IMG/VR virus record: IMGVR_UViG_3300018424_000006
Span: 1-64,000 of that record
Strand: one strand, 5' to 3'
DNA: 64,000 nucleotides
The notes under the pieces: generated by a model
Seen by the model: the letters and a program-made list of their open reading frames with translations, nothing else
The model's database searches: none
What the model was told of the DNA's origin: nothing
Part shown: piece after piece, positions 1 through 64,000 of the stretch
How positions within the stretch are numbered: position 1 is the first letter of the stretch
Layout of the letters: the number at the start of each line of letters is the position of its first letter
Program-made: the position numbers and the translations under genes

Positions 1-459
1 CAAGACTATGAGAACGATAGAACAAATGCAATAAATATCATTACGTTGATATCCGATGTAGAACCTACGATCTATGTGCCTAGTTCATATATCGCTGGCT
101 TCCCTACAACTACTAATATTCCGTATAGTCGATTGGTTATGTCAATTGATCTAGGGGTATTGCCAGATGGCTTAGACTTAACTTCAGTAATGAGTGTGAT
201 TCAATCGCAATGCTCAGAAGTTATTGGTCAGACAGCTACGGTAGATTTGCACAAGGTATCAATTGAGAACTCTATCAGCGAAAGCCAGCATGAGCAGTTA
301 GAAGCTAACCGCTTAGCCGCCATTGTTGAGAGAGAAACTCCATATGCCGCGCTGCAAAGATTAACGAATGAAATAGCTGCCCTCAATACTCGTATAGGCG
401 AGATGGCGACGATCATTCTTAATCAGCGAGATGAGATAGAAGCGCTGACTCCGCCTTAA
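1..459 (+). CDS. 5'-truncated conserved jumbo-phage protein (putative virion/baseplate-associated), C-terminal coiled coil
   Basis: Frame 1 is open from base 1 to TAA at 457-459, so the true start lies upstream of the window. Heptad-rich C-terminus; followed by a terminator. Confidence 0.6.
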   Translation, partial: QDYENDRTNAINIITLISDVEPTIYVPSSYIAGFPTTTNIPYSRLVMSIDLGVLPDGLDLTSVMSVIQSQCSEVIGQTATVDLHKVSIENSISESQHEQLEANRLAAIVERETPYAALQRLTNEIAALNTRIGEMATIILNQRDEIEALTPP

Positions 460-462
460 GGC

Positions 463-506
463 AAAAAAATAAATAACCCTACCAGCACGAGGCTGGTAGG
501 GTTATT
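463..506. terminator. Intrinsic terminator between convergent genes
   Basis: 15-bp perfect stem AATAACCCTACCAGC/GCTGGTAGGGTTATT with 5-nt loop; A-run at 463-469 is the U-tract for the minus strand. Confidence 0.85.
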
Positions 507-507
507 C

Positions 508-1332
508 TTATGCTTCTTTCGTTTTCTTTACTGAATCGCAAAGATATTCAAAAGCTCGATCTTCAGACATTTCAAACCGATTGCCTTCTTTATCGATAAC
601 ATGAACACAGTCAATGTTATCATTAAGAATGAACGATAGACGACAATGTTTTAGATGGAGATAAAGGCTTTTATCTTTATGCCACCCAATAACAATATCG
701 GCTTCTACGCGCGGACCTTCGGTTTCCTCATTAAGGCTTTTGGCCCAATAATAGATATTGCGATCAGGAGTACATTCAGCAGTCTTAAGTCCGTCGGCTA
801 CAAGATCTGCTATCTTATCTACAAACTGCTCGATATTGACATCACTACCAATGGAACCAGTTTTACCTTCCACAAATGCCATTATGCCATCTACGGTTTT
901 ATGATCGACAACTACATCTTCTTCAATCTTGTCGTTAATAATGAAGAACTTGGTTTGTTCAATGTACTTCATCAATAACTGCAGGTGACCTTCACACTGA
1001 ACAAGATCTTCATCTTTAGCGTCAATTGCAAAAAGGCGACGAGCTTTAGTGAACAACATTAGTTGCTCTGCTGCTAGCATAAGTAGTTCAGTGATGTTGC
1101 CTAAGCGCCCCTCGCTCTTTCTTTCCAGAGTCTTATCTCGAAGGTGGATAAGAGCATTAAAGATCTTATCTAGTTCATCACGATTATCTTTGGAAATGCC
1201 CTTTAGTTTTTGATAAAGAGTTTCTAGTCGCGGTACGGTCAGTTCGTCTGCCGGCCGATATGATTTAAGGTTACTGAAGATATAGTCTTCAAACCCTTTT
1301 ATCTTTTCTTTTGCTGGAGTCATTAGTGACAA
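508..1332 (-). CDS. Hypothetical protein (early operon)
   Basis: 274-aa ORF overlapping the upstream gene; lies downstream of the early promoter at 1928. Confidence 0.75.
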   Translation of the reverse strand: MSLMTPAKEKIKGFEDYIFSNLKSYRPADELTVPRLETLYQKLKGISKDNRDELDKIFNALIHLRDKTLERKSEGRLGNITELLMLAAEQLMLFTKARRLFAIDAKDEDLVQCEGHLQLLMKYIEQTKFFIINDKIEEDVVVDHKTVDGIMAFVEGKTGSIGSDVNIEQFVDKIADLVADGLKTAECTPDRNIYYWAKSLNEETEGPRVEADIVIGWHKDKSLYLHLKHCRLSFILNDNIDCVHVIDKEGNRFEMSEDRAFEYLCDSVKKTKEA

Positions 1333-1868
1333 GTCCTTTTAGCATTAATGAGTGAGAACACGTCCCAATCATTGTTTTTTAGTAATTCCACAGCTGCCTC
1401 TACATCGTCTTCCATAGGAGCATGTGATTCTAAGTCTTCTGCCTTTTTGTTATTCAGTATGATGTAGTCATAGACATTAGCTAGAGCTACCATACGAGCA
1501 ACCGCCTTACGTACTACTTTAGTATAAGGAATGGCAGAGATGTCGTCTTTCGCTTTTGCAAAGCTAGAAGCACCAACTAAGGAAACAAAACAGCAGAGAA
1601 GATCAATAGAGACATCAAACAACATAGCGGCATGACTACCTGCCAACTCGTCTTTAATACGAAGAGTTCTACTACCAGCCACATTAGTCGACTGAGCTAT
1701 CTCTTTAATAAAAGTAGCAATGTCTCTTAGGTTATCTAGATCATCTGCATTCTGTAGATCATTTATTGATGAGATAAAAACCTTACACGGAGAATCGCCA
1801 CTGCCGTTCTTGACAATGACTGATTCATATTGACCTAAGTTATTTAACACGCCTAAAAACTTACGCAT
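1323..1868 (-). CDS. Hypothetical protein (early operon)
   Basis: 181-aa ORF with SD AAGGGAG 5 nt before ATG; first gene after the TATATTAC promoter. Confidence 0.8.
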   Translation of the reverse strand: MRKFLGVLNNLGQYESVIVKNGSGDSPCKVFISSINDLQNADDLDNLRDIATFIKEIAQSTNVAGSRTLRIKDELAGSHAAMLFDVSIDLLCCFVSLVGASSFAKAKDDISAIPYTKVVRKAVARMVALANVYDYIILNNKKAEDLESHAPMEDDVEAAVELLKNNDWDVFSLINAKRTCH

Positions 1869-1927
1869 GGGTTCTCCCTTATTATAGTAAAAGGGAGTAG
1901 ATTAAATATCTACTCCTAATCACTAAA

Positions 1928-1952
1928 GTAATATAGAATTGAAAAATCCTAG
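1928..1952 (-). promoter_or_regulatory. Putative early (virion RNAP) promoter CTAGGA-N8-TTCTATATTAC
   Basis: Matches the TATATTAC early-promoter core known for phiKZ; one of four aligned intergenic copies. Confidence 0.75.
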
Positions 1953-3091
1953 GCCGTTAATACAGGTTTCCCGGCCGAGAGAACAGGCATGCCCGCTACA
2001 AGCCCAGAGGCATTTACACCACCACAGGTTATAGGTCCAGACATCTCAGCGGTAGCGCCAGATACTCCACCGCCTCCTGCCATAGCTGCCGCACCTCCAC
2101 CTGCTGCTACTGCAGCCGCTGCTACAGGTCCAGTAAAGGTAGCATTAGCAGTACCCATTACAGGTCCATCTAACGTAATGGTGCCTGCTTTAATAGTTGC
2201 CGCACTTCCAGCATCCATTGTAAACATACCCGTCTTAACATCAATACTGGTACCAGACTCTAATGTCGTAGTATTGGTTTTAATGTTAATAGAGTTAGAA
2301 GATTCCAAGGTCGTATCTTTAGTTGTGATATTGATAGTATCTTCAGACTCTAAAGTGGTAGCCTTAGTTTTAATGTTAATGGCTGTTACCGCTTCTACAT
2401 TAAGCGTATCAGTTTTAGCATTAATAAACTCTTCTGCAAACATAGAAATGACTTTCTTGTTTACATCAATAAAAGACTTATCTACATTCTCTAAATAGAA
2501 ACGAGTATTCACAGAATCCATAAAGAGATGATTACCTTTCTCATCATGGACCTTAAATTTACCTTCACCCGGATCTACTTGAAAAGTAAACTGAGCTAAC
2601 TCCCCATTCATTGTGGAGTTCTGGAAAGTAACTATTTTCTCATGAGTATTAACCTCAAAGAAATAGCTGTTCTCTGGAGTAGGGGCGTCCTGATCATCAT
2701 TATCAGGGTTACCACTAAAGGCAAAGATAACGGTTTCTAAGCGACGAAGGTTTTGATCCAGTCCGTGTGTGCGCCAATAGAACTGATTACTATCCTTAGC
2801 AGTATAGAGCATGACCCGTTCGCCACGACGTACGTCAGGAGGTGTAATCCGGTTACTATCTGCCCCGCCTAACCACTTAGCCGGAATCGTCGTCCCTACC
2901 TTAACACTAGCTTGGTATTCTTTAGAGTCTCCGTCAATCCCCTTTGTTTCCAATTCCAATGTATCGGAGGTTAACTCCCCTTCCATGGTGGGAGTCATTT
3001 CAATAGGCCATATCTCAACTGTATCTGAGGTAAGGTCTTTATTCTCAGCTACCATACCTAACGAGTATGGCACAAAGCAACTTATTTGCAT
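1949..3091 (-). CDS. Baseplate central spike-like protein (gp5/VgrG-type: OB-fold-like N-terminus plus beta-helix repeats)
   Basis: N-terminal 'AKWL...NRITPPDVRRGERVMLY' motif typical of phiKZ-like spike proteins; 15-aa beta repeats (ESEDTINITTKDTTL/ESSNSINIKTNTTTL/ESGTSIDVKTGMFTM); divergent from sbcC. Confidence 0.7.
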   Translation of the reverse strand: MQISCFVPYSLGMVAENKDLTSDTVEIWPIEMTPTMEGELTSDTLELETKGIDGDSKEYQASVKVGTTIPAKWLGGADSNRITPPDVRRGERVMLYTAKDSNQFYWRTHGLDQNLRRLETVIFAFSGNPDNDDQDAPTPENSYFFEVNTHEKIVTFQNSTMNGELAQFTFQVDPGEGKFKVHDEKGNHLFMDSVNTRFYLENVDKSFIDVNKKVISMFAEEFINAKTDTLNVEAVTAINIKTKATTLESEDTINITTKDTTLESSNSINIKTNTTTLESGTSIDVKTGMFTMDAGSAATIKAGTITLDGPVMGTANATFTGPVAAAAVAAGGGAAAMAGGGGVSGATAEMSGPITCGGVNASGLVAGMPVLSAGKPVLTA

Positions 3092-3519
3092 TCTTTATTC
3101 CCACCTACAAAACGTTCCCATTCCATCAAGACTTTAGGGCTAAGTAATTTAGCCATATAGACCTCTTTAGGAAGAGACACTTCTTTAATCCACTTACAGC
3201 AACCTTCCCATAACGAGGTTGCTCTACAAAACCCTTCTGTAGTTCCTTCTATATAAAGAACCTCATGAAGGTTCCTTCCAAAACCAAACTCGGAAAGACT
3301 TCTCTTTAAAGCACAAAATTGTTTCTTGTTATTGTAGCGATAGTTACGAATAACTTCATTACTTCCTACTAATATAATTTCTAGATCGGGTTCCAAAGAG
3401 ACCAAACGATTAATTTCGGTTATAAATTCCATCAAGGTTCCGGGTTCAGGTACAACCTTAGAACCGTTATCAGAGAAGAAATCTACATCTACGAACAATA
3501 CTTTTTTATTATCTATCAT
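3082..3519 (-). CDS. Hypothetical protein, possible degenerate HAD-fold (RNA-repair HAD-like)
   Basis: Likely start at ATG 3519 (SD AAGGGA); N-terminal 'KVLFVDVD' resembles HAD motif I. Confidence 0.5.
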   Translation of the reverse strand: MIDNKKVLFVDVDFFSDNGSKVVPEPGTLMEFITEINRLVSLEPDLEIILVGSNEVIRNYRYNNKKQFCALKRSLSEFGFGRNLHEVLYIEGTTEGFCRATSLWEGCCKWIKEVSLPKEVYMAKLLSPKVLMEWERFVGGNKECK

Positions 3520-3593
3520 GGCCTTAAATCCCTTAAAACTAATATACAAAATAGAGGGATCTAGTAATACTAAAATCTAAACGTGTTAAGATT

Positions 3594-6038
3594 ATGTTAA
3601 TTACAGATTCCGAAATAGTTGGCTATAAGAACTTTAAACTGGCCAACATAAAATCACTTAAGGTAACGTTCACTGCGCCCCTTCAACTTATCTTAGGTTC
3701 GAATGGTTCTGGCAAGTCTAGCTTTATGTCTCAGCTCACTCCAATGCCTGCTGTAGCATCGGATTTTGAGCCTGGCGGCTATACTTACATGCGAATTGAA
3801 GACAAAGGGAATGTCTATGAATTACGTTCTGACATTACCAAAGGGGCACATCATTCCTTTGTAAAGAATGAAGTGGAAATGAATGAGGGAGGTACCGCAT
3901 TGGTACAGAAAGACCTAGTCGAATCCGAACTAGGTTTTACTCCCAGCTTACAAAAGCTCTTAACGGGCAAACTAAAGCTTTCTAATATGGGCCCTACTCA
4001 GATTATGAAAGTATTGTCAGATGCTTCTGATCTGAATCTAGATTATGCTAACTCTATCTTCGATAAAGTAAAAGAAAAGTCTAGAGACTCTGCTGGAGCT
4101 TTAAAGCATATCCGTACTAAGATAGCAGATGTGCAAACTCGACTTAGTCAATATGAAAATATTGAAGAGTTAAATGCAGAAGCTGAGTCTATTCGCAAGA
4201 CAATCCAAGAGATGATACCATTAATCTCTTTTGACCTAGACCCTATTAGTGAGGGCTTTGCCTTGGACAATACTCTAGGTCCATACGGACAGATCGTAGA
4301 TAATGTTTATTCGGCACTTAAGAAGGATAGCAGTCTTTTAGACGGGGATCAGATTAAGGTTTATAGCGAGAAGCTAGAGAAAGCCAAAGAAGAGTTAGCT
4401 GGCACAAATGCTTTAATTAACCAAAAGCTTTTGGATCACGAAGAGATTCTAGATTCTTTAGGTCGCCTAAAGGACTTGCCTAGCAATGGTAACCTTGAAC
4501 AGATTAATGAGCAACTTAAACTAGCTAATCACTATCTAGCAACCAATATAAAGCCTACTATGGATATTGAGAATCCTGCCGCTGTTCAGCGAAACGCTCT
4601 GGATTTAAGGAATAGAATAGAGGCTGTCTTAGCCAATTACTCTTCTACAAAAGTGTGGACCCGTACAGAGGCTGAAAGTCTAGAGGCTGACCATAAACTG
4701 CTTACTGAAGACCGAGCAAAACTAGATGCTATTATTAGCAAGATAGATGCGCGACTAAATCTTCACAATACTGCCAAGGCCGGCAATGTTACTTGTAAGA
4801 GTTGTGGCGAATTAAACTATGCTGAAGGTAGCTTGTCTATTTCAGATTGTAGTTCTCTAGAAGAGAAGAAGAAACAAGCTGGCGATAAGTTAGACGAAGT
4901 TCTTCAAAATCTTTCTTCATTAGAAGAGCAGCTATCCGAACTAAGATCCTTTAAAGAAGTCTTTACTCAGCTAAAGGGACACTTCCAGCTGTTCCCTGAA
5001 GAAGTTAGAATAGCGGATATCGATATTCAAAGAGCTATTAATAATAGAACTGCCTGTTTCGATATTCTACAGAGTATTTCTATCACTGCTGGTCAGTTAG
5101 TCGATTGGAATGCTATTGTTAAACAGAAAGAAGATCTAGAGGACGCTAAGCGTTTAATAGAGAACTCCGGAGCCTCTGCTATTAAAGAGAAAGGCGATCG
5201 TTTAACGATAGAGCTAGAGAAACTAACTGAACAGAAAAGTTTGTTAACGACGGCCATTGAAAGTTATCGTCAATCTTTAGTTGTTGCTGAGAAGCTGAAA
5301 GACGCTATTGGGAAAGTTAGTTCGGAACAGACTGGGACGAATGAAGCTATCTGCAAGTTCTTTGATTCCATTATGTCAAATGCAGTTAAGGAAGCAATGT
5401 CGGCTAAGGAAACTCAGTTGGCGTCTATAGTCAGTGTAGTGAACAACTATTCCCATTTGGAAGATACTCTTAAAGACCTCCAGAAGGACGAAGCGAACCT
5501 TTTAGCTAAGAAGCGTACGTTAGATATCCTGAGTAAAGAACTATCTCCTAAGGTGGGTCTGATTGCTCAGCAGATGCGTATCTTCTTAGAGGGTTTCTTT
5601 GCCGAAGTAAACTCAATCGTAAAACGTATCTTTGATTATGATATCGAGATTCGCATTGCGAAGTCTGAGTCTGCTTTGGATTATAAGTTCCCTATCTTCG
5701 TTAACGGGAAAGAGTCAGGAGAAATTACAACTGCCTCTGATGGTCAGAAGGATGTATTTGATTTAGCTTTTACTCTAGTTCTGATGTCCGTTATGGATCT
5801 TCAAGGTTACCCACTTTACTTAGATGAAATGGGAGCTACCTTTGATGATGCTCACCGAGAGAACCTAGTTAAGTTTATTAAGAGCTTATTAGAGACTGGG
5901 CAGGTAGATCAGATCTTTATGATTTCCCACTATACAGAGGTAACAGGTGGGTTAGCTAATAACGAATCATTAGTGTTACATGCAGACAACATGACGACTG
6001 TCCCTAGTAATGCTAATCGTCACGCAATATTGGAATGA
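3594..6038 (+). CDS. sbcC: SbcC/Rad50-like SMC ATPase
   Basis: Walker A GSNGSGKS, long coiled coil with central CKSC zinc hook, signature ASDGQ, Walker B LYLDE, H-loop MISH. Confidence 0.92.
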   Translation: MLITDSEIVGYKNFKLANIKSLKVTFTAPLQLILGSNGSGKSSFMSQLTPMPAVASDFEPGGYTYMRIEDKGNVYELRSDITKGAHHSFVKNEVEMNEGGTALVQKDLVESELGFTPSLQKLLTGKLKLSNMGPTQIMKVLSDASDLNLDYANSIFDKVKEKSRDSAGALKHIRTKIADVQTRLSQYENIEELNAEAESIRKTIQEMIPLISFDLDPISEGFALDNTLGPYGQIVDNVYSALKKDSSLLDGDQIKVYSEKLEKAKEELAGTNALINQKLLDHEEILDSLGRLKDLPSNGNLEQINEQLKLANHYLATNIKPTMDIENPAAVQRNALDLRNRIEAVLANYSSTKVWTRTEAESLEADHKLLTEDRAKLDAIISKIDARLNLHNTAKAGNVTCKSCGELNYAEGSLSISDCSSLEEKKKQAGDKLDEVLQNLSSLEEQLSELRSFKEVFTQLKGHFQLFPEEVRIADIDIQRAINNRTACFDILQSISITAGQLVDWNAIVKQKEDLEDAKRLIENSGASAIKEKGDRLTIELEKLTEQKSLLTTAIESYRQSLVVAEKLKDAIGKVSSEQTGTNEAICKFFDSIMSNAVKEAMSAKETQLASIVSVVNNYSHLEDTLKDLQKDEANLLAKKRTLDILSKELSPKVGLIAQQMRIFLEGFFAEVNSIVKRIFDYDIEIRIAKSESALDYKFPIFVNGKESGEITTASDGQKDVFDLAFTLVLMSVMDLQGYPLYLDEMGATFDDAHRENLVKFIKSLLETGQVDQIFMISHYTEVTGGLANNESLVLHADNMTTVPSNANRHAILE

Positions 6039-6322
6039 TAATGAAAAGCCTGAAGCAGAAACTAAAGGATGATTGGAAAGAGGTATTAGTAGGAACGCTA
6101 GTAGCATTTAGCTTAGTAGCTTTAGTCTGTTCTACTATACGCTTACTTAGAGCAATAGAAGGATATGAAAATGCGGTACTTTGCGGAATGCTTAAGGACG
6201 AGCTGGAGGTGCTTACTACACCTACTGAGGATAAGGAAGTTCCACCTAATATCGAACAGACAGATAAATATCGCTCGTTACAGGCATCGATTAACCGACA
6301 CTGTAACAGAGATCGGTTATAG
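6035..6322 (+). CDS. Small membrane-anchored hypothetical protein
   Basis: ATGA overlap with sbcC; one hydrophobic helix (VLVGTLVAFSLVALVC). Confidence 0.7.
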   Translation: MIMKSLKQKLKDDWKEVLVGTLVAFSLVALVCSTIRLLRAIEGYENAVLCGMLKDELEVLTTPTEDKEVPPNIEQTDKYRSLQASINRHCNRDRL

Positions 6323-6417
6323 GCCGGGATACATTTGTACTAGATGTCATCAGACGTTTATTACAAGAGATCTTAAATATCTGTCATATGAAGAACGCCT
6401 TTGTAAAGGAAAAGAAA

Positions 6418-6573
6418 ATGGAAGACCCGAGAGTCCTGAAAAGCAAACGGTATCTGGAATTGAGAGAAATGCGAAAGGTAGATAGCCTCACTCCTATCCG
6501 GTATATCACCTTCGGTACAATAATAATGGCATCTGCCTTACAGCTATTTGCCCCTCTTGCATGGATTAATTAA
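6418..6573 (+). CDS. Small hypothetical membrane protein
   Basis: Probable start ATG 6418 after AAGGA; C-terminal hydrophobic segment. Confidence 0.55.
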   Translation: MEDPRVLKSKRYLELREMRKVDSLTPIRYITFGTIIMASALQLFAPLAWIN

Positions 6574-6575
6574 AA

Positions 6576-7037
6576 ATGATTACAACAATTGACGGTAGGT
6601 ACATGAGAGGCTTGGTCGATCTTATTAATAAGAGACCGACTCCATGGACCGTGATTCAAAACCATGATCGTCAAGGTGAGTATATTGCGGTTCAGGATGC
6701 TACTGGGCGTCTAGTTCTGACTGCTGCTGCAATGCCGTTCGAACAGGCTCTTGTTTTTTATTCGATGATTGTCGACATGGTAAATGGTATCGGGAAACGC
6801 CTAGAAGGTAAGACCTTTACTCCAGAAGAAATAGGAAGTGCACATACCCAAGCTGGAGTGCCACACCTAGACCTTGCTGATTATAACATTGAGCGTTGTA
6901 AAGGTAACATCTTAAAATTCACCTCAAAAGTTAATGAGGGTGAGTCGCCTGATATCGCCAATCTAATTTTTAAAGATGGCTACGACCTTTATTTGAAACT
7001 AGATAGCAAGTTCGGTACCGAAGCCGTAGAGGAATAA
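6576..7037 (+). CDS. Hypothetical protein
   Basis: 153-aa ORF in a tightly packed operon. Confidence 0.75.
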   Translation: MITTIDGRYMRGLVDLINKRPTPWTVIQNHDRQGEYIAVQDATGRLVLTAAAMPFEQALVFYSMIVDMVNGIGKRLEGKTFTPEEIGSAHTQAGVPHLDLADYNIERCKGNILKFTSKVNEGESPDIANLIFKDGYDLYLKLDSKFGTEAVEE

Positions 7038-7040
7038 AGC

Positions 7041-7472
7041 ATGAAAGAACCAACCAAGTTTGATCACGCTACTGCTCGTGAACTAGTCTTAACTGGGATA
7101 CTTTATAAACGACGAGGCATTGTAGTCTCGGCCGATTGTCAGGTTCCCGGTAGACTACGAGTAGTTAGCCCTATCCACCAGACGGATAAGCAGGGACGGG
7201 TATATCTGGAGGACCAAGACCTTCCTACATTCCGCCATGTCGAATGGTCTCATTTACAAGAAGGGCTGCGACGTAAAGAAGAGTTGTTTCATCGCTTAGT
7301 TCGTTCTAAGTTAGACGGAGATGATGAAACAGAACGAGAAGAGATCGTTTCCGAATATGAGGATAGGGAGCATATGTACGACATGCTCCCTAAATCTAAA
7401 GGACCAGACGCTCTTGATATAGATAAGCTTTCATTTGAAAATGAGGATGATTTCGATGAATTTGATTTTTAG
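7041..7472 (+). CDS. Hypothetical protein with acidic C-terminal tail
   Basis: SD GAGGA; ends ENEDDFDEFDF. Confidence 0.75.
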   Translation: MKEPTKFDHATARELVLTGILYKRRGIVVSADCQVPGRLRVVSPIHQTDKQGRVYLEDQDLPTFRHVEWSHLQEGLRRKEELFHRLVRSKLDGDDETEREEIVSEYEDREHMYDMLPKSKGPDALDIDKLSFENEDDFDEFDF

Positions 7473-8193
7473 TGTCTATGACCTCTTTTCAGGCATAGAG
7501 AATGGGGCATCTAATATCTTTGAGATAGATTACCCGGAAGTTATTGCGCATGTAGAAAATACTTTGGAGACTCATGGTCCAGCAACCACTCTCTTAGTTA
7601 TGCTAGACGTGCTTTGCTCAGAGAGTTACAACTTAGGTATGTCTAACTTCGATATGCGTTTGCTAAATATAGCAGACTCTACAGTTGGACATGAAGCGTC
7701 CATCTTCGAGCTTTATCGTGAGAAGCGTATCTTCGATCATGCACTAGAAGACTCTTCCCTTACTAAGTTTGTTAGGCAGGACTTTATTCCAGTTATGCGT
7801 TCTTTAAATGTAGTTCGTAATTCATCTGGAGAACGAAGTGATACCTACCTAAACGCATTTAGTTCTGGGGCTATGCTTTTATTCTTCAATATCTATCGTT
7901 TAGCATTACGGATGGATATTAATGTCGATCTAGCTTTTTCACGAATCAGAGACAAGTTCCTTACAATAGGAATTTTAGACGAAGTCGAAGCAGATGCCCA
8001 GATTGAATACTTCAGAGATGAACATGGTATTGAGTTGTTTAAACGGCAATTTGAGAAGAAGGGGATCAAAGGCTATGTCCTTTTGATCAAAGAAACCTTA
8101 TATACGCCAGATGGAAAGATTTTTGAGACGAAGAACATGCTTGTTACTAAGCAAGACCTACAGGAGTTTTTAGATGCGACAGTTCTTTCATAA
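7456..8193 (+). CDS. Hypothetical protein, distant MazG-like NTP-pyrophosphohydrolase paralog
   Basis: Likely start ATG 7456 (SD GAGGA). All-alpha pattern; C-terminal 'EVEA..Q.EYF...GI...GYVLL..T..PDGKIF' resembles phage MazG-like tails. Confidence 0.4.
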   Translation: MNLIFSVYDLFSGIENGASNIFEIDYPEVIAHVENTLETHGPATTLLVMLDVLCSESYNLGMSNFDMRLLNIADSTVGHEASIFELYREKRIFDHALEDSSLTKFVRQDFIPVMRSLNVVRNSSGERSDTYLNAFSSGAMLLFFNIYRLALRMDINVDLAFSRIRDKFLTIGILDEVEADAQIEYFRDEHGIELFKRQFEKKGIKGYVLLIKETLYTPDGKIFETKNMLVTKQDLQEFLDATVLS

Positions 8194-9025
8194 CGCCGAT
8201 TGTGTTGCCAATATGTTAAACATAACTGGCGTTAAAACAGATCTAGATGAAGCAGAATTAGAACTTAAGTTATTGGAAACTACGAGAAAGCTTCGTAAGA
8301 CCTTTAATGAAGACTTAATTCCTTCTGCCGATTTTGAGAATCTGGATAGCGTTATGGATGCTCTTTTGTTTATGCAAGTAGATCTTTATGGTTTACTTGT
8401 TTGCGCTGGAATTGAAAACGTTCCAGCCAAATTAAAAGAGCTTTCTATTGTAGACGAACATCCTTTATATGACTCTCTGAGTGTAAGGGATGCTATTCTA
8501 CAAAGTTATATGGCAGATGGCCTAGAATTTCAGGATGATATCTTTACTAAGATTATTCCTAAAGAGGGCGGCCTTTCAGACAAGCAGTGGGATATCTTTG
8601 TATCTGAAACACTTAAAGGTATCGAGAAGTATATTGAAGTGATCGAGAAAGAGACTGCGGTAAATGGCTATTCGTCAGATATCCATGAACCAATCTATGA
8701 GTTCATTTCAATCATCTACTATCTCTCCACTATTCTTGGTTATAATTTTGATTACTCTATCCCTTCTATGGTAGAGATCTTCTTTGTGAGTCATACGACA
8801 AGTAAAGATGATGCATACGCCTATCGTCAACGTATGGCAGAGATGGGGGTTGTTAACCGTTTAGTGGAAATTAGTAAAGGGCGCTTTATGGTCTTTACTC
8901 CTGCCGATATGTCCGCCGGTCCGGATCAAATTGCCAACACTCCTATGTGTTTTGGTAACCACCACAAACCGTGTCATCGTTTCCCAGCTAACTTGAGGTT
9001 TGAATCATGTCTAAGTACTTCTTAA
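8174..9025 (+). CDS. Hypothetical protein, distant MazG-like NTP-pyrophosphohydrolase paralog
   Basis: 'ELKLLE...NEDLIPSADFENLDSVMDALLFMQVDLYGL' resembles the EE..EL..A...D..E..DA..D..Y...G pattern, with acidic residues partly lost. Confidence 0.45.
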   Translation: MRQFFHNADCVANMLNITGVKTDLDEAELELKLLETTRKLRKTFNEDLIPSADFENLDSVMDALLFMQVDLYGLLVCAGIENVPAKLKELSIVDEHPLYDSLSVRDAILQSYMADGLEFQDDIFTKIIPKEGGLSDKQWDIFVSETLKGIEKYIEVIEKETAVNGYSSDIHEPIYEFISIIYYLSTILGYNFDYSIPSMVEIFFVSHTTSKDDAYAYRQRMAEMGVVNRLVEISKGRFMVFTPADMSAGPDQIANTPMCFGNHHKPCHRFPANLRFESCLSTS

Positions 9026-9312
9026 CGTTTCTATCCCTAATTACCGTTACGTTTACCATAGACGTTTGGGGCAAAGGTGTAGGATATGCGGATTGCCCTG
9101 AAGGACAGATCGATAAGTCATTTGTTTATGAGCTGCAGAAGGTTGGTATAGCGGGACTCTATTTCGTTATGGAAGACGGGACCAAGTTCCGTCCCGGCGC
9201 TAGCTGCGATGTAACTTACAGAGAAGTAGATAACGCTACCTACCAACATGTTAAGCAGAAGCTTGAGCGTTACACTTTTGAAAAACCCTATATTTATATC
9301 TTGGATAACTAA
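9007..9312 (+). CDS. Hypothetical exported/membrane protein
   Basis: N-terminal hydrophobic signal-like segment; two Cys. Confidence 0.65.
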   Translation: MSKYFLTFLSLITVTFTIDVWGKGVGYADCPEGQIDKSFVYELQKVGIAGLYFVMEDGTKFRPGASCDVTYREVDNATYQHVKQKLERYTFEKPYIYILDN

Positions 9313-9315
9313 CCC

Positions 9316-10266
9316 ATGAAACAATATATTGAACTCGGAAAACGCATTCTAGAAGAAGGCGTTATGGTCCGAAATGAACGAACTGGTAAAGGTTGCTTAA
9401 CCGTAATCAATGCCGATTTCGTTTATGATGTTGACGAAGGGAAGTTCCCTATGTTAACTACAAAGAAAGTCTATTGGAAAATGGCAATAGCTGAAGTACT
9501 TGGTTACATTAAAGGTTTTGATTCGGCAGAACAATTTCGTGAACTGGGCACGACTAGCTGGGACGCCAACGCCAATGCGGAAGTATGGCAGAAGAATCCT
9601 GCCTGTAAGGGTAAGGATGATATCGGTCTAGCCTATGGAGCAATTGCTCGTAATTTCCCAGTAGAGCCTGTTCCCGAACACGTAGCCATGAAGGCCTGGC
9701 AAGAAGCTCTTAACAGCCATTTGTATACCATCGAGGAACTAATGGCTATCCGTAAGTCATCCGAGCCGGGACAAACTATTGATCTAGTGCAGAAGGTTTA
9801 TGATGACCTACGTCAGGGTATCGATAACCGTTTTGAGACAATTACCTTCTTGCATCCGGGCGCTTTCCATTTGGCTTGTTTACGTCCGTGTATGTATGAA
9901 CACCAGTTCTCTATTCTAGATGGTACACTGTACTTAAATAGTACTCAGCGTTCAGTTGACGTACCACTCGGGCTCTGCTGGAATATGCTCCAGTGCTATT
10001 TCCTTCTAGCCGTAATGGCCCAGATTACTGGATTAAAGCCGGGCAAGGTTTACCATAAAATGGTAAATGTCCATATCTATGAAGATCAAATCGAACTCTT
10101 CAAAGAGCAGATGGCGCGTGAACCTATTGATGCCGATATTAAGTTCATCATCAATCCTGAAATTCAAACTCTTGACGATCTAATGGAGGCAACCCTTGAA
10201 GATTTCTCAGTTGAAGGATACGAAGGTAATCACCATCCTGCAATTGCATATCCATTCTCGGTTTGA
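9316..10266 (+). CDS. thyA: Thymidylate synthase (Vibrio/Pasteurellaceae-type)
   Basis: ERTG, catalytic [14 protein letters not shown] (dUMP-specific Asn), HIYEDQ, C-terminal YPFSV. Confidence 0.96.
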
Positions 10267-10278
10267 GGTATTTAGACG

Positions 10279-10695
10279 ATGAGTAACAACGAAGAAGCAG
10301 TAGCTGAAGCTACTATGGATGTTAACCACGATACCGTTGAAAAACTTTCGTTCCTAGAGCGTATCCGTAGACGGAAAGCATACTGGGCCGGCTCAACTAT
10401 CCCATGGTGGTTTCCGTGGCCAAACAAACACTTCACTCTCTATGGGAAAGAATGGACGTCCTATCAGGACTGGGAAATTCCATTTGAAGACCCTGGATGT
10501 ACTCCTGAGGTACAGATTAATTTCTATATTAATCGCCATAGCGGCTTCCATTTCTCGGTTCAGGTAAACGGCTATAGTCATGGCGGTCGTAATCCGATTC
10601 GCTTAGTAGTTAAGCAGCTACGAAGACTGGCTAATATCGATGCGTCTCTTGATGCTCTTAAAGGAGAGTGTCGTAGAGGCCAAAACCCTTATTAG
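10279..10695 (+). CDS. Hypothetical protein
   Basis: SD GAGGT; Trp-rich 138-aa ORF. Confidence 0.75.
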   Translation: MSNNEEAVAEATMDVNHDTVEKLSFLERIRRRKAYWAGSTIPWWFPWPNKHFTLYGKEWTSYQDWEIPFEDPGCTPEVQINFYINRHSGFHFSVQVNGYSHGGRNPIRLVVKQLRRLANIDASLDALKGECRRGQNPY

Positions 10696-10696
10696 T

Positions 10697-10747
10697 AAAA
10701 AAATAAATAAGGCTATACTCCCATTGGGAGTATAGCCTTTATGCCGT
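10697..10747. terminator. Bidirectional terminator with TGCCGT tail
   Basis: Stem AAGGCTATACTCCC/GGGAGTATAGCCTT at 10709-10739; A-run on the left; convergent genes. Confidence 0.85.
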
Positions 10748-10800
10748 TCTATATCTTAATAGTAGCTTTAGACTGGAGATCCAAATAAGTAAGTATCATT

Positions 10801-11157
10801 TTAAACTCCCTTTAATTTACCAAGTAACTTTTCAACAAGGTGCTTGCCATAGGTAGTCAAAAGAACAGCCTTTCGTGCATCGCCGCTATCAAGCTTACCG
10901 GATTTAGTTAAAGGAGACTTACCCAAATAAGTACCTCGTTGGTTATCCCTATGAGTCATCTGCATGAACTTAGCAGTTAGGTTTTTGGTAGGTAATCTAT
11001 CCTTATGCTTGTTAGCCATATCAGTTAATGATTCACCTTCATCAATAGCAAAGGTGGTTAAAGCAATTGCCTGATCGATCGTCTTAAAGTTTTGGTCCTT
11101 AAGACAGGTTAATGCGGAATGGAAACTTTCCAATTTCTTTTTATCTGCTAGTTTCAT
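10801..11157 (-). CDS. MarR-like winged-helix DNA-binding protein
   Basis: Wing motif 'DSGDARKAVLLTTYGKHLVEKL' matches MarR D.RR..V.LT..G..L; monocistronic under an early promoter. Confidence 0.65.
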   Translation of the reverse strand: MKLADKKKLESFHSALTCLKDQNFKTIDQAIALTTFAIDEGESLTDMANKHKDRLPTKNLTAKFMQMTHRDNQRGTYLGKSPLTKSGKLDSGDARKAVLLTTYGKHLVEKLLGKLKGV

Positions 11158-11204
11158 TTTTAGTATCCTTTTAAAAGGTAAATTATTTATTTACTCTCAT
11201 ATAA

Positions 11205-11229
11205 GTAATATAGAATCTAAAAGTTCTAT
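11205..11229 (-). promoter_or_regulatory. Putative early promoter TTCTATATTAC
   Basis: Plus strand reads GTAATATAGAATCTAAAAGTTCTAT; aligned with the other three copies. Confidence 0.75.
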
Positions 11230-11602
11230 GAAACAAAAAAACAAGTTCGATGGATCTTATCCAGAGGACCCCATTAAACTCCTCCCTATCAATTACCATA
11301 AGGAGATTGGACATGGTACTAGTTTAAAATCGACCTATGAGTCGTCGGCTATATTAGTGACGTCAACTATAGTACGTCAGCCGTGAAGACCTTTACAAAT
11401 ATCTCGTTTATATAAAGACTTTTAATAAAGTCTCAGATCTCGCACCTCCCGAATGATTACTCGTCTCTAATTTAGGGGCTGCAAATAACATGGCATGGAG
11501 TCAGTGATTACGAGAAGACCTCCCGGAACTATAAGTCCCAAGAAGAATACCGGTTACTTGCTTGGGTAGATAGTTCGAGGGAGGGCTTTACTTTTTTGCC
11601 GT
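11230..11602 (+). ncRNA. Candidate structured non-coding RNA / attenuator leader
   Basis: About 370 nt with no SD-led ORF. At least six stems, ending in a ~75-nt hairpin (11515-11588), a U-tract and TGCCGT. Starts at a TTCTATG late-type motif; three CCUCCC motifs. Confidence 0.5.
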
Positions 11603-11653
11603 CAAAATTTACAAATCGCCAAGATTATATATTAACGAATAGAGGTTTGGGCT

Positions 11654-13860
<2,207 letters not shown>

Positions 13861-13890
13861 AACTTTATCTATTAATGGAGAACCAACCTA

Positions 13891-14271
13891 ATGGAAACTG
13901 ATTTCCTACAATTTCAATACTTCAGGCTTAAAGGCTACGAAGATTTTCCCGATAAAACAATCTTTAAACCCATCGAATATAACGAAGACGGCAGCCTAAA
14001 AGTACTTTATCCAAATAAGGTAGACGGGACGTTAGAACTAACCCATCTGGAAAACCTTAGTCGGTACGAAGTTACTGCGCTGACTCAGGATGAAGTTACG
14101 GCCATTCAGACCAACTTACATTCAGCTTCAAAGAAAGCCCATCGAAAGTTGGTAGAGGCTAGAAGGCTATTTGAAAAGGCCCAGAACGAATTGAGCCTTT
14201 CTGGAGTGACTTCTCTTGACGAGAGTCAGAGTATTATTCTTGTTAACTTTAATGCAGGTATGTCGCTATGA
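13891..14271 (+). CDS. Hypothetical protein
   Basis: SD GGAG; ATGA overlap with the DHFR gene. Confidence 0.75.
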   Translation: METDFLQFQYFRLKGYEDFPDKTIFKPIEYNEDGSLKVLYPNKVDGTLELTHLENLSRYEVTALTQDEVTAIQTNLHSASKKAHRKLVEARRLFEKAQNELSLSGVTSLDESQSIILVNFNAGMSL

Positions 14272-14765
14272 AACTTTCTGCGATTGTAGCCTGTGACCAC
14301 AACGGCGGTATCGGTAAAGATAATACCTTGCCTTGGCATTTCAAAGAAGACTTTAAACACTTTGTAGCCGAGACCAAGGGCAAGACTGTACTGATGGGTC
14401 GTAAGACCTTTGAGTCTCTTCCTAGCGGTCCTTTACCTAATCGTCATAACGTAGTGGTAACTCGGGATACTTCTTTCAAGAATAAAGGCGTAGAGGTTGT
14501 ACATGACCTTGAAGGCTGGATAGAGTCTAAGAAAGAAACTGAGGACGAAATCATGGTTATTGGGGGCGCTGATATCTATCATCAGTTAGGTCCTAAGTTA
14601 GATGAGTTTATCATTACTCGTATCTTCCATGAATACGATTGTGATACCTTCTTGGATGTTAACCGCATGCGAGAACATCTTGACCACAGAAGTCAGAAGA
14701 CCCTTCCGCATCATCCGGGTGACCCGATGATCATCGTTAGTTATTATGGACACAGTTATATCTAA
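14268..14765 (+). CDS. folA: Dihydrofolate reductase
   Basis: IVA...GIG..N.LPW...D.KHF, MGRKTFES, LPNR.N.V, VIGGA.IY, CDTF. Confidence 0.96.
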   Translation: MKLSAIVACDHNGGIGKDNTLPWHFKEDFKHFVAETKGKTVLMGRKTFESLPSGPLPNRHNVVVTRDTSFKNKGVEVVHDLEGWIESKKETEDEIMVIGGADIYHQLGPKLDEFIITRIFHEYDCDTFLDVNRMREHLDHRSQKTLPHHPGDPMIIVSYYGHSYI

Positions 14766-15051
14766 CGCTAAGGAAGAATTGATTGCTCAGGGTTTAGATC
14801 CAGTAACGACCGTTGTTAATATTGCATTGGAGCCTCATGATGTCTATATAGGTAGACGAAGTAAATGGGGTAATCCATTTAAGACGGGAAGGGATGGAAC
14901 TAAGCAAGAAGTTATAGACCGTTATAGGCAAGAGATTCTTCCTACTTTAGCTCCTTACCTACACGAACTTGTAGGTAAGCGTTTAGGGTGTCACTGTAAG
15001 CCTGATGCTTGTCATGGAGATGTATTGGCTGAAGCCGTTAATTTAATATGA
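14746..15051 (+). CDS. DUF4326-family protein
   Basis: 'VYIGR.SKWGNPF...L.GK.LGCHC.P..CHGDVL' signature. Confidence 0.88.
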   Translation: MDTVISNAKEELIAQGLDPVTTVVNIALEPHDVYIGRRSKWGNPFKTGRDGTKQEVIDRYRQEILPTLAPYLHELVGKRLGCHCKPDACHGDVLAEAVNLI

Positions 15052-15086
15052 GGCCATGCGGGTAACCCGCATGGCCTTTATGCCGT
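15051..15086 (+). terminator. Terminator with TGCCGT tail
   Basis: Stem AGGCCATGCGGG-TAA-CCCGCATGGCCT, then TTATGCCGT. Confidence 0.8.
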
Positions 15087-15088
15087 CA

Positions 15089-15095
15089 TTCTATG
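15089..15095 (+). promoter_or_regulatory. Candidate late promoter (TTCTATG)
   Basis: TATG core as in phiKZ late promoters; the same heptamer occurs at 11224-11230 and 41777-41783. Confidence 0.4.
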
Positions 15096-15115
15096 TATAG
15101 ACAGAGGGATTGTTT

Positions 15116-15430
15116 ATGTTAAGATCACTAATAACAACAATTATATTATCGTGTTTATTAATAGGAGTATGTCGTGCAGATTATTCAATTGAGGTAGGAT
15201 ATATGACAGAAGCCAAAGGCGGTCTCTATTCGGCATGCAGAACTTATCAGGCTACACTAGATAGCTCTGGATTAAACGTCTACTTCAAGTCCAAAATCAA
15301 AGGGGCTAACATTAAGACTATATCTATATCCCCTAAGTTAAAGACTTCTCCATCTATTCTTAGCCTAGATACATATACCAAAACTAAGTGTTGGACTGGA
15401 CCAATACTGACCTTCTCAAGATCTTTCTAA
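15116..15430 (+). CDS. Small secreted hypothetical protein
   Basis: SD GAGGGA before ATG 15116; signal-peptide-like N-terminus; one Cys pair in the mature part. Confidence 0.65.
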   Translation: MLRSLITTIILSCLLIGVCRADYSIEVGYMTEAKGGLYSACRTYQATLDSSGLNVYFKSKIKGANIKTISISPKLKTSPSILSLDTYTKTKCWTGPILTFSRSF

Positions 15431-15476
15431 AAAAAAGAATAAACTATACTCCTAGGCATTAACCTAGGAGTATAGT
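15429..15476. terminator. Terminator between convergent genes
   Basis: 14-bp stem ACTATACTCCTAGG/CCTAGGAGTATAGT; A-run at 15429-15436. Confidence 0.85.
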
Positions 15477-15488
15477 AGTTATGTTGTC

Positions 15489-16553
15489 TTAATAGCGATA
15501 CGTAGGCTTACCGAGATGCCATTGCTGAGGCGCTTCATGATGCTCGTATGCAACATGTCCATGAAGTCCCATGGGTCTAGGAGTATGCATATGAGGCATT
15601 GGCGCTACTGAACTACCAAAATCTTGAAAGCCTTCGACTATACTTCCAGAATACTCAACACCATTATTAAATTTAATAATGAGTAAGTTTCCAACCAATT
15701 TTAGATTATTCGGTTTGAATTTCCCAAGTTCTTCAAAAGTAGCGAAGCCCAATGAGACTTCGGCTGAACTTCGACACGTAGGCTTTATTTCTACATAGAC
15801 ATCATTTAGCCTAAAGGATTTATTCGAGAACAATGAAAAAGAGAAACCCATGGGCAAACTAAACCGTTTCTTCAAATAGAAATTAACAGAAGGATCATTG
15901 GTACGACCACCTTCTTCCTTAAGTTCATCTTCTTCATACTCGGGAGGGAAGGACTTAGGTTTATCCGAAGTTCCATCGCTAATATTGAATAGATTACAAT
16001 AACCTATTCTACCCTTTCCAGCTTTATGTAAAAACAAATCTAGTTCAGCACTAAATTTAACATCCATACTTTTATCATAGTCTTCTTCCTTAATTCCAAT
16101 GTAAACGGAATTTTTCTTTCCTACATCATTGAACTCTTCCGTAACTATACAGTAAAAGGCTTCCTGCACTTTAGCTCCGAATTCGTCGATAAAGGCCATA
16201 GTCCCTTCGGTAGGTACTGTTGCCATAACACTATCGGATATTTCAAGACAAGATCCAATGAGGGGGATAAGTTCCAACTCTTCTACTCCGTCTATTTTAT
16301 CCGCATAAGTAATAGCTACGCCATCCTGCTTAACTATTAGGTGGTGATCTTCACACACCAAAGTTAGATTATATCCAAATTTATCTTCTGGCATCTTTAA
16401 TTTAATTAGAGCTAGAACGCACCCATCTATATATCTAAATATAACTTCACCAGAAAAGGCAATGTCCGAACCACGTAAAGTAATTCCGGTACTATTGCCT
16501 AGAATAAATGCTGGCACTGATTTTTTAACTTTAAATAATTCATATAAAAACAT
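15489..16553 (-). CDS. Hypothetical protein with His/Pro-rich C-terminal tail
   Basis: 354-aa ORF; tail PMPHMHTPRPMGLHGHVAYEHHE. Confidence 0.75.
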   Translation of the reverse strand: MFLYELFKVKKSVPAFILGNSTGITLRGSDIAFSGEVIFRYIDGCVLALIKLKMPEDKFGYNLTLVCEDHHLIVKQDGVAITYADKIDGVEELELIPLIGSCLEISDSVMATVPTEGTMAFIDEFGAKVQEAFYCIVTEEFNDVGKKNSVYIGIKEEDYDKSMDVKFSAELDLFLHKAGKGRIGYCNLFNISDGTSDKPKSFPPEYEEDELKEEGGRTNDPSVNFYLKKRFSLPMGFSFSLFSNKSFRLNDVYVEIKPTCRSSAEVSLGFATFEELGKFKPNNLKLVGNLLIIKFNNGVEYSGSIVEGFQDFGSSVAPMPHMHTPRPMGLHGHVAYEHHEAPQQWHLGKPTYRY

Positions 16554-16602
16554 TTTCTAAATAACCTTAAGCGAAATATGTTTCCGCATTAAACTGAAAA
16601 AT

Positions 16603-16642
16603 AAAAAAAGACATATACCGGGAACTGTAACCGGTATATGTC
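16603..16642 (-). terminator. Intrinsic terminator
   Basis: Stem GACATATACCGG/CCGGTATATGTC with a U7 tract on the minus strand. Confidence 0.8.
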
Positions 16643-16679
16643 AAAGATACACGACAAGTGTATCGAGGGTGAACTTCCT

Positions 16680-17066
16680 TTAGGCTGCTAACCAATTCGA
16701 ATCGTCAGATTTAGAAGCCTTCAATCGAAGGCCCTTAATCACATCGTAATCCGATACTTCAAGTTTCATCACCTTGAACTCTTCCGTAAATACACTATAG
16801 ATAAACAGGTAGTCATGGAATTGAACAGTTTTTCCTAGTTGTAGTATCTTGGCATCTACATCAACAATCTTATCGATTATCAATGCTTCCTCGGCAGTGC
16901 TGGCTGGGGAATTATTCCAAGATACCTTTTCCACTAGATCTATTACTGCTCGATCATAGGGATCAAGTAAGAGGGGTTTGTTACCCAGTTTTATATTCTG
17001 AGTTTCAAGTTTCCCTCTTGTTAAGATATGGTGAGTCAAAGACTTACCACTAGTTGCTTCGCTCAC
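16680..17066 (-). CDS. Hypothetical protein
   Basis: GTG start with SD AAGGAG. Confidence 0.75.
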   Translation of the reverse strand: MSEATSGKSLTHHILTRGKLETQNIKLGNKPLLLDPYDRAVIDLVEKVSWNNSPASTAEEALIIDKIVDVDAKILQLGKTVQFHDYLFIYSVFTEEFKVMKLEVSDYDVIKGLRLKASKSDDSNWLAA

Positions 17067-17093
17067 GACTATCTCCTTATCAAACGAAACGAT

Positions 17094-17411
17094 TTAAGCT
17101 GAGTGGCTAGCAGCCATTGGCTTTGCAGAAGGCGACTTGTGCATTGAAATTAGCATGAGCTTCATGGCCACCATACCAATCAATAGAACAGCTACGATTG
17201 CCTGTCCATTACCTTTAATCACCGTGTAGACCAAGCCATAGAAAGCAAGTTCAAACGCGGCGAGTAGGAACCACTGACCAGCAGTGATTGTTTTACCTTT
17301 AAGGTTCACGTATTCATTACGCTTAAATTTCTCTAAGCGTTGGAAAACAGCAAACACAGTTAGGGCAACTGAGAACAACATTACTGCAAGTACAAAAGTT
17401 TCTAAGGTCAT
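17094..17411 (-). CDS. Hypothetical membrane protein (about 3 TM helices)
   Basis: SD AAGGAG; three hydrophobic segments. Confidence 0.75.
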   Translation of the reverse strand: MTLETFVLAVMLFSVALTVFAVFQRLEKFKRNEYVNLKGKTITAGQWFLLAAFELAFYGLVYTVIKGNGQAIVAVLLIGMVAMKLMLISMHKSPSAKPMAASHSA

Positions 17412-17445
17412 TAGTCTCTCCTTGATTACTTAGAAAGTTAATAAA

Positions 17446-17760
17446 CTACCCAACCTGCTCAAGAGGTTTGGTATAGGTACGACGTTTCTTTACTACAATT
17501 TTTACTTCTTTTTTCTTTTCCTGAAAAACTTCAGGGTGATAGGCCTCCATTAAAGAGGACCGTCCAGTAGGAATAGACGCTAGGTTGGCCATTTTACAAA
17601 GATGGTCATCCATTAAATCTTCCCAGCTTTTAAACCCATGTTTTTGGGCAGTCCGGTCTAAAGCTACGCTAGCGCTAATGCGGCGGCGGCGTGCTTCAAA
17701 ACGAGCTTGTTGGCGAAGTCGATTTAATTCGGTCGTGGTGTAAATTTTATTTTTAGCCAT
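17446..17760 (-). CDS. Small basic protein with 'glyoxalase-superfamily' (Glyoxalase_8-like) helical domain
   Basis: 'LRQQAR......ISASVALD..A...GF.SW..L' pattern. Confidence 0.6.
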   Translation of the reverse strand: MAKNKIYTTTELNRLRQQARFEARRRRISASVALDRTAQKHGFKSWEDLMDDHLCKMANLASIPTGRSSLMEAYHPEVFQEKKKEVKIVVKKRRTYTKPLEQVG

Positions 17761-17804
17761 TATTATCTAACCTTTTTTCCTTAGGGTTATTTTTATAGGT
17801 TGGC

Positions 17805-17892
17805 TGTTAGACAATATATTTATCTAACATTGTGTTTGTGAGGGAAGGAAACCATACGTCGGCCCGACTGGAAAAGATGGCCCTCCCCTCAC
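17805..17892 (-). other. Structured intercistronic RNA element (two hairpins)
   Basis: GUGAGGG-GAGG-GCCAU...AUGGU-CCUU-CCCUCAC stem with G-U pairs that form only on the minus strand, plus a second 9-bp stem at 17805-17829. Confidence 0.55.
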
Positions 17893-17899
17893 TATTGTT

Positions 17900-18316
17900 T
17901 TATAACACGCCTGCAATTTTCACATCGATGGATAGAGACCCATCTCCGCGATTCGATGTAGTACGCATTATAAAGCAATTATCTTCACGCCATAGAGTGC
18001 AGGCATCTAAAGTACCTAATGCAATCTCGGCATTTAAAAGAACGTCGGTAGCCTCGGCGGCTAGTTCGGCATCCTTCTCTTGAATCGTACGGATTCCCTG
18101 TAATAGAAAGTAGCTTCTCCGTTCAGAGATTTCCCTTTCCACTTGAAAGTCATCCTTGTGGATAAGTACTTCTACTCTGTCCCCATAAGAGACGGAGTAT
18201 GCTTCAGCACCTTCCTCCACTTCCAGTAAATCAACAGCTTCCGACATAGTCATTTCCGCATTAGAATTTCTAGGTCGATAGTCAGCTAAATTAACTACTG
18301 ATGCGGCTGCGGTCAT
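17900..18316 (-). CDS. Hypothetical protein
   Basis: SD-like GAAGGGG; 138 aa. Confidence 0.75.
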   Translation of the reverse strand: MTAAASVVNLADYRPRNSNAEMTMSEAVDLLEVEEGAEAYSVSYGDRVEVLIHKDDFQVEREISERRSYFLLQGIRTIQEKDAELAAEATDVLLNAEIALGTLDACTLWREDNCFIMRTTSNRGDGSLSIDVKIAGVL

Positions 18317-18355
18317 AATTGAACCCCTTCCTTATTGTTATCGGTTTAGACACGT

Positions 18356-18805
18356 TTAGTGCGCTAACCTCATTCCTTGTTCCATATCCCCCCTCCTTCT
18401 TTTAGGGTGTATTGTTTGCACGGTTGGTTTCTCCTTAAGCAGGCAAGCGGTTGGTTCTCGTCTCTTAAGGTCTCGGTATATCACCTCGATAAACATGGCC
18501 GCAATTTCTAAAGATTCGAGTTCTTTTGATGCATCTGGACACATCGTATCAAACTCATTACGACTCTTTAGGTTGCATAAACCGGTTATATCTTCAAGAC
18601 TTCTTCTGTAAAGTTCGATCTCTGTTTCAAATCGACGTTTAACAGTCGACATGAAATCCAAACGAAACTTCTTTTCCATCTCTGTAAACTCGAAGTGACT
18701 ATTCGGACGCATCAGTCGGTTAGACTTTGCTATCCGTTTAAAAAGTATTAGTAGTTCTGTATTGAAGCTAAGCTTAGCTTCAATACTTGCTAGTAGTTCT
18801 TGCAT
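18356..18805 (-). CDS. Hypothetical protein
   Basis: Probable start ATG 18805 after SD AGGGAG. Confidence 0.7.
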   Translation of the reverse strand: MQELLASIEAKLSFNTELLILFKRIAKSNRLMRPNSHFEFTEMEKKFRLDFMSTVKRRFETEIELYRRSLEDITGLCNLKSRNEFDTMCPDASKELESLEIAAMFIEVIYRDLKRREPTACLLKEKPTVQTIHPKRRRGDMEQGMRLAH

Positions 18806-18827
18806 AAGTCTTTTTCTCCCTTTATAC

Positions 18828-19184
18828 CTATTGTCCAACAAGCGAGGCACTTGCGAATAGAACAAAAGGTACGAATAGTAAGCTAATTAACAAACTTCCC
18901 AATGTATTAAGGTAAGACTTCCTTATTCTTATTATTAAAAATCCTTTCAAAACTCCTAGGACGATTAGTGCGTATATTGCCCATTCTAAAGCTTCCAGCC
19001 ATAGTAAGGATAACCACATTACCGTCTCGATTTGAATAAGCCATAGATTTCCCAATAATGACTTTGTGGTTTCAAGTCGATCCACAAAACTACTTAGTCG
19101 AATTGCTCCGATCAATTTCCGTCTGAACAAGTAGCCTGATAGAGATACGTTAATAACGATAAGTACCAACATAAAAAGATCCAT
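18828..19184 (-). CDS. Hypothetical membrane protein (3-4 TM helices)
   Basis: SD GGAG; first gene behind the early promoter at 19262. Confidence 0.7.
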   Translation of the reverse strand: MDLFMLVLIVINVSLSGYLFRRKLIGAIRLSSFVDRLETTKSLLGNLWLIQIETVMWLSLLWLEALEWAIYALIVLGVLKGFLIIRIRKSYLNTLGSLLISLLFVPFVLFASASLVGQ

Positions 19185-19261
19185 TTTATATTCTCCATAT
19201 AAATATTTTTAAATTGAAACTCTACTATCGTTTTTATTATTAAGTTCCTCTATGCATGTAT

Positions 19262-19286
19262 GTAATATAGAACCTTATAGTTCTAG
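19262..19286 (-). promoter_or_regulatory. Putative early promoter CTAGAA-N8-TTCTATATTAC
   Basis: Plus strand reads GTAATATAGAACCTTATAGTTCTAG, directly after a terminator. Confidence 0.75.
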
Positions 19287-19289
19287 AAC

Positions 19290-19327
19290 ACGGCAAAAAA
19301 AAAGAATCCCGATTAAGGGATTCTTTT
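19290..19327 (-). terminator. Intrinsic terminator with TGCCGT tail
   Basis: AAAAGAATCCC/GGGATTCTTTT stem, U9 tract, then GCCGT on the minus strand. Confidence 0.85.
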
Positions 19328-19334
19328 AGAGTAG

Positions 19335-19859
19335 CTACTTGACCATATAGGTTATACGGACAAGGTTCCACATATCGGCACCATACATAGCTTTCTGTAT
19401 AGGGTGCGCCTCATGCTTGGTTTTCTTGCGTTCGTTCTCATATTTAGAAAGTTCAAAACGAGAAGAGTCAGAAAGGCCACGATATACAGAAAATGCACGA
19501 GGCGTTTTAACGCTCTTAAATAGAGACGTATCTGGAGTATGCTCAATCAAATGAAGTCCAATTAAAAGAATATCATCTTTAACTGGCTCTTTAGAGATGA
19601 TGTAACCATCTTGAGATAACCATTTACGAATGGCATCTTGTCGCTTCAATACTTCTACTGGAGTAACGCCTGCCGCTTCTGCAATCGCACTAGGAGACAT
19701 CTTGGCAGCAAAGTTAATGCCAGGGTGATTTGTACGCAACTCAGGACGTGCTCGATCAGCGTACTCTGAAAAGGTGCGGATATCCTTACCTACTGACTCA
19801 GCTATTTCCATTACCACTAGGGCATTGATCATAGCGACTGAGGTTCTTTTTACTAACAT
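19335..19859 (-). CDS. Hypothetical protein, possible HTH
   Basis: 174 aa; 'MSPSAIAEAAGVTPVEV' is HTH-like. Confidence 0.65.
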   Translation of the reverse strand: MLVKRTSVAMINALVVMEIAESVGKDIRTFSEYADRARPELRTNHPGINFAAKMSPSAIAEAAGVTPVEVLKRQDAIRKWLSQDGYIISKEPVKDDILLIGLHLIEHTPDTSLFKSVKTPRAFSVYRGLSDSSRFELSKYENERKKTKHEAHPIQKAMYGADMWNLVRITYMVK

Positions 19860-19903
19860 GGGTTTCCCTTTTTTACTTTTTAGGGCTTACTTAAAATTTA
19901 TTT

Positions 19904-20443
19904 TTAAGCAGCTTCTGGTTTTATTTTTCCGATTACTTCGCGGTTGGGACGAAGTTCATCCATCATACGACAGATCTCTGGATTGAATGCTCCAGCTTTA
20001 CGGAAGCGCTGGATTACCGTTTCTATGGCACCGTCTACATCTGCGTTAATAGAAGGAGACATAAAGTACCCAGTGGAGACTACATCAACTCCACCATAGT
20101 TACCGATGCGATGACAGAAGTCTACTAGCATCGGATTGACTTTATCACGTAATTCATCCTGCATTAGGAAATCGTGAATAGCCACTTCTTCTGTACGTGT
20201 AGTTTCTGCTCCTGTTTCTTGGTCATGTCCAAAGATCATTAAAACTATTGACCATTGGCGAGGCTGACTAAGAATGAATTGTACGGCTTGCTGCGAGCGA
20301 ATAATTCCGCCCGCCTGTACTCCGTCAATACAGTTCCCGTTAAGGAACCAAGCTTTCTCAAGATTGGTTCCCACGGTTGAGGTCAAAGTACCTAGAGGAT
20401 TGTATTTTTTCTTAGGTCTTGCCTTTGTTTTCTTTTTTGCCAC
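19904..20443 (-). CDS. Hypothetical protein with basic N-terminus
   Basis: Probable GTG start at 20443 after SD GGGAG; begins AKKKTKARPKKKYNP. Confidence 0.7.
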   Translation of the reverse strand: MAKKKTKARPKKKYNPLGTLTSTVGTNLEKAWFLNGNCIDGVQAGGIIRSQQAVQFILSQPRQWSIVLMIFGHDQETGAETTRTEEVAIHDFLMQDELRDKVNPMLVDFCHRIGNYGGVDVVSTGYFMSPSINADVDGAIETVIQRFRKAGAFNPEICRMMDELRPNREVIGKIKPEAA

Positions 20444-20714
20444 GTTTAGGCTCCCGTAAATACATGTAACCATTTTTAGATGCACTACCACAACGGTTAC
20501 GAATATTAGTTTCATCTATGCCGAGGATCATAGACGCTTCCCGGACAGAGTGATATTCTACTCCGTGTATTTTTACTCTTAAGGGTTCTTTAACTCCCCC
20601 AGTAGATTTCTTCTTCTCGAAATCTTCTAGGTTTTCTTTGGAGTTATTATCCCCGTTTAACTTCCGTATCGTTGACGCGTTTGGCTTGAACAGCAAGCTT
20701 GGCTTCTGTGACAT
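20412..20714 (-). CDS. Stand-alone NUMOD1/IENR1-type HTH protein (paralog 3)
   Basis: 'VKIHGVEYHSVREASMILGIDETNIRNRC.S....GY.YL'; SD GGAGGG. Confidence 0.75.
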   Translation of the reverse strand: MSQKPSLLFKPNASTIRKLNGDNNSKENLEDFEKKKSTGGVKEPLRVKIHGVEYHSVREASMILGIDETNIRNRCGSASKNGYMYLREPKRGKKENKGKT

Positions 20715-20994
20715 AAACCTTACCCTCCGTTAGGAAAATCCAATCTTCCCATCTATCACTGTTACAACGCATTCGAACTGTAGGGGGACTAACATTAAAA
20801 GCTTTAGCCGCATCCAAGGTAGTTTCAAAGCGTTCCCCTTTAATCTCAACAGGACGAGCACGGCTATGGGGCTTAAGTTCCCCTTTGCATTTTTCCTGCG
20901 CGATTGGTTCTTTAGGTAATTCTCTACCTAGATTTGTGTACTTCTCGAACATAGCTAAGGGTGGCTTAGCTAGAATTGACTCAGCAGTTAACAT
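20647..20994 (-). CDS. Stand-alone NUMOD1/IENR1-type HTH protein (paralog 2)
   Basis: 'RPVEIKGERFETTLDAAKAFNVSPPTVRMRCNSDRWEDW'. Confidence 0.75.
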   Translation of the reverse strand: MLTAESILAKPPLAMFEKYTNLGRELPKEPIAQEKCKGELKPHSRARPVEIKGERFETTLDAAKAFNVSPPTVRMRCNSDRWEDWIFLTEGKVYVTEAKLAVQAKRVNDTEVKRG

Positions 20995-20995
20995 C

Positions 20996-21262
20996 TTAAA
21001 CGTCCTCTCTAGAGTTAACTTTTTTCCATGTAGGCCAGTCGCTTGATTCTAGGCGACGAGCGATGGTGGTCTTTGCAACATTATGATGCTCTCGAGCTGC
21101 TTTCATAGTAGGGTAATAGACACCATCTATTTCTACAGCAGTCTGAGACTCTTTTCGGCTCCCGCCCCAGTTTTTATTCTTAGCCCTGCCTCTTAGTTCG
21201 TCTGGTTCTTTTGGGTTATACTTACTAAGAACATCAGCACTAGGTTTAAATAGCAAGGACAT
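20996..21262 (-). CDS. Stand-alone NUMOD1/IENR1-type HTH protein (paralog 1)
   Basis: 'AVEIDGVYYPTMKAAREHHNVAKTTIARRLESSDWPTW'. Confidence 0.75.
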   Translation of the reverse strand: MSLLFKPSADVLSKYNPKEPDELRGRAKNKNWGGSRKESQTAVEIDGVYYPTMKAAREHHNVAKTTIARRLESSDWPTWKKVNSREDV

Positions 21263-21506
21263 TTTGAACTTCCTTATTCAGATCAACATAAGACTCAGAA
21301 TCAAACAAACCGTCTTCTATACCACGGTCAACTAATACTTCTTTTACTAAATCTTCTTTAGCTTTCTGTCGACAAATATATTTTGTCTGACTAGATTGAT
21401 TATTGCGGTGAGTAACCCATTTTCCATTAGTGGACAAAAGTACCCAACCTAAAACTTTGCCTTGCTCTACTAACGCAAGCATGCCATAAAGTAAACGAAA
21501 CTTCAT
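21246..21506 (-). CDS. Hypothetical protein
   Basis: SD AGGGAG; 86 aa. Confidence 0.7.
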   Translation of the reverse strand: MKFRLLYGMLALVEQGKVLGWVLLSTNGKWVTHRNNQSSQTKYICRQKAKEDLVKEVLVDRGIEDGLFDSESYVDLNKEVQNVLAI

Positions 21507-21568
21507 TAGTGATATTCTCCCTATTCTAATTATATATAACGTTATTTAAACCCAGTCGAGTAAGAACA

Positions 21569-21820
21569 ATGAATCTTTTAAATGCAATGTTTCCACCAAA
21601 CCTAAGAAACCAACAATTGGCTTTTGTTGGTATTGCCTTTTTAGTCCTAATGCTAGTAGTATTTGCGGCTGGATTCTTTGCTTTACTTTTCATGGGTTCT
21701 CCTATGGTAGATGCAAATACACTTGCCGAAGTTACTCAGCAAGTAGTATCTGAATCACCAAAGATTGATATGCAGAAATACACAGATCTTCTACAACGAT
21801 ACCAAGAAGGTAGACTCTAG
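21569..21820 (+). CDS. Small single-pass membrane protein
   Basis: Long hydrophobic helix; lone plus-strand gene filling a gap in the minus-strand block. Confidence 0.65.
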   Translation: MNLLNAMFPPNLRNQQLAFVGIAFLVLMLVVFAAGFFALLFMGSPMVDANTLAEVTQQVVSESPKIDMQKYTDLLQRYQEGRL

Positions 21821-22329
21821 TATTTGTAGATACGATCTAGATTGCCTGCGACTACAGGCTTATTACCCAGCATATCGGATGACACTTTGCCGGCATCTAT
21901 TTCTTTAATAGAATCCTTAAAGGTTCTCCAGTCACACATAAGTAACTGCAGATGTCTTTCTGCAGGTATCGCTCCTTCGTTATTAAGGTACTTCATAGGA
22001 GCATATAAATCAAACTCTCCATTCAGACCACAACGAATAAGTGTGCGGCATTGAGACAAGAAGTTTCTCACAACCATTTTCTTGGTACGAGTGACTTCTT
22101 GTTCTGTCATAAGTTCGACATTCGTAATGTCTTCCCCTACCCCAGTTGTCTCCTCTAAAGACTCTTGAGTTAAACGCACCAATAAGTTATCCAGAGGACT
22201 AATGTCTTCCAGCTTAGTTGGTATGTTATCAATGAGCATCTGTCTAAACACTTTCACATTATCGACATCAATCTCATAAGCAGCTAGATCCGTTAGATAC
22301 TTTCCTACGAATTGTAGTGGTATCATCAA
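21817..22329 (-). CDS. Hypothetical protein
   Basis: 170-aa ORF coupled to the upstream gene. Confidence 0.7.
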   Translation of the reverse strand: MMIPLQFVGKYLTDLAAYEIDVDNVKVFRQMLIDNIPTKLEDISPLDNLLVRLTQESLEETTGVGEDITNVELMTEQEVTRTKKMVVRNFLSQCRTLIRCGLNGEFDLYAPMKYLNNEGAIPAERHLQLLMCDWRTFKDSIKEIDAGKVSSDMLGNKPVVAGNLDRIYKY

Positions 22330-22532
22330 ACAGCAACCTCTCTTTCTTTTTCAAACTCCCCTGCTAATATAAGGTCGTTTGGGTTTTGGCCTACAGGAAC
22401 AGGATGGACAACGGCCATGAATTTGCCCTCCTTATTTTTAACTAACTTTTCTTGAGGATAGATTATACCCTCAAGCGCATACAGTCTCCCCACTGAGGTG
22501 TCGTTGTAGCGTCTGTAAACTTTCACACCCAT
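22326..22532 (-). CDS. Hypothetical protein
   Basis: SD AAGGAG; 68 aa. Confidence 0.65.
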   Translation of the reverse strand: MGVKVYRRYNDTSVGRLYALEGIIYPQEKLVKNKEGKFMAVVHPVPVGQNPNDLILAGEFEKEREVAV

Positions 22533-23073
22533 TTTTCATCTCCTTTAAAAGGGTTGCAATCAAAGTCCCGTTTTCTTGAAAGTGATCTTTATTCTCAGCA
22601 GCATCAAATACTTCTAAACGCATTTTAATAAAGTCACTTGTTGTCATCTTCCCGTCTGCAGTCAGAGGAAAAGTTTCTGCAATAGCCAAAGAAACCAGTG
22701 CCATATTCTTAAGTATACTGTAAGAACCTTCAGGACATTCTTCTTCATCAACTAGATACGCAGCCATATCTAACTGAACAGCAGCAGAGATTAGATTACT
22801 ACAGTGGCTATATTCATAGTCACGTCCTTCTAGAATGTCTTCTACGAAGAAACGTATATTACCAATCGCATCAATGATCTTTAGAACCTCAAGTGGCTGA
22901 CGACCACCTAATTCATTTAGTCCCATCTTCTTTAAATTGCGAACAGCAATAAGTTCACGATATTGATGTTCGATTGTCTCACCATAATGACGTAATGCAC
23001 GATCAGCAATCAGTCGACGTTTCTTAGACCAAATCCGATCTTTCTTTTCCCACTGTAATGTCATAGTAAACAT
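22471..23073 (-). CDS. Hypothetical protein
   Basis: SD AAGGA; 200 aa, helical. Confidence 0.7.
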   Translation of the reverse strand: MFTMTLQWEKKDRIWSKKRRLIADRALRHYGETIEHQYRELIAVRNLKKMGLNELGGRQPLEVLKIIDAIGNIRFFVEDILEGRDYEYSHCSNLISAAVQLDMAAYLVDEEECPEGSYSILKNMALVSLAIAETFPLTADGKMTTSDFIKMRLEVFDAAENKDHFQENGTLIATLLKEMKNGCESLQTLQRHLSGETVCA

Positions 23074-23096
23074 TATTAAGTCCTTTTAAGTTTATT

Positions 23097-23906
23097 TTAA
23101 ATTAAAGGGATCTCAAGAATGATATTTTCATTCATTGAAATTGATTTTAATTGCCCAGTCGCATGGAAGCAGTAGTTAAACCTAATTTCGCCAAGCGGCT
23201 TAGCGTTTTTATAAATTAAGTTGTCGCGACAATCGAACTTAAATTCATCGACAGTCCCATCGCTATACTTCTTCTGAATAACTTTACCTTTATCATTACG
23301 AATCTTTTCCCAGCCATGGCCGTACGAATCAAACATTCTGATAGACTGATTATTATCGTCATAGTGTTTGATCTGATAAAAACCACTCGGCCAAAAGGTT
23401 AAGATTCTGTTATTATGGGCATCGTAGACAGCTTCTTCGTACTCGTCCTCGCCATATTCTGTTTTTATGGCATTGCCGCGCTCATCATTGACATACTTTA
23501 TTACCTGCCCATTCCATACTACTTTGCTTGTAAAGCCATTGGAGTCATATTCGTATTCATATAGACTACCGTCACTTCCTTTGATTTGCGTACATTGTCC
23601 GGCATCATTATAAGAATAGGTCTCAGTCTTGCCGGTTAAGCGACAGCGTGTCGATAATAATTTTCCATCCGGCCCGTATTTACGCGTCTCTCGCGGCACC
23701 TCATACGTACTTCCCTCTCCTTCTCTATAATCTAGAAACTCAGCAATACGGGTATAGTGCCTAAGTCTAATGATGTGATTATTATAGTCGCCTTTTATCT
23801 CATCCAGCTTAGAATGCGGAAAACCTAAAAGGCCATTGTTAATAAACCATTCTTGCTCGTCTTTCAGGTATCTAGCAAGCCATTCTTTTGTTATAACTTC
23901 TGACAT
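23097..23906 (-). CDS. YD/RHS-repeat protein without toxin domain
   Basis: About eight ~21-aa repeats (TYSYNDAGQ, EYEYDSNGF, YVNDERGN, AVYDAHNN, KFDCRDNLI); first gene behind an early promoter. Confidence 0.8.
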   Translation of the reverse strand: MSEVITKEWLARYLKDEQEWFINNGLLGFPHSKLDEIKGDYNNHIIRLRHYTRIAEFLDYREGEGSTYEVPRETRKYGPDGKLLSTRCRLTGKTETYSYNDAGQCTQIKGSDGSLYEYEYDSNGFTSKVVWNGQVIKYVNDERGNAIKTEYGEDEYEEAVYDAHNNRILTFWPSGFYQIKHYDDNNQSIRMFDSYGHGWEKIRNDKGKVIQKKYSDGTVDEFKFDCRDNLIYKNAKPLGEIRFNYCFHATGQLKSISMNENIILEIPLI

Positions 23907-23968
23907 TATTTCAATCCCTTTATTTTAAGCTAAAAGGATAAATTATTTATTTATCCCATCTCATTAAA

Positions 23969-23993
23969 ATAATATAGAATTGTAATTTCCTAG
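23969..23993 (-). promoter_or_regulatory. Putative early promoter CTAGGA-N8-TTCTATATTAT
   Basis: One mismatch to the TATATTAC core; same upstream CTAG spacing as the other copies. Confidence 0.65.
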
Positions 23994-24056
23994 AATAGGA
24001 TAAATTTACATTTAGGTTTTATTGCATGAATCTAACTATTACGATTGGAGTAATAA

Positions 24057-24410
24057 ATGAAATACATACTACCTATGTTGTTGCTGCTAGCCGGCTGTAC
24101 TATTTCGCCTCTGAAATATGAACAACCGCCACAACCTTCCTGTCCGGATGTTTATGTCGAACAGCCAGTCATTAATGTAGAGATTCCTTCTGTAACAGAT
24201 TTCTGTCCGGCAGTTCAAGCCCCAAAGACTGTTTATCGCACCAAGAAGTGTTCTATGCCAGCTCTGATCGCTTTAACTAAAAAGCCTCGTATAGACGTTA
24301 CTCATTATGCCACTAATCCAGATGCGTTGATTGAGCGCTTACTAAAAGACGTGGCTAGTTACGAAAAGATGGTTTCCAAGGCATACGTGGAGTATATGGA
24401 ATGTCAGTAG
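24057..24410 (+). CDS. Outer-membrane lipoprotein (o-spanin-like candidate)
   Basis: Lipobox LLLAG/C; Pro-rich and Cys-containing; SD GGAG. Confidence 0.6.
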   Translation: MKYILPMLLLLAGCTISPLKYEQPPQPSCPDVYVEQPVINVEIPSVTDFCPAVQAPKTVYRTKKCSMPALIALTKKPRIDVTHYATNPDALIERLLKDVASYEKMVSKAYVEYMECQ

Positions 24411-25768
24411 TAGAGATTTATACAGACGGCGGCTGTCGCGAGATAGCTGACCGTTTACATGCAGGGTGGGGTGTCCATATTGTTGATGGAGATCGCATCC
24501 TACAGGGACGTGGAGACGCGTCTATAGACATGGATGGTAATAAGTATCCAGTTACCAATAATGTAGGGGAATTGCGAGCCTTTATTGAAGCGGCCAAAAA
24601 GACATTAGAGAGTGGATGGAAGTCTGTTACGTTTAATGTGGATTCCCAATACGTTATTAAAGGTACTGAGAAGTTTGTTATCGGCTGGGAAAAGAATGGC
24701 TGGATTACTACCCAAGGGACCGAAGTTAAAAACAAACCTCTTTGGGAAATTGTAATTGACTTAAAAGCTAAGTTAAATGAAGCTGGTGTTAACTGGTCAT
24801 TTAAATGGGTTAAAGGTCATAGCGGTATCCCGGGTAATGAAGCAGCAGATGCTTTAGCTACGGCCGGCATTACTTTCTCTACAAACGGTATGCAGGATTT
24901 ATGGGAAACTAAGTCTCCTGAAGAACCTAAGAAGAAAGTTAAGGTACCTGCAATTAGCGGTTTGGTCTTAGGTAAGCGCTGGATCTTTGTTACTGACAAT
25001 GAAGAAGCAGAATCGGCCTCTAAGAAAGAACTAGGCGGCCTAACGCCTTATATGTTCGCTGACTTTGAAGATAATGATGAACTAGCCGGTAAGTATTTAG
25101 GGAAGCCTAATGCGGCAGCCACGTATAGTATTGTTGCTACCAAAGAAAACATTGCTTACTTAGATCTTGTTAAAGAAACTCAAAACAAGCTTTCGGCCGG
25201 TAAGCTTAAGATGCCTGTTATGGGTCAACTTGATAAGATTCATAACAAAAAGAATCTAACTGAAATTGTTACCCACGACGCTAACTGTCTAGGTAATAGT
25301 AAAGGTTGTGTTTCTTTATGGAACGATGCTTTCTTAACTCGCCTTTGTTCGCCTGCTTTATTGTCTAGTTTTGCCCTTCGCTATCTAAATAGCTTATGGG
25401 ATCGTTTAGTCATGTATAAGCGAGACGGTGTAAATGAAGACGCAATTGATATTACCGATGAGTTATTCAAAAAGAATGATAAAGGTAAATATGTCCTACA
25501 TGATTTCATTACATCTCAAACTAAAGCTATTAAAGTTAAGTTGGGTCATATAGATCGTCCATATACTTTAACGCTTACTTTAGGTATAGATATTCCAGCT
25601 CGCAATGAGCTGAATCGACTAGCTAAACAAAGTACAGAAAGTCTAAAGGTCTATGTTCAACGTGAACAGATTGAAGCAAGAAGTTTCCGTCACTATCAAT
25701 TAATTGAATCTGATGGCGACCTAGCTATCTACCAAGCAGTACATTCTGCATTCAAACCTGTCCCATAA
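24401..25768 (+). CDS. rnhA: Ribonuclease HI with long C-terminal extension (jumbo-phage type)
   Basis: YTDGG, TNNVGEL, VDSQYV, WVKGHSG.PGNEAADALA catalytic motifs. Confidence 0.92.
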   Translation: MSVVEIYTDGGCREIADRLHAGWGVHIVDGDRILQGRGDASIDMDGNKYPVTNNVGELRAFIEAAKKTLESGWKSVTFNVDSQYVIKGTEKFVIGWEKNGWITTQGTEVKNKPLWEIVIDLKAKLNEAGVNWSFKWVKGHSGIPGNEAADALATAGITFSTNGMQDLWETKSPEEPKKKVKVPAISGLVLGKRWIFVTDNEEAESASKKELGGLTPYMFADFEDNDELAGKYLGKPNAAATYSIVATKENIAYLDLVKETQNKLSAGKLKMPVMGQLDKIHNKKNLTEIVTHDANCLGNSKGCVSLWNDAFLTRLCSPALLSSFALRYLNSLWDRLVMYKRDGVNEDAIDITDELFKKNDKGKYVLHDFITSQTKAIKVKLGHIDRPYTLTLTLGIDIPARNELNRLAKQSTESLKVYVQREQIEARSFRHYQLIESDGDLAIYQAVHSAFKPVP

Positions 25769-25781
25769 GACAGCAGAGAAG

Positions 25782-25824
25782 CCTATCCCTAGACTTCGCG
25801 TCTAGGGATAGGTAAGTGTGCCGT
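25782..25824. terminator. Terminator-like hairpin with TGCCGT tail between convergent genes
   Basis: 13-bp stem CCTATCCCTAGAC/GTCTAGGGATAGG. Confidence 0.75.
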
Positions 25825-27068
25825 TAGTTGTCGTTTGGCGCATAGATGTCCAATGAGAAGGCCCCGTCTAGCTTTTCAGGATCTAGAGGTTTAGCGGCAC
25901 TTGTACGAATATTACCAGTTAGTTCTCCAGACTCTTTAGCGATGAGTTCTAACTTACGGTTATCAGTAGTGCCAATTATTACTTCGTCAGGACGCTCTTC
26001 TATGATGGTGTAGTTTAACAAACGACCATCTTCACGGAATACTAATCCGTTAGGGCGACGATAGAAAGAATAGCGACGGTTTAGCCCGGTGGAATAAACA
26101 TGCTCTTTCTTGAAGCAGGTATCGTAACGATCGAAAGAGATAATAAAACTATCCCCTTGACTAAGTAGACGCTTAGCATCGAACGTATGGATATCAATTG
26201 CATCTGGATTCATGATAGTGTCAATATAAGGACTGCGGTCAGAAGTCGGACGCTTAAAGATATTATCAATTTCAACTGAATGACGAATAGGTAAGAAAAC
26301 AGTGTTCTCAGTTAACTTACGAGTATCATACCCTGGCTGCTTAAACATACCCGCCACAACTACCATATAAGTTTTATTAGCTAGGTTGTCATCTACCTTA
26401 ACACCGCACTCTGTTAAGTAGCTACGATCTGTCTCTACTGTACGTAAACGAACTTTAATGTTTTCTTCAGTAATACGGTTGATAGTTACATTACCCATCT
26501 GACTAAAGTCTACTACTGAAATAACGCCACCTGTAGGGTTCTGTAGTTTCTTGGCCGCGCCAATAATAAATAGTCGACCATTGATTAGCATAGTTGCATG
26601 GATAATACCATCTACCACGAACAAACAATTCTTGTATAAATTAGTCGTGCTATGTGGATCTGAAATACTTAATTCGTTTTCGATTACGATATCAGTCTTA
26701 TGGTGCTTGGGCACTACCTTATCTTTACCGTAGTTTGCATTTCCAATATAGACGTCAACTTCATAGTCCCAAAGATCACGCATAGTTACCATATCGACAC
26801 TATTTAGAAAAGTACGGTTACTGACTACTAGGTCGGCATACTCGATAGAGCTGATATAGTCTTGCACAGTAACTGTTTTATCAACTATAGCGTTAAAGGC
26901 ATCTAGGTTCTGGGAGCTGCGGTATTCAATGAGCGGGGTATCATTTGCTTCTGTCGCAACAATACGAAACTCTTCATAATTGGCTAGGATATCTTCGATT
27001 GTTTCTTGACGGATATCTTTACCGTCCCAATTTCCATTCGATTTTACGATTGAACTGATAAAAATCAT
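25824..27068 (-). CDS. Putative virion structural protein (phiKZ-like core gene adjacent to RNase H)
   Basis: 414 aa; 'LYKNCLFVVDG..H' and 'VVDFS.MG' motifs; context. Confidence 0.55.
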   Translation of the reverse strand: MIFISSIVKSNGNWDGKDIRQETIEDILANYEEFRIVATEANDTPLIEYRSSQNLDAFNAIVDKTVTVQDYISSIEYADLVVSNRTFLNSVDMVTMRDLWDYEVDVYIGNANYGKDKVVPKHHKTDIVIENELSISDPHSTTNLYKNCLFVVDGIIHATMLINGRLFIIGAAKKLQNPTGGVISVVDFSQMGNVTINRITEENIKVRLRTVETDRSYLTECGVKVDDNLANKTYMVVVAGMFKQPGYDTRKLTENTVFLPIRHSVEIDNIFKRPTSDRSPYIDTIMNPDAIDIHTFDAKRLLSQGDSFIISFDRYDTCFKKEHVYSTGLNRRYSFYRRPNGLVFREDGRLLNYTIIEERPDEVIIGTTDNRKLELIAKESGELTGNIRTSAAKPLDPEKLDGAFSLDIYAPNDN

Positions 27069-27201
27069 GTTTATTAATTCCTGTTAATGGGTTAGAGAGA
27101 ATATCTCAGGACATATAATCGGTAGAGAAAAAATAACGCCTTATTGTCAGGTAGGGCTGAACTAATCTTATACAAAGAACCCACCCAATGAGGTTTATAA
27201 A

Positions 27202-28197
27202 ATGCCATATAACTTTGATCCGGTTGGAGATAATATTGATAATTTTGTCTCCAACGAAGAGAAAACTATCTCAAGTATTAACGGGACGGCCGTTAACTAC
27301 TTCTTTTTAGACGCTGCTCCGTTCTATGCAGACAGTGTCGTTGTTGTCGATAAAGCTACAGGGAATGCTTTAGATCCTAAAACGGACTTTACCTTTGGTC
27401 ATGAATACGTATATGGCTCAGCTCAAATAGGTAAAAGTATCTGGGGTTCTGTAGTACTCACTGATCCAAACCGTAGTGGTACTTATAGTATCTCTTACCG
27501 TACGGTAGGCGGCGAATTTGTTAATGATGCTAACCTACTGTTAGTAGATGGTCTGGGTATTCTATCTGACCTTCAAAATATTAAATGGGAAGAGGTCGCT
27601 AATATCCCTAGTGAATTCCCGCCTACTCCTCACAATCACCCTGCAAGCGGGTTAGACGGCCTTTCAGAGGTACTTGGTAAGTTAACTGAGATTTCTAACT
27701 TATTAGAATCCTCTACAACTCAGATTCAGTTTGCAGATGTGGTTGATTTAGATATCAACTTTGTTAATCCGTTGATTGCTAATCTAAGTTCCATTGCTTC
27801 TAAAATAGAAGCAATTGCCGTTGGGAATTCTCATTACTATAAAGAGTATTCTACAATCGGTGCTTATAAAGAAATCGCTACTCCTGTTTTAGGTAACTGG
27901 AATCCTACTGATGTTAGAATTGATATTGATGTAGATGGCACTTTCTTATTAATGGTTAGCGAGTATTTGATTCCTACATGGACAAGTTCAGAAGGTAAGT
28001 TGCAATATCGTTGGACTTTAAATGGCCAGCCTCTACAAGTCTCTTACAGCCGAACTGCAATTGTAGCAGCTAAAGCAGGCCAGTACTTACGCCTTGAAGT
28101 TCGTACAACCGTCGCTAATGCGGATAAGATCGTTTATTCAGATTCTTTCCAATCTAGCTCTATAACTGCCCTACGTGTAGCTAACTTTGGAGGTTAA
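27202..28197 (+). CDS. Virion structural protein, phiKZ-like fibre/baseplate adaptor family (paralog A)
   Basis: 'YNFDPVG...N.V.NE..T...APFY.DS...YRTVGG..WEEV.N.P..FPP.PH.H'. Confidence 0.7.
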   Translation: MPYNFDPVGDNIDNFVSNEEKTISSINGTAVNYFFLDAAPFYADSVVVVDKATGNALDPKTDFTFGHEYVYGSAQIGKSIWGSVVLTDPNRSGTYSISYRTVGGEFVNDANLLLVDGLGILSDLQNIKWEEVANIPSEFPPTPHNHPASGLDGLSEVLGKLTEISNLLESSTTQIQFADVVDLDINFVNPLIANLSSIASKIEAIAVGNSHYYKEYSTIGAYKEIATPVLGNWNPTDVRIDIDVDGTFLLMVSEYLIPTWTSSEGKLQYRWTLNGQPLQVSYSRTAIVAAKAGQYLRLEVRTTVANADKIVYSDSFQSSSITALRVANFGG

Positions 28198-28199
28198 TC

Positions 28200-28778
28200 A
28201 TGGCAGCTTCAGATTATACTTTCGACCCTAGTGGCGTAGCGCCAGAAAACCTAGTGGAAAACGAAGCCCATACGCTAACAGACCGTGGCATCTTTCCATT
28301 AGCAAATGCTTTCTTTCGCGATGGATTAGAAGTAGAAGGTTATTCTAATTCTACTTGGACTCCACTGGAAGCTAACAAACATTATACATTCTCTCCTTTA
28401 TATGTAGAGATGGCAGCTGCAACAGGTAAAGAAATATTTACTTACTTGGTATTCAGTGGTGAAATGGCAACTTATAGCCGTGTACGTTTGAAGTATCAGG
28501 CAGTAGGTCAGTACTATGACCGTAGTCTTTTAAACCATGTGGCTTCTACTTCTTTCGATAGAAACAGTATAAGTGCTTGGTTGAACATTAAGAATATCTT
28601 TACCGCACCTATTTCTGTTCGTGACCACGAATTCCATAATAAACAAATTATGGAAGTGATTAACGGACAGTTGGCTAATATTTCAGCTGCTTTGACCAAT
28701 CTAAGTAGTGGTGGTACAAGTAACTTTCTTGAGCGACTACAAGATCTGGATCAGCGCCTACAGCAGCTTGAACCTTAA
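28200..28778 (+). CDS. Virion structural protein, same family (paralog B)
   Basis: 'YTFDPSG..PENLVENEAHTL...TGKE...YQAVG'. Confidence 0.7.
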   Translation: MAASDYTFDPSGVAPENLVENEAHTLTDRGIFPLANAFFRDGLEVEGYSNSTWTPLEANKHYTFSPLYVEMAAATGKEIFTYLVFSGEMATYSRVRLKYQAVGQYYDRSLLNHVASTSFDRNSISAWLNIKNIFTAPISVRDHEFHNKQIMEVINGQLANISAALTNLSSGGTSNFLERLQDLDQRLQQLEP

Positions 28779-28794
28779 TTAATAGGAGTCACTA

Positions 28795-30780
28795 ATGACC
28801 GCAGAAGCTATTAATCAAGAGATTGATCTTCTTGAACAAGTCTTGAATGGATTGGCCGACCGCGCTAATGCAGCCAAGTCAACAGTAGATACTGGCGGTA
28901 GTGCAGGTCCTTATGATGAGGCTTATTTGAATGCGGCTATCTCAACGATAGATACAAACATTACGAATAAGACTCAGGATTTAGCAAACTATCGTCTAAC
29001 CGAAATCCAGCAGTATTTATTTACTACTCTTAAGTTCTTTGATCTTTACAGTATTGTACCGACTACTCCGGGTGGCTTTACAACGTATACCGTTCCAGCG
29101 GACTCAGAAGGCATTATTAAACTTAATGCAGCTACCGAGACTAGATTAATTCTAGAAACGCCTGTAGAGAGCGCTAGAGTGTTTGTGGTTTACTTTGGTG
29201 AGTACATTGCTTCTTCATTTAATTTGATGATACAAGAGGCGGATGGTACAACTAACCGTGCAACCATCAGTATGCACAATAACAGTACTGTAGCCATTAT
29301 CATTGTAGGGACTGACGGTTCAATTCAGCATACTGGAGCCCGCACTTCTATCTTTGGTAAAGCCTTGCCGTTTTTCCATGATCAACTTATAGAAGACGAC
29401 GTTACCGATAAACCAAATATAGGTAGTAAGACACGCTCTATTGTGATTGGAGATAGTAGTCAGAGAACCGACTATCAACGTAACGAACTATTCGGCACAA
29501 TCGCTGCTGATAGTGCAACTTATAACCCGCAAGGAAGTGCGACATTTGCAGCCGCTGACCATTATACTCTTATTTCAGATATCTTGGCAAATGCCGATAA
29601 AGACTTAGGTTTAATTGTTGGTAATCAGTACGGTACTTACGACACCCTTTCGCCTGAGTATGAATTAATCTCTACAATAGAATGTGATCGTTCAGAAACC
29701 ATGCTTTCCTATAAGAAAGATGGGAAGGAATATGTGATTACCGGCGGTGCTCAATTTGGTATACCTTCTCCAGTAGAACAAAGCACTCGAATTAATTTAT
29801 TCGAACATCAAACTGACGGAAGTTTATCTCTAGCAGATTCCCATCCAAGCTATGGTACGGGAGCATTGATGTTAGTAGTTCAAGATGGTCTATTGCGCCT
29901 AATTGAATTCGAGCATCGAGTAGGCACTTCCCTTGATGCTCCTGTTCGAGTGTTTAATGTTAATACGACTATTAATAAACTTGAGTTGGTAAGTAGCTCC
30001 AGTGTAGCCTATGGCTCCAAGGGAGCTGAACACTTCACTTATAATGGCGTTAACTATTTCTTCTCATGGCCTTACGATTCTTCTTTAGGCTCTAGTCTTT
30101 ATCAGTTGGATTCTAACGGTATTCTGTTGCGAATTACTTTACCGCAAGAAATTGAAGATCTGACAGATATAAAGGTATTAGAATACACTTCTGAAGGCCT
30201 TCCTGTTATTTTTGGTGTGACTAGTACCGAAGTAGTTCAGAGTTTTGTTGGCGAGCCTGATGCGAGTCAGGGCATTACGTTCAATACAACTCCAAGACTT
30301 ACATTCCAGCCGGGTGTGGGGGACGTTCCTGCTGACCAGACTAGCGAGCAGTTTATTAGTTTCAGAGGCTCTGATGGTGATGGAGTAGTTCTATCTTCTC
30401 CGATAGCTAAAACAGACCCTCCTCCAGTAACTGCTAAGAATGTTATGGTTCATACCTTCGGTTCCGTAAGTATCACCGAAGTCACTACCACTCTAGGTAC
30501 GTATTCGGTTATCCGTCCATTTACGGCAGATGGGTATACCTACTTAGCGTGTCTAGAAACAGGGCCTGGTGGTAAACTTGAGATTGTACGTCATATCTCA
30601 GGAGCAACTTTCGAGAAGCTATTGACTATAGACCTTTCAAACCCAGTGGATGTAAGCTATAGCTATTCTAACTTCTCTCATCTCCTTAACGTTGTTACAG
30701 GTACGGGTACTCAAGTATCCACGTATGAATTTAGAACCGATAAGCGTATGCTTAACTGGATTCGTACAAGTATCCTTTAA
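28795..30780 (+). CDS. Putative tail fibre/appendage protein with EAR/EPTP-like beta-propeller (triplet 1a)
   Basis: N-terminal coiled coil; repeats such as 'SKGAEHFTYNGVNYFF..SSLYQL' and 'IRPFTADGYTYLACL'. Confidence 0.55.
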   Translation: MTAEAINQEIDLLEQVLNGLADRANAAKSTVDTGGSAGPYDEAYLNAAISTIDTNITNKTQDLANYRLTEIQQYLFTTLKFFDLYSIVPTTPGGFTTYTVPADSEGIIKLNAATETRLILETPVESARVFVVYFGEYIASSFNLMIQEADGTTNRATISMHNNSTVAIIIVGTDGSIQHTGARTSIFGKALPFFHDQLIEDDVTDKPNIGSKTRSIVIGDSSQRTDYQRNELFGTIAADSATYNPQGSATFAAADHYTLISDILANADKDLGLIVGNQYGTYDTLSPEYELISTIECDRSETMLSYKKDGKEYVITGGAQFGIPSPVEQSTRINLFEHQTDGSLSLADSHPSYGTGALMLVVQDGLLRLIEFEHRVGTSLDAPVRVFNVNTTINKLELVSSSSVAYGSKGAEHFTYNGVNYFFSWPYDSSLGSSLYQLDSNGILLRITLPQEIEDLTDIKVLEYTSEGLPVIFGVTSTEVVQSFVGEPDASQGITFNTTPRLTFQPGVGDVPADQTSEQFISFRGSDGDGVVLSSPIAKTDPPPVTAKNVMVHTFGSVSITEVTTTLGTYSVIRPFTADGYTYLACLETGPGGKLEIVRHISGATFEKLLTIDLSNPVDVSYSYSNFSHLLNVVTGTGTQVSTYEFRTDKRMLNWIRTSIL

Positions 30781-30797
30781 AAGAAAAGGAAAAGAAA

Positions 30798-32984
30798 ATG
30801 AGTGATATTTTACTCGAAAAAATGCAGCAGTATGTGGACGAAGTTTCTTTGTCCCTTACTTCTCTAGATGAAAGGATGAGTAGCCTTACAGGTGAACATG
30901 TTCTTCCTAACGTACAGGCCGATGAAGCTGTAGCGATGACCGAAGAACTTACCTACGCTCTTGTTCAGAAGCAGATAGAGGTTGGCATCTATGACGCCTT
31001 CATGGAAGGACTGCTTATGAATCCAGAGCCATGGAAAGCAGGCGATCCGGTACCTGTGTATAACGCACCTAATATACCTGTCCTCGATGTAGATACTCGC
31101 CTTGGTCCATGTACTATACATTTTGATTCTGCTCCTGACATGAGCGGGAATGGACATATATGGTTTATTCGTGACGCATTTGGGACCTTTAAAGAGAATC
31201 CTTGTACAATCATTCTTGGCCCTAAGAAAGCAGGTGCTGTTATAGATGGTACATGGGATCTCTTTGGTCCAGGTGACGAAGGTACACTTGCCCGCTATAC
31301 CCTAGAAAAGAATGATTTAATTACCGCAGTTTCAGTAGGAGATTTTTATATTCCTACTGAAATAGGTACTCCACGCGCCGCAGTAATAGAGGGGGTAGGA
31401 AATCCGGGGATGGACTACGAGAATAAATATATCTCTAGCCTAGCCGGAATTAATGGCCGTGCTATTAAGCATCCTGATGGCGATCTGACTATCTATGGCC
31501 GTTCTAAGGCAGATGGTATTTTTACAAACTGGCCTACCGATATTGGTAATCGTGAACTTTCTTCCTTTATAGTAAGTTCTGGTGGCATCGATAATGTGAC
31601 TAATATCATCGATCCTACTACCCGCTCAGGTAAGAATCGTTGGACTGTAACTACGGACTTTGATCTTCCGTATGTAAATACCGAACCGTATTCAGCCGAC
31701 CGTATGACAATCAATCTACAGAATGACTATAAGATAGAAGTAGATGCTCGTAAAGTTTCTGCTTTAGGCGATATGTCTTATGTTGGTATGAATGTTTACA
31801 ATACGAACGGTACGCGTGTTCATAGTACTCCGTTTATTACCATACCGGGTACTCCGGGAGCTAACTTACCTAACACTAGTGCAACTGGTGACCGCATTAA
31901 GATTATTGGTGTTTATCCAACTATCATTAATGACCCTAGTTACCCGGGTGCGGTATATAAGTTTAAGATTGTCATTTTCTGTGAAGTAGAAGACACGGAT
32001 ACCGGCCGAACGGACATTAATCTTATTCATGGTGAATTAGAAATCGAACATGTTTCAGTTCCTGCTAGTTCGTATAGTTGGGTAATTACTGACCCTGCTC
32101 AATCTTTAATTACGCTACGTTCAGATGACTTAAGTGCTATTAAGCCTTATATCACTAATACACTACAGAGCGATGCAGGCGTTGAATTTAGTATCGTCGA
32201 TAACTCTGGAGCCGATCCTGTCATTGATAGTTGGGTTTATAACTTTAGTACTGGGACATTCTTCCAGTCCGCTGGAGCCTACGGTTCAATTACAGTGACT
32301 GGCCTAGCCGGCGAGATTTCGCAAAGTTCTTTAGCTAGCTGGCATGCCGGTTATAACCATTACTTTGTCCATGAAACTTCTCATGCTGCATTGGTTATCA
32401 ACGACAACGGTACTCTGAAATATCTGCGCCGTAGATATACTACCACTGCATCCGAGGATACTGCGGTAGAGCACGGAATTGATGCAACTTTATTTGACAT
32501 CAATACGGGCCTGGAGCTTACATCCATACTAAAGGATGGCGCTAAGAGTCCGGGCGTTCTAGAAATAGATACTGGGTTTGTTTCTTACCACTATCTAAAT
32601 GGAGTTAAGGCTACGATCAGTCTAGCTGATATTTATGATGCAGATGTTATTCATGGCAATCTCAATGATTACCTATTTATCCTAACTAGAGATACGTTGT
32701 CTAATGAGCGTTTGTTCATCTATATGCTTCCGGATTATAACCCGGGTGCAGCTGGCGACATAACTCCTCTTTTACTGGATAGATTAATTGTTCCTAAAGA
32801 CAGTGCTCTGCAGAAGCCTAGTTTGCTGAACGGAACTGAAGGTAATAACGGTAATATTTTTGGACCGGACCTTTCCGATACTCTGGTAGGACAAAACATC
32901 ATTGTCGAATCTGACAGTCGGGAATTTAATTACCGTGCACACTTCTCTAGAAAAATAGGAGATACCGATGGCATTGCAATATAG
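30798..32984 (+). CDS. Putative tail fibre/appendage protein (triplet 1b)
   Basis: N-terminal coiled coil; T4 gp9/gp10-like module 'VDT..GP.TI....AP...IRDA.GTF..NP.TI'; beta-rich C-terminus. Confidence 0.55.
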   Translation: MSDILLEKMQQYVDEVSLSLTSLDERMSSLTGEHVLPNVQADEAVAMTEELTYALVQKQIEVGIYDAFMEGLLMNPEPWKAGDPVPVYNAPNIPVLDVDTRLGPCTIHFDSAPDMSGNGHIWFIRDAFGTFKENPCTIILGPKKAGAVIDGTWDLFGPGDEGTLARYTLEKNDLITAVSVGDFYIPTEIGTPRAAVIEGVGNPGMDYENKYISSLAGINGRAIKHPDGDLTIYGRSKADGIFTNWPTDIGNRELSSFIVSSGGIDNVTNIIDPTTRSGKNRWTVTTDFDLPYVNTEPYSADRMTINLQNDYKIEVDARKVSALGDMSYVGMNVYNTNGTRVHSTPFITIPGTPGANLPNTSATGDRIKIIGVYPTIINDPSYPGAVYKFKIVIFCEVEDTDTGRTDINLIHGELEIEHVSVPASSYSWVITDPAQSLITLRSDDLSAIKPYITNTLQSDAGVEFSIVDNSGADPVIDSWVYNFSTGTFFQSAGAYGSITVTGLAGEISQSSLASWHAGYNHYFVHETSHAALVINDNGTLKYLRRRYTTTASEDTAVEHGIDATLFDINTGLELTSILKDGAKSPGVLEIDTGFVSYHYLNGVKATISLADIYDADVIHGNLNDYLFILTRDTLSNERLFIYMLPDYNPGAAGDITPLLLDRLIVPKDSALQKPSLLNGTEGNNGNIFGPDLSDTLVGQNIIVESDSREFNYRAHFSRKIGDTDGIAI

Positions 32985-34959
32985 TGATCTATTTAAACGA
33001 GTTACGGACCTAAGTACTCTTGCTCACGCTAAGCTTCGAGAAGCATTTGAGATTCTAGAAGGCCTTGACCCTAACTCTGTTGCTAACCGCCCATTGGTTG
33101 TTGAGATAAAGAATCGGGTAGCGCTACTGGAGTCTTTACTCAGTGACATCAAAGAAGAATACGTAATTCGAAGAAGTATGTTCATTCTTCCTGAGTTAAT
33201 GACCGAAGGTGCTTCAGAGAACCAAACTGCTTTCTCCAATATGCGCTATACGGTTACCAATGCGATCAATAACGTTTTCTTGCCGCTGGCTCCGCAAGAA
33301 GGTGATGTGGTTGGTTTTGTACTGGAACTAGGTACTTCAGAATCCACTATCCGCATTCGCGGTGAACAGTTAGATGAAACAATCACTCTATCTGCCGATC
33401 GTTCTCAGGGCTGCCATTTCACATATAGCGGAACTAAGTGGTTATTTGTACCGTCTAACTTTGATATCAAAGAAAGGCCGGAGACAGGTAAGAATGCTAA
33501 GGGTCGATATAGAAAAACCGGAAGTAAGATTGAACAGATGCTAGAAGTGCGTTTGGGAGAGACTGGTGACTGGCCTATGCCGTGGCCTGACGACTACCAG
33601 ATCGTTAGTAGCATTGTGAGTCGCCAGCCTCGTAATACTGCCAATGAACGTGGGTTTGTTATCTATCCGGATAAGACCCGGATATATCTTCCTGATATTG
33701 TCGGCGGTGACAACGAACCTACTGGTAACGTTAATGGCTCCTGTACGTTCTTGCACGACAACAAGCTTGCCTTTGTAGCTACTGCTACTGACACAGTCCT
33801 AAATGTTAATACGGATGCCGGCTTGGTGCCCGCTACTGAGATTGGCTTGAATCTATATAAGGTGGACTCTGATGGCACCTTGGATAAGCTGACTCTGGCT
33901 GGCTATAGCGGCAAAGGACTTAGCTTTTCTAGCGACGTAAGCTATAATGGCAATAATTTGTTCCTAATGGAATCTGGGTATGATCCTTTGAATCCTGGGT
34001 CTAAAACCCCTTCGTTCCTTAAGTTCTTTACTTTACAATTGGAAACGAGTGAGGGAGGACCTATTGGAAGTGGTACTGTCCATAGTATTTCTACAGCTAC
34101 TTCATACGGTGATCGTCTCGAGACTGTTCGCTATAATGGAGGAGAGGCGGGGACATTAATTGCCATTACGGCTAATCCTTCTAAATACTCTCAAGCTATA
34201 TCCGTCAATGATCAATGCCAAATCTTTAAGTTGGTAGACGGCAACCTTATTGCAAATGAAGTAATCAAAGTTAATAATAGTGAAAACTATAGTTATACTG
34301 ATGTAACTACATTTACTCGCGGAGACTTCGTTTATTTTGTATTCTCTAACGATACAGATCAGATGCTTAAGGTAGAACGTTTCACTATATCCACTGCTTC
34401 CCATAGCGGCTCGTACTTGTTACAGATGGATGGTAGTAAGACGGGCGGCATTAAGAAACTTGAAATGGTACCTCTCCATGACGAATATTATCTAATTGGT
34501 CTTGGCGATACTGGATATGAAAACAGCAGCATTATTCGCTTTACATTTGATATTAGCGGCGTACCTTCAATTGGTCCCGTAACGATTAATACTCAGGCAG
34601 ATATTGCAGTTGAAGATGTGGATGGTATCCATTACTTCTTCCAAGGCGAAACGCCTTACTTAACCTATGTATCGAAAGAGCGCGGGGTTAAGATTGGTAA
34701 GATTACTGGTACTGGAGATTCTCTAAATATCTTCTTTGGTGAAGAGTACTATTATCCATATGCTAGCGACGTAAAAAGCTTTGTGCATAACGGAACTCGT
34801 ATGCTCTTCATTGACTATGATGCTTCTACTATTATTGGTGGCGTTACTGACTATCGTGAAGGTAAGAGTGATCTTGCTATCTTCCAAGATAAGTTAGGTA
34901 AGTTAGACGCTCTTGTTACTGGTATTCGTTATGATACTACCGGTGTAGTTCCACGTTAA
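32968..34959 (+). CDS. Putative tail fibre/appendage protein with EAR/EPTP-like beta-propeller (triplet 1c)
   Basis: Coiled coil, 'LP.AP.EGD.V...FTY.G..W' module, repeats 'TDVTTFTRGDFVYFVFSN' and 'SDVKSFVHNGTRMLFI'. Confidence 0.6.
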   Translation: MALQYSDLFKRVTDLSTLAHAKLREAFEILEGLDPNSVANRPLVVEIKNRVALLESLLSDIKEEYVIRRSMFILPELMTEGASENQTAFSNMRYTVTNAINNVFLPLAPQEGDVVGFVLELGTSESTIRIRGEQLDETITLSADRSQGCHFTYSGTKWLFVPSNFDIKERPETGKNAKGRYRKTGSKIEQMLEVRLGETGDWPMPWPDDYQIVSSIVSRQPRNTANERGFVIYPDKTRIYLPDIVGGDNEPTGNVNGSCTFLHDNKLAFVATATDTVLNVNTDAGLVPATEIGLNLYKVDSDGTLDKLTLAGYSGKGLSFSSDVSYNGNNLFLMESGYDPLNPGSKTPSFLKFFTLQLETSEGGPIGSGTVHSISTATSYGDRLETVRYNGGEAGTLIAITANPSKYSQAISVNDQCQIFKLVDGNLIANEVIKVNNSENYSYTDVTTFTRGDFVYFVFSNDTDQMLKVERFTISTASHSGSYLLQMDGSKTGGIKKLEMVPLHDEYYLIGLGDTGYENSSIIRFTFDISGVPSIGPVTINTQADIAVEDVDGIHYFFQGETPYLTYVSKERGVKIGKITGTGDSLNIFFGEEYYYPYASDVKSFVHNGTRMLFIDYDASTIIGGVTDYREGKSDLAIFQDKLGKLDALVTGIRYDTTGVVPR

Positions 34960-34975
34960 GGTTTGGTGAAAACAA

Positions 34976-35569
34976 ATGTATTATTTTGATGAAAATGGCA
35001 AACAGCTTATTTTAGGAGAACATATTACTTCTCCTGAACAGGCTGCTTATGCGACAGACGACAGAAACTCTTTGGTATTCAAAAGTGTACCGAAGAACAA
35101 AGCCATTAAAATTGTTAATGGCGAACCCACGTATGTAGATGTAGTAGTAGATCGTGCAGGTCTATTAGCCTATAACAAAGAACGGCGTGATGGCCGTATC
35201 CGTTCCGGCATTAGTGTAACTGCTACTTTCTATGTAAACGAAGAACTTAAGACTTCGCATACTGAAACAGTCCGTATTACGGATCGCTTAAAAAGTGATG
35301 TAGAGTCTATTGTAGTTCTGTTTAAGAACTGTCCTAGCTTTACTGGTCCTGCTTCATTACAAGTAGCGGATGATATCTACTTAGTTATCTCTAATGCTAC
35401 TGAAGCAGAGAAGCTTTTCGTAGCGGGTAGTGAACATATCTTCCTTTGTTATGTTAAAGAACGTGAAGGTAAAGCTATGATCAAGACTGCCAGTGAAGCA
35501 GACTTCGTTCAAGTTAATCGTGATCTACGTCAGCATTGGACTCAGTTCGAGACAAACGTAACGTTGTAA
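34976..35569 (+). CDS. Tail fibre assembly/chaperone-like protein (DUF4376/Tfa-like)
   Basis: 'K.I.IVNGEP.YVD......L....ERRD.RI..GI.V' pattern; directly follows the fibre genes. Confidence 0.55.
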   Translation: MYYFDENGKQLILGEHITSPEQAAYATDDRNSLVFKSVPKNKAIKIVNGEPTYVDVVVDRAGLLAYNKERRDGRIRSGISVTATFYVNEELKTSHTETVRITDRLKSDVESIVVLFKNCPSFTGPASLQVADDIYLVISNATEAEKLFVAGSEHIFLCYVKEREGKAMIKTASEADFVQVNRDLRQHWTQFETNVTL

Positions 35570-35613
35570 TTTACGGGGTGTTAATCACCCCCTCTTACTA
35601 GAGGGAATTAAAC

Positions 35614-36429
35614 ATGAGTAAGCCTCGCTTATCATACGACAAAACTGGCATTAACCCTCAGAACCGTATACCGAACGAACTGCATGACGTTGCTCTAGGC
35701 GGCCCTCGAATCATAATACTTAATGAAGGTAGTTACTATCTTGATTCTGTTGAGATTCGTGCGGGTAGTACCAGCGCGCCACTAATTAAAGGAACTGATT
35801 GGGAAATGACCCGACTGGATCTTGATGTTAGTGCAGATACCGGTAAGGAAGTTGGTTTCGGCATCTCGATTACCAACCCTACTTATCAAGGTGATACGCT
35901 CGTTACTTATCAAGCAGTAGGCGGGTATGAGGGGAAGGGACTGGGCTTCTATGAGGAATTAGCCAAGCTAATTACTGCTATTGGCACTGGACCTATCAGC
36001 TGGGAACGAATTAACCACCCCAGTACCTTTACTCCTGAAGAGCATACTCACTCAGTTAAGCAATTAACTGAATTGGAAGCTGTCTCTAATGCGTTAGACG
36101 GCTTGCGCGATGCGTTTCAGAAATCCCATTCATTGGGCATTACTGGTAACGCATTGGAAGGTAAGTCCAATCGCATACTGGCGTTGATAGCGTCATTACG
36201 TTCGGATATCAATAAGATTGCTTCCGGAGTAGTTGCTTCAGTAAGCGATGAGGATATCGGTAAGATTGATACGGATCTGGTAAACTTAGCCGCCCTTAAC
36301 GCAGATATGATGTTAAGGATGCTGTATTTTGAACAAGAGCAAGCAGAGATTAAAGACATTCTAAGTCGACTAATGACTCAGCTTTCTGAAATGTTCCAGA
36401 ATACTTCTGATACTATTAGTGTCAATTAA
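35614..36429 (+). CDS. Virion structural protein, adaptor family (paralog C)
   Basis: 'YDKTG.NP.N.I.NE.H...TGKEV...YQAVGG...WE.I..P..F.P..H.H'; C-terminal coiled coil. Confidence 0.7.
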   Translation: MSKPRLSYDKTGINPQNRIPNELHDVALGGPRIIILNEGSYYLDSVEIRAGSTSAPLIKGTDWEMTRLDLDVSADTGKEVGFGISITNPTYQGDTLVTYQAVGGYEGKGLGFYEELAKLITAIGTGPISWERINHPSTFTPEEHTHSVKQLTELEAVSNALDGLRDAFQKSHSLGITGNALEGKSNRILALIASLRSDINKIASGVVASVSDEDIGKIDTDLVNLAALNADMMLRMLYFEQEQAEIKDILSRLMTQLSEMFQNTSDTISVN

Positions 36430-36462
36430 TACCTAATACAAAAGTACTTCATGCTTTCTTCT

Positions 36463-36503
36463 GATTGTCTAGATACCTTAACGGGTATCTAGACAGTCTT
36501 TTT
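36463..36503 (+). terminator. Intrinsic terminator
   Basis: GATTGTCTAGATACC/GGTATCTAGACAGTC stem plus T5. Confidence 0.8.
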
Positions 36504-36522
36504 ATGCTTGGAGGTATTGACA

Positions 36523-37542
36523 ATGAAAACGCTAATGGATACAAGACTAACTAATCTGCTTCATAAGGCGAATATGTCGTTGACGAAAACAGCCAGTAGC
36601 ATCAATGAAGTAGACGACGATACTGATAGTAACCAGCTATCTATTCAGGATGCCGTAGTTAGAATCTTGGCCATTGAAGCTATATTAAATGGTGAGGCAG
36701 GAGACCTACCATTTATCCATTCGTCTAAGATTACGAATGACCTTACTGTACCTACTGCCCCAGCTACAGATACTGTAGCAGGCGCTACTGAAGTATGGGA
36801 GATGCGTAAGAAGCTTTATGAGCTCCTAGATGCTTTAGCTAACTTTGATGGTAATGCCGACCCCAATGATTATCTTACTAACCTTAATCAGGTTATGGCA
36901 TGGGCAAATGCTAACACAGACACTCTAGCCGCAATGGAGCCTGCTACTCCTACAGCAGCAGGTTTTATGTCAGCCCTGCAGGCCGGTAAACTAGCCAGTA
37001 TACAAGAAGAAGCAAATAAGACAGTAGTTACTACCGATATCAACTCTACGTCTGGCACAGAAGCAGCTGCCGCTTCTATAACCAACCAACTAAAGACAAT
37101 GATAGAGCAACAGGCTCTTAGTCAGGTAACAGCTGGGGAAATAGATAACCCGACCGCAATCACTGATGCTAGGAAGTTCTCACCTAATGACATTCTAGAT
37201 ATCATCAAGAAGCATGCAGTAACTCTTTTAGATGCCTCTAAGTTTGAGCGCACTATCTATATTCCGGGTGAAGTATTGGTGCAGGAATTTGGCACTAAAC
37301 TAAGTGTACCTGATGGAGATTGGAATGGTAAGGTACATACGTCTTCTTCTAACTCTTCTGGTACAACTATTGTTAAGTTGACCCATACAGATGCTACTGA
37401 AGTAACATTAACTCATTCGGTAATAGCTCAAGAGATTTCGAATGTAACGCTTAAGGGCGGGACATGGACTATAGCAGTAACTCAAGCAAATCCAGTTATT
37501 GCTCAAGACCTTACTTTACTTTTCAGTCTAATAAAGCAATAA
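36523..37542 (+). CDS. Short fibre protein with shared N-terminal anchor domain
   Basis: Start ATG 36523 after GGAGG; first ~190 aa align with the 41814 and 47182 proteins; fibre motif 'ATPTAAGFMSALQAGKL'. Confidence 0.75.
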   Translation: MKTLMDTRLTNLLHKANMSLTKTASSINEVDDDTDSNQLSIQDAVVRILAIEAILNGEAGDLPFIHSSKITNDLTVPTAPATDTVAGATEVWEMRKKLYELLDALANFDGNADPNDYLTNLNQVMAWANANTDTLAAMEPATPTAAGFMSALQAGKLASIQEEANKTVVTTDINSTSGTEAAAASITNQLKTMIEQQALSQVTAGEIDNPTAITDARKFSPNDILDIIKKHAVTLLDASKFERTIYIPGEVLVQEFGTKLSVPDGDWNGKVHTSSSNSSGTTIVKLTHTDATEVTLTHSVIAQEISNVTLKGGTWTIAVTQANPVIAQDLTLLFSLIKQ

Positions 37543-37555
37543 TAAGGAGTCTAGT

Positions 37556-38545
37556 ATGTACTATAGACTTAAACCTAACTTTACGGTAGGGAGTCTGGGA
37601 GGCTCTATTGGTACCGATATAGCAAAATGCTTATGCAATGAAGTTTCTGATGTTGATAGCTCTGCCCTTGAAAAGTTCACATTAATTGATTATCGAAATG
37701 ATATTCCCGGTGGATGGACTAGCCGATCTGGCTCTACAATTAGTAAGGCTGACCCTTATAGCGGCGAAACTATAACACTTACTAATGCGACTGGTGGTAA
37801 TGAAGGTAGTTTCACAGAAACTAAGTTTCAACTTGCATGGAACGGAACTACCACTACTATCTCCTTAAAGTCCGTTGGCGCGCCACTTAACAATTTTTAT
37901 GAAGCAATTGGAACCGGAGATGTTATTCATATTTACATGGATAAGTGGTGTACTATAGTAGTCCCGACTAAGGCCAGTTTTGAAATGTCAACTGGAAATG
38001 GATTTATTCTCCTACATGGAGATGCCTTCTTTGAAAACGATGATTTAAGTACAGCGTACTCGTTGGCCTTTATAGGCATAAATGGCAATGGCTATGGACC
38101 CTCTAGTGGTACTAAAGGGCCAATACTAGACCTATCCACCGGAACCATATCATTTTCAAAAATAAGTTCTCCCGTACAGCTTTATACAGCAGGCACTAAG
38201 ATCCAAGCTTTAGAGGAATCTGACATAGAGTATTTCTTTTCAGATCCCAATATAGTTATGGGGCTTGACATTTCGTATTGTGCCACTCCAGGGGCGGGAG
38301 TTGAGTCAGGCGGTGTCCAGAGAGTCTGGCCCTTAGAGTCTCCTGTATTCTTCCAGCCTGGAAAAAGTAGCTTTGGAAGTTCTGGCACAGTTGCTACCTA
38401 TAATGGAATCGAATACCTAGCCTTAGGTTATCAGGCAAGTCCATCGCAGCCTGAAGAGGGAGTTAGAGTAGAGATTCCACTAAATACGGATGACCCAGAC
38501 ATAATTAGACCTAAGTTCACTTTTATCCATATCCCTTTTGCATAA
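37556..38545 (+). CDS. Putative fibre-tip/receptor-binding protein (triplet 2a)
   Basis: Starts MYYRLKP; internal 'IYMDKW.TIVVP'; ends FIHIPFA. Confidence 0.55.
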   Translation: MYYRLKPNFTVGSLGGSIGTDIAKCLCNEVSDVDSSALEKFTLIDYRNDIPGGWTSRSGSTISKADPYSGETITLTNATGGNEGSFTETKFQLAWNGTTTTISLKSVGAPLNNFYEAIGTGDVIHIYMDKWCTIVVPTKASFEMSTGNGFILLHGDAFFENDDLSTAYSLAFIGINGNGYGPSSGTKGPILDLSTGTISFSKISSPVQLYTAGTKIQALEESDIEYFFSDPNIVMGLDISYCATPGAGVESGGVQRVWPLESPVFFQPGKSSFGSSGTVATYNGIEYLALGYQASPSQPEEGVRVEIPLNTDDPDIIRPKFTFIHIPFA

Positions 38546-38557
38546 GGAGACAAAGCA

Positions 38558-39619
38558 ATGTTCTTTAAGTTTAGGGTCAATCCTAGCACCCCATTAAATA
38601 CCTTTGGCTCTCTAGTTCCAGATTTTATAAAGGCATTTAGTGGAGAAACTGACCCGAGTGCATTCGACAATATTACGTTGTTGGAAGCTACCGGTAAAAT
38701 ATTCCCGGATAATTGGGAATATAAACTGGAAGGTAGGACATTTAGTATTTACGGGAAAGATCCTAATAACCCGCAAGGCTTGGATTGTAAAACTGGTATT
38801 ACTATAGATCTAGGTATCAACGATGCCGATTTTAAAGGCAACTACGATATAAACCGTTTTGATAACGCCGGCAATATTATCAAGACTCACATGAGCTATA
38901 ACCTTCAAGGGAATACAAATTTTAATGCCCAGGCATTAGCTCTCGCCAACGTTTATGCAGACTATTGTTTCTATATAGATGAAGAGACCTTTGTATTCCT
39001 TCCTTTAGAGTGGACCAATACCAGTCTTACAACTACTACTTATTTTTGGGGAAGAAATGCCGGGTTCTTTATGGGATTCTCTAGTCCATTTAACCCTTCT
39101 GCAGATTATAGTCAGTCGACTGGTTTCTTTCTTCAGTCAATAACTGGGGATGTTTATGCGCCATCCATAGGTTTTATTGATGATTATCCCGTTTATAAAG
39201 ACCATCCATATTCATCAAAGAGGTTTAATCCGGGAGGGAGCTTTACTAGATTTTATTGGAGGTCTTCTGTAGATAGATTTATGGCTCTTAATGCCGATGT
39301 AACTTCTTTGGAAGCTATAGTTAGGCATCCGTCTGATAACAGACTAGCGAACGCTTGGTTTGTTAATAGCTATCGGAGCGGTATAAATAACACGAATACT
39401 CCATCTAACTGCTACGTATGGAAGGGTAAGCGAGTTAAGAAATGGATGAGGTTTGTTCCGGCAAACGCTCTTAGGAGAAAGGTGCAAATGGATGGCAAGA
39501 AAGGTTACCTCATGGCGCTACCTATCGCAGAGCTACCCACTAATGGGTCAGTGGCGACAACAATATCTGAATATTATTTAGATAAAACAATTATTATTTT
39601 TATGCCTATAGAGGCGTGA
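38558..39619 (+). CDS. Putative fibre-tip/receptor-binding protein (triplet 2b)
   Basis: Starts MFFKFR; internal 'FYIDEETFVFLP'; ends IFMPIEA. Confidence 0.55.
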   Translation: MFFKFRVNPSTPLNTFGSLVPDFIKAFSGETDPSAFDNITLLEATGKIFPDNWEYKLEGRTFSIYGKDPNNPQGLDCKTGITIDLGINDADFKGNYDINRFDNAGNIIKTHMSYNLQGNTNFNAQALALANVYADYCFYIDEETFVFLPLEWTNTSLTTTTYFWGRNAGFFMGFSSPFNPSADYSQSTGFFLQSITGDVYAPSIGFIDDYPVYKDHPYSSKRFNPGGSFTRFYWRSSVDRFMALNADVTSLEAIVRHPSDNRLANAWFVNSYRSGINNTNTPSNCYVWKGKRVKKWMRFVPANALRRKVQMDGKKGYLMALPIAELPTNGSVATTISEYYLDKTIIIFMPIEA

Positions 39620-39631
39620 GGAAATAGAATT

Positions 39632-40600
39632 ATGTTTATGCATCTAAAGCCGAAAACTACGGCAAATATATATCCCCATCAAGCAGTGCAAGATATCTTT
39701 GATATCGTAGAAGGTGAGACTTTATCTGAAAATTTAACGTACTATAACATTGAAACTCTAGATAGCCGTTATAGTACTACAACATGGAAACGTATTATCG
39801 ATGGATCTTACATCCATATCATTTCCCCTGATCCGGATGATCCAGCCGGCAAATGGGGCGGGTTCTCCCTATTGACTACTACCAACGGAAGGATGTTTAG
39901 CTGTCTATCTGATGACGGGGTGACTGCCACTTCAGGATCGTCTTTTATTACAATTGCAGGTAATGCCAGTTATTGCCAGTTTAACGACACAACGGCAACT
40001 GAACTATTTGTCTATATGGACGAGCAGACTTTATTAATTATACCTACAGACGCATCCTACTTTACAGGTAGTAATCCAGGCTTGTGGGCCACTCATTCAA
40101 AGCGGCTGGCATCGGATGACCTACCTGCTAACTACAGTACCGTTAGTACTACATATTCGGTAGTAACAACTACCACTTCTTCCGCTAATCCAAGAAGTAT
40201 TTGTTGTAGCGTGCCCGGGTTTGGTAGCTATAAAACACACGTCAATGAGCAAGCCGTCTTTAGATACAACGGCAAAACAGTAGCAACTCAATCTTCAGTA
40301 ATGACAAATGCTCCGGGCACTGCAGATAACATGGTCGTTGGTGGACTTTACCTCGGTAGTGACACAACTGGATCGCTCCCGGTTTACAGAACTCTTAGGG
40401 ATGATAGTCAGCTTCTTATCCAGCCAGTAACTGCATCTGGCGCATACGTCGGCCAGACTTTACTGATAGGTCCTTCTGGTAGTGAGAAAGAATATATCTG
40501 CCTTGGGTTCTCTATGTCAACAAGTAATAGCTCAGCGGCTACCACTTCTATACTGGCGTCAAGGAGTGGTCTACTCTTTATGTATTTACCTAAGGGGTAG
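39632..40600 (+). CDS. Putative fibre-tip/receptor-binding protein (triplet 2c)
   Basis: Starts MFMHLKP; internal 'VYMDEQTLLIIP'; ends FMYLPKG. Confidence 0.55.
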   Translation: MFMHLKPKTTANIYPHQAVQDIFDIVEGETLSENLTYYNIETLDSRYSTTTWKRIIDGSYIHIISPDPDDPAGKWGGFSLLTTTNGRMFSCLSDDGVTATSGSSFITIAGNASYCQFNDTTATELFVYMDEQTLLIIPTDASYFTGSNPGLWATHSKRLASDDLPANYSTVSTTYSVVTTTTSSANPRSICCSVPGFGSYKTHVNEQAVFRYNGKTVATQSSVMTNAPGTADNMVVGGLYLGSDTTGSLPVYRTLRDDSQLLIQPVTASGAYVGQTLLIGPSGSEKEYICLGFSMSTSNSSAATTSILASRSGLLFMYLPKG

Positions 40601-40603
40601 AGT

Positions 40604-41143
40604 ATGGCGGAATATACAGCAATATCTCTAAACTATTTGGAGTCACTAGTATCGTCACTGAATGTAATAGGGGACCCGGTAAGTCCGGGTCGACTTGTCG
40701 TAAAAAAGGGTACCTATACTTCAGAAACTATTCCTGAAGTTAGCTTCGTCCCTGACGGACTAAATAATTCATTTAAAAGTCTATCAGATTCTAGTCTAAT
40801 TATCCTTAATGGTAATTATACTGCTTACGACGTTAGTAATGAAATATTCATTTTAAATCCCGTTTTAGACTTCAGAACCATCGACGGAGTTCAACTGATA
40901 ATCTTTCCAGATTCATTTGAGTTTGAACCTGTATTAATGGATCTTCAAATGAAGCCTTCTGAGATAGTAGGTTCTAGAGCTATAGTCTTTAATGGACAGG
41001 TTCAGCCTAACTTTAAAACTAAACTAGAATCTACGGCGGCAGTTACTATAAATGGTATTAAAAGACTAACTCCTACTTTTGTTCCATTTGGTGCTGAACC
41101 GGATAAAGAGATAGTAGTAGATACTGATATTGCAATCATGTAA
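40604..41143 (+). CDS. Hypothetical protein in fibre operon
   Basis: 179-aa ORF, tightly packed. Confidence 0.7.
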   Translation: MAEYTAISLNYLESLVSSLNVIGDPVSPGRLVVKKGTYTSETIPEVSFVPDGLNNSFKSLSDSSLIILNGNYTAYDVSNEIFILNPVLDFRTIDGVQLIIFPDSFEFEPVLMDLQMKPSEIVGSRAIVFNGQVQPNFKTKLESTAAVTINGIKRLTPTFVPFGAEPDKEIVVDTDIAIM

Positions 41144-41152
41144 GGAAAAGAA

Positions 41153-41725
41153 ATGATAGAGAAATTCATAACCTCTAATAGAGAGGCAGGCTTTGTCTTC
41201 TCCAAAATAGAAGGGGAGAAAGGAGACTTCTTTATTCACGAAGTTCCTGAAGAACGTGATATGAAACCAGTCAGTATTCCTGTATTGGTTAAAGGTGTTA
41301 TTGAAGGGAATCGTAACGGTAAGTCCTATGGCATCATTAAAGCTAAGGATACGTTCGAAAGCCAAGATGCGATGTGGGGCCCTAGGTTCTATAAAGCTGG
41401 TACTTACCATATGCGTATCAAAGAGCCTACGGTCCATTACTGTATCTATTCGGTTAAAGATAACAAAGTAATTGTTCAAAAGAACTTTGTTATCCTAAAA
41501 CCCGGAGAATCTATTCGTCAGTTTATGGGTAGTCATGTAGCCGTAATAGGCGGCTGTACTTATAACGATAGAGAGTATGTAAAGACTCGTGTATTTCCAG
41601 TAAGTGGAATTGGAAGCGATATCTTAAACTCTACTGAAAAACCTATTATTGTAGTAGCTTTCTCGGTGGAAGATGAAGATAAAGTGGAAGTAGAAACTGA
41701 TTTCCCAGAAGAACTTATTATCTAA
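41153..41725 (+). CDS. Hypothetical beta-rich (cupin-like) protein
   Basis: SD AAGGA; 190 aa. Confidence 0.65.
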   Translation: MIEKFITSNREAGFVFSKIEGEKGDFFIHEVPEERDMKPVSIPVLVKGVIEGNRNGKSYGIIKAKDTFESQDAMWGPRFYKAGTYHMRIKEPTVHYCIYSVKDNKVIVQKNFVILKPGESIRQFMGSHVAVIGGCTYNDREYVKTRVFPVSGIGSDILNSTEKPIIVVAFSVEDEDKVEVETDFPEELII

Positions 41726-41730
41726 ATAAA

Positions 41731-41770
41731 GACCTACTATCCTTAACCGGGTAGTAGGTTATTCTGCTGT
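41731..41770 (+). terminator. Terminator-like hairpin
   Basis: GACCTACTATCC/GGGTAGTAGGTT stem followed by ATTCTGCTGT (TGCCGT variant). Confidence 0.65.
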
Positions 41771-41813
41771 TTCTGATTCTATGACCTAATACTAAAGCAT
41801 TAGAGAGAAAGAA

Positions 41814-44800
41814 ATGAAAGACTTACTCAATAACTTATTATTGAAAGTTAATGCTGCTAACAAGAAAGTTGCAGATAGTATAAATCTAGTAGACGACGAC
41901 ACGGATCTGAACGAGTCTGCTATTGCAACAATCCAGACAGAATTACAGAGTATCTCGGATGCTCTGGCGGGAACTAGCGGTAACCTTTTATTTGAAAGTG
42001 ATGTACTCCAATCCTTAGGTACTCCAGAAGCTCCTGCTGCAGGTTCGGTAGTCGATGCCTCCTTATTATGGCAGATGAAGAAAGACTTAGATTCGCTACT
42101 GACTTCCTTTGCTAATTTCGATGCTGATGGAAACCCTAACGACTATATAGACAATCTAAATACAGTACTTAGCTGGGTGGATGCTAACAGTGCATTCTTA
42201 GACGCTATGTCTCCAGCTACCACTACTCAGTCTGGTTTCATGTCTAGTCTACAGGCAACTAAACTAGAAGGTATTGAAGAGGGTGCTAATAAGACAATAT
42301 TAAATAGTGATCCTTCAACCAACAATGCTAATATAGCAGCCAGTACGGCGCTGACATTTGCCCTTAGAGAATTGATAAATAATCTTGAGCTAAATAAAGC
42401 CGCTGCCGACCATAGTCATCCAGTAGCAACTGACATTGCTGATGGATTAATGTCAAAAGAAGATAAGTCTTATCTAGATTCTTTACCTGCGGTTATCTCT
42501 GAACAAATAGCTAATAATTCTAGCTCTGGAAATTTTGAAGGCTTAGGTATCTTTAGAGCAGGGGCGATAACTGGGGGACATCAGCCTATAATTTCAGAGA
42601 CTTATTATGGCAAGAACTTCTATATAGCCAGTAGAGATGGAACTAGACGCATTGCCTCTACTAATACTCATAGTACTATGTATTATGAAATAGGAGACTT
42701 TAAAGAAGGCGTTGTTACTGAACGCTTGAACACGTATGAGTTATTTGGTGATAATGTAGGCACCTTGGATAACCATTGCGTATGGGCAAATGAGGACCTC
42801 ACGCAGTTATTAATAGGTTCTAACTATAATTATGGGTTCTTCTTACATCTATGGAGAAACGCTACTGATGATGGGTGGGACTTTAAGCGCTACGACAGAC
42901 CTGCTGATTTAACCAGTACTGAATTCAGCGGTTTTGGATACGGTATGGCTGCTACTAAGGATATGTCTAGGATTGTTGTTGGCACCAGTGCTTCTGGCAA
43001 TAAGATCTATTCTTTTAGCGTTTGGGAATGGAACGGTAGCGAATATATAGAGTCTTATAGAGAGCCTTTTACTTATAACTCTTCTACTCGTAATCATGGA
43101 CTAGGAACGAATTTCGAGATGTCTGATGACGGCAGTATTCTATTTGCCGGCAATATGTACTCTACAAATAGTACGGGTCAAACCACAGGCGTAATTGAAG
43201 TCTATAAATGGAATGACGACACAAGCCGCTATGAACACTACGATACTATCGAGGGGCAGAGTACGAACTCAGGAAATAACTTTGGCGCGCAAACAAACCA
43301 AGATATGTTTAGAATTACGAATGATGGTACTGAGTTATTCCTAGGTGATCGATTCCAAGTAGTAACTGGTTCCTACTCCCGAGGTTGCGTAACTCGTTTC
43401 ATAGACAATGGTACAAGTTTTGAAAAGGTAAGTGATGTAATCACAAATAGAATTCCTAGTGTTAATAGTTCCGGGTACTTCGGACAAAGCTTTACTGTAT
43501 CGGAAGATAAGCAATATCTTTTTGTTATTGATCCATACAGACGCTTGCAGATAGGTTCCCATTACTACAACTATATTTCTTTCAGCGTTCATAAGCGAAC
43601 AACCAATAGCGACTATGAAGAACTCTCTATGATGTTCATGTCGGATTTCGACTTCCCGTCAGTAATTACAGATTGGAGTATGGGTCAGTCTTTACCTTTT
43701 GCACAAGGTGCAGGATTTGGAATGGACTTTAAGGATGGTAAAGTATTTATGTCTGCCTATAAAAACTATGGCGGCTATAAAGGCTATACTTTCCAGCTTG
43801 AAACTTCCACAGACTGGAAAGAATCTGGCCCGGATAAAAACTTTACAACTCTTGTAGCGAATACCGGTTATCTAGATAGAGGTCCCGGCCTATGGCGAGC
43901 TAGATGGATCTATGAAATGATCTTGCAGTACTCCTCTGCTTCTAGTAGCGAACGGAATGATATAGCTACGGCTTTACAGAATTCTTTATTCAATAGTAAT
44001 GGAACTACCTTCTCTCCCATGCATGCCGAAACAATAGGCTATGAAAACTTAAAGACAGAGAAAGTATTAGAATCTTCAAATACGACTCCTTATGGAGATA
44101 TGTTGATTCCTGAAATTATCTACAAGAATGGTAAGTTATTTGCGTGTAGTTTTAATGGTCAGAATCCATCCTTGACCAATAAGTCAGATACTATCAATAT
44201 CTTTAGCGTAAATGGCAGTGAGTTTACTCATCAACATTCCATAGGTGTCAGAGATGAAGGACTAAATGATCTCGATACCCTCCATTTTGTGAGTAATGAT
44301 CACAGAGTTATTTGCGTAAGAGACAATGCCAACTTCTATTTCTTCATTGATGATGATGCAGGAGGCTATGTATTAGCACCGACTACACTTACTTTAACGA
44401 GTAGTTCCTACTCTCAATTCTGTGAAGTGAACGGCAAGGTCGTGGTCTTCTCTAGTAATGAGGTAGTGGGTAATTCCAGTAACCATGGTAAATTATTGGA
44501 AGTAGTAGTTGACTATGTAGGTAAGGATGTCTCGGTTGCTGATTATTTTGTGCCTCCCGAAATAGCCTCTAACTCACTTTGGGGACGTTCAGGTAGAATC
44601 TCAGAAGACGGTTCTGTCATAGTAGTTAGTATTAAAAACGGACGAAATGATATTTCTGGTAACCTTCTCATATATAGATGGAATGGTTCTGGTTATGACC
44701 AGATTCACGACTATGTTTATGACGATGTTGTCGAAGGTTATAACTCTAATTCTAGTAGCTATAACGGCTGGCCCTATAACGTAGATATGACTCCTGATGG

Positions 44801-46937
44801 AAAAGTCATTGTAGCAGGTACTATTCAGGCTAGTAGGGAAGTAGGCGAGTTAGTTGTCTTTCAAGATAATGGTACTACGTTTGATAAAGTCTGCAGTTTA
44901 CCAGAACTGAAGCTTTACGAATACAGAAATGGAGAAGGTTTAGTTAGAGGATTTAAGATATCTGATGATGGACTTACCATAGCCCAACATACTCTAGCAG
45001 GTACGTTTGTATGGGCAAGGGCTAGCCTTAACGATGTCTTTGAAGCAACTACTTGGTTAGTTGATGCAAACACTCGTATAGGTGGCCAGGAGTTTATTGG
45101 TAATGATAAGTTCCTTTACCTTCGTACGCCTCGTTATAATCGACAAGACTATGCTCTGATAACGGCCGAAAATGGCTCATTTGTACCATTGAAGGCAACT
45201 GGAAATAAGGACATCCTAACAGCAGGAGAGAAGGACAATAACTTTATACCTTCCAGAAGGAAACTTAGAGATGATATAAAAGCCGTTGTAAGAGAAGAAG
45301 CTTTAGCCCCAACTATAATTACTAAGAATGGCGTTAAGGATTACTCTCGTAGTAGTAGTGGGAAGTTTGCCTATTCGACTAAGTATGATAGGGATATCTA
45401 TTTAGCCGGAAGCAATACCGTTGTTTATCGTCCTTCAGACTTAACCACTTTGAGAACAGTACCTAGACCGACTGCAAAGTCAGTCTGCTCTGTCAACATT
45501 ATTGATCAGGATAGATTTGTGATTACAGATCTATCTAGTACGACAAACAACGTTCATGTCTATAGTTACGTTAGCGATAGCTTTACGACATTTACTTATC
45601 CCGGAAATATAATAGACTCAACGGTAGATACGGAACAAGAGATACTTTGGATTCATGATCAAGATACTAATGTAATTTCTTCATTAAGACTTAGCGACGG
45701 AGGTGTACCTAGCGACATAACGTTTACTGTAAATACGTCTACATCTAAGCTTCTTTATGTAGGAGGTAATACTGTCTTACATATTCCTAATAAGTCGGAT
45801 GCTGAAGATGCTCGTTTACTAGATGTTTCTTCTGGGAATGTTTTAGTAATTGACCCTAGTCATAAAGACGCTATGAACAATAACTTCAGTACGCTTATTT
45901 ATGATGAAGGATACATAGTTCTGATTAGCAGCGAAGGGACTCCTGAGTTTAAATCATATGGTATGCAGGTTAGTCGATTACTAACCCATGAAGAACTAGG
46001 GGGATTTGATGGCAGGGAATCGGCAGGTAATGCCATTGGGTCTTTACGCCCCGGCGAGGTTTACCGTACTTCCACTCAACTTTCTTCTTATGAGTCGAAT
46101 ACGTCAGCTACAAGAAGTAGTATTCTGTCAAGCTTTGTGTCGAGAACAGAGGCTGGACATAGTACGGTAATGAATTCTCAATATTGTACTACTCAGGGAT
46201 CATGGGGGAGCATACTAAGTTCTAAGGCTACTTTATCTGACGATACCTATTCCACTACATGGGGCTACCATGCAGCAGAGACGACTCCGACAACTGCCAA
46301 TGCAACTGCAAGAATCGACTCTAAGACAGGAATAGGACATTTTTCAGGAGGAACTAGTACGACAGGTGCTGACTATGCAGAATACTTTGAAAACTTAAAT
46401 GAAGAAGAAGTAATGGTTGGTACTATTGTTACATTGGAAGCGGGTAAGATAAGGAAGGCTACCGAAGGGGATGATATACTAGGTATCATTTCTGCTACAG
46501 CAGGCGTGGTCGGTAACGATGCTCCAATTAGCTGGAATAGTCGTTATCTAAGAGATGAGTTCGGACGCATAATGACTGAGAAGGTTACTATGGTTAAATT
46601 TACTATAGGAACTAAGGAGTTTGAAATGCCAAGAGCGCAGACCTCTGTCTTACCTGAGGTATATGAAGAGTATGTTGTTGACGTACCTTTAGAAAATCCA
46701 GAGTTCAATCCGGACTTAGCTGGGGATTATATCCCTCGTTCAGAACGGAAAGAAAAATGGTCTCTAGTGGGATTACTAGGGCAGCTTTATGTACGAGTCA
46801 ATGAGGATATTACGACTCGCTATATAGGTGCTACAGGATATGGTTCGACAAAGAAAACGTCATTACGGCTAATGGAAATGACAACACCTTTCGATCTTAC
46901 CAAAGGCTATGGAGTGGCCAAATGTTATTTTAAATAA
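41814..46937 (+). CDS. Long tail fibre/appendage: shared anchor, FG-GAP-like beta-propellers, C-terminal Peptidase G2 autocleaving chaperone
   Basis: Fibre repeats (GFMSSLQATKL, DGLMSKEDK); FG-GAP-like 'FGYGMA..DMSRIVVG' and 'LGTNFEMSDDGSILFAG'; 'GADYAEYFE...GIIS...RDEFGR...YIPRSER..W..VGLLGQ' as in phi29 gp12-type domains. Confidence 0.85.
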   Translation: MKDLLNNLLLKVNAANKKVADSINLVDDDTDLNESAIATIQTELQSISDALAGTSGNLLFESDVLQSLGTPEAPAAGSVVDASLLWQMKKDLDSLLTSFANFDADGNPNDYIDNLNTVLSWVDANSAFLDAMSPATTTQSGFMSSLQATKLEGIEEGANKTILNSDPSTNNANIAASTALTFALRELINNLELNKAAADHSHPVATDIADGLMSKEDKSYLDSLPAVISEQIANNSSSGNFEGLGIFRAGAITGGHQPIISETYYGKNFYIASRDGTRRIASTNTHSTMYYEIGDFKEGVVTERLNTYELFGDNVGTLDNHCVWANEDLTQLLIGSNYNYGFFLHLWRNATDDGWDFKRYDRPADLTSTEFSGFGYGMAATKDMSRIVVGTSASGNKIYSFSVWEWNGSEYIESYREPFTYNSSTRNHGLGTNFEMSDDGSILFAGNMYSTNSTGQTTGVIEVYKWNDDTSRYEHYDTIEGQSTNSGNNFGAQTNQDMFRITNDGTELFLGDRFQVVTGSYSRGCVTRFIDNGTSFEKVSDVITNRIPSVNSSGYFGQSFTVSEDKQYLFVIDPYRRLQIGSHYYNYISFSVHKRTTNSDYEELSMMFMSDFDFPSVITDWSMGQSLPFAQGAGFGMDFKDGKVFMSAYKNYGGYKGYTFQLETSTDWKESGPDKNFTTLVANTGYLDRGPGLWRARWIYEMILQYSSASSSERNDIATALQNSLFNSNGTTFSPMHAETIGYENLKTEKVLESSNTTPYGDMLIPEIIYKNGKLFACSFNGQNPSLTNKSDTINIFSVNGSEFTHQHSIGVRDEGLNDLDTLHFVSNDHRVICVRDNANFYFFIDDDAGGYVLAPTTLTLTSSSYSQFCEVNGKVVVFSSNEVVGNSSNHGKLLEVVVDYVGKDVSVADYFVPPEIASNSLWGRSGRISEDGSVIVVSIKNGRNDISGNLLIYRWNGSGYDQIHDYVYDDVVEGYNSNSSSYNGWPYNVDMTPDGKVIVAGTIQASREVGELVVFQDNGTTFDKVCSLPELKLYEYRNGEGLVRGFKISDDGLTIAQHTLAGTFVWARASLNDVFEATTWLVDANTRIGGQEFIGNDKFLYLRTPRYNRQDYALITAENGSFVPLKATGNKDILTAGEKDNNFIPSRRKLRDDIKAVVREEALAPTIITKNGVKDYSRSSSGKFAYSTKYDRDIYLAGSNTVVYRPSDLTTLRTVPRPTAKSVCSVNIIDQDRFVITDLSSTTNNVHVYSYVSDSFTTFTYPGNIIDSTVDTEQEILWIHDQDTNVISSLRLSDGGVPSDITFTVNTSTSKLLYVGGNTVLHIPNKSDAEDARLLDVSSGNVLVIDPSHKDAMNNNFSTLIYDEGYIVLISSEGTPEFKSYGMQVSRLLTHEELGGFDGRESAGNAIGSLRPGEVYRTSTQLSSYESNTSATRSSILSSFVSRTEAGHSTVMNSQYCTTQGSWGSILSSKATLSDDTYSTTWGYHAAETTPTTANATARIDSKTGIGHFSGGTSTTGADYAEYFENLNEEEVMVGTIVTLEAGKIRKATEGDDILGIISATAGVVGNDAPISWNSRYLRDEFGRIMTEKVTMVKFTIGTKEFEMPRAQTSVLPEVYEEYVVDVPLENPEFNPDLAGDYIPRSERKEKWSLVGLLGQLYVRVNEDITTRYIGATGYGSTKKTSLRLMEMTTPFDLTKGYGVAKCYFK

Positions 46938-46954
46938 TTAACACATTTCATAGC

Positions 46955-46991
46955 AGAGGGTACGGATTTCCGTACCCTCTTTTTTTGCCGT
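46955..46991 (+). terminator. Intrinsic terminator with TGCCGT tail
   Basis: AGAGGGTACGGA/TCCGTACCCTCT stem, T-tract, then GCCGT. Confidence 0.88.
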
Positions 46992-47181
46992 TAACCGGTA
47001 ATAATAAAGTATTAGTTTTGTGTTTTTTACGCACTACAAAAATTCTGATCCTTTGTAGAAAATGGCCACAGAGTCATTTGAAGTACTACCCTTCTAAGCT
47101 GGATTTTTAAGTGTTACAATGGATGTAGTTTAGTTGGAACATTGTCCTTTTTTGCGACAAATAGTCATAGGAGACTAGGGT

Positions 47182-50100
47182 ATGCACCTCTCTAATCAAC
47201 TCGAAACCTTGTTAGCCAAAGCATCTCAGGCCTTACAGGAAACGAGCCAAAGTATAAACTCCGTAGATTCTCAGTCGGATAACAACGTTGTTCAGATTGC
47301 TACACTCACAAACCAAATTCAACAGGTTTTAGATCTTCTATCTGGTATTACCAATATTAATGAATTTCTTTCTGACCAAGATATTATCTCGGACTTGGAT
47401 ACTCCAGCACCTCCTGAGAATAATAAATTGGTTCAAGCCTCAACAGTTTGGCAAATCAATAAAGAGCTAGAATCCTTACTAGATACTCTAGCCGCTTTCG
47501 ATGGCGATGCTGATGGCGTCGATTATGTCGAGAATTTAAATTCAGTTATGACTTGGGCTCGGGCCAACAAAGACATACTGGATGCGATGGCACCCGCTAC
47601 GCCAACGCAAACTGGTTTCTTTTCAAAGGAAGACAAAGCCAAGTTAGATGCACTTGAGCAGGGCGCGACTGCGACCAATCTTTCTGACGATGAAACAACG
47701 AATGATTCAGCTACCGCAGCTAGTACTGCATTGACATTCAAATTAAAAACTGCCCTAGATGACCTTGCTCAAACTGTTAGTGACATTCAGGCTAATGGCG
47801 GAGGAGGCGGTGGCGGAGGTTCCATTACGGATGCTGATGGTGCCGCAATCGAATCTGCTCTAGATGCTCGTTATAACAGTACAGCATGGCGTGATGGATT
47901 GTCCGAATGGACAAATACATTACCTACTATAGTCGATATTAATCAGACTACTAAGGCAACTCAAGACCTAATTATTAACTTAGATAATTATGGTTCTGAT
48001 CCTGACGAAGGTCAGACCTTGACGTATACTTGTTCGCCAATGACTAATGTCACATTAGCGGGTTCCATACTGACTTTCAATAGCCCTAATGTAGGTACCG
48101 AAGTATTTACTATTACGACTGACGATGGAGCAGGCGGTGGCGCGAGCGCAACACTAACGATAACGGTTACTCGTTTCGGATATGTTGAAATAGTAGATAA
48201 GACTGAATATGCTGTTCAGGGAATCGCCAAAGTTATTACACTTGGCCCTACTCATGACGATGAGAATGATCAGGCGGTCTATACTGTTACCGGTAGTACA
48301 GATTTCGTAATGGGCCCAGGTACTAACGAAATAACATTCACGGGTACTACTGTTGCTTCCGTTCCTCTTTCTGTACAAGCAGACGATGGTAATGGGAATA
48401 TATCTAATGCTACTATTACCGTTGAAGTAGAAGCGCCAAGTACTAATCCTTGGCCTGTTGTACAGAACGTGTCACCGCAATATGTAGCTAAGGGAGCGAC
48501 CTTTAGTTTAACGCCAGTAATTACTAACCCAGCTACGGCTGGTGAAGTGAACTGGTTTAAAGAGTTTGGGCCAGATGACCTAGAAGTTAATCCTATTACT
48601 GGCGAGATTACGTGGAATACGCCTTCTGATTGGCAAGCAGAATCTTTTCACGTTATTATCAGGGCAGTTAACTTAGATGCAACAGATGGGATGCTTGAAT
48701 TCATACTACACTACGGAAAGACTGCCGGCGATGTAGTTATGGTTGGTCCTAGTCATTCCTATAAGACATGGCAAGAAGCGCATCCTAACCTTGTTTCAGG
48801 ACAATCTATCATTATTGAAGATGGTAGCTATTCTGATTTTGGTATGGGTATAGGCCGTTTTAATAACGGTAACTGGTATCCGCCTTCAGGTACAGCTACG
48901 GCCCTGACATGCGTTATGGCAGAAACAGTGGGCGGTGTTACGCTAACTGGTGATGCAGGCGTTTCATTTGTTCTCTGGAGTGCGGGAAAGAGTGAAGCTC
49001 AGGACATATCCTTTAGCGGGTTATTCGTTAAAGGCGGTCCGTCCATCAATTTCAATGGGGATAGTAACGATAAACTAAATACTCGTGTTAAGCGCATTAA
49101 AACTATTGCCTGTGGTTGTGATGGCGATGACGCCATTCCCATTTATAGTCGTATTGCCGACGACATACTCATTGAAAGCTGCTATGCTTTTGGTGGAGGT
49201 CGCTATAAGATATCGACTAACGAGTCAACTCGTGTAGTTCAGCGTCGTAATTTAGGACGTATGGATAGAACTGATATGGATGGCGTAGAGGACCCCAAAG
49301 GCACATTCATGGCGTACAATACGTGGGAATTCTACTGGTCTAACCTTATTGATCTTGATGCCCTAGATCGTTTCCGTTCCAACGGTGAGATAGTTGGGGC
49401 CTTCGGTACCCCTGTAACAGGTACCGGAACTACACCTGAAGGTTCGTTTGGTATCATTACTACCTGTATCCACCTTAACTCTGAAAATCGTCTTTGTAAC
49501 TTCGATTCCCAACTCTCGTCTGCAGGTGGCCATTCTGACGTCAAGATGGAACATGTTGCAAGTTTCAATATTAAACCGGACTGGGCCTATGGTTATTCAT
49601 GGGGCTCTGGTTGGTTTGACCGGATGAGTATTGTTAATATTCAACCATTGGCTCCTGTTGACAGTGCTATGATAAATACGGGCGGTCGTTACTATTGTCG
49701 AGGCATGACTAACTCGATTATAGATCAGGTTGATATAACTACTAATGGCGGCACTGGTGACTTTTTCCGAGAACTAAATACTGGTCCGGTAGACATACCG
49801 TATAATGGCGGCGTATCCCGTACAGTTGAAAAGTATGGCGTCTATGGTAACAACATAACCAATGTCGATACGGCAGGTATGATTGGTACAGGCGCACAAT
49901 ACGAAATAAATACTACGACGGTTGATGTTTCAGCAGCCTTTGACTACTTGACTCGCGTAAATGACGACCATGCGCTTGCAGGTCAAAAGGGAGCCGAGGT
50001 ACTTTATCTGAAAGGGAAGTCTGGGCGTTTCTTTGGAGACGCCGGATATGATGAAGATACGAAGATTCCTATGTGGCCGTTTCCACTTCAGCATAAGATG

Positions 50101-53100
50101 GCTGAGAAAATGCGTGAGTGGACTTACACTGGACCTACTTATAGTGGTTGGGATTACACTAACCGAACTGTTGGGGCTAGTGAAACGGCAGACGGTAATC
50201 GTGGCGCATCTGCAATTGGTGAGACCATTACCAATTACGTCTGGGGAGCCTTAGGAAAAACAGTACCTCCGTTTAATGTAAAGGCCGTTCCGGAAGACGG
50301 TGGCTGCACGATTGTTTGGGAGAAGCACGCCCCGATTTCTCGTGATACCATTACCGGCTATAGAATTTACGACTACAGTCAGGTAGACGGTTCCTTGAGT
50401 AATCCTCGCACTATTTCGCGAGATTCTCACAGACACCAGATAACCGGTTTATTGAATGGTTTTGATGCAACGTTTGTCGTGACAGCTATTGATTCTGTTA
50501 AAGGGGAGTCGGGATACGGATATCCGGTGACGGTTAGACCGAATGGTACGCCTACGGTCAAGCCTACTATAACTAATGTGACTGGCAACTTAAACCTAAT
50601 TGAAGGTACAAACTTTACGTTAGGGGCGGTAGTTCAGGGTTACGAAACGCTCTCATGGCTACGGAACGATGTTGTTATCAGTTCTGTAACTGAAGAATCG
50701 TATTCGTCCGTAGCCGCTTTGGTCGATGATGGTGCAGTTTATAAAATCCGTGCCGGTAACCCGGTAGGCATTACCGAGGTCGTCATTTCGACACTCTCCG
50801 TAATTGCCGTGGATTCTACTCCTCCGTCTGTCACTATTGCATTAAATGGTGATACGTTAAACATTGGCTTAGTTGATAACCTCTATCAGAAAGCTGATAT
50901 TAGCCTGCAGCTTTTTGCTGATGATACCCCTGTCGGAAACTCGTTTTCTGGCGCAGTAAGTTCCATAGATTTACTAAATGAAAATTTACCTTTGGGTAAC
51001 CTTTCTTTACGTGTGGAAGCCACTGACCCGCAAAACAACACAGGGACGTCTAGCACAGTACAGTATACAGTAGGTAGTCCGATCTTTACTGATGACTTTA
51101 CAGACGCAAGTCAATGGCTTGCTGGTATTTCTGCGGTAGGTAATATTGGTACTGTAACTGAAACTGCTAGAACCTCAAGTGACGTCTGGACGAATACGAC
51201 CGGCTTTACGTTAAAGTGGAAGCAGAAGATCTTGGATCAGATGGGCGATTACGTCCTTTTCAATATGGATATAGGTATCGCTGTAGACGGTAACCGTGCA
51301 GGTTCAGTCCGACTACGTTTTTATAAACGAAGCGGAAGTAACTCCCTTGCCAGCTATACTAGCCGAGCGGGCGTCGCTACAGGCTTTACTGATACGTTTA
51401 ATGCTGGTAACCCTACTTCGGATACTGGCGGTAACGAACCTTTAATTCAGTATGAGGCAACTGCAATAGGCACTACCTTCACGTTAAAGGCAGATGGTGT
51501 AGTTATTCTGACTGAAACCCTACCGGAAGACATCGGACCGTTCGATGGTAGAATTCAATTTGACCCGGATACTGCTGGAGATATTGAAATTTCGGATATA
51601 GTTGCATATGGAGAAGAAATTCCCGTTAATGCTGCGCCTACCGTAGATCCCCAAACAGTAAATGTAGGAGTTGGTCAAAGCCGAGTCATAACTCTCGGAG
51701 AGCTAACGGATTCTGATGGAGATACGTTGGTCTATAGCGTTACAGGTTCAAGCGACTTTGTTGCAGGACCGGGCGCAAACGAAATAACCTTTGAATCAGC
51801 TAGTGCCGGAGTCCATACGCTTACCGTGACTGCTGACGACCAGAAAGGCTTAAGTACTTCAAACACATTAACGGTTATTGTATCCATTCCACGTCCAGTA
51901 AGTCTAAAGTATGCTTTTAGCGGCTGGGCAAGTATGCAGAATAATCTAGGCGGCCAAAATGATGGACTAGATCCTTCCCTCTATAATCTTGTCGGTAAGA
52001 TGATGACTGATAATGGCATTCTTGGCTACGTCAGTGATTTTGAATACCTTCCAGAAGGGTCTCCTGACATTGACGGAACAGTCGCTACTGCACACGCAAA
52101 TTCCACCGATTCCGAAGTATTTATTATTTCGGCCTATCCGGGTTCTGACGGTATTTGTGCAGATCCTGCTACGTCATCTGGCGCTAAGGGCTCCGGTGCC
52201 GCCGGCTGGGTTCAGAGAGTAGTTGATATTGCTACGCTAGCTGAAAGTAACGGCATGCATCCCGTTCTGTTCCAAGCATGGGGTAATGAAAATGCAAAAG
52301 CGGACTGGGGCAATGCTAAACTTAACACCGATGCCATTCTAGGCATTAAACAGATTGGGGTTATTCGCACAGCAGAAATACTCAAAGCAGTGTACGACGA
52401 TACTGCTTCATATGCAACAAACGTTGCCAATGGCAGGACTAAGTACGAACCTCCTGTGGATACCATGTGGTCTGGCGATATCTCAGATACAATTAATGGT
52501 TCTTATGCAATGCTTTATGCAAATGCGCTAGCTACCATGAAATATATTTCGGGAATAAGTGCTGCTGACAACGCATATGTCGTACCAGCGTACTACCAAA
52601 TGCCTGCTGCATTAGTTAGTCTCATTAAGCAGAAGGTAGATGAGATTCAGGTAGAAACAATGAATGTCTACATACCGGTTGGCGTAGCGCCATCTGCAAA
52701 CGACATTAATGTAAACGCATATCAGGGTGATAGCTATGCCTATGATTTAGAGGCATTAACGCTTATTTCTGATGATGTTGCGATTATACCTGCAAACTTT
52801 ACGCTTTCTAGCGCCACTGCTGCTCACTATACCAGCGCTAATATAGCTAACGGTATTTTGACGATAGTGCCCGGGAGTTCTTATGAGGGCCTTTCCCCTA
52901 TTATAGTAACTTATACGGATGCTGATGGAAACATTACACCTTTTAATGTTAACGTCAATATAAGTGCTAAGCCATCTTCAGATGCAGTAAAGGTCTGGAT
53001 AGATTTTGGTAAAGGGTCGGGTAGTGCATTCGGAACCGACGGGAATCTTTATAACCACGCTACTGCACTCGATGGCGGCGGTGAAGTTATAAACCTTATT

Positions 53101-55038
53101 CGTAGAATGGACGCACTTACCACTCAAGGTAACCTACAGGACGTTAATGGTGTCGTAGTAGGGTCAGTTAGTGCATTGACAACGGATATGTACTCTCCGG
53201 GATATGCGTCTCAGACAGATCCGATTGTAGTTGACTATAACCCTGATAGTTACTTTGACGGCTCGTTGGCTACCATACCTAAAGGTACAACTGTATCTTT
53301 CTCTATCAACGGCTTAACGCCGGGAGATAAGTTCGTAGTTGGTATTGGCGGTATGTATCCATATGCAGATGCTACTAACGTAGTAGATGTAAACGTCAAT
53401 GGGGTAACTGGCAGCTATAACTCGTCTCGTCTATCTAACTTGTTCAGTACATGGCAAGATATAGTGACGGTAAATGCAGATGGTAAAATTATCTTTGCAC
53501 TTAGTCAAAATAGTACTGCCGATCGAGGAGGTTTGTCTTATGTTACCTTAGAGAAGCAGGCAGGTTTACCGCCAGCTACTTCTAACTATTCAGCTGGCGA
53601 TCAGGTAATCAATCCTAATATGCCAACGGCCATGCCAGATAAATGGGTTAATGTTGAAGATCCGACTACAGGAACGCGCCTAACGCGTGTAACTGACTCT
53701 AGTACAGACATGCAACTATCTACCCAGGCGTTAAATGGCAGCTCCAGATGGAGTCAAGAAAATGCTGACGGCTCACTTTATATTGCCTTTGGAAGTGACT
53801 TATCGTCGTCTACCGTACTTAGGAAGACTACTGGTGCGGTTGTAGCCTATCTGGCGTCTGATGACTCAGGAGCCGATGCTAGCACTTTAGGTCTAGAGCA
53901 TGAAGTGCGGTGGGATAAGACTGGTAATCACGCAAACAGGGTTTACTTCAGAAGCGGCATGAGTCTATATCAGATTGACGATGTAACTCAAAACGTTAAT
54001 GCAGATCGTTCTAATCCGACTCGCTCAGTAATTAAGGACTTTAGTTCGTTAATTGACTGGCCTGCTGGAACAGAAGCGTTTGATAAGAAAATCTTCAATG
54101 GTCAGAAAGGGGATAGCTCTTTAGATTCCGACCATTGGGCATTTATGGCTGCTTACAATGACGGCGGTACTTGGAGAATTCGTGCTATAGTGCATTATCA
54201 GATTTCTACTGATACTACGCATATTCTTTATCCGTCTGACTTGATAGGTAGTAGCCTAGATTCTACTCAAGCAACTTCCGACTACTTCACTAGACAACCT
54301 AGTGCAGTAGGTATTTCTCCTTTGGCGACTGGTATTGTAGTACACGTTGCTCGTTCAGATACTGGCGTTTTCGAAGACTTAGCCGATACATGGTTGGATG
54401 GTACACACTTGTGGCCATTAGACTTAGATTGGAGGGCATCAAACCCATTTAAGATTTCGATTAGTGATACCAACTCAGGTTGGTGTTGGTCAGCAGACGG
54501 TCGGGAAATGTTTACATACCTAGATGACCGACGGGATATGTTGTGTGCCACTTATATATCTGGTGCATACAAAGGCTATAGCTTACCTAATACTGCAGTA
54601 CCGGGTCAAGATCCGGGAGTAGGTACAATAGACTTTGCTAGACATATTGATCTTGCATATACAGAAATACATTTTAGTCAGATGCCTCAAAGTAAGCCGG
54701 GCTGGGTTTTATTATCCACCTACGATACTAGTGACGAATGGGCCGATGATCAACTAATGATGTTTGAAGTCGTTGACCATAACTCCTCTCCTAATTGGTG
54801 GAGGGTTAGTCCTATGTATAGTAAGTATAGCGGTCAGGCTTTTGATGAAGCTCCTGCGAGCATGTCTTTGGATGGTAATTCTATCTATGTGTCACAGAAC
54901 TGGGGAACTAGTGACGGCGCATCGAATGAAGTATTCCGATATGACTTACCTGAAGATTGGCAGACTACTGCACCTACCACTAACAGTGGTGTTGTATATG
55001 GTGAAGTAATTGAAATAACAGGCGTGGAGGTTTCCTAA
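47182..55038 (+). CDS. Giant multidomain appendage protein (2618 aa): anchor, Ig/cadherin-like repeats, beta-helix, FN3, lectin-like, SGNH-like, lyase-like beta-propeller
   Basis: Shared N-terminal anchor; Gly8 linker at 47797-47820; DxD(G/N)D Ig repeats; parallel beta-helix about 48730-50260; FN3 'PPFNVKAVPEDG'; propeller beginning 'DPTTGTRLTRVTD'. Confidence 0.8.
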   Translation: MHLSNQLETLLAKASQALQETSQSINSVDSQSDNNVVQIATLTNQIQQVLDLLSGITNINEFLSDQDIISDLDTPAPPENNKLVQASTVWQINKELESLLDTLAAFDGDADGVDYVENLNSVMTWARANKDILDAMAPATPTQTGFFSKEDKAKLDALEQGATATNLSDDETTNDSATAASTALTFKLKTALDDLAQTVSDIQANGGGGGGGGSITDADGAAIESALDARYNSTAWRDGLSEWTNTLPTIVDINQTTKATQDLIINLDNYGSDPDEGQTLTYTCSPMTNVTLAGSILTFNSPNVGTEVFTITTDDGAGGGASATLTITVTRFGYVEIVDKTEYAVQGIAKVITLGPTHDDENDQAVYTVTGSTDFVMGPGTNEITFTGTTVASVPLSVQADDGNGNISNATITVEVEAPSTNPWPVVQNVSPQYVAKGATFSLTPVITNPATAGEVNWFKEFGPDDLEVNPITGEITWNTPSDWQAESFHVIIRAVNLDATDGMLEFILHYGKTAGDVVMVGPSHSYKTWQEAHPNLVSGQSIIIEDGSYSDFGMGIGRFNNGNWYPPSGTATALTCVMAETVGGVTLTGDAGVSFVLWSAGKSEAQDISFSGLFVKGGPSINFNGDSNDKLNTRVKRIKTIACGCDGDDAIPIYSRIADDILIESCYAFGGGRYKISTNESTRVVQRRNLGRMDRTDMDGVEDPKGTFMAYNTWEFYWSNLIDLDALDRFRSNGEIVGAFGTPVTGTGTTPEGSFGIITTCIHLNSENRLCNFDSQLSSAGGHSDVKMEHVASFNIKPDWAYGYSWGSGWFDRMSIVNIQPLAPVDSAMINTGGRYYCRGMTNSIIDQVDITTNGGTGDFFRELNTGPVDIPYNGGVSRTVEKYGVYGNNITNVDTAGMIGTGAQYEINTTTVDVSAAFDYLTRVNDDHALAGQKGAEVLYLKGKSGRFFGDAGYDEDTKIPMWPFPLQHKMAEKMREWTYTGPTYSGWDYTNRTVGASETADGNRGASAIGETITNYVWGALGKTVPPFNVKAVPEDGGCTIVWEKHAPISRDTITGYRIYDYSQVDGSLSNPRTISRDSHRHQITGLLNGFDATFVVTAIDSVKGESGYGYPVTVRPNGTPTVKPTITNVTGNLNLIEGTNFTLGAVVQGYETLSWLRNDVVISSVTEESYSSVAALVDDGAVYKIRAGNPVGITEVVISTLSVIAVDSTPPSVTIALNGDTLNIGLVDNLYQKADISLQLFADDTPVGNSFSGAVSSIDLLNENLPLGNLSLRVEATDPQNNTGTSSTVQYTVGSPIFTDDFTDASQWLAGISAVGNIGTVTETARTSSDVWTNTTGFTLKWKQKILDQMGDYVLFNMDIGIAVDGNRAGSVRLRFYKRSGSNSLASYTSRAGVATGFTDTFNAGNPTSDTGGNEPLIQYEATAIGTTFTLKADGVVILTETLPEDIGPFDGRIQFDPDTAGDIEISDIVAYGEEIPVNAAPTVDPQTVNVGVGQSRVITLGELTDSDGDTLVYSVTGSSDFVAGPGANEITFESASAGVHTLTVTADDQKGLSTSNTLTVIVSIPRPVSLKYAFSGWASMQNNLGGQNDGLDPSLYNLVGKMMTDNGILGYVSDFEYLPEGSPDIDGTVATAHANSTDSEVFIISAYPGSDGICADPATSSGAKGSGAAGWVQRVVDIATLAESNGMHPVLFQAWGNENAKADWGNAKLNTDAILGIKQIGVIRTAEILKAVYDDTASYATNVANGRTKYEPPVDTMWSGDISDTINGSYAMLYANALATMKYISGISAADNAYVVPAYYQMPAALVSLIKQKVDEIQVETMNVYIPVGVAPSANDINVNAYQGDSYAYDLEALTLISDDVAIIPANFTLSSATAAHYTSANIANGILTIVPGSSYEGLSPIIVTYTDADGNITPFNVNVNISAKPSSDAVKVWIDFGKGSGSAFGTDGNLYNHATALDGGGEVINLIRRMDALTTQGNLQDVNGVVVGSVSALTTDMYSPGYASQTDPIVVDYNPDSYFDGSLATIPKGTTVSFSINGLTPGDKFVVGIGGMYPYADATNVVDVNVNGVTGSYNSSRLSNLFSTWQDIVTVNADGKIIFALSQNSTADRGGLSYVTLEKQAGLPPATSNYSAGDQVINPNMPTAMPDKWVNVEDPTTGTRLTRVTDSSTDMQLSTQALNGSSRWSQENADGSLYIAFGSDLSSSTVLRKTTGAVVAYLASDDSGADASTLGLEHEVRWDKTGNHANRVYFRSGMSLYQIDDVTQNVNADRSNPTRSVIKDFSSLIDWPAGTEAFDKKIFNGQKGDSSLDSDHWAFMAAYNDGGTWRIRAIVHYQISTDTTHILYPSDLIGSSLDSTQATSDYFTRQPSAVGISPLATGIVVHVARSDTGVFEDLADTWLDGTHLWPLDLDWRASNPFKISISDTNSGWCWSADGREMFTYLDDRRDMLCATYISGAYKGYSLPNTAVPGQDPGVGTIDFARHIDLAYTEIHFSQMPQSKPGWVLLSTYDTSDEWADDQLMMFEVVDHNSSPNWWRVSPMYSKYSGQAFDEAPASMSLDGNSIYVSQNWGTSDGASNEVFRYDLPEDWQTTAPTTNSGVVYGEVIEITGVEVS

Positions 55039-58000
55039 TGCCATTTACGTACATTGTCGATACGAATCCTGCGGTACAAGGTAATGCGGATACATTCGCT
55101 ACCTTTGATGCCTGCATGACTCATATCTATGATACACATGGCGTTTACCTCGATAGTGGTGGTGATGCCGGATTGGTTACGATTAATTTCCGTAACTCAT
55201 CTGGCGTCCCATTAAACGAGTTTGTAGACGTTAATAGGTTCTTCCCTAACGGTACAAACCGTATTGAGATCGTTGGCCAAATGGCCAACGGTTTTCCTGC
55301 GGTTGTAGAAGACTGGGTTGATAACACAGAAACTCTCGTATTCCGAGTCTACGATGACTACATAGATGTTTATGGAGAAACTGAAGACTCGTTTATAATT
55401 CGAGGTGATTTAGCGGTAACCACCGGCAAGGCGCTCTTTTCAGTATCGAAAGATATGTCGAAGTTTGAGCGCATTTCACTTGACGGTGTAGATAGTAGCT
55501 ATTACGCTGGTATAAGCGGAAGTAATACTGCCACCGGCTCTCATCTTAAAATTGTTCGTTGTAAACGTCAGTTTTATGGTGCCATTCGTGCAGGTAATGT
55601 TTCACTTGACCATTGTACCATAAATAACTGTCGTCTTATCCGTAGTTCAGGAATCATCACAAATAGTATTGTAGCAAACATCACTTCTCATTCTGAGAAT
55701 GACGGCTTTATTGATGGCTCGGATTACAATATCTACGATGTTGATAAAGCGACTATAAAATATAACTCAAGTGTAGCGGATACTAGTCTAGTTGATGTAA
55801 ACAGCCAGTTTAGTGTCGACATTGCGGCTAACTTCAACGAAGATACCTTTGGGGCTTATAACCTTAAAGCGGGCTCCGTTGCCGAGAATGCGGATTCTAC
55901 AGGTACCGGTAACCCGGGTGCTGATACGGATGCGTTAGTCGGCGAGCCGCCACAATTAAGTATCTACTTAAATGGCGATACTCTAACTGCGGTAGTTTCG
56001 GATGACGCCACCGCTAACCCTAGCCTACAGCTTTATATAGACGGGGTGGCTCAAGGGAGTGCTCAAACAGCAACCTCTTGGGATATGACTCAGTTTGCTT
56101 TAGCTACTGGTGTTTATAGGTTATCGGTAGAGGCTACGGACGACGACTCTAACTCTGCCGTGTCTAACGAGCGCTACTATTCAGTGGGAGGGATACTTAA
56201 GGTACTTTTCTTAGGTAACTCCTTGACTCAAACACCTGTAGAACCCGCTGGGGTTTCTGACGCACTTTACCATACCGTCCGAAAAATGTTTCAGTCTGTC
56301 GGCTCCGACATTTTTATAGACTGGAGTATGATTGGCGGCGCTACATTTGAAGAGCATTATGGCAGTACTGTTTCAAGATCCAAGATCAGTTCTGGTAACT
56401 ACGATGTTATCTTGATGCAAGGTGAAGGTAACGACTATGCCGATGATGCGTGGTATGATACCTGGTGTAAACCAATGGTTGACGATGCTAAGGCGGCAAA
56501 TACCGACTGGGTTTTCTGGGCACACTGGCATCGCGAGAATGAAACTGATCGATATGCCGATCGACTGGCAAATCAGGTAAATGGCGCGGCACGAATGGGT
56601 TGTGACTTAATTGACACAATCTCTGCATGGCACAACATTCAGGCTAATAACCCTACGTTTGACCTTTATGCAGATAACACCCACCAGAACTTGGCAGGTG
56701 AGTTCATAAACGCCATAGCCATTTACCGTTACCTTACAGGTAATCCATCTTCAACACCGTCTTATGTCCAACCCTTACTTACTACTGATGTAGGTAGTGG
56801 TGGTCTAGGTTATACTACAGCTGATCTTGATATTATCCGAACTCAAGTAGATACGGACATTACAAATCAGTTTGTTAGGACTGGGGTAAATAGCTGTAGC
56901 GTTATAATTACACAACCGTCGGGCGCGATTGACGTCACTGTAGGTACTGAAGTTACTTTCACGGCAACTGCTACAGATAGCTCTACTGGCGATCTGTCAG
57001 CAAATATAGTCTGGAAAGATAATGACGGTGTTACTCTACATACAGGCAATACGTTTTCTACTACAACCCTACCTACTGGTAATTTGCTTATTACTGCAAA
57101 CTGTGTAGGTAGTGATGGAAAGACAACTACTGCCGCACGGTCGGTGAAGGTTCGTACATTAGTCAATTCTGCTCCTGTTACTCAGAAGGGCTATAGGGAA
57201 GTTGATTACCAATCTCCGTTCACTCAGCTTAGTTTAGCAGCTTTGATGACGGATGATAACGATGAACTTGATCTTAATACACTGACGATTACTCAGCAGC
57301 CTCGTAACTGTACGGCTGTGCAGGACGGTCAAACGTTAACTACGTTAAATGTTGACTATTCTGGCACAGAGTTTTATGGTACGGATACCCTAAAGTATAC
57401 AATTGCTGATATGGATGGCGCTGTATCAAACGAGTCTGTCTATGAGATTTACGTTAAGCCGCCACCTGCTTCTACGGGTACCCTTCGGGGCGGCCTGAAT
57501 ATTACAAGAGGCTCTGCCTTTGTAATTGATCTGGAGCGGTACTGGCCTAATGGCGATGCGTCTATGGTGGAGGTCTATGTTGTCGATACTAGTGATGGGA
57601 CTGAATATAAGTGTACCGTTACAGCGAATGCTAAAAACGAGATTACTTGTACAGCACCAAACACAATCGATTTAACTACGACTTTGTCAAACGCAACAAT
57701 TCGAATAAAACCGATAGCCACTCTGGGAAAGGGTGATGGCAGTAGTACGGCTAATACGAATGAGCTGCAGGATCTCAGCTTTAGTATTGCTGCCGGTGCA
57801 GATGGAATTCTTCGTAGTACGCATGAAAATGGTAGCGTACCTTCATTAATAGCGGGGCCATTAAATGTTTATCATTTTGATGGTTCAGTAGCAGTAGGAG
57901 GTTTGTTTGATAGGCCGGGTGTAGTAGTAACGGCCAATGACGCTACATGGGAAGTGATTGAAGAAGACGCCTTAGGTGGTAGCTTTGAGTACTTTACTGG

Positions 58001-58112
58001 TGGCGGTTATTCCTATAGTGCTGGTAGCACTGCAGGTATCGCTTACTTTAAATACCTTGTTCGTGACGGTAATGAAATCGCTATTGCAGTGGAACGCATT
58101 ACAGTTACATAA
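55038..58112 (+). CDS. Beta-helix + Ig + SGNH/GDSL esterase + Ig/PKD multidomain protein
   Basis: Block I 'VLFLGNSLT', block V 'ADNTHQNLAG' (DxxH); TAATG overlap with the upstream gene. Confidence 0.75.
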   Translation: MPFTYIVDTNPAVQGNADTFATFDACMTHIYDTHGVYLDSGGDAGLVTINFRNSSGVPLNEFVDVNRFFPNGTNRIEIVGQMANGFPAVVEDWVDNTETLVFRVYDDYIDVYGETEDSFIIRGDLAVTTGKALFSVSKDMSKFERISLDGVDSSYYAGISGSNTATGSHLKIVRCKRQFYGAIRAGNVSLDHCTINNCRLIRSSGIITNSIVANITSHSENDGFIDGSDYNIYDVDKATIKYNSSVADTSLVDVNSQFSVDIAANFNEDTFGAYNLKAGSVAENADSTGTGNPGADTDALVGEPPQLSIYLNGDTLTAVVSDDATANPSLQLYIDGVAQGSAQTATSWDMTQFALATGVYRLSVEATDDDSNSAVSNERYYSVGGILKVLFLGNSLTQTPVEPAGVSDALYHTVRKMFQSVGSDIFIDWSMIGGATFEEHYGSTVSRSKISSGNYDVILMQGEGNDYADDAWYDTWCKPMVDDAKAANTDWVFWAHWHRENETDRYADRLANQVNGAARMGCDLIDTISAWHNIQANNPTFDLYADNTHQNLAGEFINAIAIYRYLTGNPSSTPSYVQPLLTTDVGSGGLGYTTADLDIIRTQVDTDITNQFVRTGVNSCSVIITQPSGAIDVTVGTEVTFTATATDSSTGDLSANIVWKDNDGVTLHTGNTFSTTTLPTGNLLITANCVGSDGKTTTAARSVKVRTLVNSAPVTQKGYREVDYQSPFTQLSLAALMTDDNDELDLNTLTITQQPRNCTAVQDGQTLTTLNVDYSGTEFYGTDTLKYTIADMDGAVSNESVYEIYVKPPPASTGTLRGGLNITRGSAFVIDLERYWPNGDASMVEVYVVDTSDGTEYKCTVTANAKNEITCTAPNTIDLTTTLSNATIRIKPIATLGKGDGSSTANTNELQDLSFSIAAGADGILRSTHENGSVPSLIAGPLNVYHFDGSVAVGGLFDRPGVVVTANDATWEVIEEDALGGSFEYFTGGGYSYSAGSTAGIAYFKYLVRDGNEIAIAVERITVT

Positions 58113-58126
58113 ATGGAGTTTGAAAA

Positions 58127-59878
58127 ATGAAACGTTTAATCCAGCTTTTGGTTTGGTCTATTTCTTTAACCATTATGTCAGAAGCAAGTGCGCTTAAACT
58201 AAACTCCGGTAACAGTACCACAGTGGCCCGTGGGGCCACTGTATCTGTATCGGCCGGGAAAGTTTATTATGTTAGGCCGGGTGGAGGGAATGACACTCAA
58301 TGTACTGGCCTTGCTGATGTTGACTATGACGGTAGTGGGACAGGAGAAGCTTGTGCTTTTTCTACTCCATTCTACGCCCTTGGGTCTGGCGACGTAGGCC
58401 TTAAAATGGTTGGGGGTGATACACTAATAATTGCTGACGGTAATTATGATATTGGGTACGGTGCAAAAGGTACTGAAGGCTTAAGTTGTAGTACGTCTTG
58501 GGCTTGGTCATGCCATTTAAGTGCTATTCCCTCAGGAACCCCCGGAAGGCCAACGCGAATACTTGGAGCTAACTATAAAACAGGTTGTGCAACCAGCCCT
58601 AAGTTTATAGGTATAGAACGGGCCGAAGCAATTCTTAACTTAGAGGATTCCAACTTTGTTGAAGTTCAATGCCTTGAGCTAACGGATGATGAAGAATGTG
58701 GACAAGGACATCTCTCTACTCCTTATGGAATTGGGGTCGCTGCGGCATGTGCAGGAGAGTATCCATTCGGCCGGTGGGCACGTAATGGAATCTATGCGGC
58801 GAGATCCGACAATGTTTATCTGAAAGATATCCATATCCACGGAACAGGCTCTAACGGACTCTATTCGCATACCCTATCAAACTGGCATCTAGATAATGTT
58901 GATATCATTGGTGTTGCTAGCGCAGGTTGGTCAGGTGATGCCGGCGGCAACCCTACCAACAATACGGGTTATTTTAGATGGTGGAATAGCGAAATTAGCT
59001 GGAGTGGCTGCATAGAGTCTAAAACACAAAATGGTTATATGCTAGATGCTAGCTGTACTGGTCAGAATGGTGGCAACTATTCAGACGGTATCGGTTTCAG
59101 TAAAACAGGCGGTAATTACCATTTTAAAAATATGCTAGTCCATCACAATGTTCAGGACGGCATAGACCTACTCTATCTTGACGGCGAAGTAGGGACTGAA
59201 CTGCTCGTTGAGGATTCTTTATTTTACGGGAACGGTGGTAACGGACTAAAGTCAGGACCTACATATAGCGGACAGCTCACTCGTGACAGTACGATAATCG
59301 CTAACTGTAGTGAGATGGGGGATAGTAAACGCTGGGTAGCTGCCGGTACAAACACAATGTGTCGGGCAGGCGGTGGTCCTATTAGTGGACGAGGAGTTTA
59401 TGAACGCGTCTCTATTTATACAAATGGCGATGGAATTTTCTCTACTCAATGCCGTTATGAAAAATGTGGCAATGTCCACTTTATAGACTCTATCTTATTT
59501 GCCGGTGATGAAGTAGACTGGACTGGTGGTGATGATACTAGGACAGTTGAGAAAGCGGCATTAGGCTGGAACGATGCAGCTGCCAACCCGGCCTCGGAAT
59601 GGAGGTTTACGAATACCATAGTTTGGGACCCAAAAGGCACCCTAGCTAACGGAGTGGTGTATTTCGTAAATGGGGTAGAAACGACAATAACCGATAACTG
59701 TCAGGTATCTAGTTTTAAGGATGATACGTTAGACCTTACTGGCTGTCAAGACCCCGGCTTCACCGCATTCCCCGGAGGAGCAGATGGACCACTATACTGG
59801 AATGACGTAGAGTCTTTAGAGATAGATCCTAGTAGTCAGTTCTTTGGAAAAGAAATAGGCGATTGGAGAAGACAGTAA
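58127..59878 (+). CDS. Secreted right-handed beta-helix protein, PL9-like polysaccharide lyase
   Basis: Sec signal MKRLIQLLVWSISLTIMSEASA|; 16 Cys; 'SDGI', 'HNVQDGIDL' and 'GNGGNGLKSG' resemble PL9 Ca-binding and catalytic-Lys motifs. Confidence 0.65.
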   Translation: MKRLIQLLVWSISLTIMSEASALKLNSGNSTTVARGATVSVSAGKVYYVRPGGGNDTQCTGLADVDYDGSGTGEACAFSTPFYALGSGDVGLKMVGGDTLIIADGNYDIGYGAKGTEGLSCSTSWAWSCHLSAIPSGTPGRPTRILGANYKTGCATSPKFIGIERAEAILNLEDSNFVEVQCLELTDDEECGQGHLSTPYGIGVAAACAGEYPFGRWARNGIYAARSDNVYLKDIHIHGTGSNGLYSHTLSNWHLDNVDIIGVASAGWSGDAGGNPTNNTGYFRWWNSEISWSGCIESKTQNGYMLDASCTGQNGGNYSDGIGFSKTGGNYHFKNMLVHHNVQDGIDLLYLDGEVGTELLVEDSLFYGNGGNGLKSGPTYSGQLTRDSTIIANCSEMGDSKRWVAAGTNTMCRAGGGPISGRGVYERVSIYTNGDGIFSTQCRYEKCGNVHFIDSILFAGDEVDWTGGDDTRTVEKAALGWNDAAANPASEWRFTNTIVWDPKGTLANGVVYFVNGVETTITDNCQVSSFKDDTLDLTGCQDPGFTAFPGGADGPLYWNDVESLEIDPSSQFFGKEIGDWRRQ

Positions 59879-61575
59879 TGGGACAAACACTTAGAGTCGG
59901 CTCGGCTCAAGCTCATACGAATATTATTTCAGCACTAACGGCTCTAGGTGATATTGCCGGTACTGGAGAAAACATCATCTTGGTGGATGCTGGGTATAGC
60001 ACAACTGAAGATTTGGTTTTAGGTAGCTATATATCGAACTCTGGATCTGGAGACTTCATCCGTATTTCTGGAGACAGTGGAAGGTTTACCCTTACACCCT
60101 CCGTTGATTCGATTGAACTAGATGCTACAGATTGTATCTTAGAGAATGTCGATATAGTTACAGGGATAGCTAACCAAACGGCAGTACGACTAACCGGGAC
60201 CAACGTTCTCCTTAGACATTATTCTATTACACGCAATGCAAATGGATATTGTATTAGTGGTACTGGGGGCTCCGGAACGATTGAAGACGGTATCCATTAC
60301 GGAGATATCTCTTATCAAGCAAGGACTCTCCCTACAGCCAGAAGAATAACATGCGGCCCTTCCGATTACGGGCTTCATGTAACGACAGCCGAAGACTGTT
60401 TGGTATTTGATACGTCATTTAGTGACGATATAAATGCCACTACAGTAACCAACTGTGCGACGTCAGATACATCTGGTACATCTCCGTATCAGAACATAGT
60501 TCCGGCAACAGAGTTGGTGGACCCGACAAATAACGACTATACCTTAAAGGCCGATTCTCAGCTCATTGGTAAGGGTGTTACTGGGTTCAGTATCGGCGGA
60601 GACCAAACGACAGGCTATACTGCCCCAGCCACGCTCTCCTCTCTAACTATTAATAGCATTACCCAAACCACCGCCACAGCGAACTTAGATACAGATTTTG
60701 GAGACGGAAGTCTTTACTGGGTTTTAGTTACTGATGGAAGCAGTCCTTCAGTAGACCAGATTAAAGCTGGTACTAATGAAGACGACACTGTAGCAGCGTT
60801 AAGTGGTAGTCAAGCTGTAGGCGGAGTGGGCGCGCAAATTGTCAGTCTGACAGGTTTGACGCTCTATACTGACTACGTTATCTTTATCGTACATGCAAGA
60901 ACGGCAGTCTCTAACTCTAATATCCTTACGGCGGCGTTTCAGAGCGCAGATACTCCAAGACCGGTAATATCTAGTCTGAGTGGCTCAGTTGTTGAAGGAG
61001 AATCTTTATTGATAACCTGTACCGCAGCCGGAACATCTAGCGGAAAGGTTACTATAGGGGGAGTACAACAACGCGTCACTAGTTGGAGTCCAACTTCTAT
61101 AACAATTAATATAGCGGCTGGCGATCAAGCGTTTGGAGTAAAAGATCTTTTAGTGGAAGACGCTGGAGGTATTATATCTCGTCCTTACTCCGTAGAGTTA
61201 AAGCCAGGAGCTACCTTTACTTATACCGACTTAACCAATCCCGGGTCAGGTCCGGAACACCTATTTCAAGGTGCTTTCCCTGCAGTTAAAACTGGTGATC
61301 AGGTTATCTTTGAAAAAGTAACAAATCTGTCCCATGGCGTATATGTCGGGGAAGATGGCATTTTCTATTTAATGGGAGCAGGCGGGGTAGGAACTACCCA
61401 AACCTTTAAGATAAAGGTTTTCTTCAACGACTTATCAAGATGGTCAAATGAAGCTACAGTGACAGTTAATGAAGTAGTGGCACAAGTGGTTTTTGATAAT
61501 AATCTTCAACACGAGCCAGTGGCGGTTGAAGGCTATGACTTCGAGTTAACACTGGATGGAGTTCAGGTATCATGA
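59878..61575 (+). CDS. Beta-helix + FN3 + IPT/TIG multidomain protein
   Basis: Start ATG 59878 (TAATG overlap); 'DPTNNDYTLKADSQLIGKG' helix cap; FN3 'LTGLTLYTDY'; IPT 'VTSWSPTSITI'. Confidence 0.7.
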   Translation: MGQTLRVGSAQAHTNIISALTALGDIAGTGENIILVDAGYSTTEDLVLGSYISNSGSGDFIRISGDSGRFTLTPSVDSIELDATDCILENVDIVTGIANQTAVRLTGTNVLLRHYSITRNANGYCISGTGGSGTIEDGIHYGDISYQARTLPTARRITCGPSDYGLHVTTAEDCLVFDTSFSDDINATTVTNCATSDTSGTSPYQNIVPATELVDPTNNDYTLKADSQLIGKGVTGFSIGGDQTTGYTAPATLSSLTINSITQTTATANLDTDFGDGSLYWVLVTDGSSPSVDQIKAGTNEDDTVAALSGSQAVGGVGAQIVSLTGLTLYTDYVIFIVHARTAVSNSNILTAAFQSADTPRPVISSLSGSVVEGESLLITCTAAGTSSGKVTIGGVQQRVTSWSPTSITINIAAGDQAFGVKDLLVEDAGGIISRPYSVELKPGATFTYTDLTNPGSGPEHLFQGAFPAVKTGDQVIFEKVTNLSHGVYVGEDGIFYLMGAGGVGTTQTFKIKVFFNDLSRWSNEATVTVNEVVAQVVFDNNLQHEPVAVEGYDFELTLDGVQVS

Positions 61576-63593
61576 AGCGAATAATGAACATCAATGCAAC
61601 TGATGTAGTCTCACCCGGCGAAGTTGTTGATATACAACTCGCTGAATGTAATCCGATAAAGCTTTACGGAGCTTTACGGAAAAATGCAACCGACTATCCG
61701 CTAGAAGAAATTAGCTGGGATAAAGCTAGTAATGTTTGGCGGGTACGTACGGCTGCAAATCTACCTATTGATACTGGTTATCAGCTACGAGTATGGTTTA
61801 ATGATGCTAACATTATACCTGTTCCCGATGGTGGTCAGTACAGCGGGTTTGTAGGCGTAGACCTACAGATCCGTTTAGGTGACGTAGTAGATGGCGATAA
61901 TGAAGCAGTTACTTATAGCGCTATAAGTAGCGGTGACGCATCACTATCTATTGTAAATAATATTTTAACAGTTAACGCTAATACGGAAGGTACTGAAACA
62001 ATTACAGTGACTGCTACAGACTCTGTAGGAGCTTCTGGACAGAATACCATTACTCTAGAAGTTGTAGGCGAGGCGGTAACGACATTTGCGTACTTAACAA
62101 ACGACGTAAGTGTTATTGCTCCGTATTATGACGCAGGGCAGCCTGCCAAATTAGGTACGGTAACCGACCCTGTTACTGGTGTAACTATTCGCCGTATGTC
62201 AGATTCATCTACTGACTTGCAGCAATCCGATCAAGGTCTAAATGGTTATTCAAGATGGACCCAGATTAATTCGGACGGGACTAAGTTGCTGATCTTCGGT
62301 TCGAACTCTACTTCGTGTACAGTCCTAGAAGTTTCTACTGGCGCTGTCGTAGCATATTTAGCTTATGACGACTCTGGCAATGGCGTGACTACATTAGGTA
62401 TGGCCCATGAAGTAAGATGGGACTTATCTGGTAATCACCCCAATCGAGTTTATTTTAGAAATGGCACCCAATTCTTTCAGATTGATGATGTTACTCAGAA
62501 CAACAATGCCGATCGATCTAACCCAACTAGATCCGTTATTAAAGACTTTGAATCATTAATAACGTGGCCATCGGGTAGTTCTGGCCATCAGATAGAAAAT
62601 GATCAAGAAGGCGACTCGTCTAATGACTCCGACCATTGGGCATTTATGGCGACGTATTATGAGGCTGCTGGAGATACGACTCGCTGTAGAGCATTTATCC
62701 ATTACCAGATCTCTACCGATACAATGCACATTATGTATCCTAGTGACTTAGCCGGTGCTCCTGTAGCGACCTTTAGGATAAACGATTCAAGTGATTTTGC
62801 CAGTCTTGATAGTATTAAGGATATGGATTATTTCCCTGCTCGTCCTAACATGGTAGAGATATCTCCACTAGGTACAGGGTTTGTAATCCATAACGGTCGG
62901 GCTTGGGACCCGGCTACAACCATCTCGGGTACTTGGTTCGATGGTCCTCATTTATGGCCTCTAGATTTAGATTGGCAGCGTGAAGCGCCTTTCAGAATCT
63001 CTATTGACCAATCTCACTCCGGCTGGGCGTTTGCTAAAGACGGAAGAGAGATGTTTGTTTATCAGGACAACAGACGTGACTTCCTAACTGCCACCTATAT
63101 CAGTGGTGCAGTTAAAGGTTATAACCTTAATTCTGATGCCGGTCCTAATGACGTTACTAATGAAGGTAGTATAGATTTCGCTTATCATAGCGATCTATCG
63201 TGGACTGGATTCCACTTTGGTAAGATGCCTCCTAATCGTCCAGGATTTGTTATGGTATCTACCTACTCAGGCGGTATCGACGAATGGGCCGATGAACAGC
63301 TTCTTATGATCGAAATTAAAGATAAAGATGCTCCCACACCCCCTAAGATTCTTAGGATTGCTCCTATGTACCATGAGTATGAAAGTGCTTACTGGGATGA
63401 AGCAACTGCTAGTATGGACGTAACTGGAAATATAATTTGTGTGGCTCAGAACTGGGGTCTTGCAAATGGTGCTTCAAATGAAGTATATTTCTATGAACTA
63501 CCTAACGACTGGCATGCGAAGTTATCTGCGCCGACGTGGTATCCTCCGGAATACTACCAAACCGTAATTGTAAATAGTGTAGAGGTGGTCTAG
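61572..63593 (+). CDS. Ig-like + oligogalacturonate-lyase-like (PL22-type) beta-propeller protein
   Basis: 'DPVTGVTIRRMSD...YSRW..INSDGTKLL'; clearly paralogous to the C-terminal domain of 47182-55038; ATGA overlap. Confidence 0.7.
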   Translation: MKRIMNINATDVVSPGEVVDIQLAECNPIKLYGALRKNATDYPLEEISWDKASNVWRVRTAANLPIDTGYQLRVWFNDANIIPVPDGGQYSGFVGVDLQIRLGDVVDGDNEAVTYSAISSGDASLSIVNNILTVNANTEGTETITVTATDSVGASGQNTITLEVVGEAVTTFAYLTNDVSVIAPYYDAGQPAKLGTVTDPVTGVTIRRMSDSSTDLQQSDQGLNGYSRWTQINSDGTKLLIFGSNSTSCTVLEVSTGAVVAYLAYDDSGNGVTTLGMAHEVRWDLSGNHPNRVYFRNGTQFFQIDDVTQNNNADRSNPTRSVIKDFESLITWPSGSSGHQIENDQEGDSSNDSDHWAFMATYYEAAGDTTRCRAFIHYQISTDTMHIMYPSDLAGAPVATFRINDSSDFASLDSIKDMDYFPARPNMVEISPLGTGFVIHNGRAWDPATTISGTWFDGPHLWPLDLDWQREAPFRISIDQSHSGWAFAKDGREMFVYQDNRRDFLTATYISGAVKGYNLNSDAGPNDVTNEGSIDFAYHSDLSWTGFHFGKMPPNRPGFVMVSTYSGGIDEWADEQLLMIEIKDKDAPTPPKILRIAPMYHEYESAYWDEATASMDVTGNIICVAQNWGLANGASNEVYFYELPNDWHAKLSAPTWYPPEYYQTVIVNSVEVV

Positions 63594-64000
63594 TGGCTAT
63601 TAATTTAACTCTGGATACTGATCCATTACAGGCTAATGGCTCAACTATCTTTAATACATTTGAAGACTTAAAAGCATATATAACGACTACTTACGGCAAT
63701 AGCTGGACCGGACAAGGAACATTAACTGTTACGTGTCAATCTAGTGACGGCCAGCCTTATGTAGGTGGTATTGTTGTAGACGACTTCGTCCCTAGTGAAA
63801 CAGATAATATGATTATCCGTGCCGTTAAAGTGGGCAATACTCCATTCCGCCAAACACCCCCAGATAACTTTACTAGTTCTCTTATAGGTATAGCTGACGA
63901 CTATGTTGACGTTATAACGGAATTAGGCACTTGGTTCTTGGATGGAAGTCAGGGAGCGATTAATAATCACTTCTTCTGTCACTCTTCTAAGGCGGGTGTA
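63593..64000 (+). CDS. 3'-truncated paralog of the 55038 protein (absent from the ORF track)
   Basis: GTG overlapping the TAG (TAGTG) with SD GAGGTGG. Open to the window end: MAINLTLDTDP..NG.T.FNTF...DDYVDV aligns with MPFTYIVDTNP..GN..TFATF...DDYIDV. Confidence 0.75.
   Translation, partial: MAINLTLDTDPLQANGSTIFNTFEDLKAYITTTYGNSWTGQGTLTVTCQSSDGQPYVGGIVVDDFVPSETDNMIIRAVKVGNTPFRQTPPDNFTSSLIGIADDYVDVITELGTWFLDGSQGAINNHFFCHSSKAGV

What the first reader, a model, noticed from the sequence alone, without database searches (positions are those of the whole stretch)
47182..64000. Candidate new system: a phage 'depolymerase train' of an anchored giant scaffold plus coupled anchor-less carbohydrate enzymes
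Seen: at least six genes over 17 kb, four of the five junctions overlapping (TAATG 55036, TAATG 59876, ATGA 61572, TAGTG 63591). Only the first has the shared anchor. It is built like a bacterial adhesin: Ca-type Ig/cadherin repeats, FN3 and lectin-like spacers between a beta-helix, an SGNH-like domain and a lyase-like propeller. The followers carry an SGNH esterase, a PL9-like lyase, further beta-helices and a PL22-like propeller, and share Ig modules with the scaffold (e.g. PP.V.I.LNGDTL...SLQL..D...LRVEATD at 50812 and 55945). De-acetylase plus endo-lyase plus oligo-lyase would form a complete pathway for an acetylated uronic-acid polysaccharide. Inference: a cellulosome-like multi-enzyme appendage for burrowing through capsule/biofilm or binding marine particles, unlike classical trimeric tailspikes.
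Basis: partly seen in the sequence, partly recalled or inferred. Interest (0 to 1): 0.85.

Follow-up and report, generated by a model that had tools for sequence, protein, structure and literature searches.

The report
Daisy-chained tail-fibre enzyme gene train
An uncultured salt-marsh jumbo phage has a 17.5-kb run of tail-fibre genes with sugar-enzyme-like domains, and short connector pieces conserved in a dozen unrelated marine phages suggest each protein plugs into the one encoded before it.

Summary
The gene layout is real. g1 to g6 lie on the + strand, four of the five junctions overlap exactly as reported, and strong hairpin terminators bracket the unit. The window is bases 1-64000 of a 219.8-kb phiKZ-like contig. 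g6 ends at contig base 64729.

- **Anchor:** the roughly 195-aa N-terminal anchor of g1 is shared with the upstream fibre gA and with g7, which lies beyond the window.
- **Supported domain calls:** Ig/cadherin-like repeats; a conserved SGNH-like triad in g2; a Pel9A-like beta-helix in g3; beta-helix heads in g2 and g6; a beta-propeller in g5 and the g1 C-terminus.
- **Unsupported calls:** the "PL22" label, the g1 beta-helix and the metabolic pathway. The SGNH-like copy in g1 is degenerate.
- **Main new result:** every protein encoded just before a g2/g6-like gene (12 of 12 loci, several phage types) ends in a 16-residue tag at a fixed distance from the C-terminus. More than 100 bacterial homologues of the propeller lack it. 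A second connector, the g2 C-terminal domain, always precedes g3-like then g4-like genes. All g3-likes carry a Sec-type signal peptide, which is unexplained.

The likeliest reading is a serially docked multi-protein fibre, not a cellulosome-like scaffold. This is a new variant of known multi-protein phage fibres.

The parts
41814..46937 (+). gA: 1707-aa fibre upstream of the finding. It has the shared N-terminal anchor and a C-terminal Peptidase_G2 intramolecular-chaperone domain (residues 1467-1705).
   Evidence: Pfam PF11962 at E 2.3e-54 and phrog_4775. Anchor match to g1 at 41% identity.
46955..46980 (+). Strong terminator-like hairpin (11-bp stem followed by a T run) between gA and g1. It marks the 5' boundary of the unit.
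47182..55038 (+). g1: 2618-aa anchored giant fibre protein. It is a fusion of modules that are separate genes in other phages.
   Evidence: L003 1358-aa protein is 44% identical to g1 220-1476, and L003 814-aa protein is 54% identical to g1 2142-2593. L018 shows the same split.
47182..47766 (+). g1 residues 1-195: N-terminal anchor shared with gA, g7 and the L009 887-aa protein.
47914..48711 (+). g1 Ig-like domains (Big_9/PKD type), about residues 245-510.
   Evidence: Pfam Big_9 at E 9.5e-5, marginal.
48694..50271 (+). g1 residues 505-1030: large domain with a beta-helix-like start motif. The fold is not verified.
   Evidence: No Pfam hit. hhalign to the g3 and g4 profiles aligns only a short N-terminal motif. 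48% identical to the L003 1358-aa protein.
50266..50529 (+). g1 residues 1029-1116: FN3-like domain.
   Evidence: Pfam fn3 at E 9e-4, below the gathering score.
50812..51075 (+). g1 residues 1211-1298: Ig module shared with g2 residues 304-384.
   Evidence: 38% identity, E 7e-7.
51889..52671 (+). g1 residues 1570-1830: degenerate SGNH-like domain. The Ser and His positions of the g2 family are not conserved here.
   Evidence: Homology through L005, L013 and L014 proteins. Alignment columns.
53605..54981 (+). g1 residues 2142-2600: beta-propeller, paralogous to g5.
   Evidence: 51% identity to g5, E 8e-162. g5 model.
54988..55035 (+). g1 C-terminal 16-residue connector tag (…VYGEVIEITGVEVS). 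Its GAGGT also serves as the Shine-Dalgarno site of g2.
55038..58112 (+). g2: 1024-aa follower. Beta-helix head (1-300), Ig (305-385), SGNH-like domain (387-607), three Ig/cadherin-like domains (620-892), disordered linker (895-969), small beta C-terminal domain (969-1024).
   Evidence: AF2 model, pLDDT 85. Homologues. Foldseek cadherin/Ig hits.
56196..56858 (+). g2 SGNH-like esterase domain. G-N-S395-L, G433-G434, Q461-G462 and D546-x-x-H549-Q are conserved in about 20-23 of 23 homologues.
   Evidence: Profile hits PDB 4s1p at E 1.7e-9 and 4i8i at E 0.011. One homologue hits DUF4886 at E 0.005.
57942..58109 (+). g2 C-terminal domain (Cdom). This is the second connector type and is always followed by a g3-like gene.
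   Evidence: 46% identical domains in L009, L016 and L017 proteins, each followed by a g3-like gene.
58127..59878 (+). g3: 583 aa. Sec-type signal peptide (residues 1-22, nt 58127-58192) followed by a Pel9A/DUF1565-like right-handed beta-helix (residues 34-583).
   Evidence: ESM Atlas feature score 0.96 and TM 0.78. Pfam Beta_helix 21.5 bits, below the cut-off. Signal peptides in all four g3-likes.
59878..61575 (+). g4: 565 aa. Probable beta-helix (1-443) plus Ig/FN3-like C-terminus, ending in an L-variant of the connector tag (nt 61525-61572, …YDFELTLDGVQVS).
   Evidence: Atlas TM 0.46, weak. Almost no homologues by word search. 32-34% identical to L013/L016 and L017 proteins. Tag comparison.
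61572..63593 (+). g5: 673 aa. N-terminal beta-sandwich domain (1-95), Ig (96-170), beta-propeller (185-650), connector tag (nt 63543-63590, …EYYQTVIVNSVEVV).
   Evidence: AF2 model pLDDT 86, with the tag region at low confidence. Foldseek finds generic propellers only. 149 homologues.
63593..64000 (+). g6, 5' part: 378 aa in all, GTG start, ends at contig base 64729. Small right-handed beta-helix head plus C-terminal Ig. Paralogue of the g2 head. A 14-bp-stem hairpin follows at contig 64770-64801.

Best explanation
The locus encodes one composite tail fibre (receptor-binding appendage) of a phiKZ-like salt-marsh jumbo phage. It appears to be assembled as a daisy chain rather than on a scaffold.

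**Proposed assembly**
1. g1 attaches to the tail through the N-terminal anchor it shares with gA and g7.
2. The 16-residue C-terminal hairpin-like tag of g1 docks the N-terminal beta-helix head of g2, whose gene starts on g1's stop codon.
3. The small C-terminal domain of g2 partners with g3, a Pel9A-like beta-helix.
4. g4 follows g3.
5. The tag of g4 docks the N-terminal domain of g5.
6. The tag of g5 docks the head of g6.

Translational coupling through 1-nt or 4-nt overlaps, with the Shine-Dalgarno site embedded in the tag, would keep the partners in matched amounts. The chain would display an SGNH-type esterase (g2), a lyase/hydrolase-like beta-helix (g3), further beta-helices (g4, g6) and two copies of an uncharacterised beta-propeller (g1 C-terminus, g5). 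This suggests binding or cutting of a decorated host surface polysaccharide.

**Shown:** gene order, overlaps, paralogy, folds, conserved SGNH residues, and the association of connectors with followers across phages.

**Inferred:** physical docking, presence in the virion, enzyme activities and the substrate.
For: **Layout and coupling**
- ORFs and junction overlaps.
- The unit is bracketed by strong hairpins.

**Anchor**
- Shared by gA, g1 and g7, and by the L009 887-aa protein.

**Connector tag, type 1**
- Twelve of 12 proteins that immediately precede a g2/g6-like gene end in Y(-13) G(-12) I/V(-9) h(-7) turn h(-4) E V x. There are no indels relative to the C-terminus.
- The gap is a 1-nt overlap or at most 2 nt.
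- The domain before the tag varies: propeller, Ig, or another domain.

**Tag specificity and level of selection**
- P0002-P0009, the nine closest relatives of g5 in the search (56-49% identity; the six whose contigs were fetched lie among phage tail genes), all end in the tag or a loose variant of it.
- 111 more distant homologues, many of them chromosomal bacterial proteins, end right after the propeller without it.
- A motif written from the first 11 junctions found no other match among 409 ORFs.
- Conserved residues use synonymous codons, so selection acts on the protein.
- The tag is low-confidence in the monomer model, as expected for a peptide that orders on binding.

**Followers**
- Followers start at residue 1 with a conserved strand, M-[PA]-x-T-Y-I-x-D-T-[DN]. 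The head is never internal among the head-bearing hits listed.
- The L-variant tag on g4 and on the L010 230-aa protein precedes the g5-type N-domain in 2 of 2 cases.

**Second connector**
- The order Cdom, then g3-like, then g4-like is conserved in the window, L009, L016/L013 and L017.
- L007 and L017 have the same flanking genes (Pfam Phage_tail_terminator_9 upstream, E217_gp31_N downstream) but carry alternative connector-plus-follower cassettes.

**Folds**
-.
- SGNH residues.

**Presence in RNA libraries**
- The locus is present, contiguous across the junctions and without indels, in four salt-marsh metatranscriptome runs.
Against: - No protein-protein interaction was computed or measured.
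- The connector-follower association could partly reflect cassettes that are inherited together.
- The E-V at the end of the tag is explained by the Shine-Dalgarno sequence, not by protein function.
- The tag motif was defined after seeing the sequences.
- All four g3-like proteins have canonical Sec-type signal peptides. That argues for export rather than incorporation into a virion assembled in the cytoplasm.
- No connector was found between g3 and g4.
- g4 has almost no homologues.
- Enzyme activities are inferred from fold and motifs only. The propeller has no characterised relative.
- The RNA-library signal could be carried-over DNA.
- No cultured relative or virion proteome exists for these proteins.
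Confidence: 0.55

Rival explanations
1. g1 is a cellulosome-like scaffold, and the anchorless enzymes hang on it side by side through shared Ig or adaptor modules. Together they form a complete pathway for an acetylated uronic-acid polysaccharide.
For: - g1 is very long and rich in Ig-like modules.
- One Ig module is shared with g2.
- The followers lack the anchor.
- An esterase-like and a lyase-like fold are present.
Against: - No cohesin/dockerin-like or repeated docking modules were found.
- The two halves of g1 are separate genes in L003 and L018, each with its own N-terminal domain in L003.
- The conserved connectors sit at the extreme C-termini and N-termini, and they are specific to the next gene.
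- The SGNH-like copy in g1 is degenerate.
- There is no link to PL22.
Confidence: 0.1
2. The g2/g6-like proteins are fibre-assembly chaperones or tip adhesins of the gp38/Tfa kind. They recognise the C-terminal tag of their client fibre. The other followers are independent fibres or spikes attached elsewhere on the baseplate. On this view there is no long chain, only leader-helper pairs.
For: - The gene lies immediately downstream of, and is coupled to, the fibre gene, as for T4/T2 gp38 and for marine phage V22 (PMC7289586; PMC6957217).
- The tag is specific to proteins that have such a follower.
- g6-likes are small, about 375 aa.
Against: - g2-likes are 880-1024 aa with a conserved SGNH triad and five Ig-like domains. 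That is not chaperone-like.
- g2 itself carries a further connector, followed by the conserved g3-like and g4-like genes.
- A gp38-type adhesin that stays on the tip is in effect the same as serial docking.
Confidence: 0.2
3. Some followers, at least g3, are not virion parts. They would be exported soluble enzymes made by the infected cell, for example to strip the cell's own polysaccharide, help release of progeny or prevent re-adsorption to debris. Their place in the fibre operon would reflect co-regulation only.
For: - Canonical signal peptides in 4 of 4 phage g3-likes: a basic n-region, a hydrophobic core of about 12-14 residues, and small residues at -3/-1 (ASA, VQA, SHS, VLA).
- The nearest structural relatives are bacterial Pel9A/DUF1565-type beta-helix proteins, and the match starts at residue 34, after the signal-like segment.
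- In the neighbouring g5 propeller family, a bacterial homologue (P0010) also starts with a signal-like segment.
Against: - g3-likes always sit between a protein carrying the Cdom and a g4-like gene, inside fibre cassettes of several phage types.
- A g3-like beta-helix is an internal domain of a protein annotated as a virion structural protein in Tunturiibacter phage Tunturi_1.
- No signal-peptide predictor or experiment was available.
Confidence: 0.15

Closest known systems
Branched multi-depolymerase tail fibres of jumbo Klebsiella phages (RaK2/phiK64-1, phiKp24) and the CBA120 TSP1-4 complex; the anchor-branch model of Latka et al. 2019
   Same: - Many receptor-binding or enzyme proteins are encoded side by side.
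- One protein bears the N-terminal anchor to the baseplate.
- The others lack it and are thought to dock on partners through short conserved terminal elements (PMC10253068 discussion; PMC9700779; PMC6872550; PMC13352976).
   Different: - In those systems docking is through T4 gp10-like XD domains near the N-terminus of the primary protein, plus N-terminal peptides of the secondary proteins. No such domains were detected here.
- Here the connectors are at the C-terminus of the preceding protein.
- No sequence similarity to any phage in the INPHARED collection.
- The modules look like monomeric bacterial-type enzymes and Ig/cadherin strings rather than demonstrated trimeric tailspikes.
T4-type long tail fibre (gp34-gp35-gp36-gp37, with gp38 adhesin in T2/S16-like phages)
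   Same: Consecutive genes encode consecutive segments that join end to end. The distal partner is encoded just downstream of the protein it attaches to (PMC5537660, PMC6957217; established knowledge).
   Different: - No sequence or domain similarity.
- The segments here carry enzyme-like globular domains.
- The 16-residue tag, the beta-helix head and the Cdom are not known from T4.
- The same connectors occur in phages with different tail gene sets, including T4-like baseplate-wedge and sheath-initiator genes, an SU10-like podovirus set and a tape-measure set.
Cellulosome (cohesin-dockerin scaffoldin systems)
   Same: Functional analogy only: several carbohydrate-active modules are held in one extracellular assembly.
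   Different: - No cohesin or dockerin domains.
- No repeated docking sites on g1.
- The connectivity looks serial.
PL9 pectate lyases (Pel9A) and DUF1565 right-handed beta-helix proteins
   Same: g3 residues 34-583 match Pel9A-like/DUF1565 clusters by language-model features (0.96) and by predicted structure (TM up to 0.78). Like the bacterial enzymes, g3 starts with a signal peptide.
   Different: - Pfam Pel9A-like did not reach significance on g3 itself, and only Beta_helix scored, below its cut-off.
- Catalytic and Ca-binding residues were not examined.
- The substrate is unknown.
SGNH/DUF4886-type hydrolases
   Same: g2 residues 387-607 have an alpha/beta fold with conserved Ser (GNSL), Gly-Gly and Asp-x-x-His motifs. 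The profile hits PDB 4s1p and 4i8i, and one homologue hits DUF4886.
   Different: - No Pfam hit on g2 itself.
- The block III Asn is not clearly conserved.
- Activity is untested.
- The g1 copy lacks Ser and His.

Membership tests
Branched anchor/XD-domain receptor-binding-protein complexes (CBA120, RaK2, Klebsiella KP32-type) | Cluster of several receptor-binding-protein genes in which one protein carries the tail anchor | tested here: met
   Anchor on gA, g1 and g7 only. g2 to g6 are anchorless.
Branched anchor/XD-domain receptor-binding-protein complexes (CBA120, RaK2, Klebsiella KP32-type) | T4 gp10-like (XD) branching domains in the primary protein | tested here: inconclusive
   No such family in the Pfam or PHROG scans of g1, whole or in pieces. 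No structure model of the g1 N-terminal third was made.
Branched anchor/XD-domain receptor-binding-protein complexes (CBA120, RaK2, Klebsiella KP32-type) | Secondary proteins carry a conserved N-terminal docking peptide | tested here: met
   g2/g6-like followers share a conserved N-terminal strand from residue 1. Binding itself was not tested.
Branched anchor/XD-domain receptor-binding-protein complexes (CBA120, RaK2, Klebsiella KP32-type) | Trimeric beta-helix depolymerase bodies | not testable with these tools
   Only monomer predictions were available.
T4-type end-to-end long tail fibre | Consecutive genes encode consecutive, non-covalently joined segments | tested here: inconclusive
   Gene order and junction-specific connectors are conserved in 12 loci. 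Joining is inferred, not shown.
T4-type end-to-end long tail fibre | Homology to gp34-gp38 | tested here: not met
   No PHROG or Pfam hits to these families.
Cellulosome | Scaffoldin with cohesin repeats and enzymes with dockerins | tested here: not met
   No cohesin or dockerin hits in any of the proteins, down to E = 1 for the pieces of g1 and E = 0.01 for the others.
PL9 pectate lyase (g3) | Right-handed parallel beta-helix of the Pel9A type | tested here: met
   ESM Atlas features 0.96. TM 0.52-0.78 to Pel9A-like/DUF1565 clusters.
PL9 pectate lyase (g3) | Significant match to the family profile | tested here: not met
   Only PF13229 Beta_helix at 21.5 bits, below the 25.9 cut-off. No Pel9A-like hit. 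No PDB sequence hit.
PL9 pectate lyase (g3) | Ca-binding Asp cluster, catalytic Lys, and lyase activity | not tested
   No residue-level alignment to Pel9A was made.
SGNH hydrolase (g2 387-607) | Conserved Ser (block I), Gly (block II) and Asp-x-x-His (block V) on an alpha/beta fold | tested here: met
   S395, G433/G434, D546 and H549 are conserved in 19-23 of 22-23 homologues. Alpha/beta secondary structure. Profile hit to PDB 4s1p at E 1.7e-9.
SGNH hydrolase (g2 387-607) | Block III Gly-x-Asn-Asp | tested here: inconclusive
   g2 has GEGND, but the homologues vary at these columns.
SGNH hydrolase (g1 1570-1830) | Catalytic Ser and His | tested here: not met
   The aligned columns read SGWAS and DTIN.
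PL22 oligogalacturonate lyase (g5, g1 C-terminus) | Beta-propeller fold | tested here: met
   AF2 model at pLDDT 86. Foldseek hits to propellers.
PL22 oligogalacturonate lyase (g5, g1 C-terminus) | Sequence, profile or specific structural similarity to PL22 | tested here: not met
   No Pfam hit. No PL22 structure among the top 50 Foldseek PDB hits. The family profile finds nothing relevant among PDB sequences.

The most novel reading that the evidence does not exclude
Marine phages with very different tail gene sets share a portable connector code. It has two parts: a 16-residue C-terminal hairpin tag that captures the N-terminal strand of whatever module is encoded next, and a small C-terminal domain that captures the signal-peptide-like N-terminus of a Pel9A-like beta-helix. 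With this code the phages would build long daisy chains of enzyme and adhesin modules, and exchange links of the chain as gene cassettes. The g3 "signal peptide" would then be a docking helix co-opted from a secreted bacterial enzyme, not an export signal.
Probability: 0.35. Interest if true: 0.8.

Novelty: new variant of a known kind. Interest (0 to 1): 0.62.

Why it matters
Multi-enzyme tail fibres set the host range of large phages, but how their parts are joined is known only for a few enterobacterial systems that use XD/gp10-like branching. Several things would follow if the end-to-end connectors proposed here are real:

- **A second way of joining fibre parts.** It appears to be widespread in uncultured marine and salt-marsh phages.
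- **An explanation for module exchange.** It would show how fibre modules move between phages with different tail types.
- **Tools for engineering.** The connectors are very short and could be used to attach new binding or enzyme modules to phage fibres.
- **Two protein families worth characterising.** These are the tag-bearing beta-propeller, which is common in marine Gammaproteobacteria and has no Pfam family, and the GNSL-type SGNH-like esterase domain.
- **A concrete puzzle.** All g3-like proteins carry a signal peptide despite sitting inside a fibre operon.

Tried and rejected
- **Direct annotation.** Pfam, PHROG and PDB-sequence searches of all proteins were almost blank.
- **Cultured relatives.** megablast and tblastn against the INPHARED phage collection found nothing for the structural block, g1, g2 or the anchor.
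- **IMG/VR scans.** These returned only the window's own contig.
- **Foldseek of the whole g2 model.** The Ig/cadherin repeats swamped the results, which said nothing about the head or the SGNH domain.
- **hhalign of the central g1 domain against the g3 and g4 profiles.** It aligned only a short N-terminal motif, so the g1 beta-helix stays unverified.
- **PL22 assignment.** Rejected.
- **Programmed -1 frameshift fusing leader and follower.** Considered because every follower lies in the -1 frame. Rejected because there is no conserved slippery heptamer in the 11 junctions and no indels or joints in the RNA-library contigs.
- **Tag as a nucleotide-level element or recombination linker.** Rejected for all but the GAGGT Shine-Dalgarno site, because the conserved residues use varied synonymous codons.
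- **TTG at 59863 as the g4 start.** The ATG at 59878 is preferred, because it forms the TAATG junction and the 565-aa form is the one held in the databases.

Full report
**Where the window comes from.** The window is bases 1-64000 of IMG/VR contig IMGVR_UViG_3300018424_000006, which is 219,819 bp long. Runs that hold it are salt-marsh metagenomes and metatranscriptomes. A baseplate protein (1949-3091, minus strand) is most similar to Vibrio phage BONAISHI and other phiKZ-like jumbo phages, at 39% identity or less. Other genes include an SbcC-like nuclease, an NAD-dependent ligase, RNase H and thymidylate synthase. G+C rises from about 0.39-0.41 to 0.43-0.46 across the fibre locus.

**The observation.**
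- g1 47182-55038, g2 55038-58112, g3 58127-59878, g4 59878-61575, g5 61572-63593, and g6 from 63593.
- TAATG at 55036 and 59876, ATGA at 61572, TAGTG at 63591.
- The roughly 195-residue N-terminus of g1 is 41% identical to that of the upstream 1707-aa protein gA, E 5e-40. gA ends in a Peptidase_G2 intramolecular-chaperone domain, E 2.3e-54.
- Reading the contig beyond the window shows that g6 is 378 aa. A 14-bp-stem hairpin follows it, and the next gene, g7 (892 aa), again carries the anchor.
- An 11-bp-stem terminator-like hairpin lies between gA and g1. The six genes g1 to g6 therefore form one bracketed block of about 17.5 kb.
- The shared Ig module at 50812/55945 is real: 38% identity, E 7e-7.

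**What the proteins are.** Standard libraries are nearly silent. They return only marginal Big_9, PKD, fn3 and Beta_helix hits and no PDB sequence hits.
- **g5.** An AlphaFold2 model built on 55 homologues (pLDDT 86) shows two N-terminal beta-sandwich/Ig domains and a beta-propeller, with a poorly ordered last stretch of about 20 residues. Foldseek finds only generic propellers in the PDB, and one unnamed viral protein in BFVD. A family profile finds nothing relevant among PDB sequences. "PL22-like" is therefore unsupported beyond the fold class. The family is large (149 hits), has no Pfam model, and is common in marine Gammaproteobacteria chromosomes.
- **g2.** The model (pLDDT 85) has these parts:
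  - a head of about 300 residues;
  - one Ig domain;
  - an alpha/beta domain at 387-607;
  - three Ig/cadherin-like domains;
  - a 75-residue disordered linker;
  - a small beta domain at the C-terminus.

  The head is a small right-handed beta-helix, judged from g6 in the ESM Atlas (TM 0.5-0.67).
- **The g2 alpha/beta domain.** It keeps G-N-S395-L, G433-G434, Q461-G462 and D546-x-x-H549-Q in nearly all homologues. Its profile hits PDB 4s1p (E 1.7e-9) and 4i8i. An SGNH-type esterase is a reasonable reading.
- **The homologous g1 domain (1570-1830).** It lacks the Ser and His.
- **g3.** It matches Pel9A/DUF1565-type beta-helices: features 0.96, TM 0.78, residues 34-583.
- **g4.** It is a probable beta-helix plus Ig, on weak evidence, and has almost no relatives.
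- **The central g1 domain (505-1030).** It could not be assigned.

**Comparative evidence.** This is the main result. Contigs that encode relatives of g5, g2 and g6 were fetched one at a time.
- **Phage backgrounds.** They come from phages with different tail gene sets:
  - T4-like baseplate-wedge and sheath-initiator genes (L003, L011);
  - an SU10-like podovirus (L010);
  - tube and tape-measure genes (L012);
  - tail-terminator and E217 gp31-like genes (L007, L017);
  - a 185-kb contig (L013/L016).
- **The tag.** In all 12 junctions, the protein encoded immediately before a g2/g6-like gene ends in the same 16-residue tag. It always sits at the same distance from the C-terminus: an aromatic residue at -13 (usually Tyr), Gly at -12, Ile/Val at -9, a hydrophobic residue at -7, a two-residue turn, a hydrophobic residue at -4, then Glu-Val-x. 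The follower starts on the stop codon or within 2 nt.
- **What precedes the tag varies.** It is a propeller in eight junctions, a small Ig protein in L007 and L012, and a different domain in L013 and L014.
- **The tag follows the follower, not the propeller.** P0002-P0009, the nine closest relatives of g5 in the search, all end in the tag or a loose variant of it. Of these, the six whose contigs were fetched lie among phage tail genes. The 111 more distant homologues, many of them bacterial, end just after the propeller without it.
- **Specificity.** A motif written from the first 11 junctions matched none of the other ORFs of 80 aa or more, out of 409 scanned in the window and loci. This check is post hoc.
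- **Level of selection.** Conserved residues use varied synonymous codons. The invariant GAGGT that encodes Glu-Val is the follower's Shine-Dalgarno site.
- **Followers.** They all begin at residue 1 with M-[PA]-x-T-Y-I-x-D-T-[DN]. In an exhaustive search, the head was never internal to a longer protein among the hits listed.

**Other junctions.**
- g4 and the L010 230-aa protein end in a Leu-variant of the tag. Both are followed, with overlap, by the g5-type N-terminal domain, whose first strand (I-M-N-I-N / I-V-N-I-N) resembles that of the heads.
- The extra C-terminal domain of g2 occurs in three other proteins (L009 1002 aa, L016 622 aa, L017 328 aa). Each is followed by a g3-like gene (44-51% identity). 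Wherever the contig continues, a g4-like gene comes next. In L016/L013 that protein ends in a tag and is followed by a g6-like gene.
- L007 and L017 have the same flanking genes, tail terminator upstream and an E217 gp31-like gene downstream. They carry alternative cassettes: tag then g2-like, or Cdom then g3-like then g4-like.
- g1 itself corresponds to two adjacent genes in L003 and L018, each with its own N-terminal domain in L003.

**Interpretation.** The simplest account is a modular fibre whose links are joined end to end by terminal connectors and are exchanged between phages as cassettes. In this phage the chain would be g1, g2, g3 (then g4?), and g4, g5, g6, hung from the anchor of g1. 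It replaces the scaffold or cellulosome picture with serial docking, which is closest in logic to the T4 long tail fibre and to tip adhesins of the gp38 type (PMC5537660, PMC6957217). It is related in purpose to the branched multi-depolymerase fibres of RaK2 and phiKp24 (PMC10253068; PMC9700779). Docking, presence in the virion, oligomeric state and enzyme activities are all inferred.

**An unexplained point.** All four g3-like proteins start with a canonical Sec-type signal peptide. In L017 this holds only after moving the start to an upstream ATG that has a good Shine-Dalgarno site. Either g3 is exported and is not part of the virion, or this hydrophobic N-terminus is what the preceding C-terminal domain holds. 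A g3-like beta-helix is an internal domain of a protein annotated as a virion structural protein in Tunturiibacter phage Tunturi_1.

**Expression.** Contigs from four salt-marsh metatranscriptome runs cover the locus. They run without interruption or indels across the g1/g2 and g2/g3 junctions. DNA carry-over cannot be excluded.

**Verdict.** The locus is real and unusual. It is a new variant of a known kind, the multi-protein, enzyme-bearing phage fibre. The connector system has so far been seen only in silico, is plausibly new, and needs direct binding tests.

Noticed in passing
L001 13252-15930 (contig 64823-67501, beyond the window): g7, an 892-aa protein, is a third carrier of the N-terminal anchor shared by gA and g1 (36% identity to gA). 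The phage therefore has at least three fibres on the same attachment site type.
   Followed up: partly
window 27202-28197 and 35614-36429: Two proteins share a different N-terminal domain of about 170 residues (phrog_2163, "virion structural protein"; E 2e-38 and 2e-29). This may be a second family of shared anchors in the same structural block.
   Followed up: no
window 48000-64000: G+C is 0.43-0.46 across the fibre genes, against 0.38-0.42 in most of the rest of the window (two 2-kb bins at 30-34 kb reach 0.425-0.436). This fits a horizontally exchanged cassette.
   Followed up: no
window 61572-63593 (g5) and proteins P0010-P0120: The g5 propeller belongs to a large family with no Pfam model, found in marine Gammaproteobacteria, Bacteroidota and Acidobacteriota. 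It has many invariant charged and aromatic residues (for example E280, R282, W283, R292, D503, E610, and near-invariant H440, H482, H539, H548). Bacterial members have signal peptides and often Ig domains. Their function is unknown.
   Followed up: partly
L017 3829-5556: The called start of the g3-like gene (3862) is probably wrong. An in-frame ATG at 3829, preceded by AAGGA, adds a basic and hydrophobic N-terminus that restores a canonical signal peptide.
   Followed up: yes
L007 9435-12652 versus L017 2826-7169: Two loci with the same flanking genes (tail terminator upstream, E217 gp31-like gene downstream) carry different connector-plus-follower cassettes at the same position. This amounts to a natural module swap.
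   Followed up: partly
P0005 (750 aa) versus L007 9435-10001: The 188-aa small fibre protein of L007 and the 750-aa propeller protein P0005 share the same first 54 residues. The same N-terminus is therefore joined to different bodies in related phages.
   Followed up: no
window 54500-60400: The locus is present at low depth in four salt-marsh metatranscriptome runs from 2018 and in several DNA runs. One C>T difference at 55093 appears in one run.
   Followed up: partly

What the first reader, a model, noticed from the sequence alone, without database searches (positions are those of the whole stretch)
51900..63520. Scaffold carries 'dead' copies of domains whose 'live' copies are on downstream genes
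SGNH pair: the 55038 protein has GNS and DNTH (about 56196-56741), whereas the homologous scaffold region (about 51904-52660) reads FSGWAS and DISDTING, lacking the catalytic DxxH. Propeller pair: the 61572 protein has GYSRW, ENDQEGD, RPNMVE, QSHSGW, YWDE, where the scaffold copy (about 53650-54960) has GSSRW, FNGQKGD, QPSAVG, DTNSGW, AFDE. Polar/aromatic pocket-like residues are lost while the framework is strongly conserved. Inference: pseudo-enzyme domains serve as lectins or as docking sites that recruit the active paralog through pseudo-symmetric oligomerisation.
Basis: partly seen in the sequence, partly recalled or inferred. Interest (0 to 1): 0.75.

Follow-up and report, generated by a model that had tools for sequence, protein, structure and literature searches.

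The report
Phage tail fibre carrying two dead enzymes
A giant tail-fibre protein of a 220-kb salt-marsh phage ends in two sugar-processing enzyme domains that have lost their catalytic residues, while intact versions of both sit on smaller neighbouring fibre proteins; the dead domains probably bind the host's surface sugars and the live ones cut or de-acetylate them.

Summary
The window is the first 64 kb of a 219.8-kb phage genome with terminal repeats. ORF 47182-55038 (S, 2618 aa) is a long fibre protein. Residues 1573-1825 model as an SGNH-hydrolase fold. Residues 2130-2618 are 51% identical to the C-terminal domain of ORF 61572 (E), whose model is a 7-bladed propeller closest to PL22 oligogalacturonate lyase.

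- **SGNH domain:** 16 columns are invariant in 16 homologous domains. S departs at three: the nucleophile Ser (Ala1583), a block III loop Gly (Pro1653) and the catalytic His (Asn1772).
- **Propeller:** 92 of 127 family members keep all nine core polar residues. E keeps nine and S keeps none. S loses 11 of 31 conserved polar positions but only 1 of 20 apolar ones.
- **Live copies:** ORF 55038 (B) keeps GNS and DNTH, but it is only a distant relative of S's domain (16% identity), not a paralog.
- **Origin:** a related phage's fibre protein stops at the position of S residue 1476, so the dead domains are an added extension.

The lectin reading is plausible. Docking by pseudo-symmetric oligomerisation has no support. 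This is a new variant of a known kind.

The parts
47182..55038 (+). S: 2618-aa long tail-fibre ('scaffold') protein
   Evidence: Single open frame. The exact protein is seen on 6 contigs. The N-terminal ~195 aa is shared with ORFs 36508, 41814 and 64823.
47182..51609 (+). S residues 1-1476: anchor domain plus Ig-rich stem, which is a complete fibre protein in a related phage
   Evidence: The 1358-aa protein of locus L010 aligns with S 220-1476 at 44% identity and ends at '...VTAY*', opposite S 1476. Big_9 and fn3 matches.
51622..51897 (+). S residues 1481-1572: Ig-like domain of the type that directly precedes free-standing propellers
   Evidence: 38-45% identical to the Ig domain just upstream of the propeller in P0009, P0010, P0012, P0013 and P0014.
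51898..52656 (+). S residues 1573-1825: pseudo-SGNH domain (SGNH fold, catalytic residues lost)
   Evidence: Model m9745a6473e5b residues 23-275 match 4i8i (DUF4886) at Z 19.1, TesA at Z 15.1 and phage G7C gp63.1 at Z 13.8. Ala1583, Pro1653 and Asn1772 stand where 16 of 16 homologs have Ser, Gly and His.
51928..51930 (+). Codon of Ala1583, at the position of the block I nucleophile Ser
   Evidence: Family consensus is G-W-S-T; S reads G-W-A-S.
52138..52140 (+). Codon of Pro1653, at the position of an invariant Gly in the block III loop
   Evidence: 16 of 16 homologs have Gly. The column aligns with the Gly before Asn of B's G-N-D.
52495..52497 (+). Codon of Asn1772, at the position of the block V catalytic His (Asp1769 is kept)
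   Evidence: Family consensus is S-D-x-F-H-G-S; S reads S-D-T-I-N-G-S. It aligns with the His of B's D-N-T-H.
52660..52974 (+). S residues 1827-1931: cadherin/Rib-like Ig domain
   Evidence: Model residues 277-381 match the GH107 Ig domain, Rib and cadherin domains at Z 9-10.5.
52975..53556 (+). S residues 1932-2125: malectin-like beta-sandwich, a probable carbohydrate-binding module
   Evidence: Model residues 382-587 match ANXUR ectodomains (Z up to 12.1), GH2 C-terminal modules and human malectin (Z 10.2). It travels with the SGNH domain as one unit in P0129-P0136.
53569..55035 (+). S residues 2130-2618: pseudo-propeller, keeping 0 of 9 core polar residues of the family
   Evidence: 51-53% identical to E. 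It alone among 121 sequences lacks Y226, D344, E346, Y363, N426, E429, H482, Q498 and N500, in E numbering.
55038..58112 (+). B: 1024-aa fibre protein with an intact SGNH esterase-type domain (residues ~385-590, window 56190-56807)
   Evidence: G-N-S (Ser395) and D-N-T-H (His549) are invariant in 5 homologs. Language-model features are nearest to DUF4886/SGNH clusters. The family profile is homologous to the S-type family.
58127..59878 (+). C: 583-aa right-handed beta-helix protein, a candidate depolymerase
   Evidence: Weak PF13229 match. Many homologs carry PF13229.
59878..61575 (+). D: ~565-aa protein of unknown function, possibly beta-helix plus TIG
   Evidence: The Atlas record starts at residue 6 of the TTG-started ORF. 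Weak Pel9A-like beta-helix and TIG leads only.
61572..63593 (+). E: 673-aa fibre protein with an N-terminal module (1-95), Ig (98-164) and an intact 7-bladed propeller (170-655, window 62079-63536)
   Evidence: Model mf0252fd86c5b has pLDDT above 90 over most of residues 180-650. Best solved match is 3c5m oligogalacturonate lyase, Z 24.3. It keeps all 9 core residues. Its N-terminus is 47% identical to that of P0008.

Best explanation
S is a long tail fibre of a jumbo phage. Its distal 1,140 residues are an added module with the order Ig, SGNH-fold domain, Ig, malectin-like sandwich, 7-bladed propeller. Both enzyme-derived domains are catalytically disabled pseudo-enzymes. I propose that they, together with the malectin-like module, bind the host's surface polysaccharide without cutting it, giving reversible first adsorption. 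The intact enzymes on the shorter neighbouring fibre proteins then modify or degrade that polysaccharide: B (an SGNH esterase, probably a de-O-acetylase), E (a PL22-like propeller, probably a lyase or other depolymerase) and perhaps C and D (beta-helix proteins). Shown here: the folds, the loss of the conserved residues, the fusion architecture, and the co-occurrence of live propeller and SGNH genes. Inferred: loss of activity, retained glycan binding, and the division of labour.
For: - **Phage and fibre context:** a 219,819-bp virus record with terminal repeats; virion and pre-neck-appendage families nearby; an N-terminal anchor domain shared by several large ORFs.
- **SGNH fold of S 1573-1825:** Z 19.1 to DUF4886, and Z 10-15 to many SGNH esterases, including the O-antigen-deacetylating fibre gp63.1 of phage G7C.
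- **Loss in the SGNH domain:** S departs at exactly three of the 16 columns invariant in 16 homologs, namely Ser, Gly and His.
- **Propeller fold:** best solved match is PL22 lyase 3c5m at Z 24.3, against 19.7 or less for generic WD40 proteins.
- **Loss in the propeller:** S keeps 0 of 9 core residues while 92 of 127 members keep all nine. The loss is biased to polar positions, 11/31 against 1/20.
- **Fold still under constraint:** the frame is open over 3.4 kb despite about 47% divergence from the nearest relative, and structural Gly, Pro and Trp columns are kept.
- **Binding module:** a malectin-like sandwich lies between the dead domains.
- **Fusion:** the related phage L010 has a stem protein that stops at S 1476, followed by a separate live propeller gene.
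- **Functional coupling:** live propeller and SGNH genes are adjacent in two other phage backbones, L004 and L011.
Against: - No activity or binding was measured. Loss of catalysis is inferred from residue loss only.
- The catalytic residues of the propeller family are unknown. The family matches neither the PL22 Pfam model nor any solved structure by sequence.
- Three-dimensional clustering of the lost residues could not be computed.
- No close relative of S exists in the databases, so selection on the dead domains cannot be measured.
- S's terminal branch is longer than that of its weakly supported sister P0008 (0.54 against 0.30), which also fits relaxed constraint.
Confidence: 0.5

Rival explanations
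1. Decaying relic. The extension is a fossil of receptor-binding genes that were fused to the stem. The enzyme domains lost activity by drift after new live enzymes (B to E) were acquired. They now serve at most as inert spacer mass at the fibre tip.
For: The fusion architecture. S is not sister to E and has a long terminal branch. S also departs at 21 of 67 moderately conserved SGNH columns. A jumbo genome is tolerant of extra DNA.
Against: There is no stop or frameshift in 3.4 kb at about 47% divergence. Losses are concentrated on polar invariant positions, while only 1 of 20 apolar invariant positions is lost. In the SGNH domain the only invariant columns lost are the three at catalytic or oxyanion-type positions. 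Both patterns argue that the fold is still under selection.
Confidence: 0.25
2. Docking platform. The dead domains recruit B and E to the fibre by forming mixed, pseudo-symmetric oligomers with their live relatives.
For: S and E propellers are 51-53% identical. B to E lack the N-terminal anchor domain that S and ORF 41814 share, so they must attach somewhere.
Against: B's SGNH domain is only 16% identical to S's, too distant for an interchangeable interface. E has its own N-terminal module, 47% identical to that of P0008 in a 35-kb podophage that has no S-like protein. B's N-terminal domain is shared with ORF 63593 and its L010 homolog, which points to N-terminal docking as in other branched fibres. 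Nothing shows that these domains oligomerise.
Confidence: 0.1
3. Re-tooled enzymes. The S domains are still catalytic but use migrated or different residues, or act on a different substrate.
For: S keeps Ser1584 next to the lost nucleophile, and Asp1769. The propeller keeps 20 of 31 conserved polar positions, including H440, D503, H548 and E610.
Against: The simultaneous loss of Ser, the loop Gly and His removes both the catalytic dyad and an oxyanion-hole element. The nine residues lost in the propeller are kept across phyla in 92 of 127 members, which is typical of shared catalytic machinery rather than substrate specificity.
Confidence: 0.1

Closest known systems
Phage G7C tail fibre gp63.1 (PDB 4qnl) and other SGNH de-O-acetylating fibres (e.g. 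Pectobacterium phage Possum, PMC9569702; Klebsiella prophage SGNH receptor-binding proteins, PMC13123978)
   Same: An SGNH-fold domain embedded in a phage fibre; structural match Z 13.8 to 4qnl. B has the intact Ser and Asp-x-x-His motifs expected of such esterases.
   Different: S's copy lacks Ser, a loop Gly and His. It is followed by an Ig and a malectin-like module, and it belongs to a separate DUF4886-like subfamily that no Pfam model detects.
PL22 oligogalacturonate lyase (PDB 3c5m, Vibrio parahaemolyticus VPA0088)
   Same: A 7-bladed beta-propeller; best solved match for E at Z 24.3, with 339 of 376 residues aligned.
   Different: 12% identity. The PL22 Pfam model PF14583 finds nothing in the genome. 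PL22 enzymes are cytoplasmic oligosaccharide lyases (my own knowledge), whereas this family is appended to Ig domains in secreted and virion proteins. The chemistry is untested.
Beta-propeller class of phage depolymerases (DepoScope, PMC11326577; PMC12491483)
   Same: A propeller-fold domain at the C-terminus of a receptor-binding protein.
   Different: Those surveys deal with active enzymes. Here one of the two copies in a single phage has lost every core residue.
Branched multi-spike adsorption apparatus (G7C, CBA120; DT57C LtfA/LtfB, PMC4728585)
   Same: Several different receptor-binding proteins are encoded in a row. Some share N-terminal modules, which suggests docking on one another.
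   Different: Here a formerly separate receptor-binding unit appears covalently fused to the stem and then disabled. The docking topology was not determined.
Pseudo-enzymes used as binding proteins (general concept, PMC5106787 and PMC10211241; laboratory-inactivated glycan enzymes used as lectins, PMC7828330)
   Same: An enzyme fold is kept, catalytic residues are replaced, and the likely retained function is ligand binding.
   Different: This is a natural case with two unrelated pseudo-enzymes in tandem on one virion protein, and live counterparts in the same gene cluster. My literature searches found no described phage example.

Membership tests
SGNH hydrolase superfamily (S residues 1573-1825) | Three-layer alpha/beta/alpha SGNH fold | tested here: met
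   Model pLDDT is about 90 over the domain. Matches: Z 19.1 to 4i8i, 15.4 to 1yzf, 15.1 to TesA and 13.3 to rhamnogalacturonan acetylesterase.
SGNH hydrolase superfamily (S residues 1573-1825) | Block I nucleophile Ser | tested here: not met
   Ala1583 where 16 of 16 homologs have Ser.
SGNH hydrolase superfamily (S residues 1573-1825) | Block V Asp-x-x-His | tested here: not met
   S reads Asp1769-Thr-Ile-Asn1772. 16 of 16 homologs have His, and the column aligns with B's His.
SGNH hydrolase superfamily (S residues 1573-1825) | Oxyanion-hole Gly/Asn (blocks II and III) | tested here: inconclusive
   The invariant block III loop Gly is Pro1653 in S. The whole S-type subfamily has no Asn at the block III position. 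The block II Gly region is kept.
SGNH hydrolase superfamily (B residues ~385-590) | Block I Ser and block V Asp-x-x-His conserved | tested here: met
   G-N-S and D-N-[TI]-H are invariant in B and 5 homologs, and present in the L011 homolog.
SGNH hydrolase superfamily (B residues ~385-590) | Fold, or a match to a curated family model | tested here: inconclusive
   No Pfam match even at E of 10 or less. Indirect support comes from hhalign at 97.7% to the S-type family, whose fold was modelled, a profile hit to 4s1p at E=6e-4 and Atlas features at 0.91.
Polysaccharide lyase family 22 (E residues 170-655) | 7-bladed beta-propeller fold like 3c5m | tested here: met
   Foldseek E=1e-9. VIA Z 24.3, well above the next rows.
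Polysaccharide lyase family 22 (E residues 170-655) | Sequence match to the family model PF14583 | tested here: not met
   No match at E of 10 or less in the whole genome. The family profile finds no solved structure.
Polysaccharide lyase family 22 (E residues 170-655) | Metal-binding His/Gln set and catalytic base at equivalent positions; beta-elimination activity | not testable with these tools
   No residue-level structural alignment or model coordinates are available, and no assay was possible.
Pseudo-enzyme (both S domains) | Homolog of an enzyme family that lacks residues conserved in the active members, in an intact gene | tested here: met
   for the residue loss. for the open frame, reproduced in independent assemblies. 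For the propeller, the family's own enzymatic activity is inferred, not shown.

The most novel reading that the evidence does not exclude
A phage has turned two unrelated carbohydrate-active enzymes into lectins by knocking out their catalytic residues. It mounts them in tandem, with a malectin-like module, on the tip of a long fibre, while keeping live versions on short fibres. This would be a built-in 'hold with the dead copy, cut with the live copy' division of labour, arrived at naturally and resembling what glycobiologists do when they inactivate an enzyme to make a glycan probe. A second near-null propeller (P0187) hints that this may recur.
Probability: 0.35. Interest if true: 0.65.

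Novelty: new variant of a known kind. Interest (0 to 1): 0.5.

Why it matters
Receptor-binding proteins of phages are usually annotated as 'depolymerase' or 'esterase' from fold alone. This case shows that one virion can carry both live and dead copies of the same folds. Fold-based prediction of host range or enzyme activity would therefore be wrong for the largest fibre protein.

If the dead domains are lectins, they are ready-made non-cleaving probes for an unknown marine or salt-marsh polysaccharide. They would also be a natural example of pseudo-enzyme evolution in a virus structural protein.

The work also defines a large uncharacterised propeller family, with at least 149 homologs in the word-index search and 293 representative-library hits to the wider S query. 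It has a clear set of invariant polar residues and a PL22-like fold, which makes it a candidate new family of carbohydrate-active enzymes.

Tried and rejected
- **Pfam, PHROGs and PDB sequence searches:** searches with single sequences of the domains gave nothing useful.
- **Family models against the genome:** the DUF4886 and PL22 Pfam models found nothing.
- **Near-identity DNA search:** no match in the phage collection.
- **One alignment for the whole S C-terminus (A3):** it misplaced the SGNH homologs (10-17% identity), so I dropped it and made two separate alignments.
- **E as a recent in-genome duplicate of S's propeller:** rejected. They share a 10-member clade but are not sisters.
- **An Ig domain directly before S's propeller:** rejected. 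BLAST extended the alignment that far, but that part is only about 20% identical and belongs to the malectin-like sandwich.
- **Block assignment of Gly1653Pro:** I first read it as block II. Column-by-column reading of the hhalign output places it in the block III loop.
- **Close variants of S for a dN/dS test:** none exist in the collections.
- **Other sequences with many departures (P0113, P0116):** these are conservative, subfamily-level changes that keep the core set.
- **Literature:** no described natural pseudo-enzyme receptor-binding protein was found. The PL22 mechanism paper is not in the library.
Full report
**Context**

The window is the first 64 kb of a 219,819-bp virus record with direct terminal repeats, estimated complete. 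It comes from salt-marsh metagenomes. The region 27-64 kb encodes large virion proteins. Several carry an N-terminal domain of PHROG 2163 'virion structural protein', and ORF 41814 ends in a pre-neck-appendage-like domain.

The finding covers six co-directional ORFs:
- S, 47182-55038, 2618 aa
- B, 55038-58112, 1024 aa
- C, 58127-59878, 583 aa
- D, 59863/59878-61575
- E, 61572-63593, 673 aa
- upstream, A, 41814-46937

S, A, ORF 36508 and ORF 64823 share a ~190-aa N-terminal domain (27-42% identity). This is the pattern expected of alternative fibres that plug into one virion socket.

**Checking the observation**

*Propeller pair.* The match is unambiguous: S 2066-2617 aligns with E 104-672 at 51% identity, E=1e-162. 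Real homology starts at about S 2130 / E 170.

*SGNH pair.* This is not detectable by BLASTP beyond a 35-residue match around block V (E=0.01). I therefore tested it with profiles and a model, described below.

**The propeller family**

E has at least 149 homologs by the word-index search. The exhaustive representative search with S 1481-2618, a query that also covers the Ig, SGNH and malectin-like modules, returned 293 hits.

The shared unit is a ~470-aa domain with no Pfam model. It is found in marine Gammaproteobacteria (Thalassomonas, Oceanospirillaceae, Cellvibrionaceae), Aquimarina, Acidobacteriota and phages, usually behind Ig-like domains.

An AlphaFold2 model of E built on 127 sequences has pLDDT above 90 over most of residues 180-650. 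It is a 7-bladed beta-propeller. Its best solved match is oligogalacturonate lyase 3c5m of family PL22:
- Foldseek E=1e-9.
- VIA Z 24.3, with 339 of 376 residues aligned; the next, generic WD40 propellers score Z 19.7 or less.

Membership of PL22 itself is not supported. PF14583 finds nothing in the genome, and the family profile finds no solved structure. Phage depolymerases with propeller folds are a recognised class (PMC11326577).

**Loss of conserved residues in S's propeller**

I aligned S and E with 119 homologs and looked at the 51 columns that are at least 95% conserved.
- E departs at 1 of them, and that position is apolar.
- S departs at 12: 11 of 31 polar positions but 1 of 20 apolar ones (Fisher p=0.017 for the bias; p=0.002 for S against E).

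S alone, among 121 sequences, lacks Y226, D344, E346, Y363, N426, E429, H482, Q498 and N500 in E numbering. In S these read S, G, K, N, S, G, N, L and D.

In the wider 127-sequence alignment, 92 members keep all nine and 120 keep at least seven. S keeps none.

Two other sequences with many departures (P0113, P0116) show conservative subfamily changes and keep this core. Only P0187, a 1337-aa protein on a short contig, is similarly depleted (1 of 9).

In the E model, most lost residues lie just before or at the start of strands of successive blades: 226, 344/346, 424-429, 482 and 607. This fits one mouth of the central tunnel. It is inferred from secondary structure only, because coordinates are not exposed.

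**The SGNH-like domain of S**

The representative search found 16 homologous segments, which always travel with a following ~300-aa region. Their consensus has Y-N-G-W-S-T-M at block I and S-D-x-F-H-G-S-Y-A at block V. S reads F-S-G-W-A-S-M and S-D-T-I-N-G-S-Y-A.

Of the 16 columns that are 100% conserved in those 16 segments, S departs at exactly three:
- Ser to Ala1583.
- Gly to Pro1653. By the hhalign columns, this aligns with the Gly preceding the Asn of B's G-N-D, in the block III loop.
- His to Asn1772.

A model of S 1551-2140 (pLDDT 84) shows three domains:
- Residues 1573-1825 are an SGNH fold. Matches: Z 19.1 to DUF4886 protein 4i8i, Z 10-15 to TesA, rhamnogalacturonan acetylesterase, CE2 esterases and peptidoglycan O-acetylesterase Ape1, and Z 13.8 to the fibre gp63.1 of phage G7C.
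- Residues 1827-1931 are a cadherin/Rib-like Ig domain.
- Residues 1932-2125 are a malectin-like sandwich.

**B and its relation to S**

B 385-590 keeps G-N-S and D-N-T-H, invariant in its five homologs and in a sixth from locus L011. Language-model features place it with DUF4886/SGNH clusters.

The B-type and S-type families are homologous by profile-profile comparison: 97.7% probability, E=1.8e-12, 183 columns, with the DxxH motifs aligned. Identity is only 16%. B is thus a live member of the same superfamily, not the paralog of S's domain.

The live counterparts of S's own subfamily are in other virion proteins (P0130 and P0133, next to tail genes) and in a bacterial protein with two copies (P0129).

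**Origin of the architecture**

In a related 138-kb phage (L010), a 1358-aa protein aligns with S 220-1476 at 44% identity and ends at '...VTAY*', opposite S 1476. S continues in frame. In L010 the next gene is a separate, live propeller protein (P0010), followed by a homolog of ORF 63593. That is the same order as E and ORF 63593 here.

Free-standing propeller proteins have an Ig domain immediately before the propeller. That Ig matches S 1481-1577 at 38-45% identity.

The unit S 1576-2124 (SGNH, Ig, malectin-like) matches, end to end, the unit found in P0132 and P0133.

The simplest reading is as follows. The body of a propeller receptor-binding protein was fused to the end of the stem, and an SGNH-Ig-malectin cassette sits exactly between its Ig and its propeller. 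The order of these events, and of the residue losses, is not known.

In the family tree, S and E fall in one 10-member phage clade (support 100/100) but are not sisters. S groups weakly with P0008.

P0008 comes from a 35-kb SU10-like podophage, where it is directly followed by the B homolog P0003. A third backbone (L011) also has a propeller gene followed by a B homolog. The live propeller and live SGNH proteins therefore travel together, as expected of two enzymes acting on one acetylated polysaccharide.

**Reliability of the sequence**

The exact S protein is on 6 contigs from JGI and ENA. Contigs from two metatranscriptome and two DNA libraries reproduce 51800-55040 with no differences. Presence in RNA libraries does not prove transcription.

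**Interpretation**

That both S domains are catalytically dead is well supported for the SGNH domain: three hallmark positions are lost and nothing else among the invariant columns. It is strongly suggested for the propeller, where the whole conserved polar core is lost but the family's chemistry is unproven.

Three points indicate that the folds are still under selection:
- the intact 3.4-kb frame at about 47% divergence
- the polar-specific pattern of loss
- the retained structural columns

A non-cleaving glycan-binding role best fits the malectin-like neighbour and the position at the fibre tip. It remains an inference.

Against it stand the distance between the SGNH domains and the N-terminal modules that B and E share with proteins of phages lacking any S-like scaffold.

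**Novelty**

SGNH esterase fibres, propeller depolymerases, multi-fibre jumbo phages and pseudo-enzymes are each known. New here is a natural tandem of two unrelated pseudo-enzymes on one virion protein, with live counterparts in the same cluster, and a documented fusion origin. My searches found no described phage precedent. I rate it a new variant of a known kind, of moderate interest.

Noticed in passing
window 27202-28197, 35614-36429, 36508-37542, 41814-46937, 47182-55038; genome 64823-67498: At least four large ORFs (36508, 41814, 47182, 64823) share a ~190-aa N-terminal domain by BLASTP. Two more (27202, 35614) match the same PHROG 2163 'virion structural protein' N-terminus. The phage seems to carry a whole set of alternative fibres on one type of anchor.
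   Followed up: partly
loci L004 10001-14726, L011 10001-15210; window 55038-58112 and 61572-63593: A live propeller gene and a live SGNH (B-type) gene are directly adjacent in a 35-kb SU10-like podophage and in a 122-kb phage. They look like a two-enzyme cassette that moves between unrelated phage backbones.
   Followed up: partly
P0187 residues 897-1336 (locus L015 295-4308): A second, distant member of the propeller family, at the C-terminus of a 1337-aa Ig-rich protein, keeps only 1 of the 9 core residues. It is possibly an independent pseudo-propeller. The contig is too short for context.
   Followed up: partly
locus L007 10001-16240 (P0129): A 2079-aa protein in a bacterial chromosomal context carries two complete, apparently live copies of the SGNH-Ig-malectin unit. 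The S-type SGNH subfamily is therefore also cellular.
   Followed up: no
locus L009 5900-10015 (P0128): A phage protein next to a PB4-type spike gene has the same two domain families in the opposite order (propeller 152-652, then SGNH-like 836-1087), with Ser and His present. The domain order is shuffled between phages.
   Followed up: no
window 58127-59878 and 59863-61575: C belongs to a right-handed beta-helix family (homologs carry PF13229). D has weak Pel9A-like beta-helix and TIG leads. D's real start is probably the ATG at 59878 (residue 6 of the TTG-started ORF), overlapping C's stop by one base.
   Followed up: partly
window 55038-56000 and 63593-64000 (ORF 63593-64726 in the genome): B's N-terminal ~350 aa are 26% identical to the whole of the 377-aa ORF 63593, whose homolog also follows the propeller gene in phage L010. 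This may be a shared docking or assembly module.
   Followed up: no
window 28795-34959: Three consecutive ORFs of 661, 728 and 663 aa in the structural region have no PHROG match at all.
   Followed up: no
window 46000-64000: G+C is 43-46% across the fibre genes, against 38-41% in most of the rest of the window. This fits horizontally acquired receptor-binding modules.
   Followed up: no

What the first reader, a model, noticed from the sequence alone, without database searches (positions are those of the whole stretch)
58127..59878. Sec-exported, disulfide-rich PL9-like lyase embedded in a virion-fibre operon
Seen: a classical signal peptide (MKR, hydrophobic core, ASA cleavage site) and 16 Cys arranged as neighbouring pairs, while the flanking genes have no signal. 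Known: virions assemble in the cytoplasm, so an exported protein cannot join before lysis. Inference: it folds in the periplasm and either strips capsule/EPS to aid release or block superinfection, or docks on virions at or after lysis. Alternatively it is a recently captured bacterial gene.
Basis: partly seen in the sequence, partly recalled or inferred. Interest (0 to 1): 0.68.

Follow-up and report, generated by a model that had tools for sequence, protein, structure and literature searches.

The report
Exported lyase-like enzyme among phage fibres
A giant phage from a salt marsh carries, in the middle of its tail-fibre genes, a sugar-chain-cutting enzyme built to be exported out of the cytoplasm, and related phages carry the same oddity, so how or whether such an enzyme meets the virus particle is an open, testable question.

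Summary
ORF 58127-59878 (+) encodes 583 aa. It has a good RBS and a classical signal peptide (MKR, 12-14 hydrophobic residues, ASA|LK). A 23-residue linker and one right-handed beta-helix domain follow. It has 16 Cys (2.7% against 0.83% for the proteome) and is the only large ORF of the 220-kb phage with a signal.

Nearly all of about 50 relatives have a signal peptide directly before the conserved YYVRxDGG start, and 12 Cys are conserved as pairs.

"PL9-like" is supported as distant homology, not membership. The PL9 Pfam model misses it. A profile-profile comparison gives 97.7% probability and aligns its SDGIG, NVQDGID and GNGLK motifs with the PL9 calcium ligands and lysine base.

It is not a recent capture:
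- GC3 equals the genome mean.
- Four phage copies form one clade.
- They travel with a fibre-tip domain and a translationally coupled downstream gene.

Sister genes sit in other phage structural modules. In cultured Tunturiibacter phages whole runs of "tail fibre" genes carry signals.

Most likely it is a Sec-exported, disulfide-bonded depolymerase acting as a free enzyme. Docking on virions after lysis is not excluded. Nothing about export or activity is shown experimentally.

The parts
58115..58118 (+). Shine-Dalgarno GGAG, 8 nt before the ATG
   Evidence: read directly
58127..58192 (+). Signal peptide, residues 1-22: MKR, hydrophobic core L4-M17, ASA at -3..-1
   Evidence: Homologues carry signals of the same build but unrelated sequence.
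58193..58261 (+). Linker of the mature protein, residues 23-45. Semi-conserved in the four cassette phages, absent from bacterial and other phage relatives, disordered in the model.
58262..59875 (+). Single right-handed parallel beta-helix domain, residues 46-583. It has 16 Cys and no anchor, carbohydrate-binding or chaperone domain.
   Evidence: AF2 model pLDDT 81.6, pTM 0.84. Fold searches. hhalign spans YYVR to the C-terminal cap.
59081..59095 (+). SDGIG motif: Asp320, aligned with the first PL9 calcium-ligand Asp (ADGFG)
59147..59167 (+). NVQDGID motif: Asn341, Asp344 and Asp347 aligned with PL9 NSDDGFD. Gln343 stands where PL9 has a further Asp.
59237..59251 (+). GNGLK motif: Lys375 aligned with the PL9 catalytic-base Lys (GNGFK)
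   Evidence: PL9 mechanism from PMC6627557.
57759..58106 (+). C-terminal domain of about 115 aa ('X') of the upstream 1024-aa protein. It travels with the lyase gene in the three other phage contigs (34-46% identity; in L017 it is a separate 123-aa protein).
55038..58112 (+). Upstream 1024-aa gene with no signal. Its N-terminal 350 aa are paralogous to the 378-aa gene at 63593.
59878..61575 (+). Downstream 565-aa gene (P0053) with no signal. Its true start is the ATG at 59878, overlapping the lyase stop (TAATG), with GGAG at 59865-59868. It is conserved next to the lyase gene in all four phage contigs.
46955..46980 (+). Strong intrinsic-terminator-like hairpin (11 bp stem, T-run) that closes the preceding unit. 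No comparable one follows before the window ends.
47182..55038 (+). 2618-aa fibre gene, first gene of the unit that holds the lyase. It shares a 190-aa N-terminal anchor domain with three other fibre genes.
41814..46937 (+). 1707-aa fibre or spike with a C-terminal Peptidase_G2 autoproteolytic chaperone domain. It marks the region as a virion-fibre module.

Best explanation
The gene encodes a pre-protein of a phage-borne lineage of PL9-like, calcium-dependent beta-elimination polysaccharide lyases. It is transcribed late with the fibre genes as part of one tightly packed unit. The Sec system takes it across the inner membrane and signal peptidase I cleaves it after Ala22. It folds in the oxidising periplasm with six to eight disulfides, which its family needs and which the cytoplasm cannot supply. 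It then works as a free, single-domain depolymerase on an acidic host surface glycan (capsule, EPS or similar). It may act first on nascent or periplasmic polymer, and after lysis on the matrix and debris around the burst cell. That would free progeny and destroy decoy receptors. It belongs to a swappable host-range cassette (fibre-tip domain X, lyase, downstream protein P0053), so its specificity is probably matched to the glycan that those fibre parts recognise. Shown here: the signal-peptide anatomy, the conserved Cys pairs, the beta-helix model, homology to PL9 with aligned catalytic residues, the operon position, the conserved cassette and long residence in phages. Inferred: export, cleavage, disulfides, lyase activity, substrate, and that it is not pre-assembled into virions.
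For: Signal anatomy and RBS. It is the only large signal-bearing ORF and the most Cys-rich one in the genome. About 45 of 52 homologues have their own signal peptides directly before YYVRxDGG, and the four cassette copies keep the n-h-c build although the sequence has diverged. Twelve Cys are conserved as concordant pairs. The model is a beta-helix with pLDDT 81.6; PL9 structures rank first in Foldseek and tie for first at Z about 25 in VIA-align. hhalign against six true PF22842 proteins gives 97.7% probability and E 1.5e-12 over 368 columns, with D320, D344, D347 and K375 on the PL9 Asp/Asp/Asp/Lys columns. The PL9 mechanism is taken from PMC6627557. There is no particle-binding domain: the helix starts 23 residues after the cleavage site, there is no similarity to the 190-aa anchor shared by four fibres, and there is no chaperone domain. 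In the sister phage copies the helix starts right at the cleavage site. The gene is embedded in an operon and coupled to the next gene. The region is present in four salt-marsh metatranscriptome libraries.
Against: No experiment supports export or activity. SignalP could not be run. One PL9 calcium-ligand position is Gln, not Asp, and the PL9 Pfam model does not match, so the chemistry or substrate may differ. Conserved synteny with a fibre-tip domain, translational coupling to a signal-less neighbour, and a phage-specific linker after the cleavage site could equally point to physical association with the fibre. In Tunturiibacter podophages nearly all spike-like genes carry signals, which is hard to reconcile with 'never part of the virion'. 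RNA-library contigs do not prove transcription.
Confidence: 0.55

Rival explanations
1. Two-compartment assembly. The enzyme is exported and oxidatively folded as above, but it is a true virion part. At or after lysis the mature protein docks on a fibre made in the cytoplasm. Docking might use its phage-specific N-terminal linker or C-terminal end, and the target might be the X domain of the upstream protein or P0053.
For: The X domain, the lyase and P0053 are inherited together in four contigs whose other compared genes are unrelated to this phage or differently built. Coupling by a TAATG overlap is kept in three of the four. A 23-residue linker is found only in this clade. In the Tunturi_2 podophage gp12, gp13, gp14, gp16 and gp17, about 15 kb in a row, all carry signals and 1.3-2.7% Cys, and these are the only genes annotated as fibre or spike there.
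Against: No known tailed phage adds a Sec-exported protein to its particle (my own knowledge; literature searches found none). There is no recognisable anchor domain. The complex prediction of X with the mature enzyme gave no verdict, which counts neither way. The 'virion structural' labels in the Tunturi genomes come from fold-based annotation, not proteomics.
Confidence: 0.2
2. The hydrophobic N-terminus is not used as an export signal in the phage. The protein stays in the cytoplasm and joins the fibre like an ordinary tailspike. This could happen through an uncleaved N-terminal helix, or through an isoform started at the internal Met17 that lacks the signal.
For: The position in the fibre operon. 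An in-frame ATG at codon 17 would remove the hydrophobic core.
Against: The n-h-c build is kept under sequence divergence in all phage copies. Twelve conserved Cys pairs make no sense in a reducing cytoplasm. There is no RBS before codon 17, and internal starts are not conserved in the homologues. A 12-14-residue core is of signal length, not anchor length.
Confidence: 0.1
3. An auxiliary metabolic gene: a secreted lyase that degrades environmental polyuronates (plant or algal pectin-like or alginate-like matter in the marsh) to feed the infected cell. It would be unrelated to host recognition.
For: Secreted CAZymes with signal peptides are reported in viral genomes; 5% of prophage CAZymes have one (PMC13507307). 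The bacterial relatives are scattered in ordinary chromosomal contexts. The habitat is a salt marsh.
Against: The gene is embedded in, and coupled within, a late structural operon of a lytic-type jumbo phage. It has no promoter or terminator of its own. It is co-inherited with fibre parts. Sister copies also sit in structural modules.
Confidence: 0.08
4. A non-catalytic exported beta-helix: an adhesin, or a binder that masks the receptor to block superinfection.
For: Beta-helix adhesins (pertactin, PfbA) appear among the fold matches. Exported receptor-masking proteins encoded beside receptor-binding genes are known (T5 Llp, Cor; my own knowledge).
Against: The Asp/Asp/Asp/Lys constellation is conserved at 90-100% across the family and aligns with the PL9 active site. 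Late co-expression with fibres fits exclusion poorly.
Confidence: 0.05

Closest known systems
Polysaccharide lyase family 9 (Pel9A/PelL of Dickeya, BT4170 of Bacteroides; Pfam PF22842)
   Same: Sec signal, single right-handed beta-helix, and the same three motifs on successive coils (DG[FI]G, NxxDG[FI]D, GNG[FL]K). These carry the calcium ligands and the lysine base. Profile-profile probability is 97.7%.
   Different: The family HMM does not match. One ligand Asp is Gln or Ser. There are six or more extra conserved disulfides, a longer helix (about 540 aa against about 400), an unknown substrate, and the gene is phage-encoded.
Phage tailspike or tail-fibre depolymerases (e.g. K5A lyase, LKA1 gp49, CBA120 TSPs, K64-1 depolymerases)
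   Same: Beta-helix glycan-cleaving fold (Z 19-22), encoded among fibre genes, probably matched to the host glycan.
   Different: Those have no signal peptide. They have an N-terminal particle-binding domain, are trimeric and fold in the cytoplasm. This one has a signal and many disulfides, and it has no anchor domain and no sign of a trimerisation or chaperone module.
Secreted bacterial matrix lyases such as Vibrio cholerae RbmB, and periplasmic depolymerases such as VexL
   Same: Signal peptide, monomeric beta-helix, cleavage of the cell's own exopolysaccharide. Structural matches are Z 23.4 (RbmB) and 19.3 (VexL).
   Different: Those are host genes of biofilm or capsule loci. This one is a phage late gene inside a fibre operon.
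Soluble, non-virion phage depolymerases (e.g. PghP of Bacillus phage phiNIT1) and viral 'AMG' CAZymes with signal peptides
   Same: Phage-encoded glycan-degrading enzyme that acts free of the particle. Signal peptides occur in a minority of viral CAZymes (PMC13507307).
   Different: PghP-type enzymes are released by lysis, not exported (my own knowledge). AMG CAZymes are usually morons outside structural operons. Here the gene is coupled to fibre genes and inherited with them.
Exported proteins encoded beside receptor-binding genes: T5 Llp, Cor of phi80/N15, lambda Lom (my own knowledge)
   Same: Sec-exported product of a gene embedded in the tail-fibre region. Proposed role in dealing with the receptor on the infected cell and its debris.
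   Different: Those are small lipoproteins or outer-membrane proteins that mask a protein receptor. This is a 60-kDa enzyme without a lipobox.

Membership tests
CAZy PL9 / Pfam PF22842 Pel9A-like beta-helix | Match to the family profile above its curated cut-off | tested here: not met
   Pfam scan: only PF13229 at 21.5 bits, below its cut-off of 25.9, and no PF22842 hit at E<=0.1. Six-frame search of the whole phage with PF22842: no match at E<=10. Bacterial genomes that hold family members also give none.
CAZy PL9 / Pfam PF22842 Pel9A-like beta-helix | Right-handed parallel beta-helix of about 10 coils | tested here: met
   AF2 model pLDDT 81.6. 5olr and 1ru4 are the top Foldseek hits. 1ru4 scores Z 24.8 and 5olq Z 23.9, tied with other beta-helix families.
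CAZy PL9 / Pfam PF22842 Pel9A-like beta-helix | Detectable homology to bona fide members | tested here: met
   hhalign of A1 (48 sequences) against A4 (6 proteins scoring 74-276 bits on PF22842): probability 97.7%, E 1.5e-12, 368 columns. Atlas feature search ranks PF22842 clusters first at 0.96 (a lead only).
CAZy PL9 / Pfam PF22842 Pel9A-like beta-helix | Calcium site of Asp residues on two successive coils, and a Lys base on the next coil | tested here: met
   D320, D344, D347 and K375 are conserved at 90-100% in the family. They align with the invariant D200, D227, D230 and K264 of the PL9 set. The spacing 24/3/28 compares with 24/4/41 in PpPel9a (PMC6627557). The further PL9 Asp (D226 of L099) is Gln343 here.
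CAZy PL9 / Pfam PF22842 Pel9A-like beta-helix | Beta-elimination activity on a polyuronate | not testable with these tools
   Needs an enzyme assay.
Sec/SPase I signal peptide | Positive n-region, uncharged hydrophobic h-region of 7-15 residues, small residues at -3 and -1, no lipobox, no twin-arginine | tested here: met
   MKR; L4-M17; A-S-A|L. The h-region was found by my own scan. SignalP was not available.
Sec/SPase I signal peptide | Actual export and cleavage | not testable with these tools
   Supported only indirectly by conserved signals in homologues and conserved Cys pairs.
Virion-bound tailspike depolymerase | N-terminal particle-binding or anchor domain | tested here: not met
   The first helix strand starts at residue 46, and residues 20-39 are disordered. 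There is no similarity to the 190-aa anchor shared by ORFs 36508, 41814, 47182 and 64823, nor to the phrog_2163-type N-domain.
Virion-bound tailspike depolymerase | C-terminal trimerisation or intramolecular chaperone module | tested here: not met
   No Peptidase_G2 or S74 hit, unlike the 1707-aa neighbour. The helix runs to the C-terminal cap. The oligomeric state itself was not tested.
Virion-bound tailspike depolymerase | Presence in purified particles | not testable with these tools
   The phage is uncultured. The homologues in Tunturi phages are labelled structural by Phold only.
Receptor-masking lipoproteins (Llp/Cor type) | Lipobox with Cys at +1 | tested here: not met
   No Cys in residues 1-58.

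The most novel reading that the evidence does not exclude
Some tailed phages finish their particles outside the cytoplasm. Spike-like depolymerases are exported by Sec, folded with disulfides in the periplasm, and added to the fibres only when lysis mixes the compartments. The jumbo-phage cassette (fibre-tip domain X, exported lyase, P0053) and the Tunturiibacter podophages, where nearly every spike-like gene has a signal peptide, would be examples of this two-compartment assembly.
Probability: 0.17. Interest if true: 0.85.

Novelty: new variant of a known kind. Interest (0 to 1): 0.6.

Why it matters
Phage depolymerases are taken to be cytoplasmic, particle-bound trimers or lysis-released soluble enzymes. 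Here a lineage of phage genes keeps a Sec signal and a full set of disulfide cysteines while sitting inside structural operons. It appears in a jumbo myophage, an E217-like myophage fragment, a T7-like module, other phage-like contigs and cultured Acidobacteria phages. If these are free enzymes, phages routinely use the host's export and oxidative-folding machinery to make extracellular-grade depolymerases. Genome annotation by fold ('tail fibre', 'virion structural protein') then mislabels them, and host-range prediction from 'receptor-binding proteins' is affected. If they are particle parts, virion assembly has an extracytoplasmic step that has not been described. Either answer can be obtained with the cultured Tunturi phages. 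The family is also a new, well-defined sister group of PL9 with an unknown substrate.

Tried and rejected
- Complex prediction: the mature enzyme (residues 23-583) with the upstream X domain scored 0.19 and 0.01 against a mark of 0.32. The verdict was 'no answer', so it is not used as evidence either way.
- Fold of the downstream protein P0053 from a 4-row alignment: pLDDT 58, pTM 0.36. This is too poor to search with, so no fold search was run. The Atlas look-alikes only hint at an N-terminal beta-helix plus Ig/TIG domains.
- PHROGs: no family for the target or its four neighbours.
- NCBIfam: none.
- PDB by sequence: none for the single protein. With the profile there were only short beta-helix-repeat matches.
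- Megablast of 55-64 kb against cultured phages: nothing.
- Viral-contig scan with P0053: nothing. Word search with P0053: only itself and one weak hit.
- X, P0053 and the neighbouring fibre parts are not found beside the more distant phage copies or in the Tunturi loci. The three-part cassette is therefore limited to the four-member clade.
- 'Recent capture' is rejected.
- The internal start at Met17 was considered and judged unlikely.
- BFVD fold search gave only generic beta-helix matches with TM of 0.46 or less.
- Three literature searches for signal-bearing phage depolymerases or fibres found no described case. This is absence in that library, not proof.
- The large representative-protein search was not used, because the family was already well populated.
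- No alternative genetic code was needed.
Full report
**Where the window lies.** The window is the first 64 kb of a 219,819-bp virus record with direct terminal repeats, rated complete. It has 41% G+C. Its SbcC-like protein (3594-6038) finds only 26-28%-identical relatives, in phiKZ-like jumbo phages of Vibrio, Pseudomonas, Erwinia and Xanthomonas. Runs that hold the stretch are salt-marsh metagenomes and metatranscriptomes. No cultured phage is close at the DNA level.

**The observation.**
- ORF 58127-59878 (+) gives 583 aa. GGAG sits 8 nt before the ATG, and the upstream stop is 14 nt away.
- The N-terminus is MKR, then an uncharged hydrophobic core (L4-M17), then SEASA|LKLNSG. This is the n-h-c build of an SPase I signal, with no lipobox and no twin-arginine.
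- There are 16 Cys, all in the mature part. That is 2.74% against 0.83% for the proteome, the highest of all ORFs of 250 aa or more.
- My n/h-region scan of about 224 ORFs flags 13 N-terminal hydrophobic segments. Twelve are in ORFs of 203 aa or fewer, and this is the only large one. None of the fibre-region neighbours is flagged, and their N-termini are plainly polar.

**The family.**
- A word-indexed search found 52 proteins. About 45 have their own signal peptide, with unrelated sequence and the same build. In most it ends directly before a conserved YYVRxDGG.
- Twelve of the 16 Cys are kept in 40-48 of 48 aligned members. Presence is perfectly concordant for 59/76, 121/129, 191/208, 295/310 and 394/412. 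This is what neighbouring disulfides predict.
- A scan of one genome per species found 435 loci. They occur in Omnitrophota, Acidobacteriota, Lysobacterales, Planctomycetales, Chloroflexota, Moritella, Colwellia and others. All match residues of about 40-440 at 35-44% identity.
- Two bacterial copies examined sit in ordinary chromosomal surroundings.

**Fold and chemistry.**
- The AF2 model (pLDDT 81.6, pTM 0.84) shows a signal helix, a disordered stretch (residues 20-39), and one right-handed beta-helix from residue 46 to the C-terminus.
- Foldseek ranks the two PL9 structures first (5olr, 1ru4), but with TM of only 0.36-0.51.
- The exhaustive aligner ties Pel9A (Z 24.8) with a glycoside hydrolase, the AlgE4 epimerase, RbmB and many tailspikes at Z 20-25. 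Fold alone therefore does not single out PL9.
- The PL9 Pfam model PF22842 does not match the protein or anything else in the phage. It also does not match the bacterial genomes that carry family members.
- I fetched six proteins that do score 74-276 bits on PF22842 from 301 genomes and aligned them.
- I compared the two alignments profile to profile. The result was 97.7% probability and E 1.5e-12 over 368 columns, from the YYV start to the C-terminal cap.
- The three invariant PL9 motifs line up with three family-conserved motifs:

| PL9 motif | This protein | Residues here |
|---|---|---|
| ADGFG | SDGIG | D320 |
| NSDDGFD | NVQDGID | N341, D344, D347 |
| GNGFK | GNGLK | K375 |

- PL9 enzymes bind the catalytic calcium with Asp residues on coils 5 and 6, and use a Lys on coil 7 as the base (PMC6627557). 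One further PL9 Asp is Gln343 here, and Ser in the family consensus.
The protein is not a PL9 member by the family's own model.

**The surroundings are a real fibre module.**
- The 1707-aa gene (41814-46937) ends in a Peptidase_G2 autoproteolytic chaperone domain (E 2e-54) and matches pre-neck appendage proteins.
- Four genes (36508, 41814, 47182, 64823) share a 190-aa N-terminal domain. Three others share a phrog_2163-type N-domain.
- A strong terminator-like hairpin at 46955-46980 closes the preceding unit. From 47182 on, the genes abut or overlap, and no comparable terminator appears before the window ends.
- The next gene starts at the ATG at 59878, overlapping the lyase stop (TAATG), with its own GGAG inside the lyase's last codons. 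Homologues and independent gene calls confirm that start.
- Contigs from four RNA libraries cover the gene at 100% identity, and two bridge the upstream junction. This fits transcription but does not prove it.

**Not a recent capture, but a travelling cassette.**
- GC3 of the gene (0.365) equals the genome mean (0.358), and its codon usage is unremarkable.
- Three full-length relatives (44-48% identity) are all on phage-like contigs. One is a 184.7-kb contig with similar giant genes (L004). One is a 10-kb contig with tail terminator, sheath-like and tail-chaperone genes (L006). One is a 3.5-kb fragment (L017).
- With corrected starts, all four copies carry signal peptides.
- In all four, the gene is followed by a P0053 homologue (32-47% identity; fused to a long Ig-repeat protein in L004). 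It is preceded by the same domain of about 105 aa, 'X': 45-46% identical at the C-terminus of unrelated or differently built proteins, and 34% identical as a separate 123-aa protein in L017.
- The other L006 genes compared have no match in this phage.
- The four copies form one clade (SH-aLRT 99) on a long stem in a quick maximum-likelihood tree. The careful search did not finish.
- The pattern resembles the swapping of a fibre tip together with its downstream accessory genes, as in known host-range cassettes (my own knowledge of T4 gp37/gp38 and P2 H/G).

**The theme recurs in other phages.**
- Rows nearest the clade are also phage-borne. All are signal-bearing, Cys-rich and placed just after a large gene.
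  - P0012 (783 aa, 51 Cys) lies between T7 gp13-like and gp14-like genes.
  - P0008 lies in a phage-like contig with a primase.
  - P0048 and P0044 lie in contigs with an SU10-adaptor-like gene.
- In these four the helix starts right at the predicted cleavage site, with no room for an anchor.
- The only cultured phages with a homologue are Tunturiibacter phages Tunturi_1, _2 and _4.
  - In Tunturi_2 the helix lies inside gp17, a 1280-aa protein with 34 Cys that starts with a textbook signal peptide.
  - gp12, gp13 ('tail fiber'), gp14 ('pectin lyase') and gp16 also start with signal peptides. gp113 and gp114 of Tunturi_4 do too.
  - Their 'virion structural' labels come from fold-based annotation (Phold), not from proteomics.

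**Interpretation.**
- The enzyme family is natively extracytoplasmic and held together by many disulfides. A phage that wants to use it must send it through Sec into an oxidising compartment. That explains why the signal is kept under selection in every phage copy.
- The protein has no particle-binding domain, and the sister copies have no linker at all. The simplest reading is a free depolymerase made late, exported, and released at lysis, or active on periplasmic polymer before that. Its specificity would be matched to the neighbouring fibre parts. I put this at about 0.55.
- The co-inherited X domain, the coupled neighbour, the clade-specific linker and the Tunturi genomes keep the bolder reading alive, namely docking on the particle after lysis (about 0.2).
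- The one complex prediction I could run gave no verdict.
- Cytoplasmic retention, an auxiliary metabolic role and a non-catalytic binder are less likely, for the reasons given under the rivals.

**Limits.**
- No signal-peptide predictor was available.
- Model coordinates could not be read, so the disulfide pairs are inferred from spacing and co-occurrence.
- The host is unknown.
- Export, cleavage, disulfides, activity and substrate are all inferred.

Noticed in passing
L002/L111 (Tunturiibacter phage Tunturi_2, PP885685.1 9802-22744), L105 (Tunturi_1), L106 (Tunturi_4): In these cultured phages a run of consecutive large genes all begin with classical signal peptides and have 1.3-2.7% Cys. 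The genes are annotated hypothetical, tail fiber, pectin lyase or tail spike, and virion structural protein: gp12, gp13, gp14, gp16 and gp17 in Tunturi_2, and gp113 and gp114 in Tunturi_4. The labels are fold-based, not proteomic.
   Followed up: partly
window 59863-59880: The mechanical ORF list starts the downstream gene at TTG 59863. Homologues and other gene calls show that the real start is ATG 59878, overlapping the lyase stop codon (TAATG), with GGAG at 59865-59868.
   Followed up: yes
window 24057-24410 (+): 117-aa ORF starting MKYILPMLLLLAGC. This is a lipoprotein-type signal with a lipobox, so a second exported product: possibly an o-spanin-like or receptor-masking lipoprotein. It implies a diderm host.
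   Followed up: no
window 15110-15430 (+) and 9007-9312 (+): Two small ORFs (106 and 101 aa) with signal-like N-termini; the first has 4 Cys. Function unknown.
   Followed up: no
window 36508, 41814, 47182 and G000 64823 (all +): Four fibre genes of 344, 1707, 2618 and 892 aa share a 190-aa N-terminal domain (27-42% identity). This is presumably a common attachment domain for a multi-fibre apparatus.
   Followed up: partly
window 61572-63593 vs 47182-55038; 55038-58112 vs 63593-64729: The 673-aa protein repeats the last 550 aa of the 2618-aa fibre at 51% identity. The 378-aa protein resembles the N-terminal 350 aa of the 1024-aa protein. A two-gene unit thus appears duplicated, with the lyase cassette lying between the copies.
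   Followed up: partly
window 46955-46980 (+): Very strong terminator-like hairpin (11-bp stem with 7 G-C pairs, then a T-run) right after the 1707-aa fibre gene.
   Followed up: no
G000 117675-119348 (+), outside the window: Second most Cys-rich large ORF of the phage (557 aa, 15 Cys, 2.69%), with no signal-like N-terminus by my scan. Not examined.
   Followed up: no
L107 (GCA_034680565.1 contig, 8001-10352): A 783-aa family member with a signal peptide and 51 Cys sits between T7 gp13-like and gp14-like internal-virion-protein genes of a podophage-like contig. This is an unusual place for any exported protein.
   Followed up: partly
window 57000-61500 in runs X3-X6: The region occurs at 100% identity in four salt-marsh metatranscriptome libraries from four studies' worth of samples. 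The phage was therefore present, and probably active, in situ. DNA carry-over is not excluded.
   Followed up: partly
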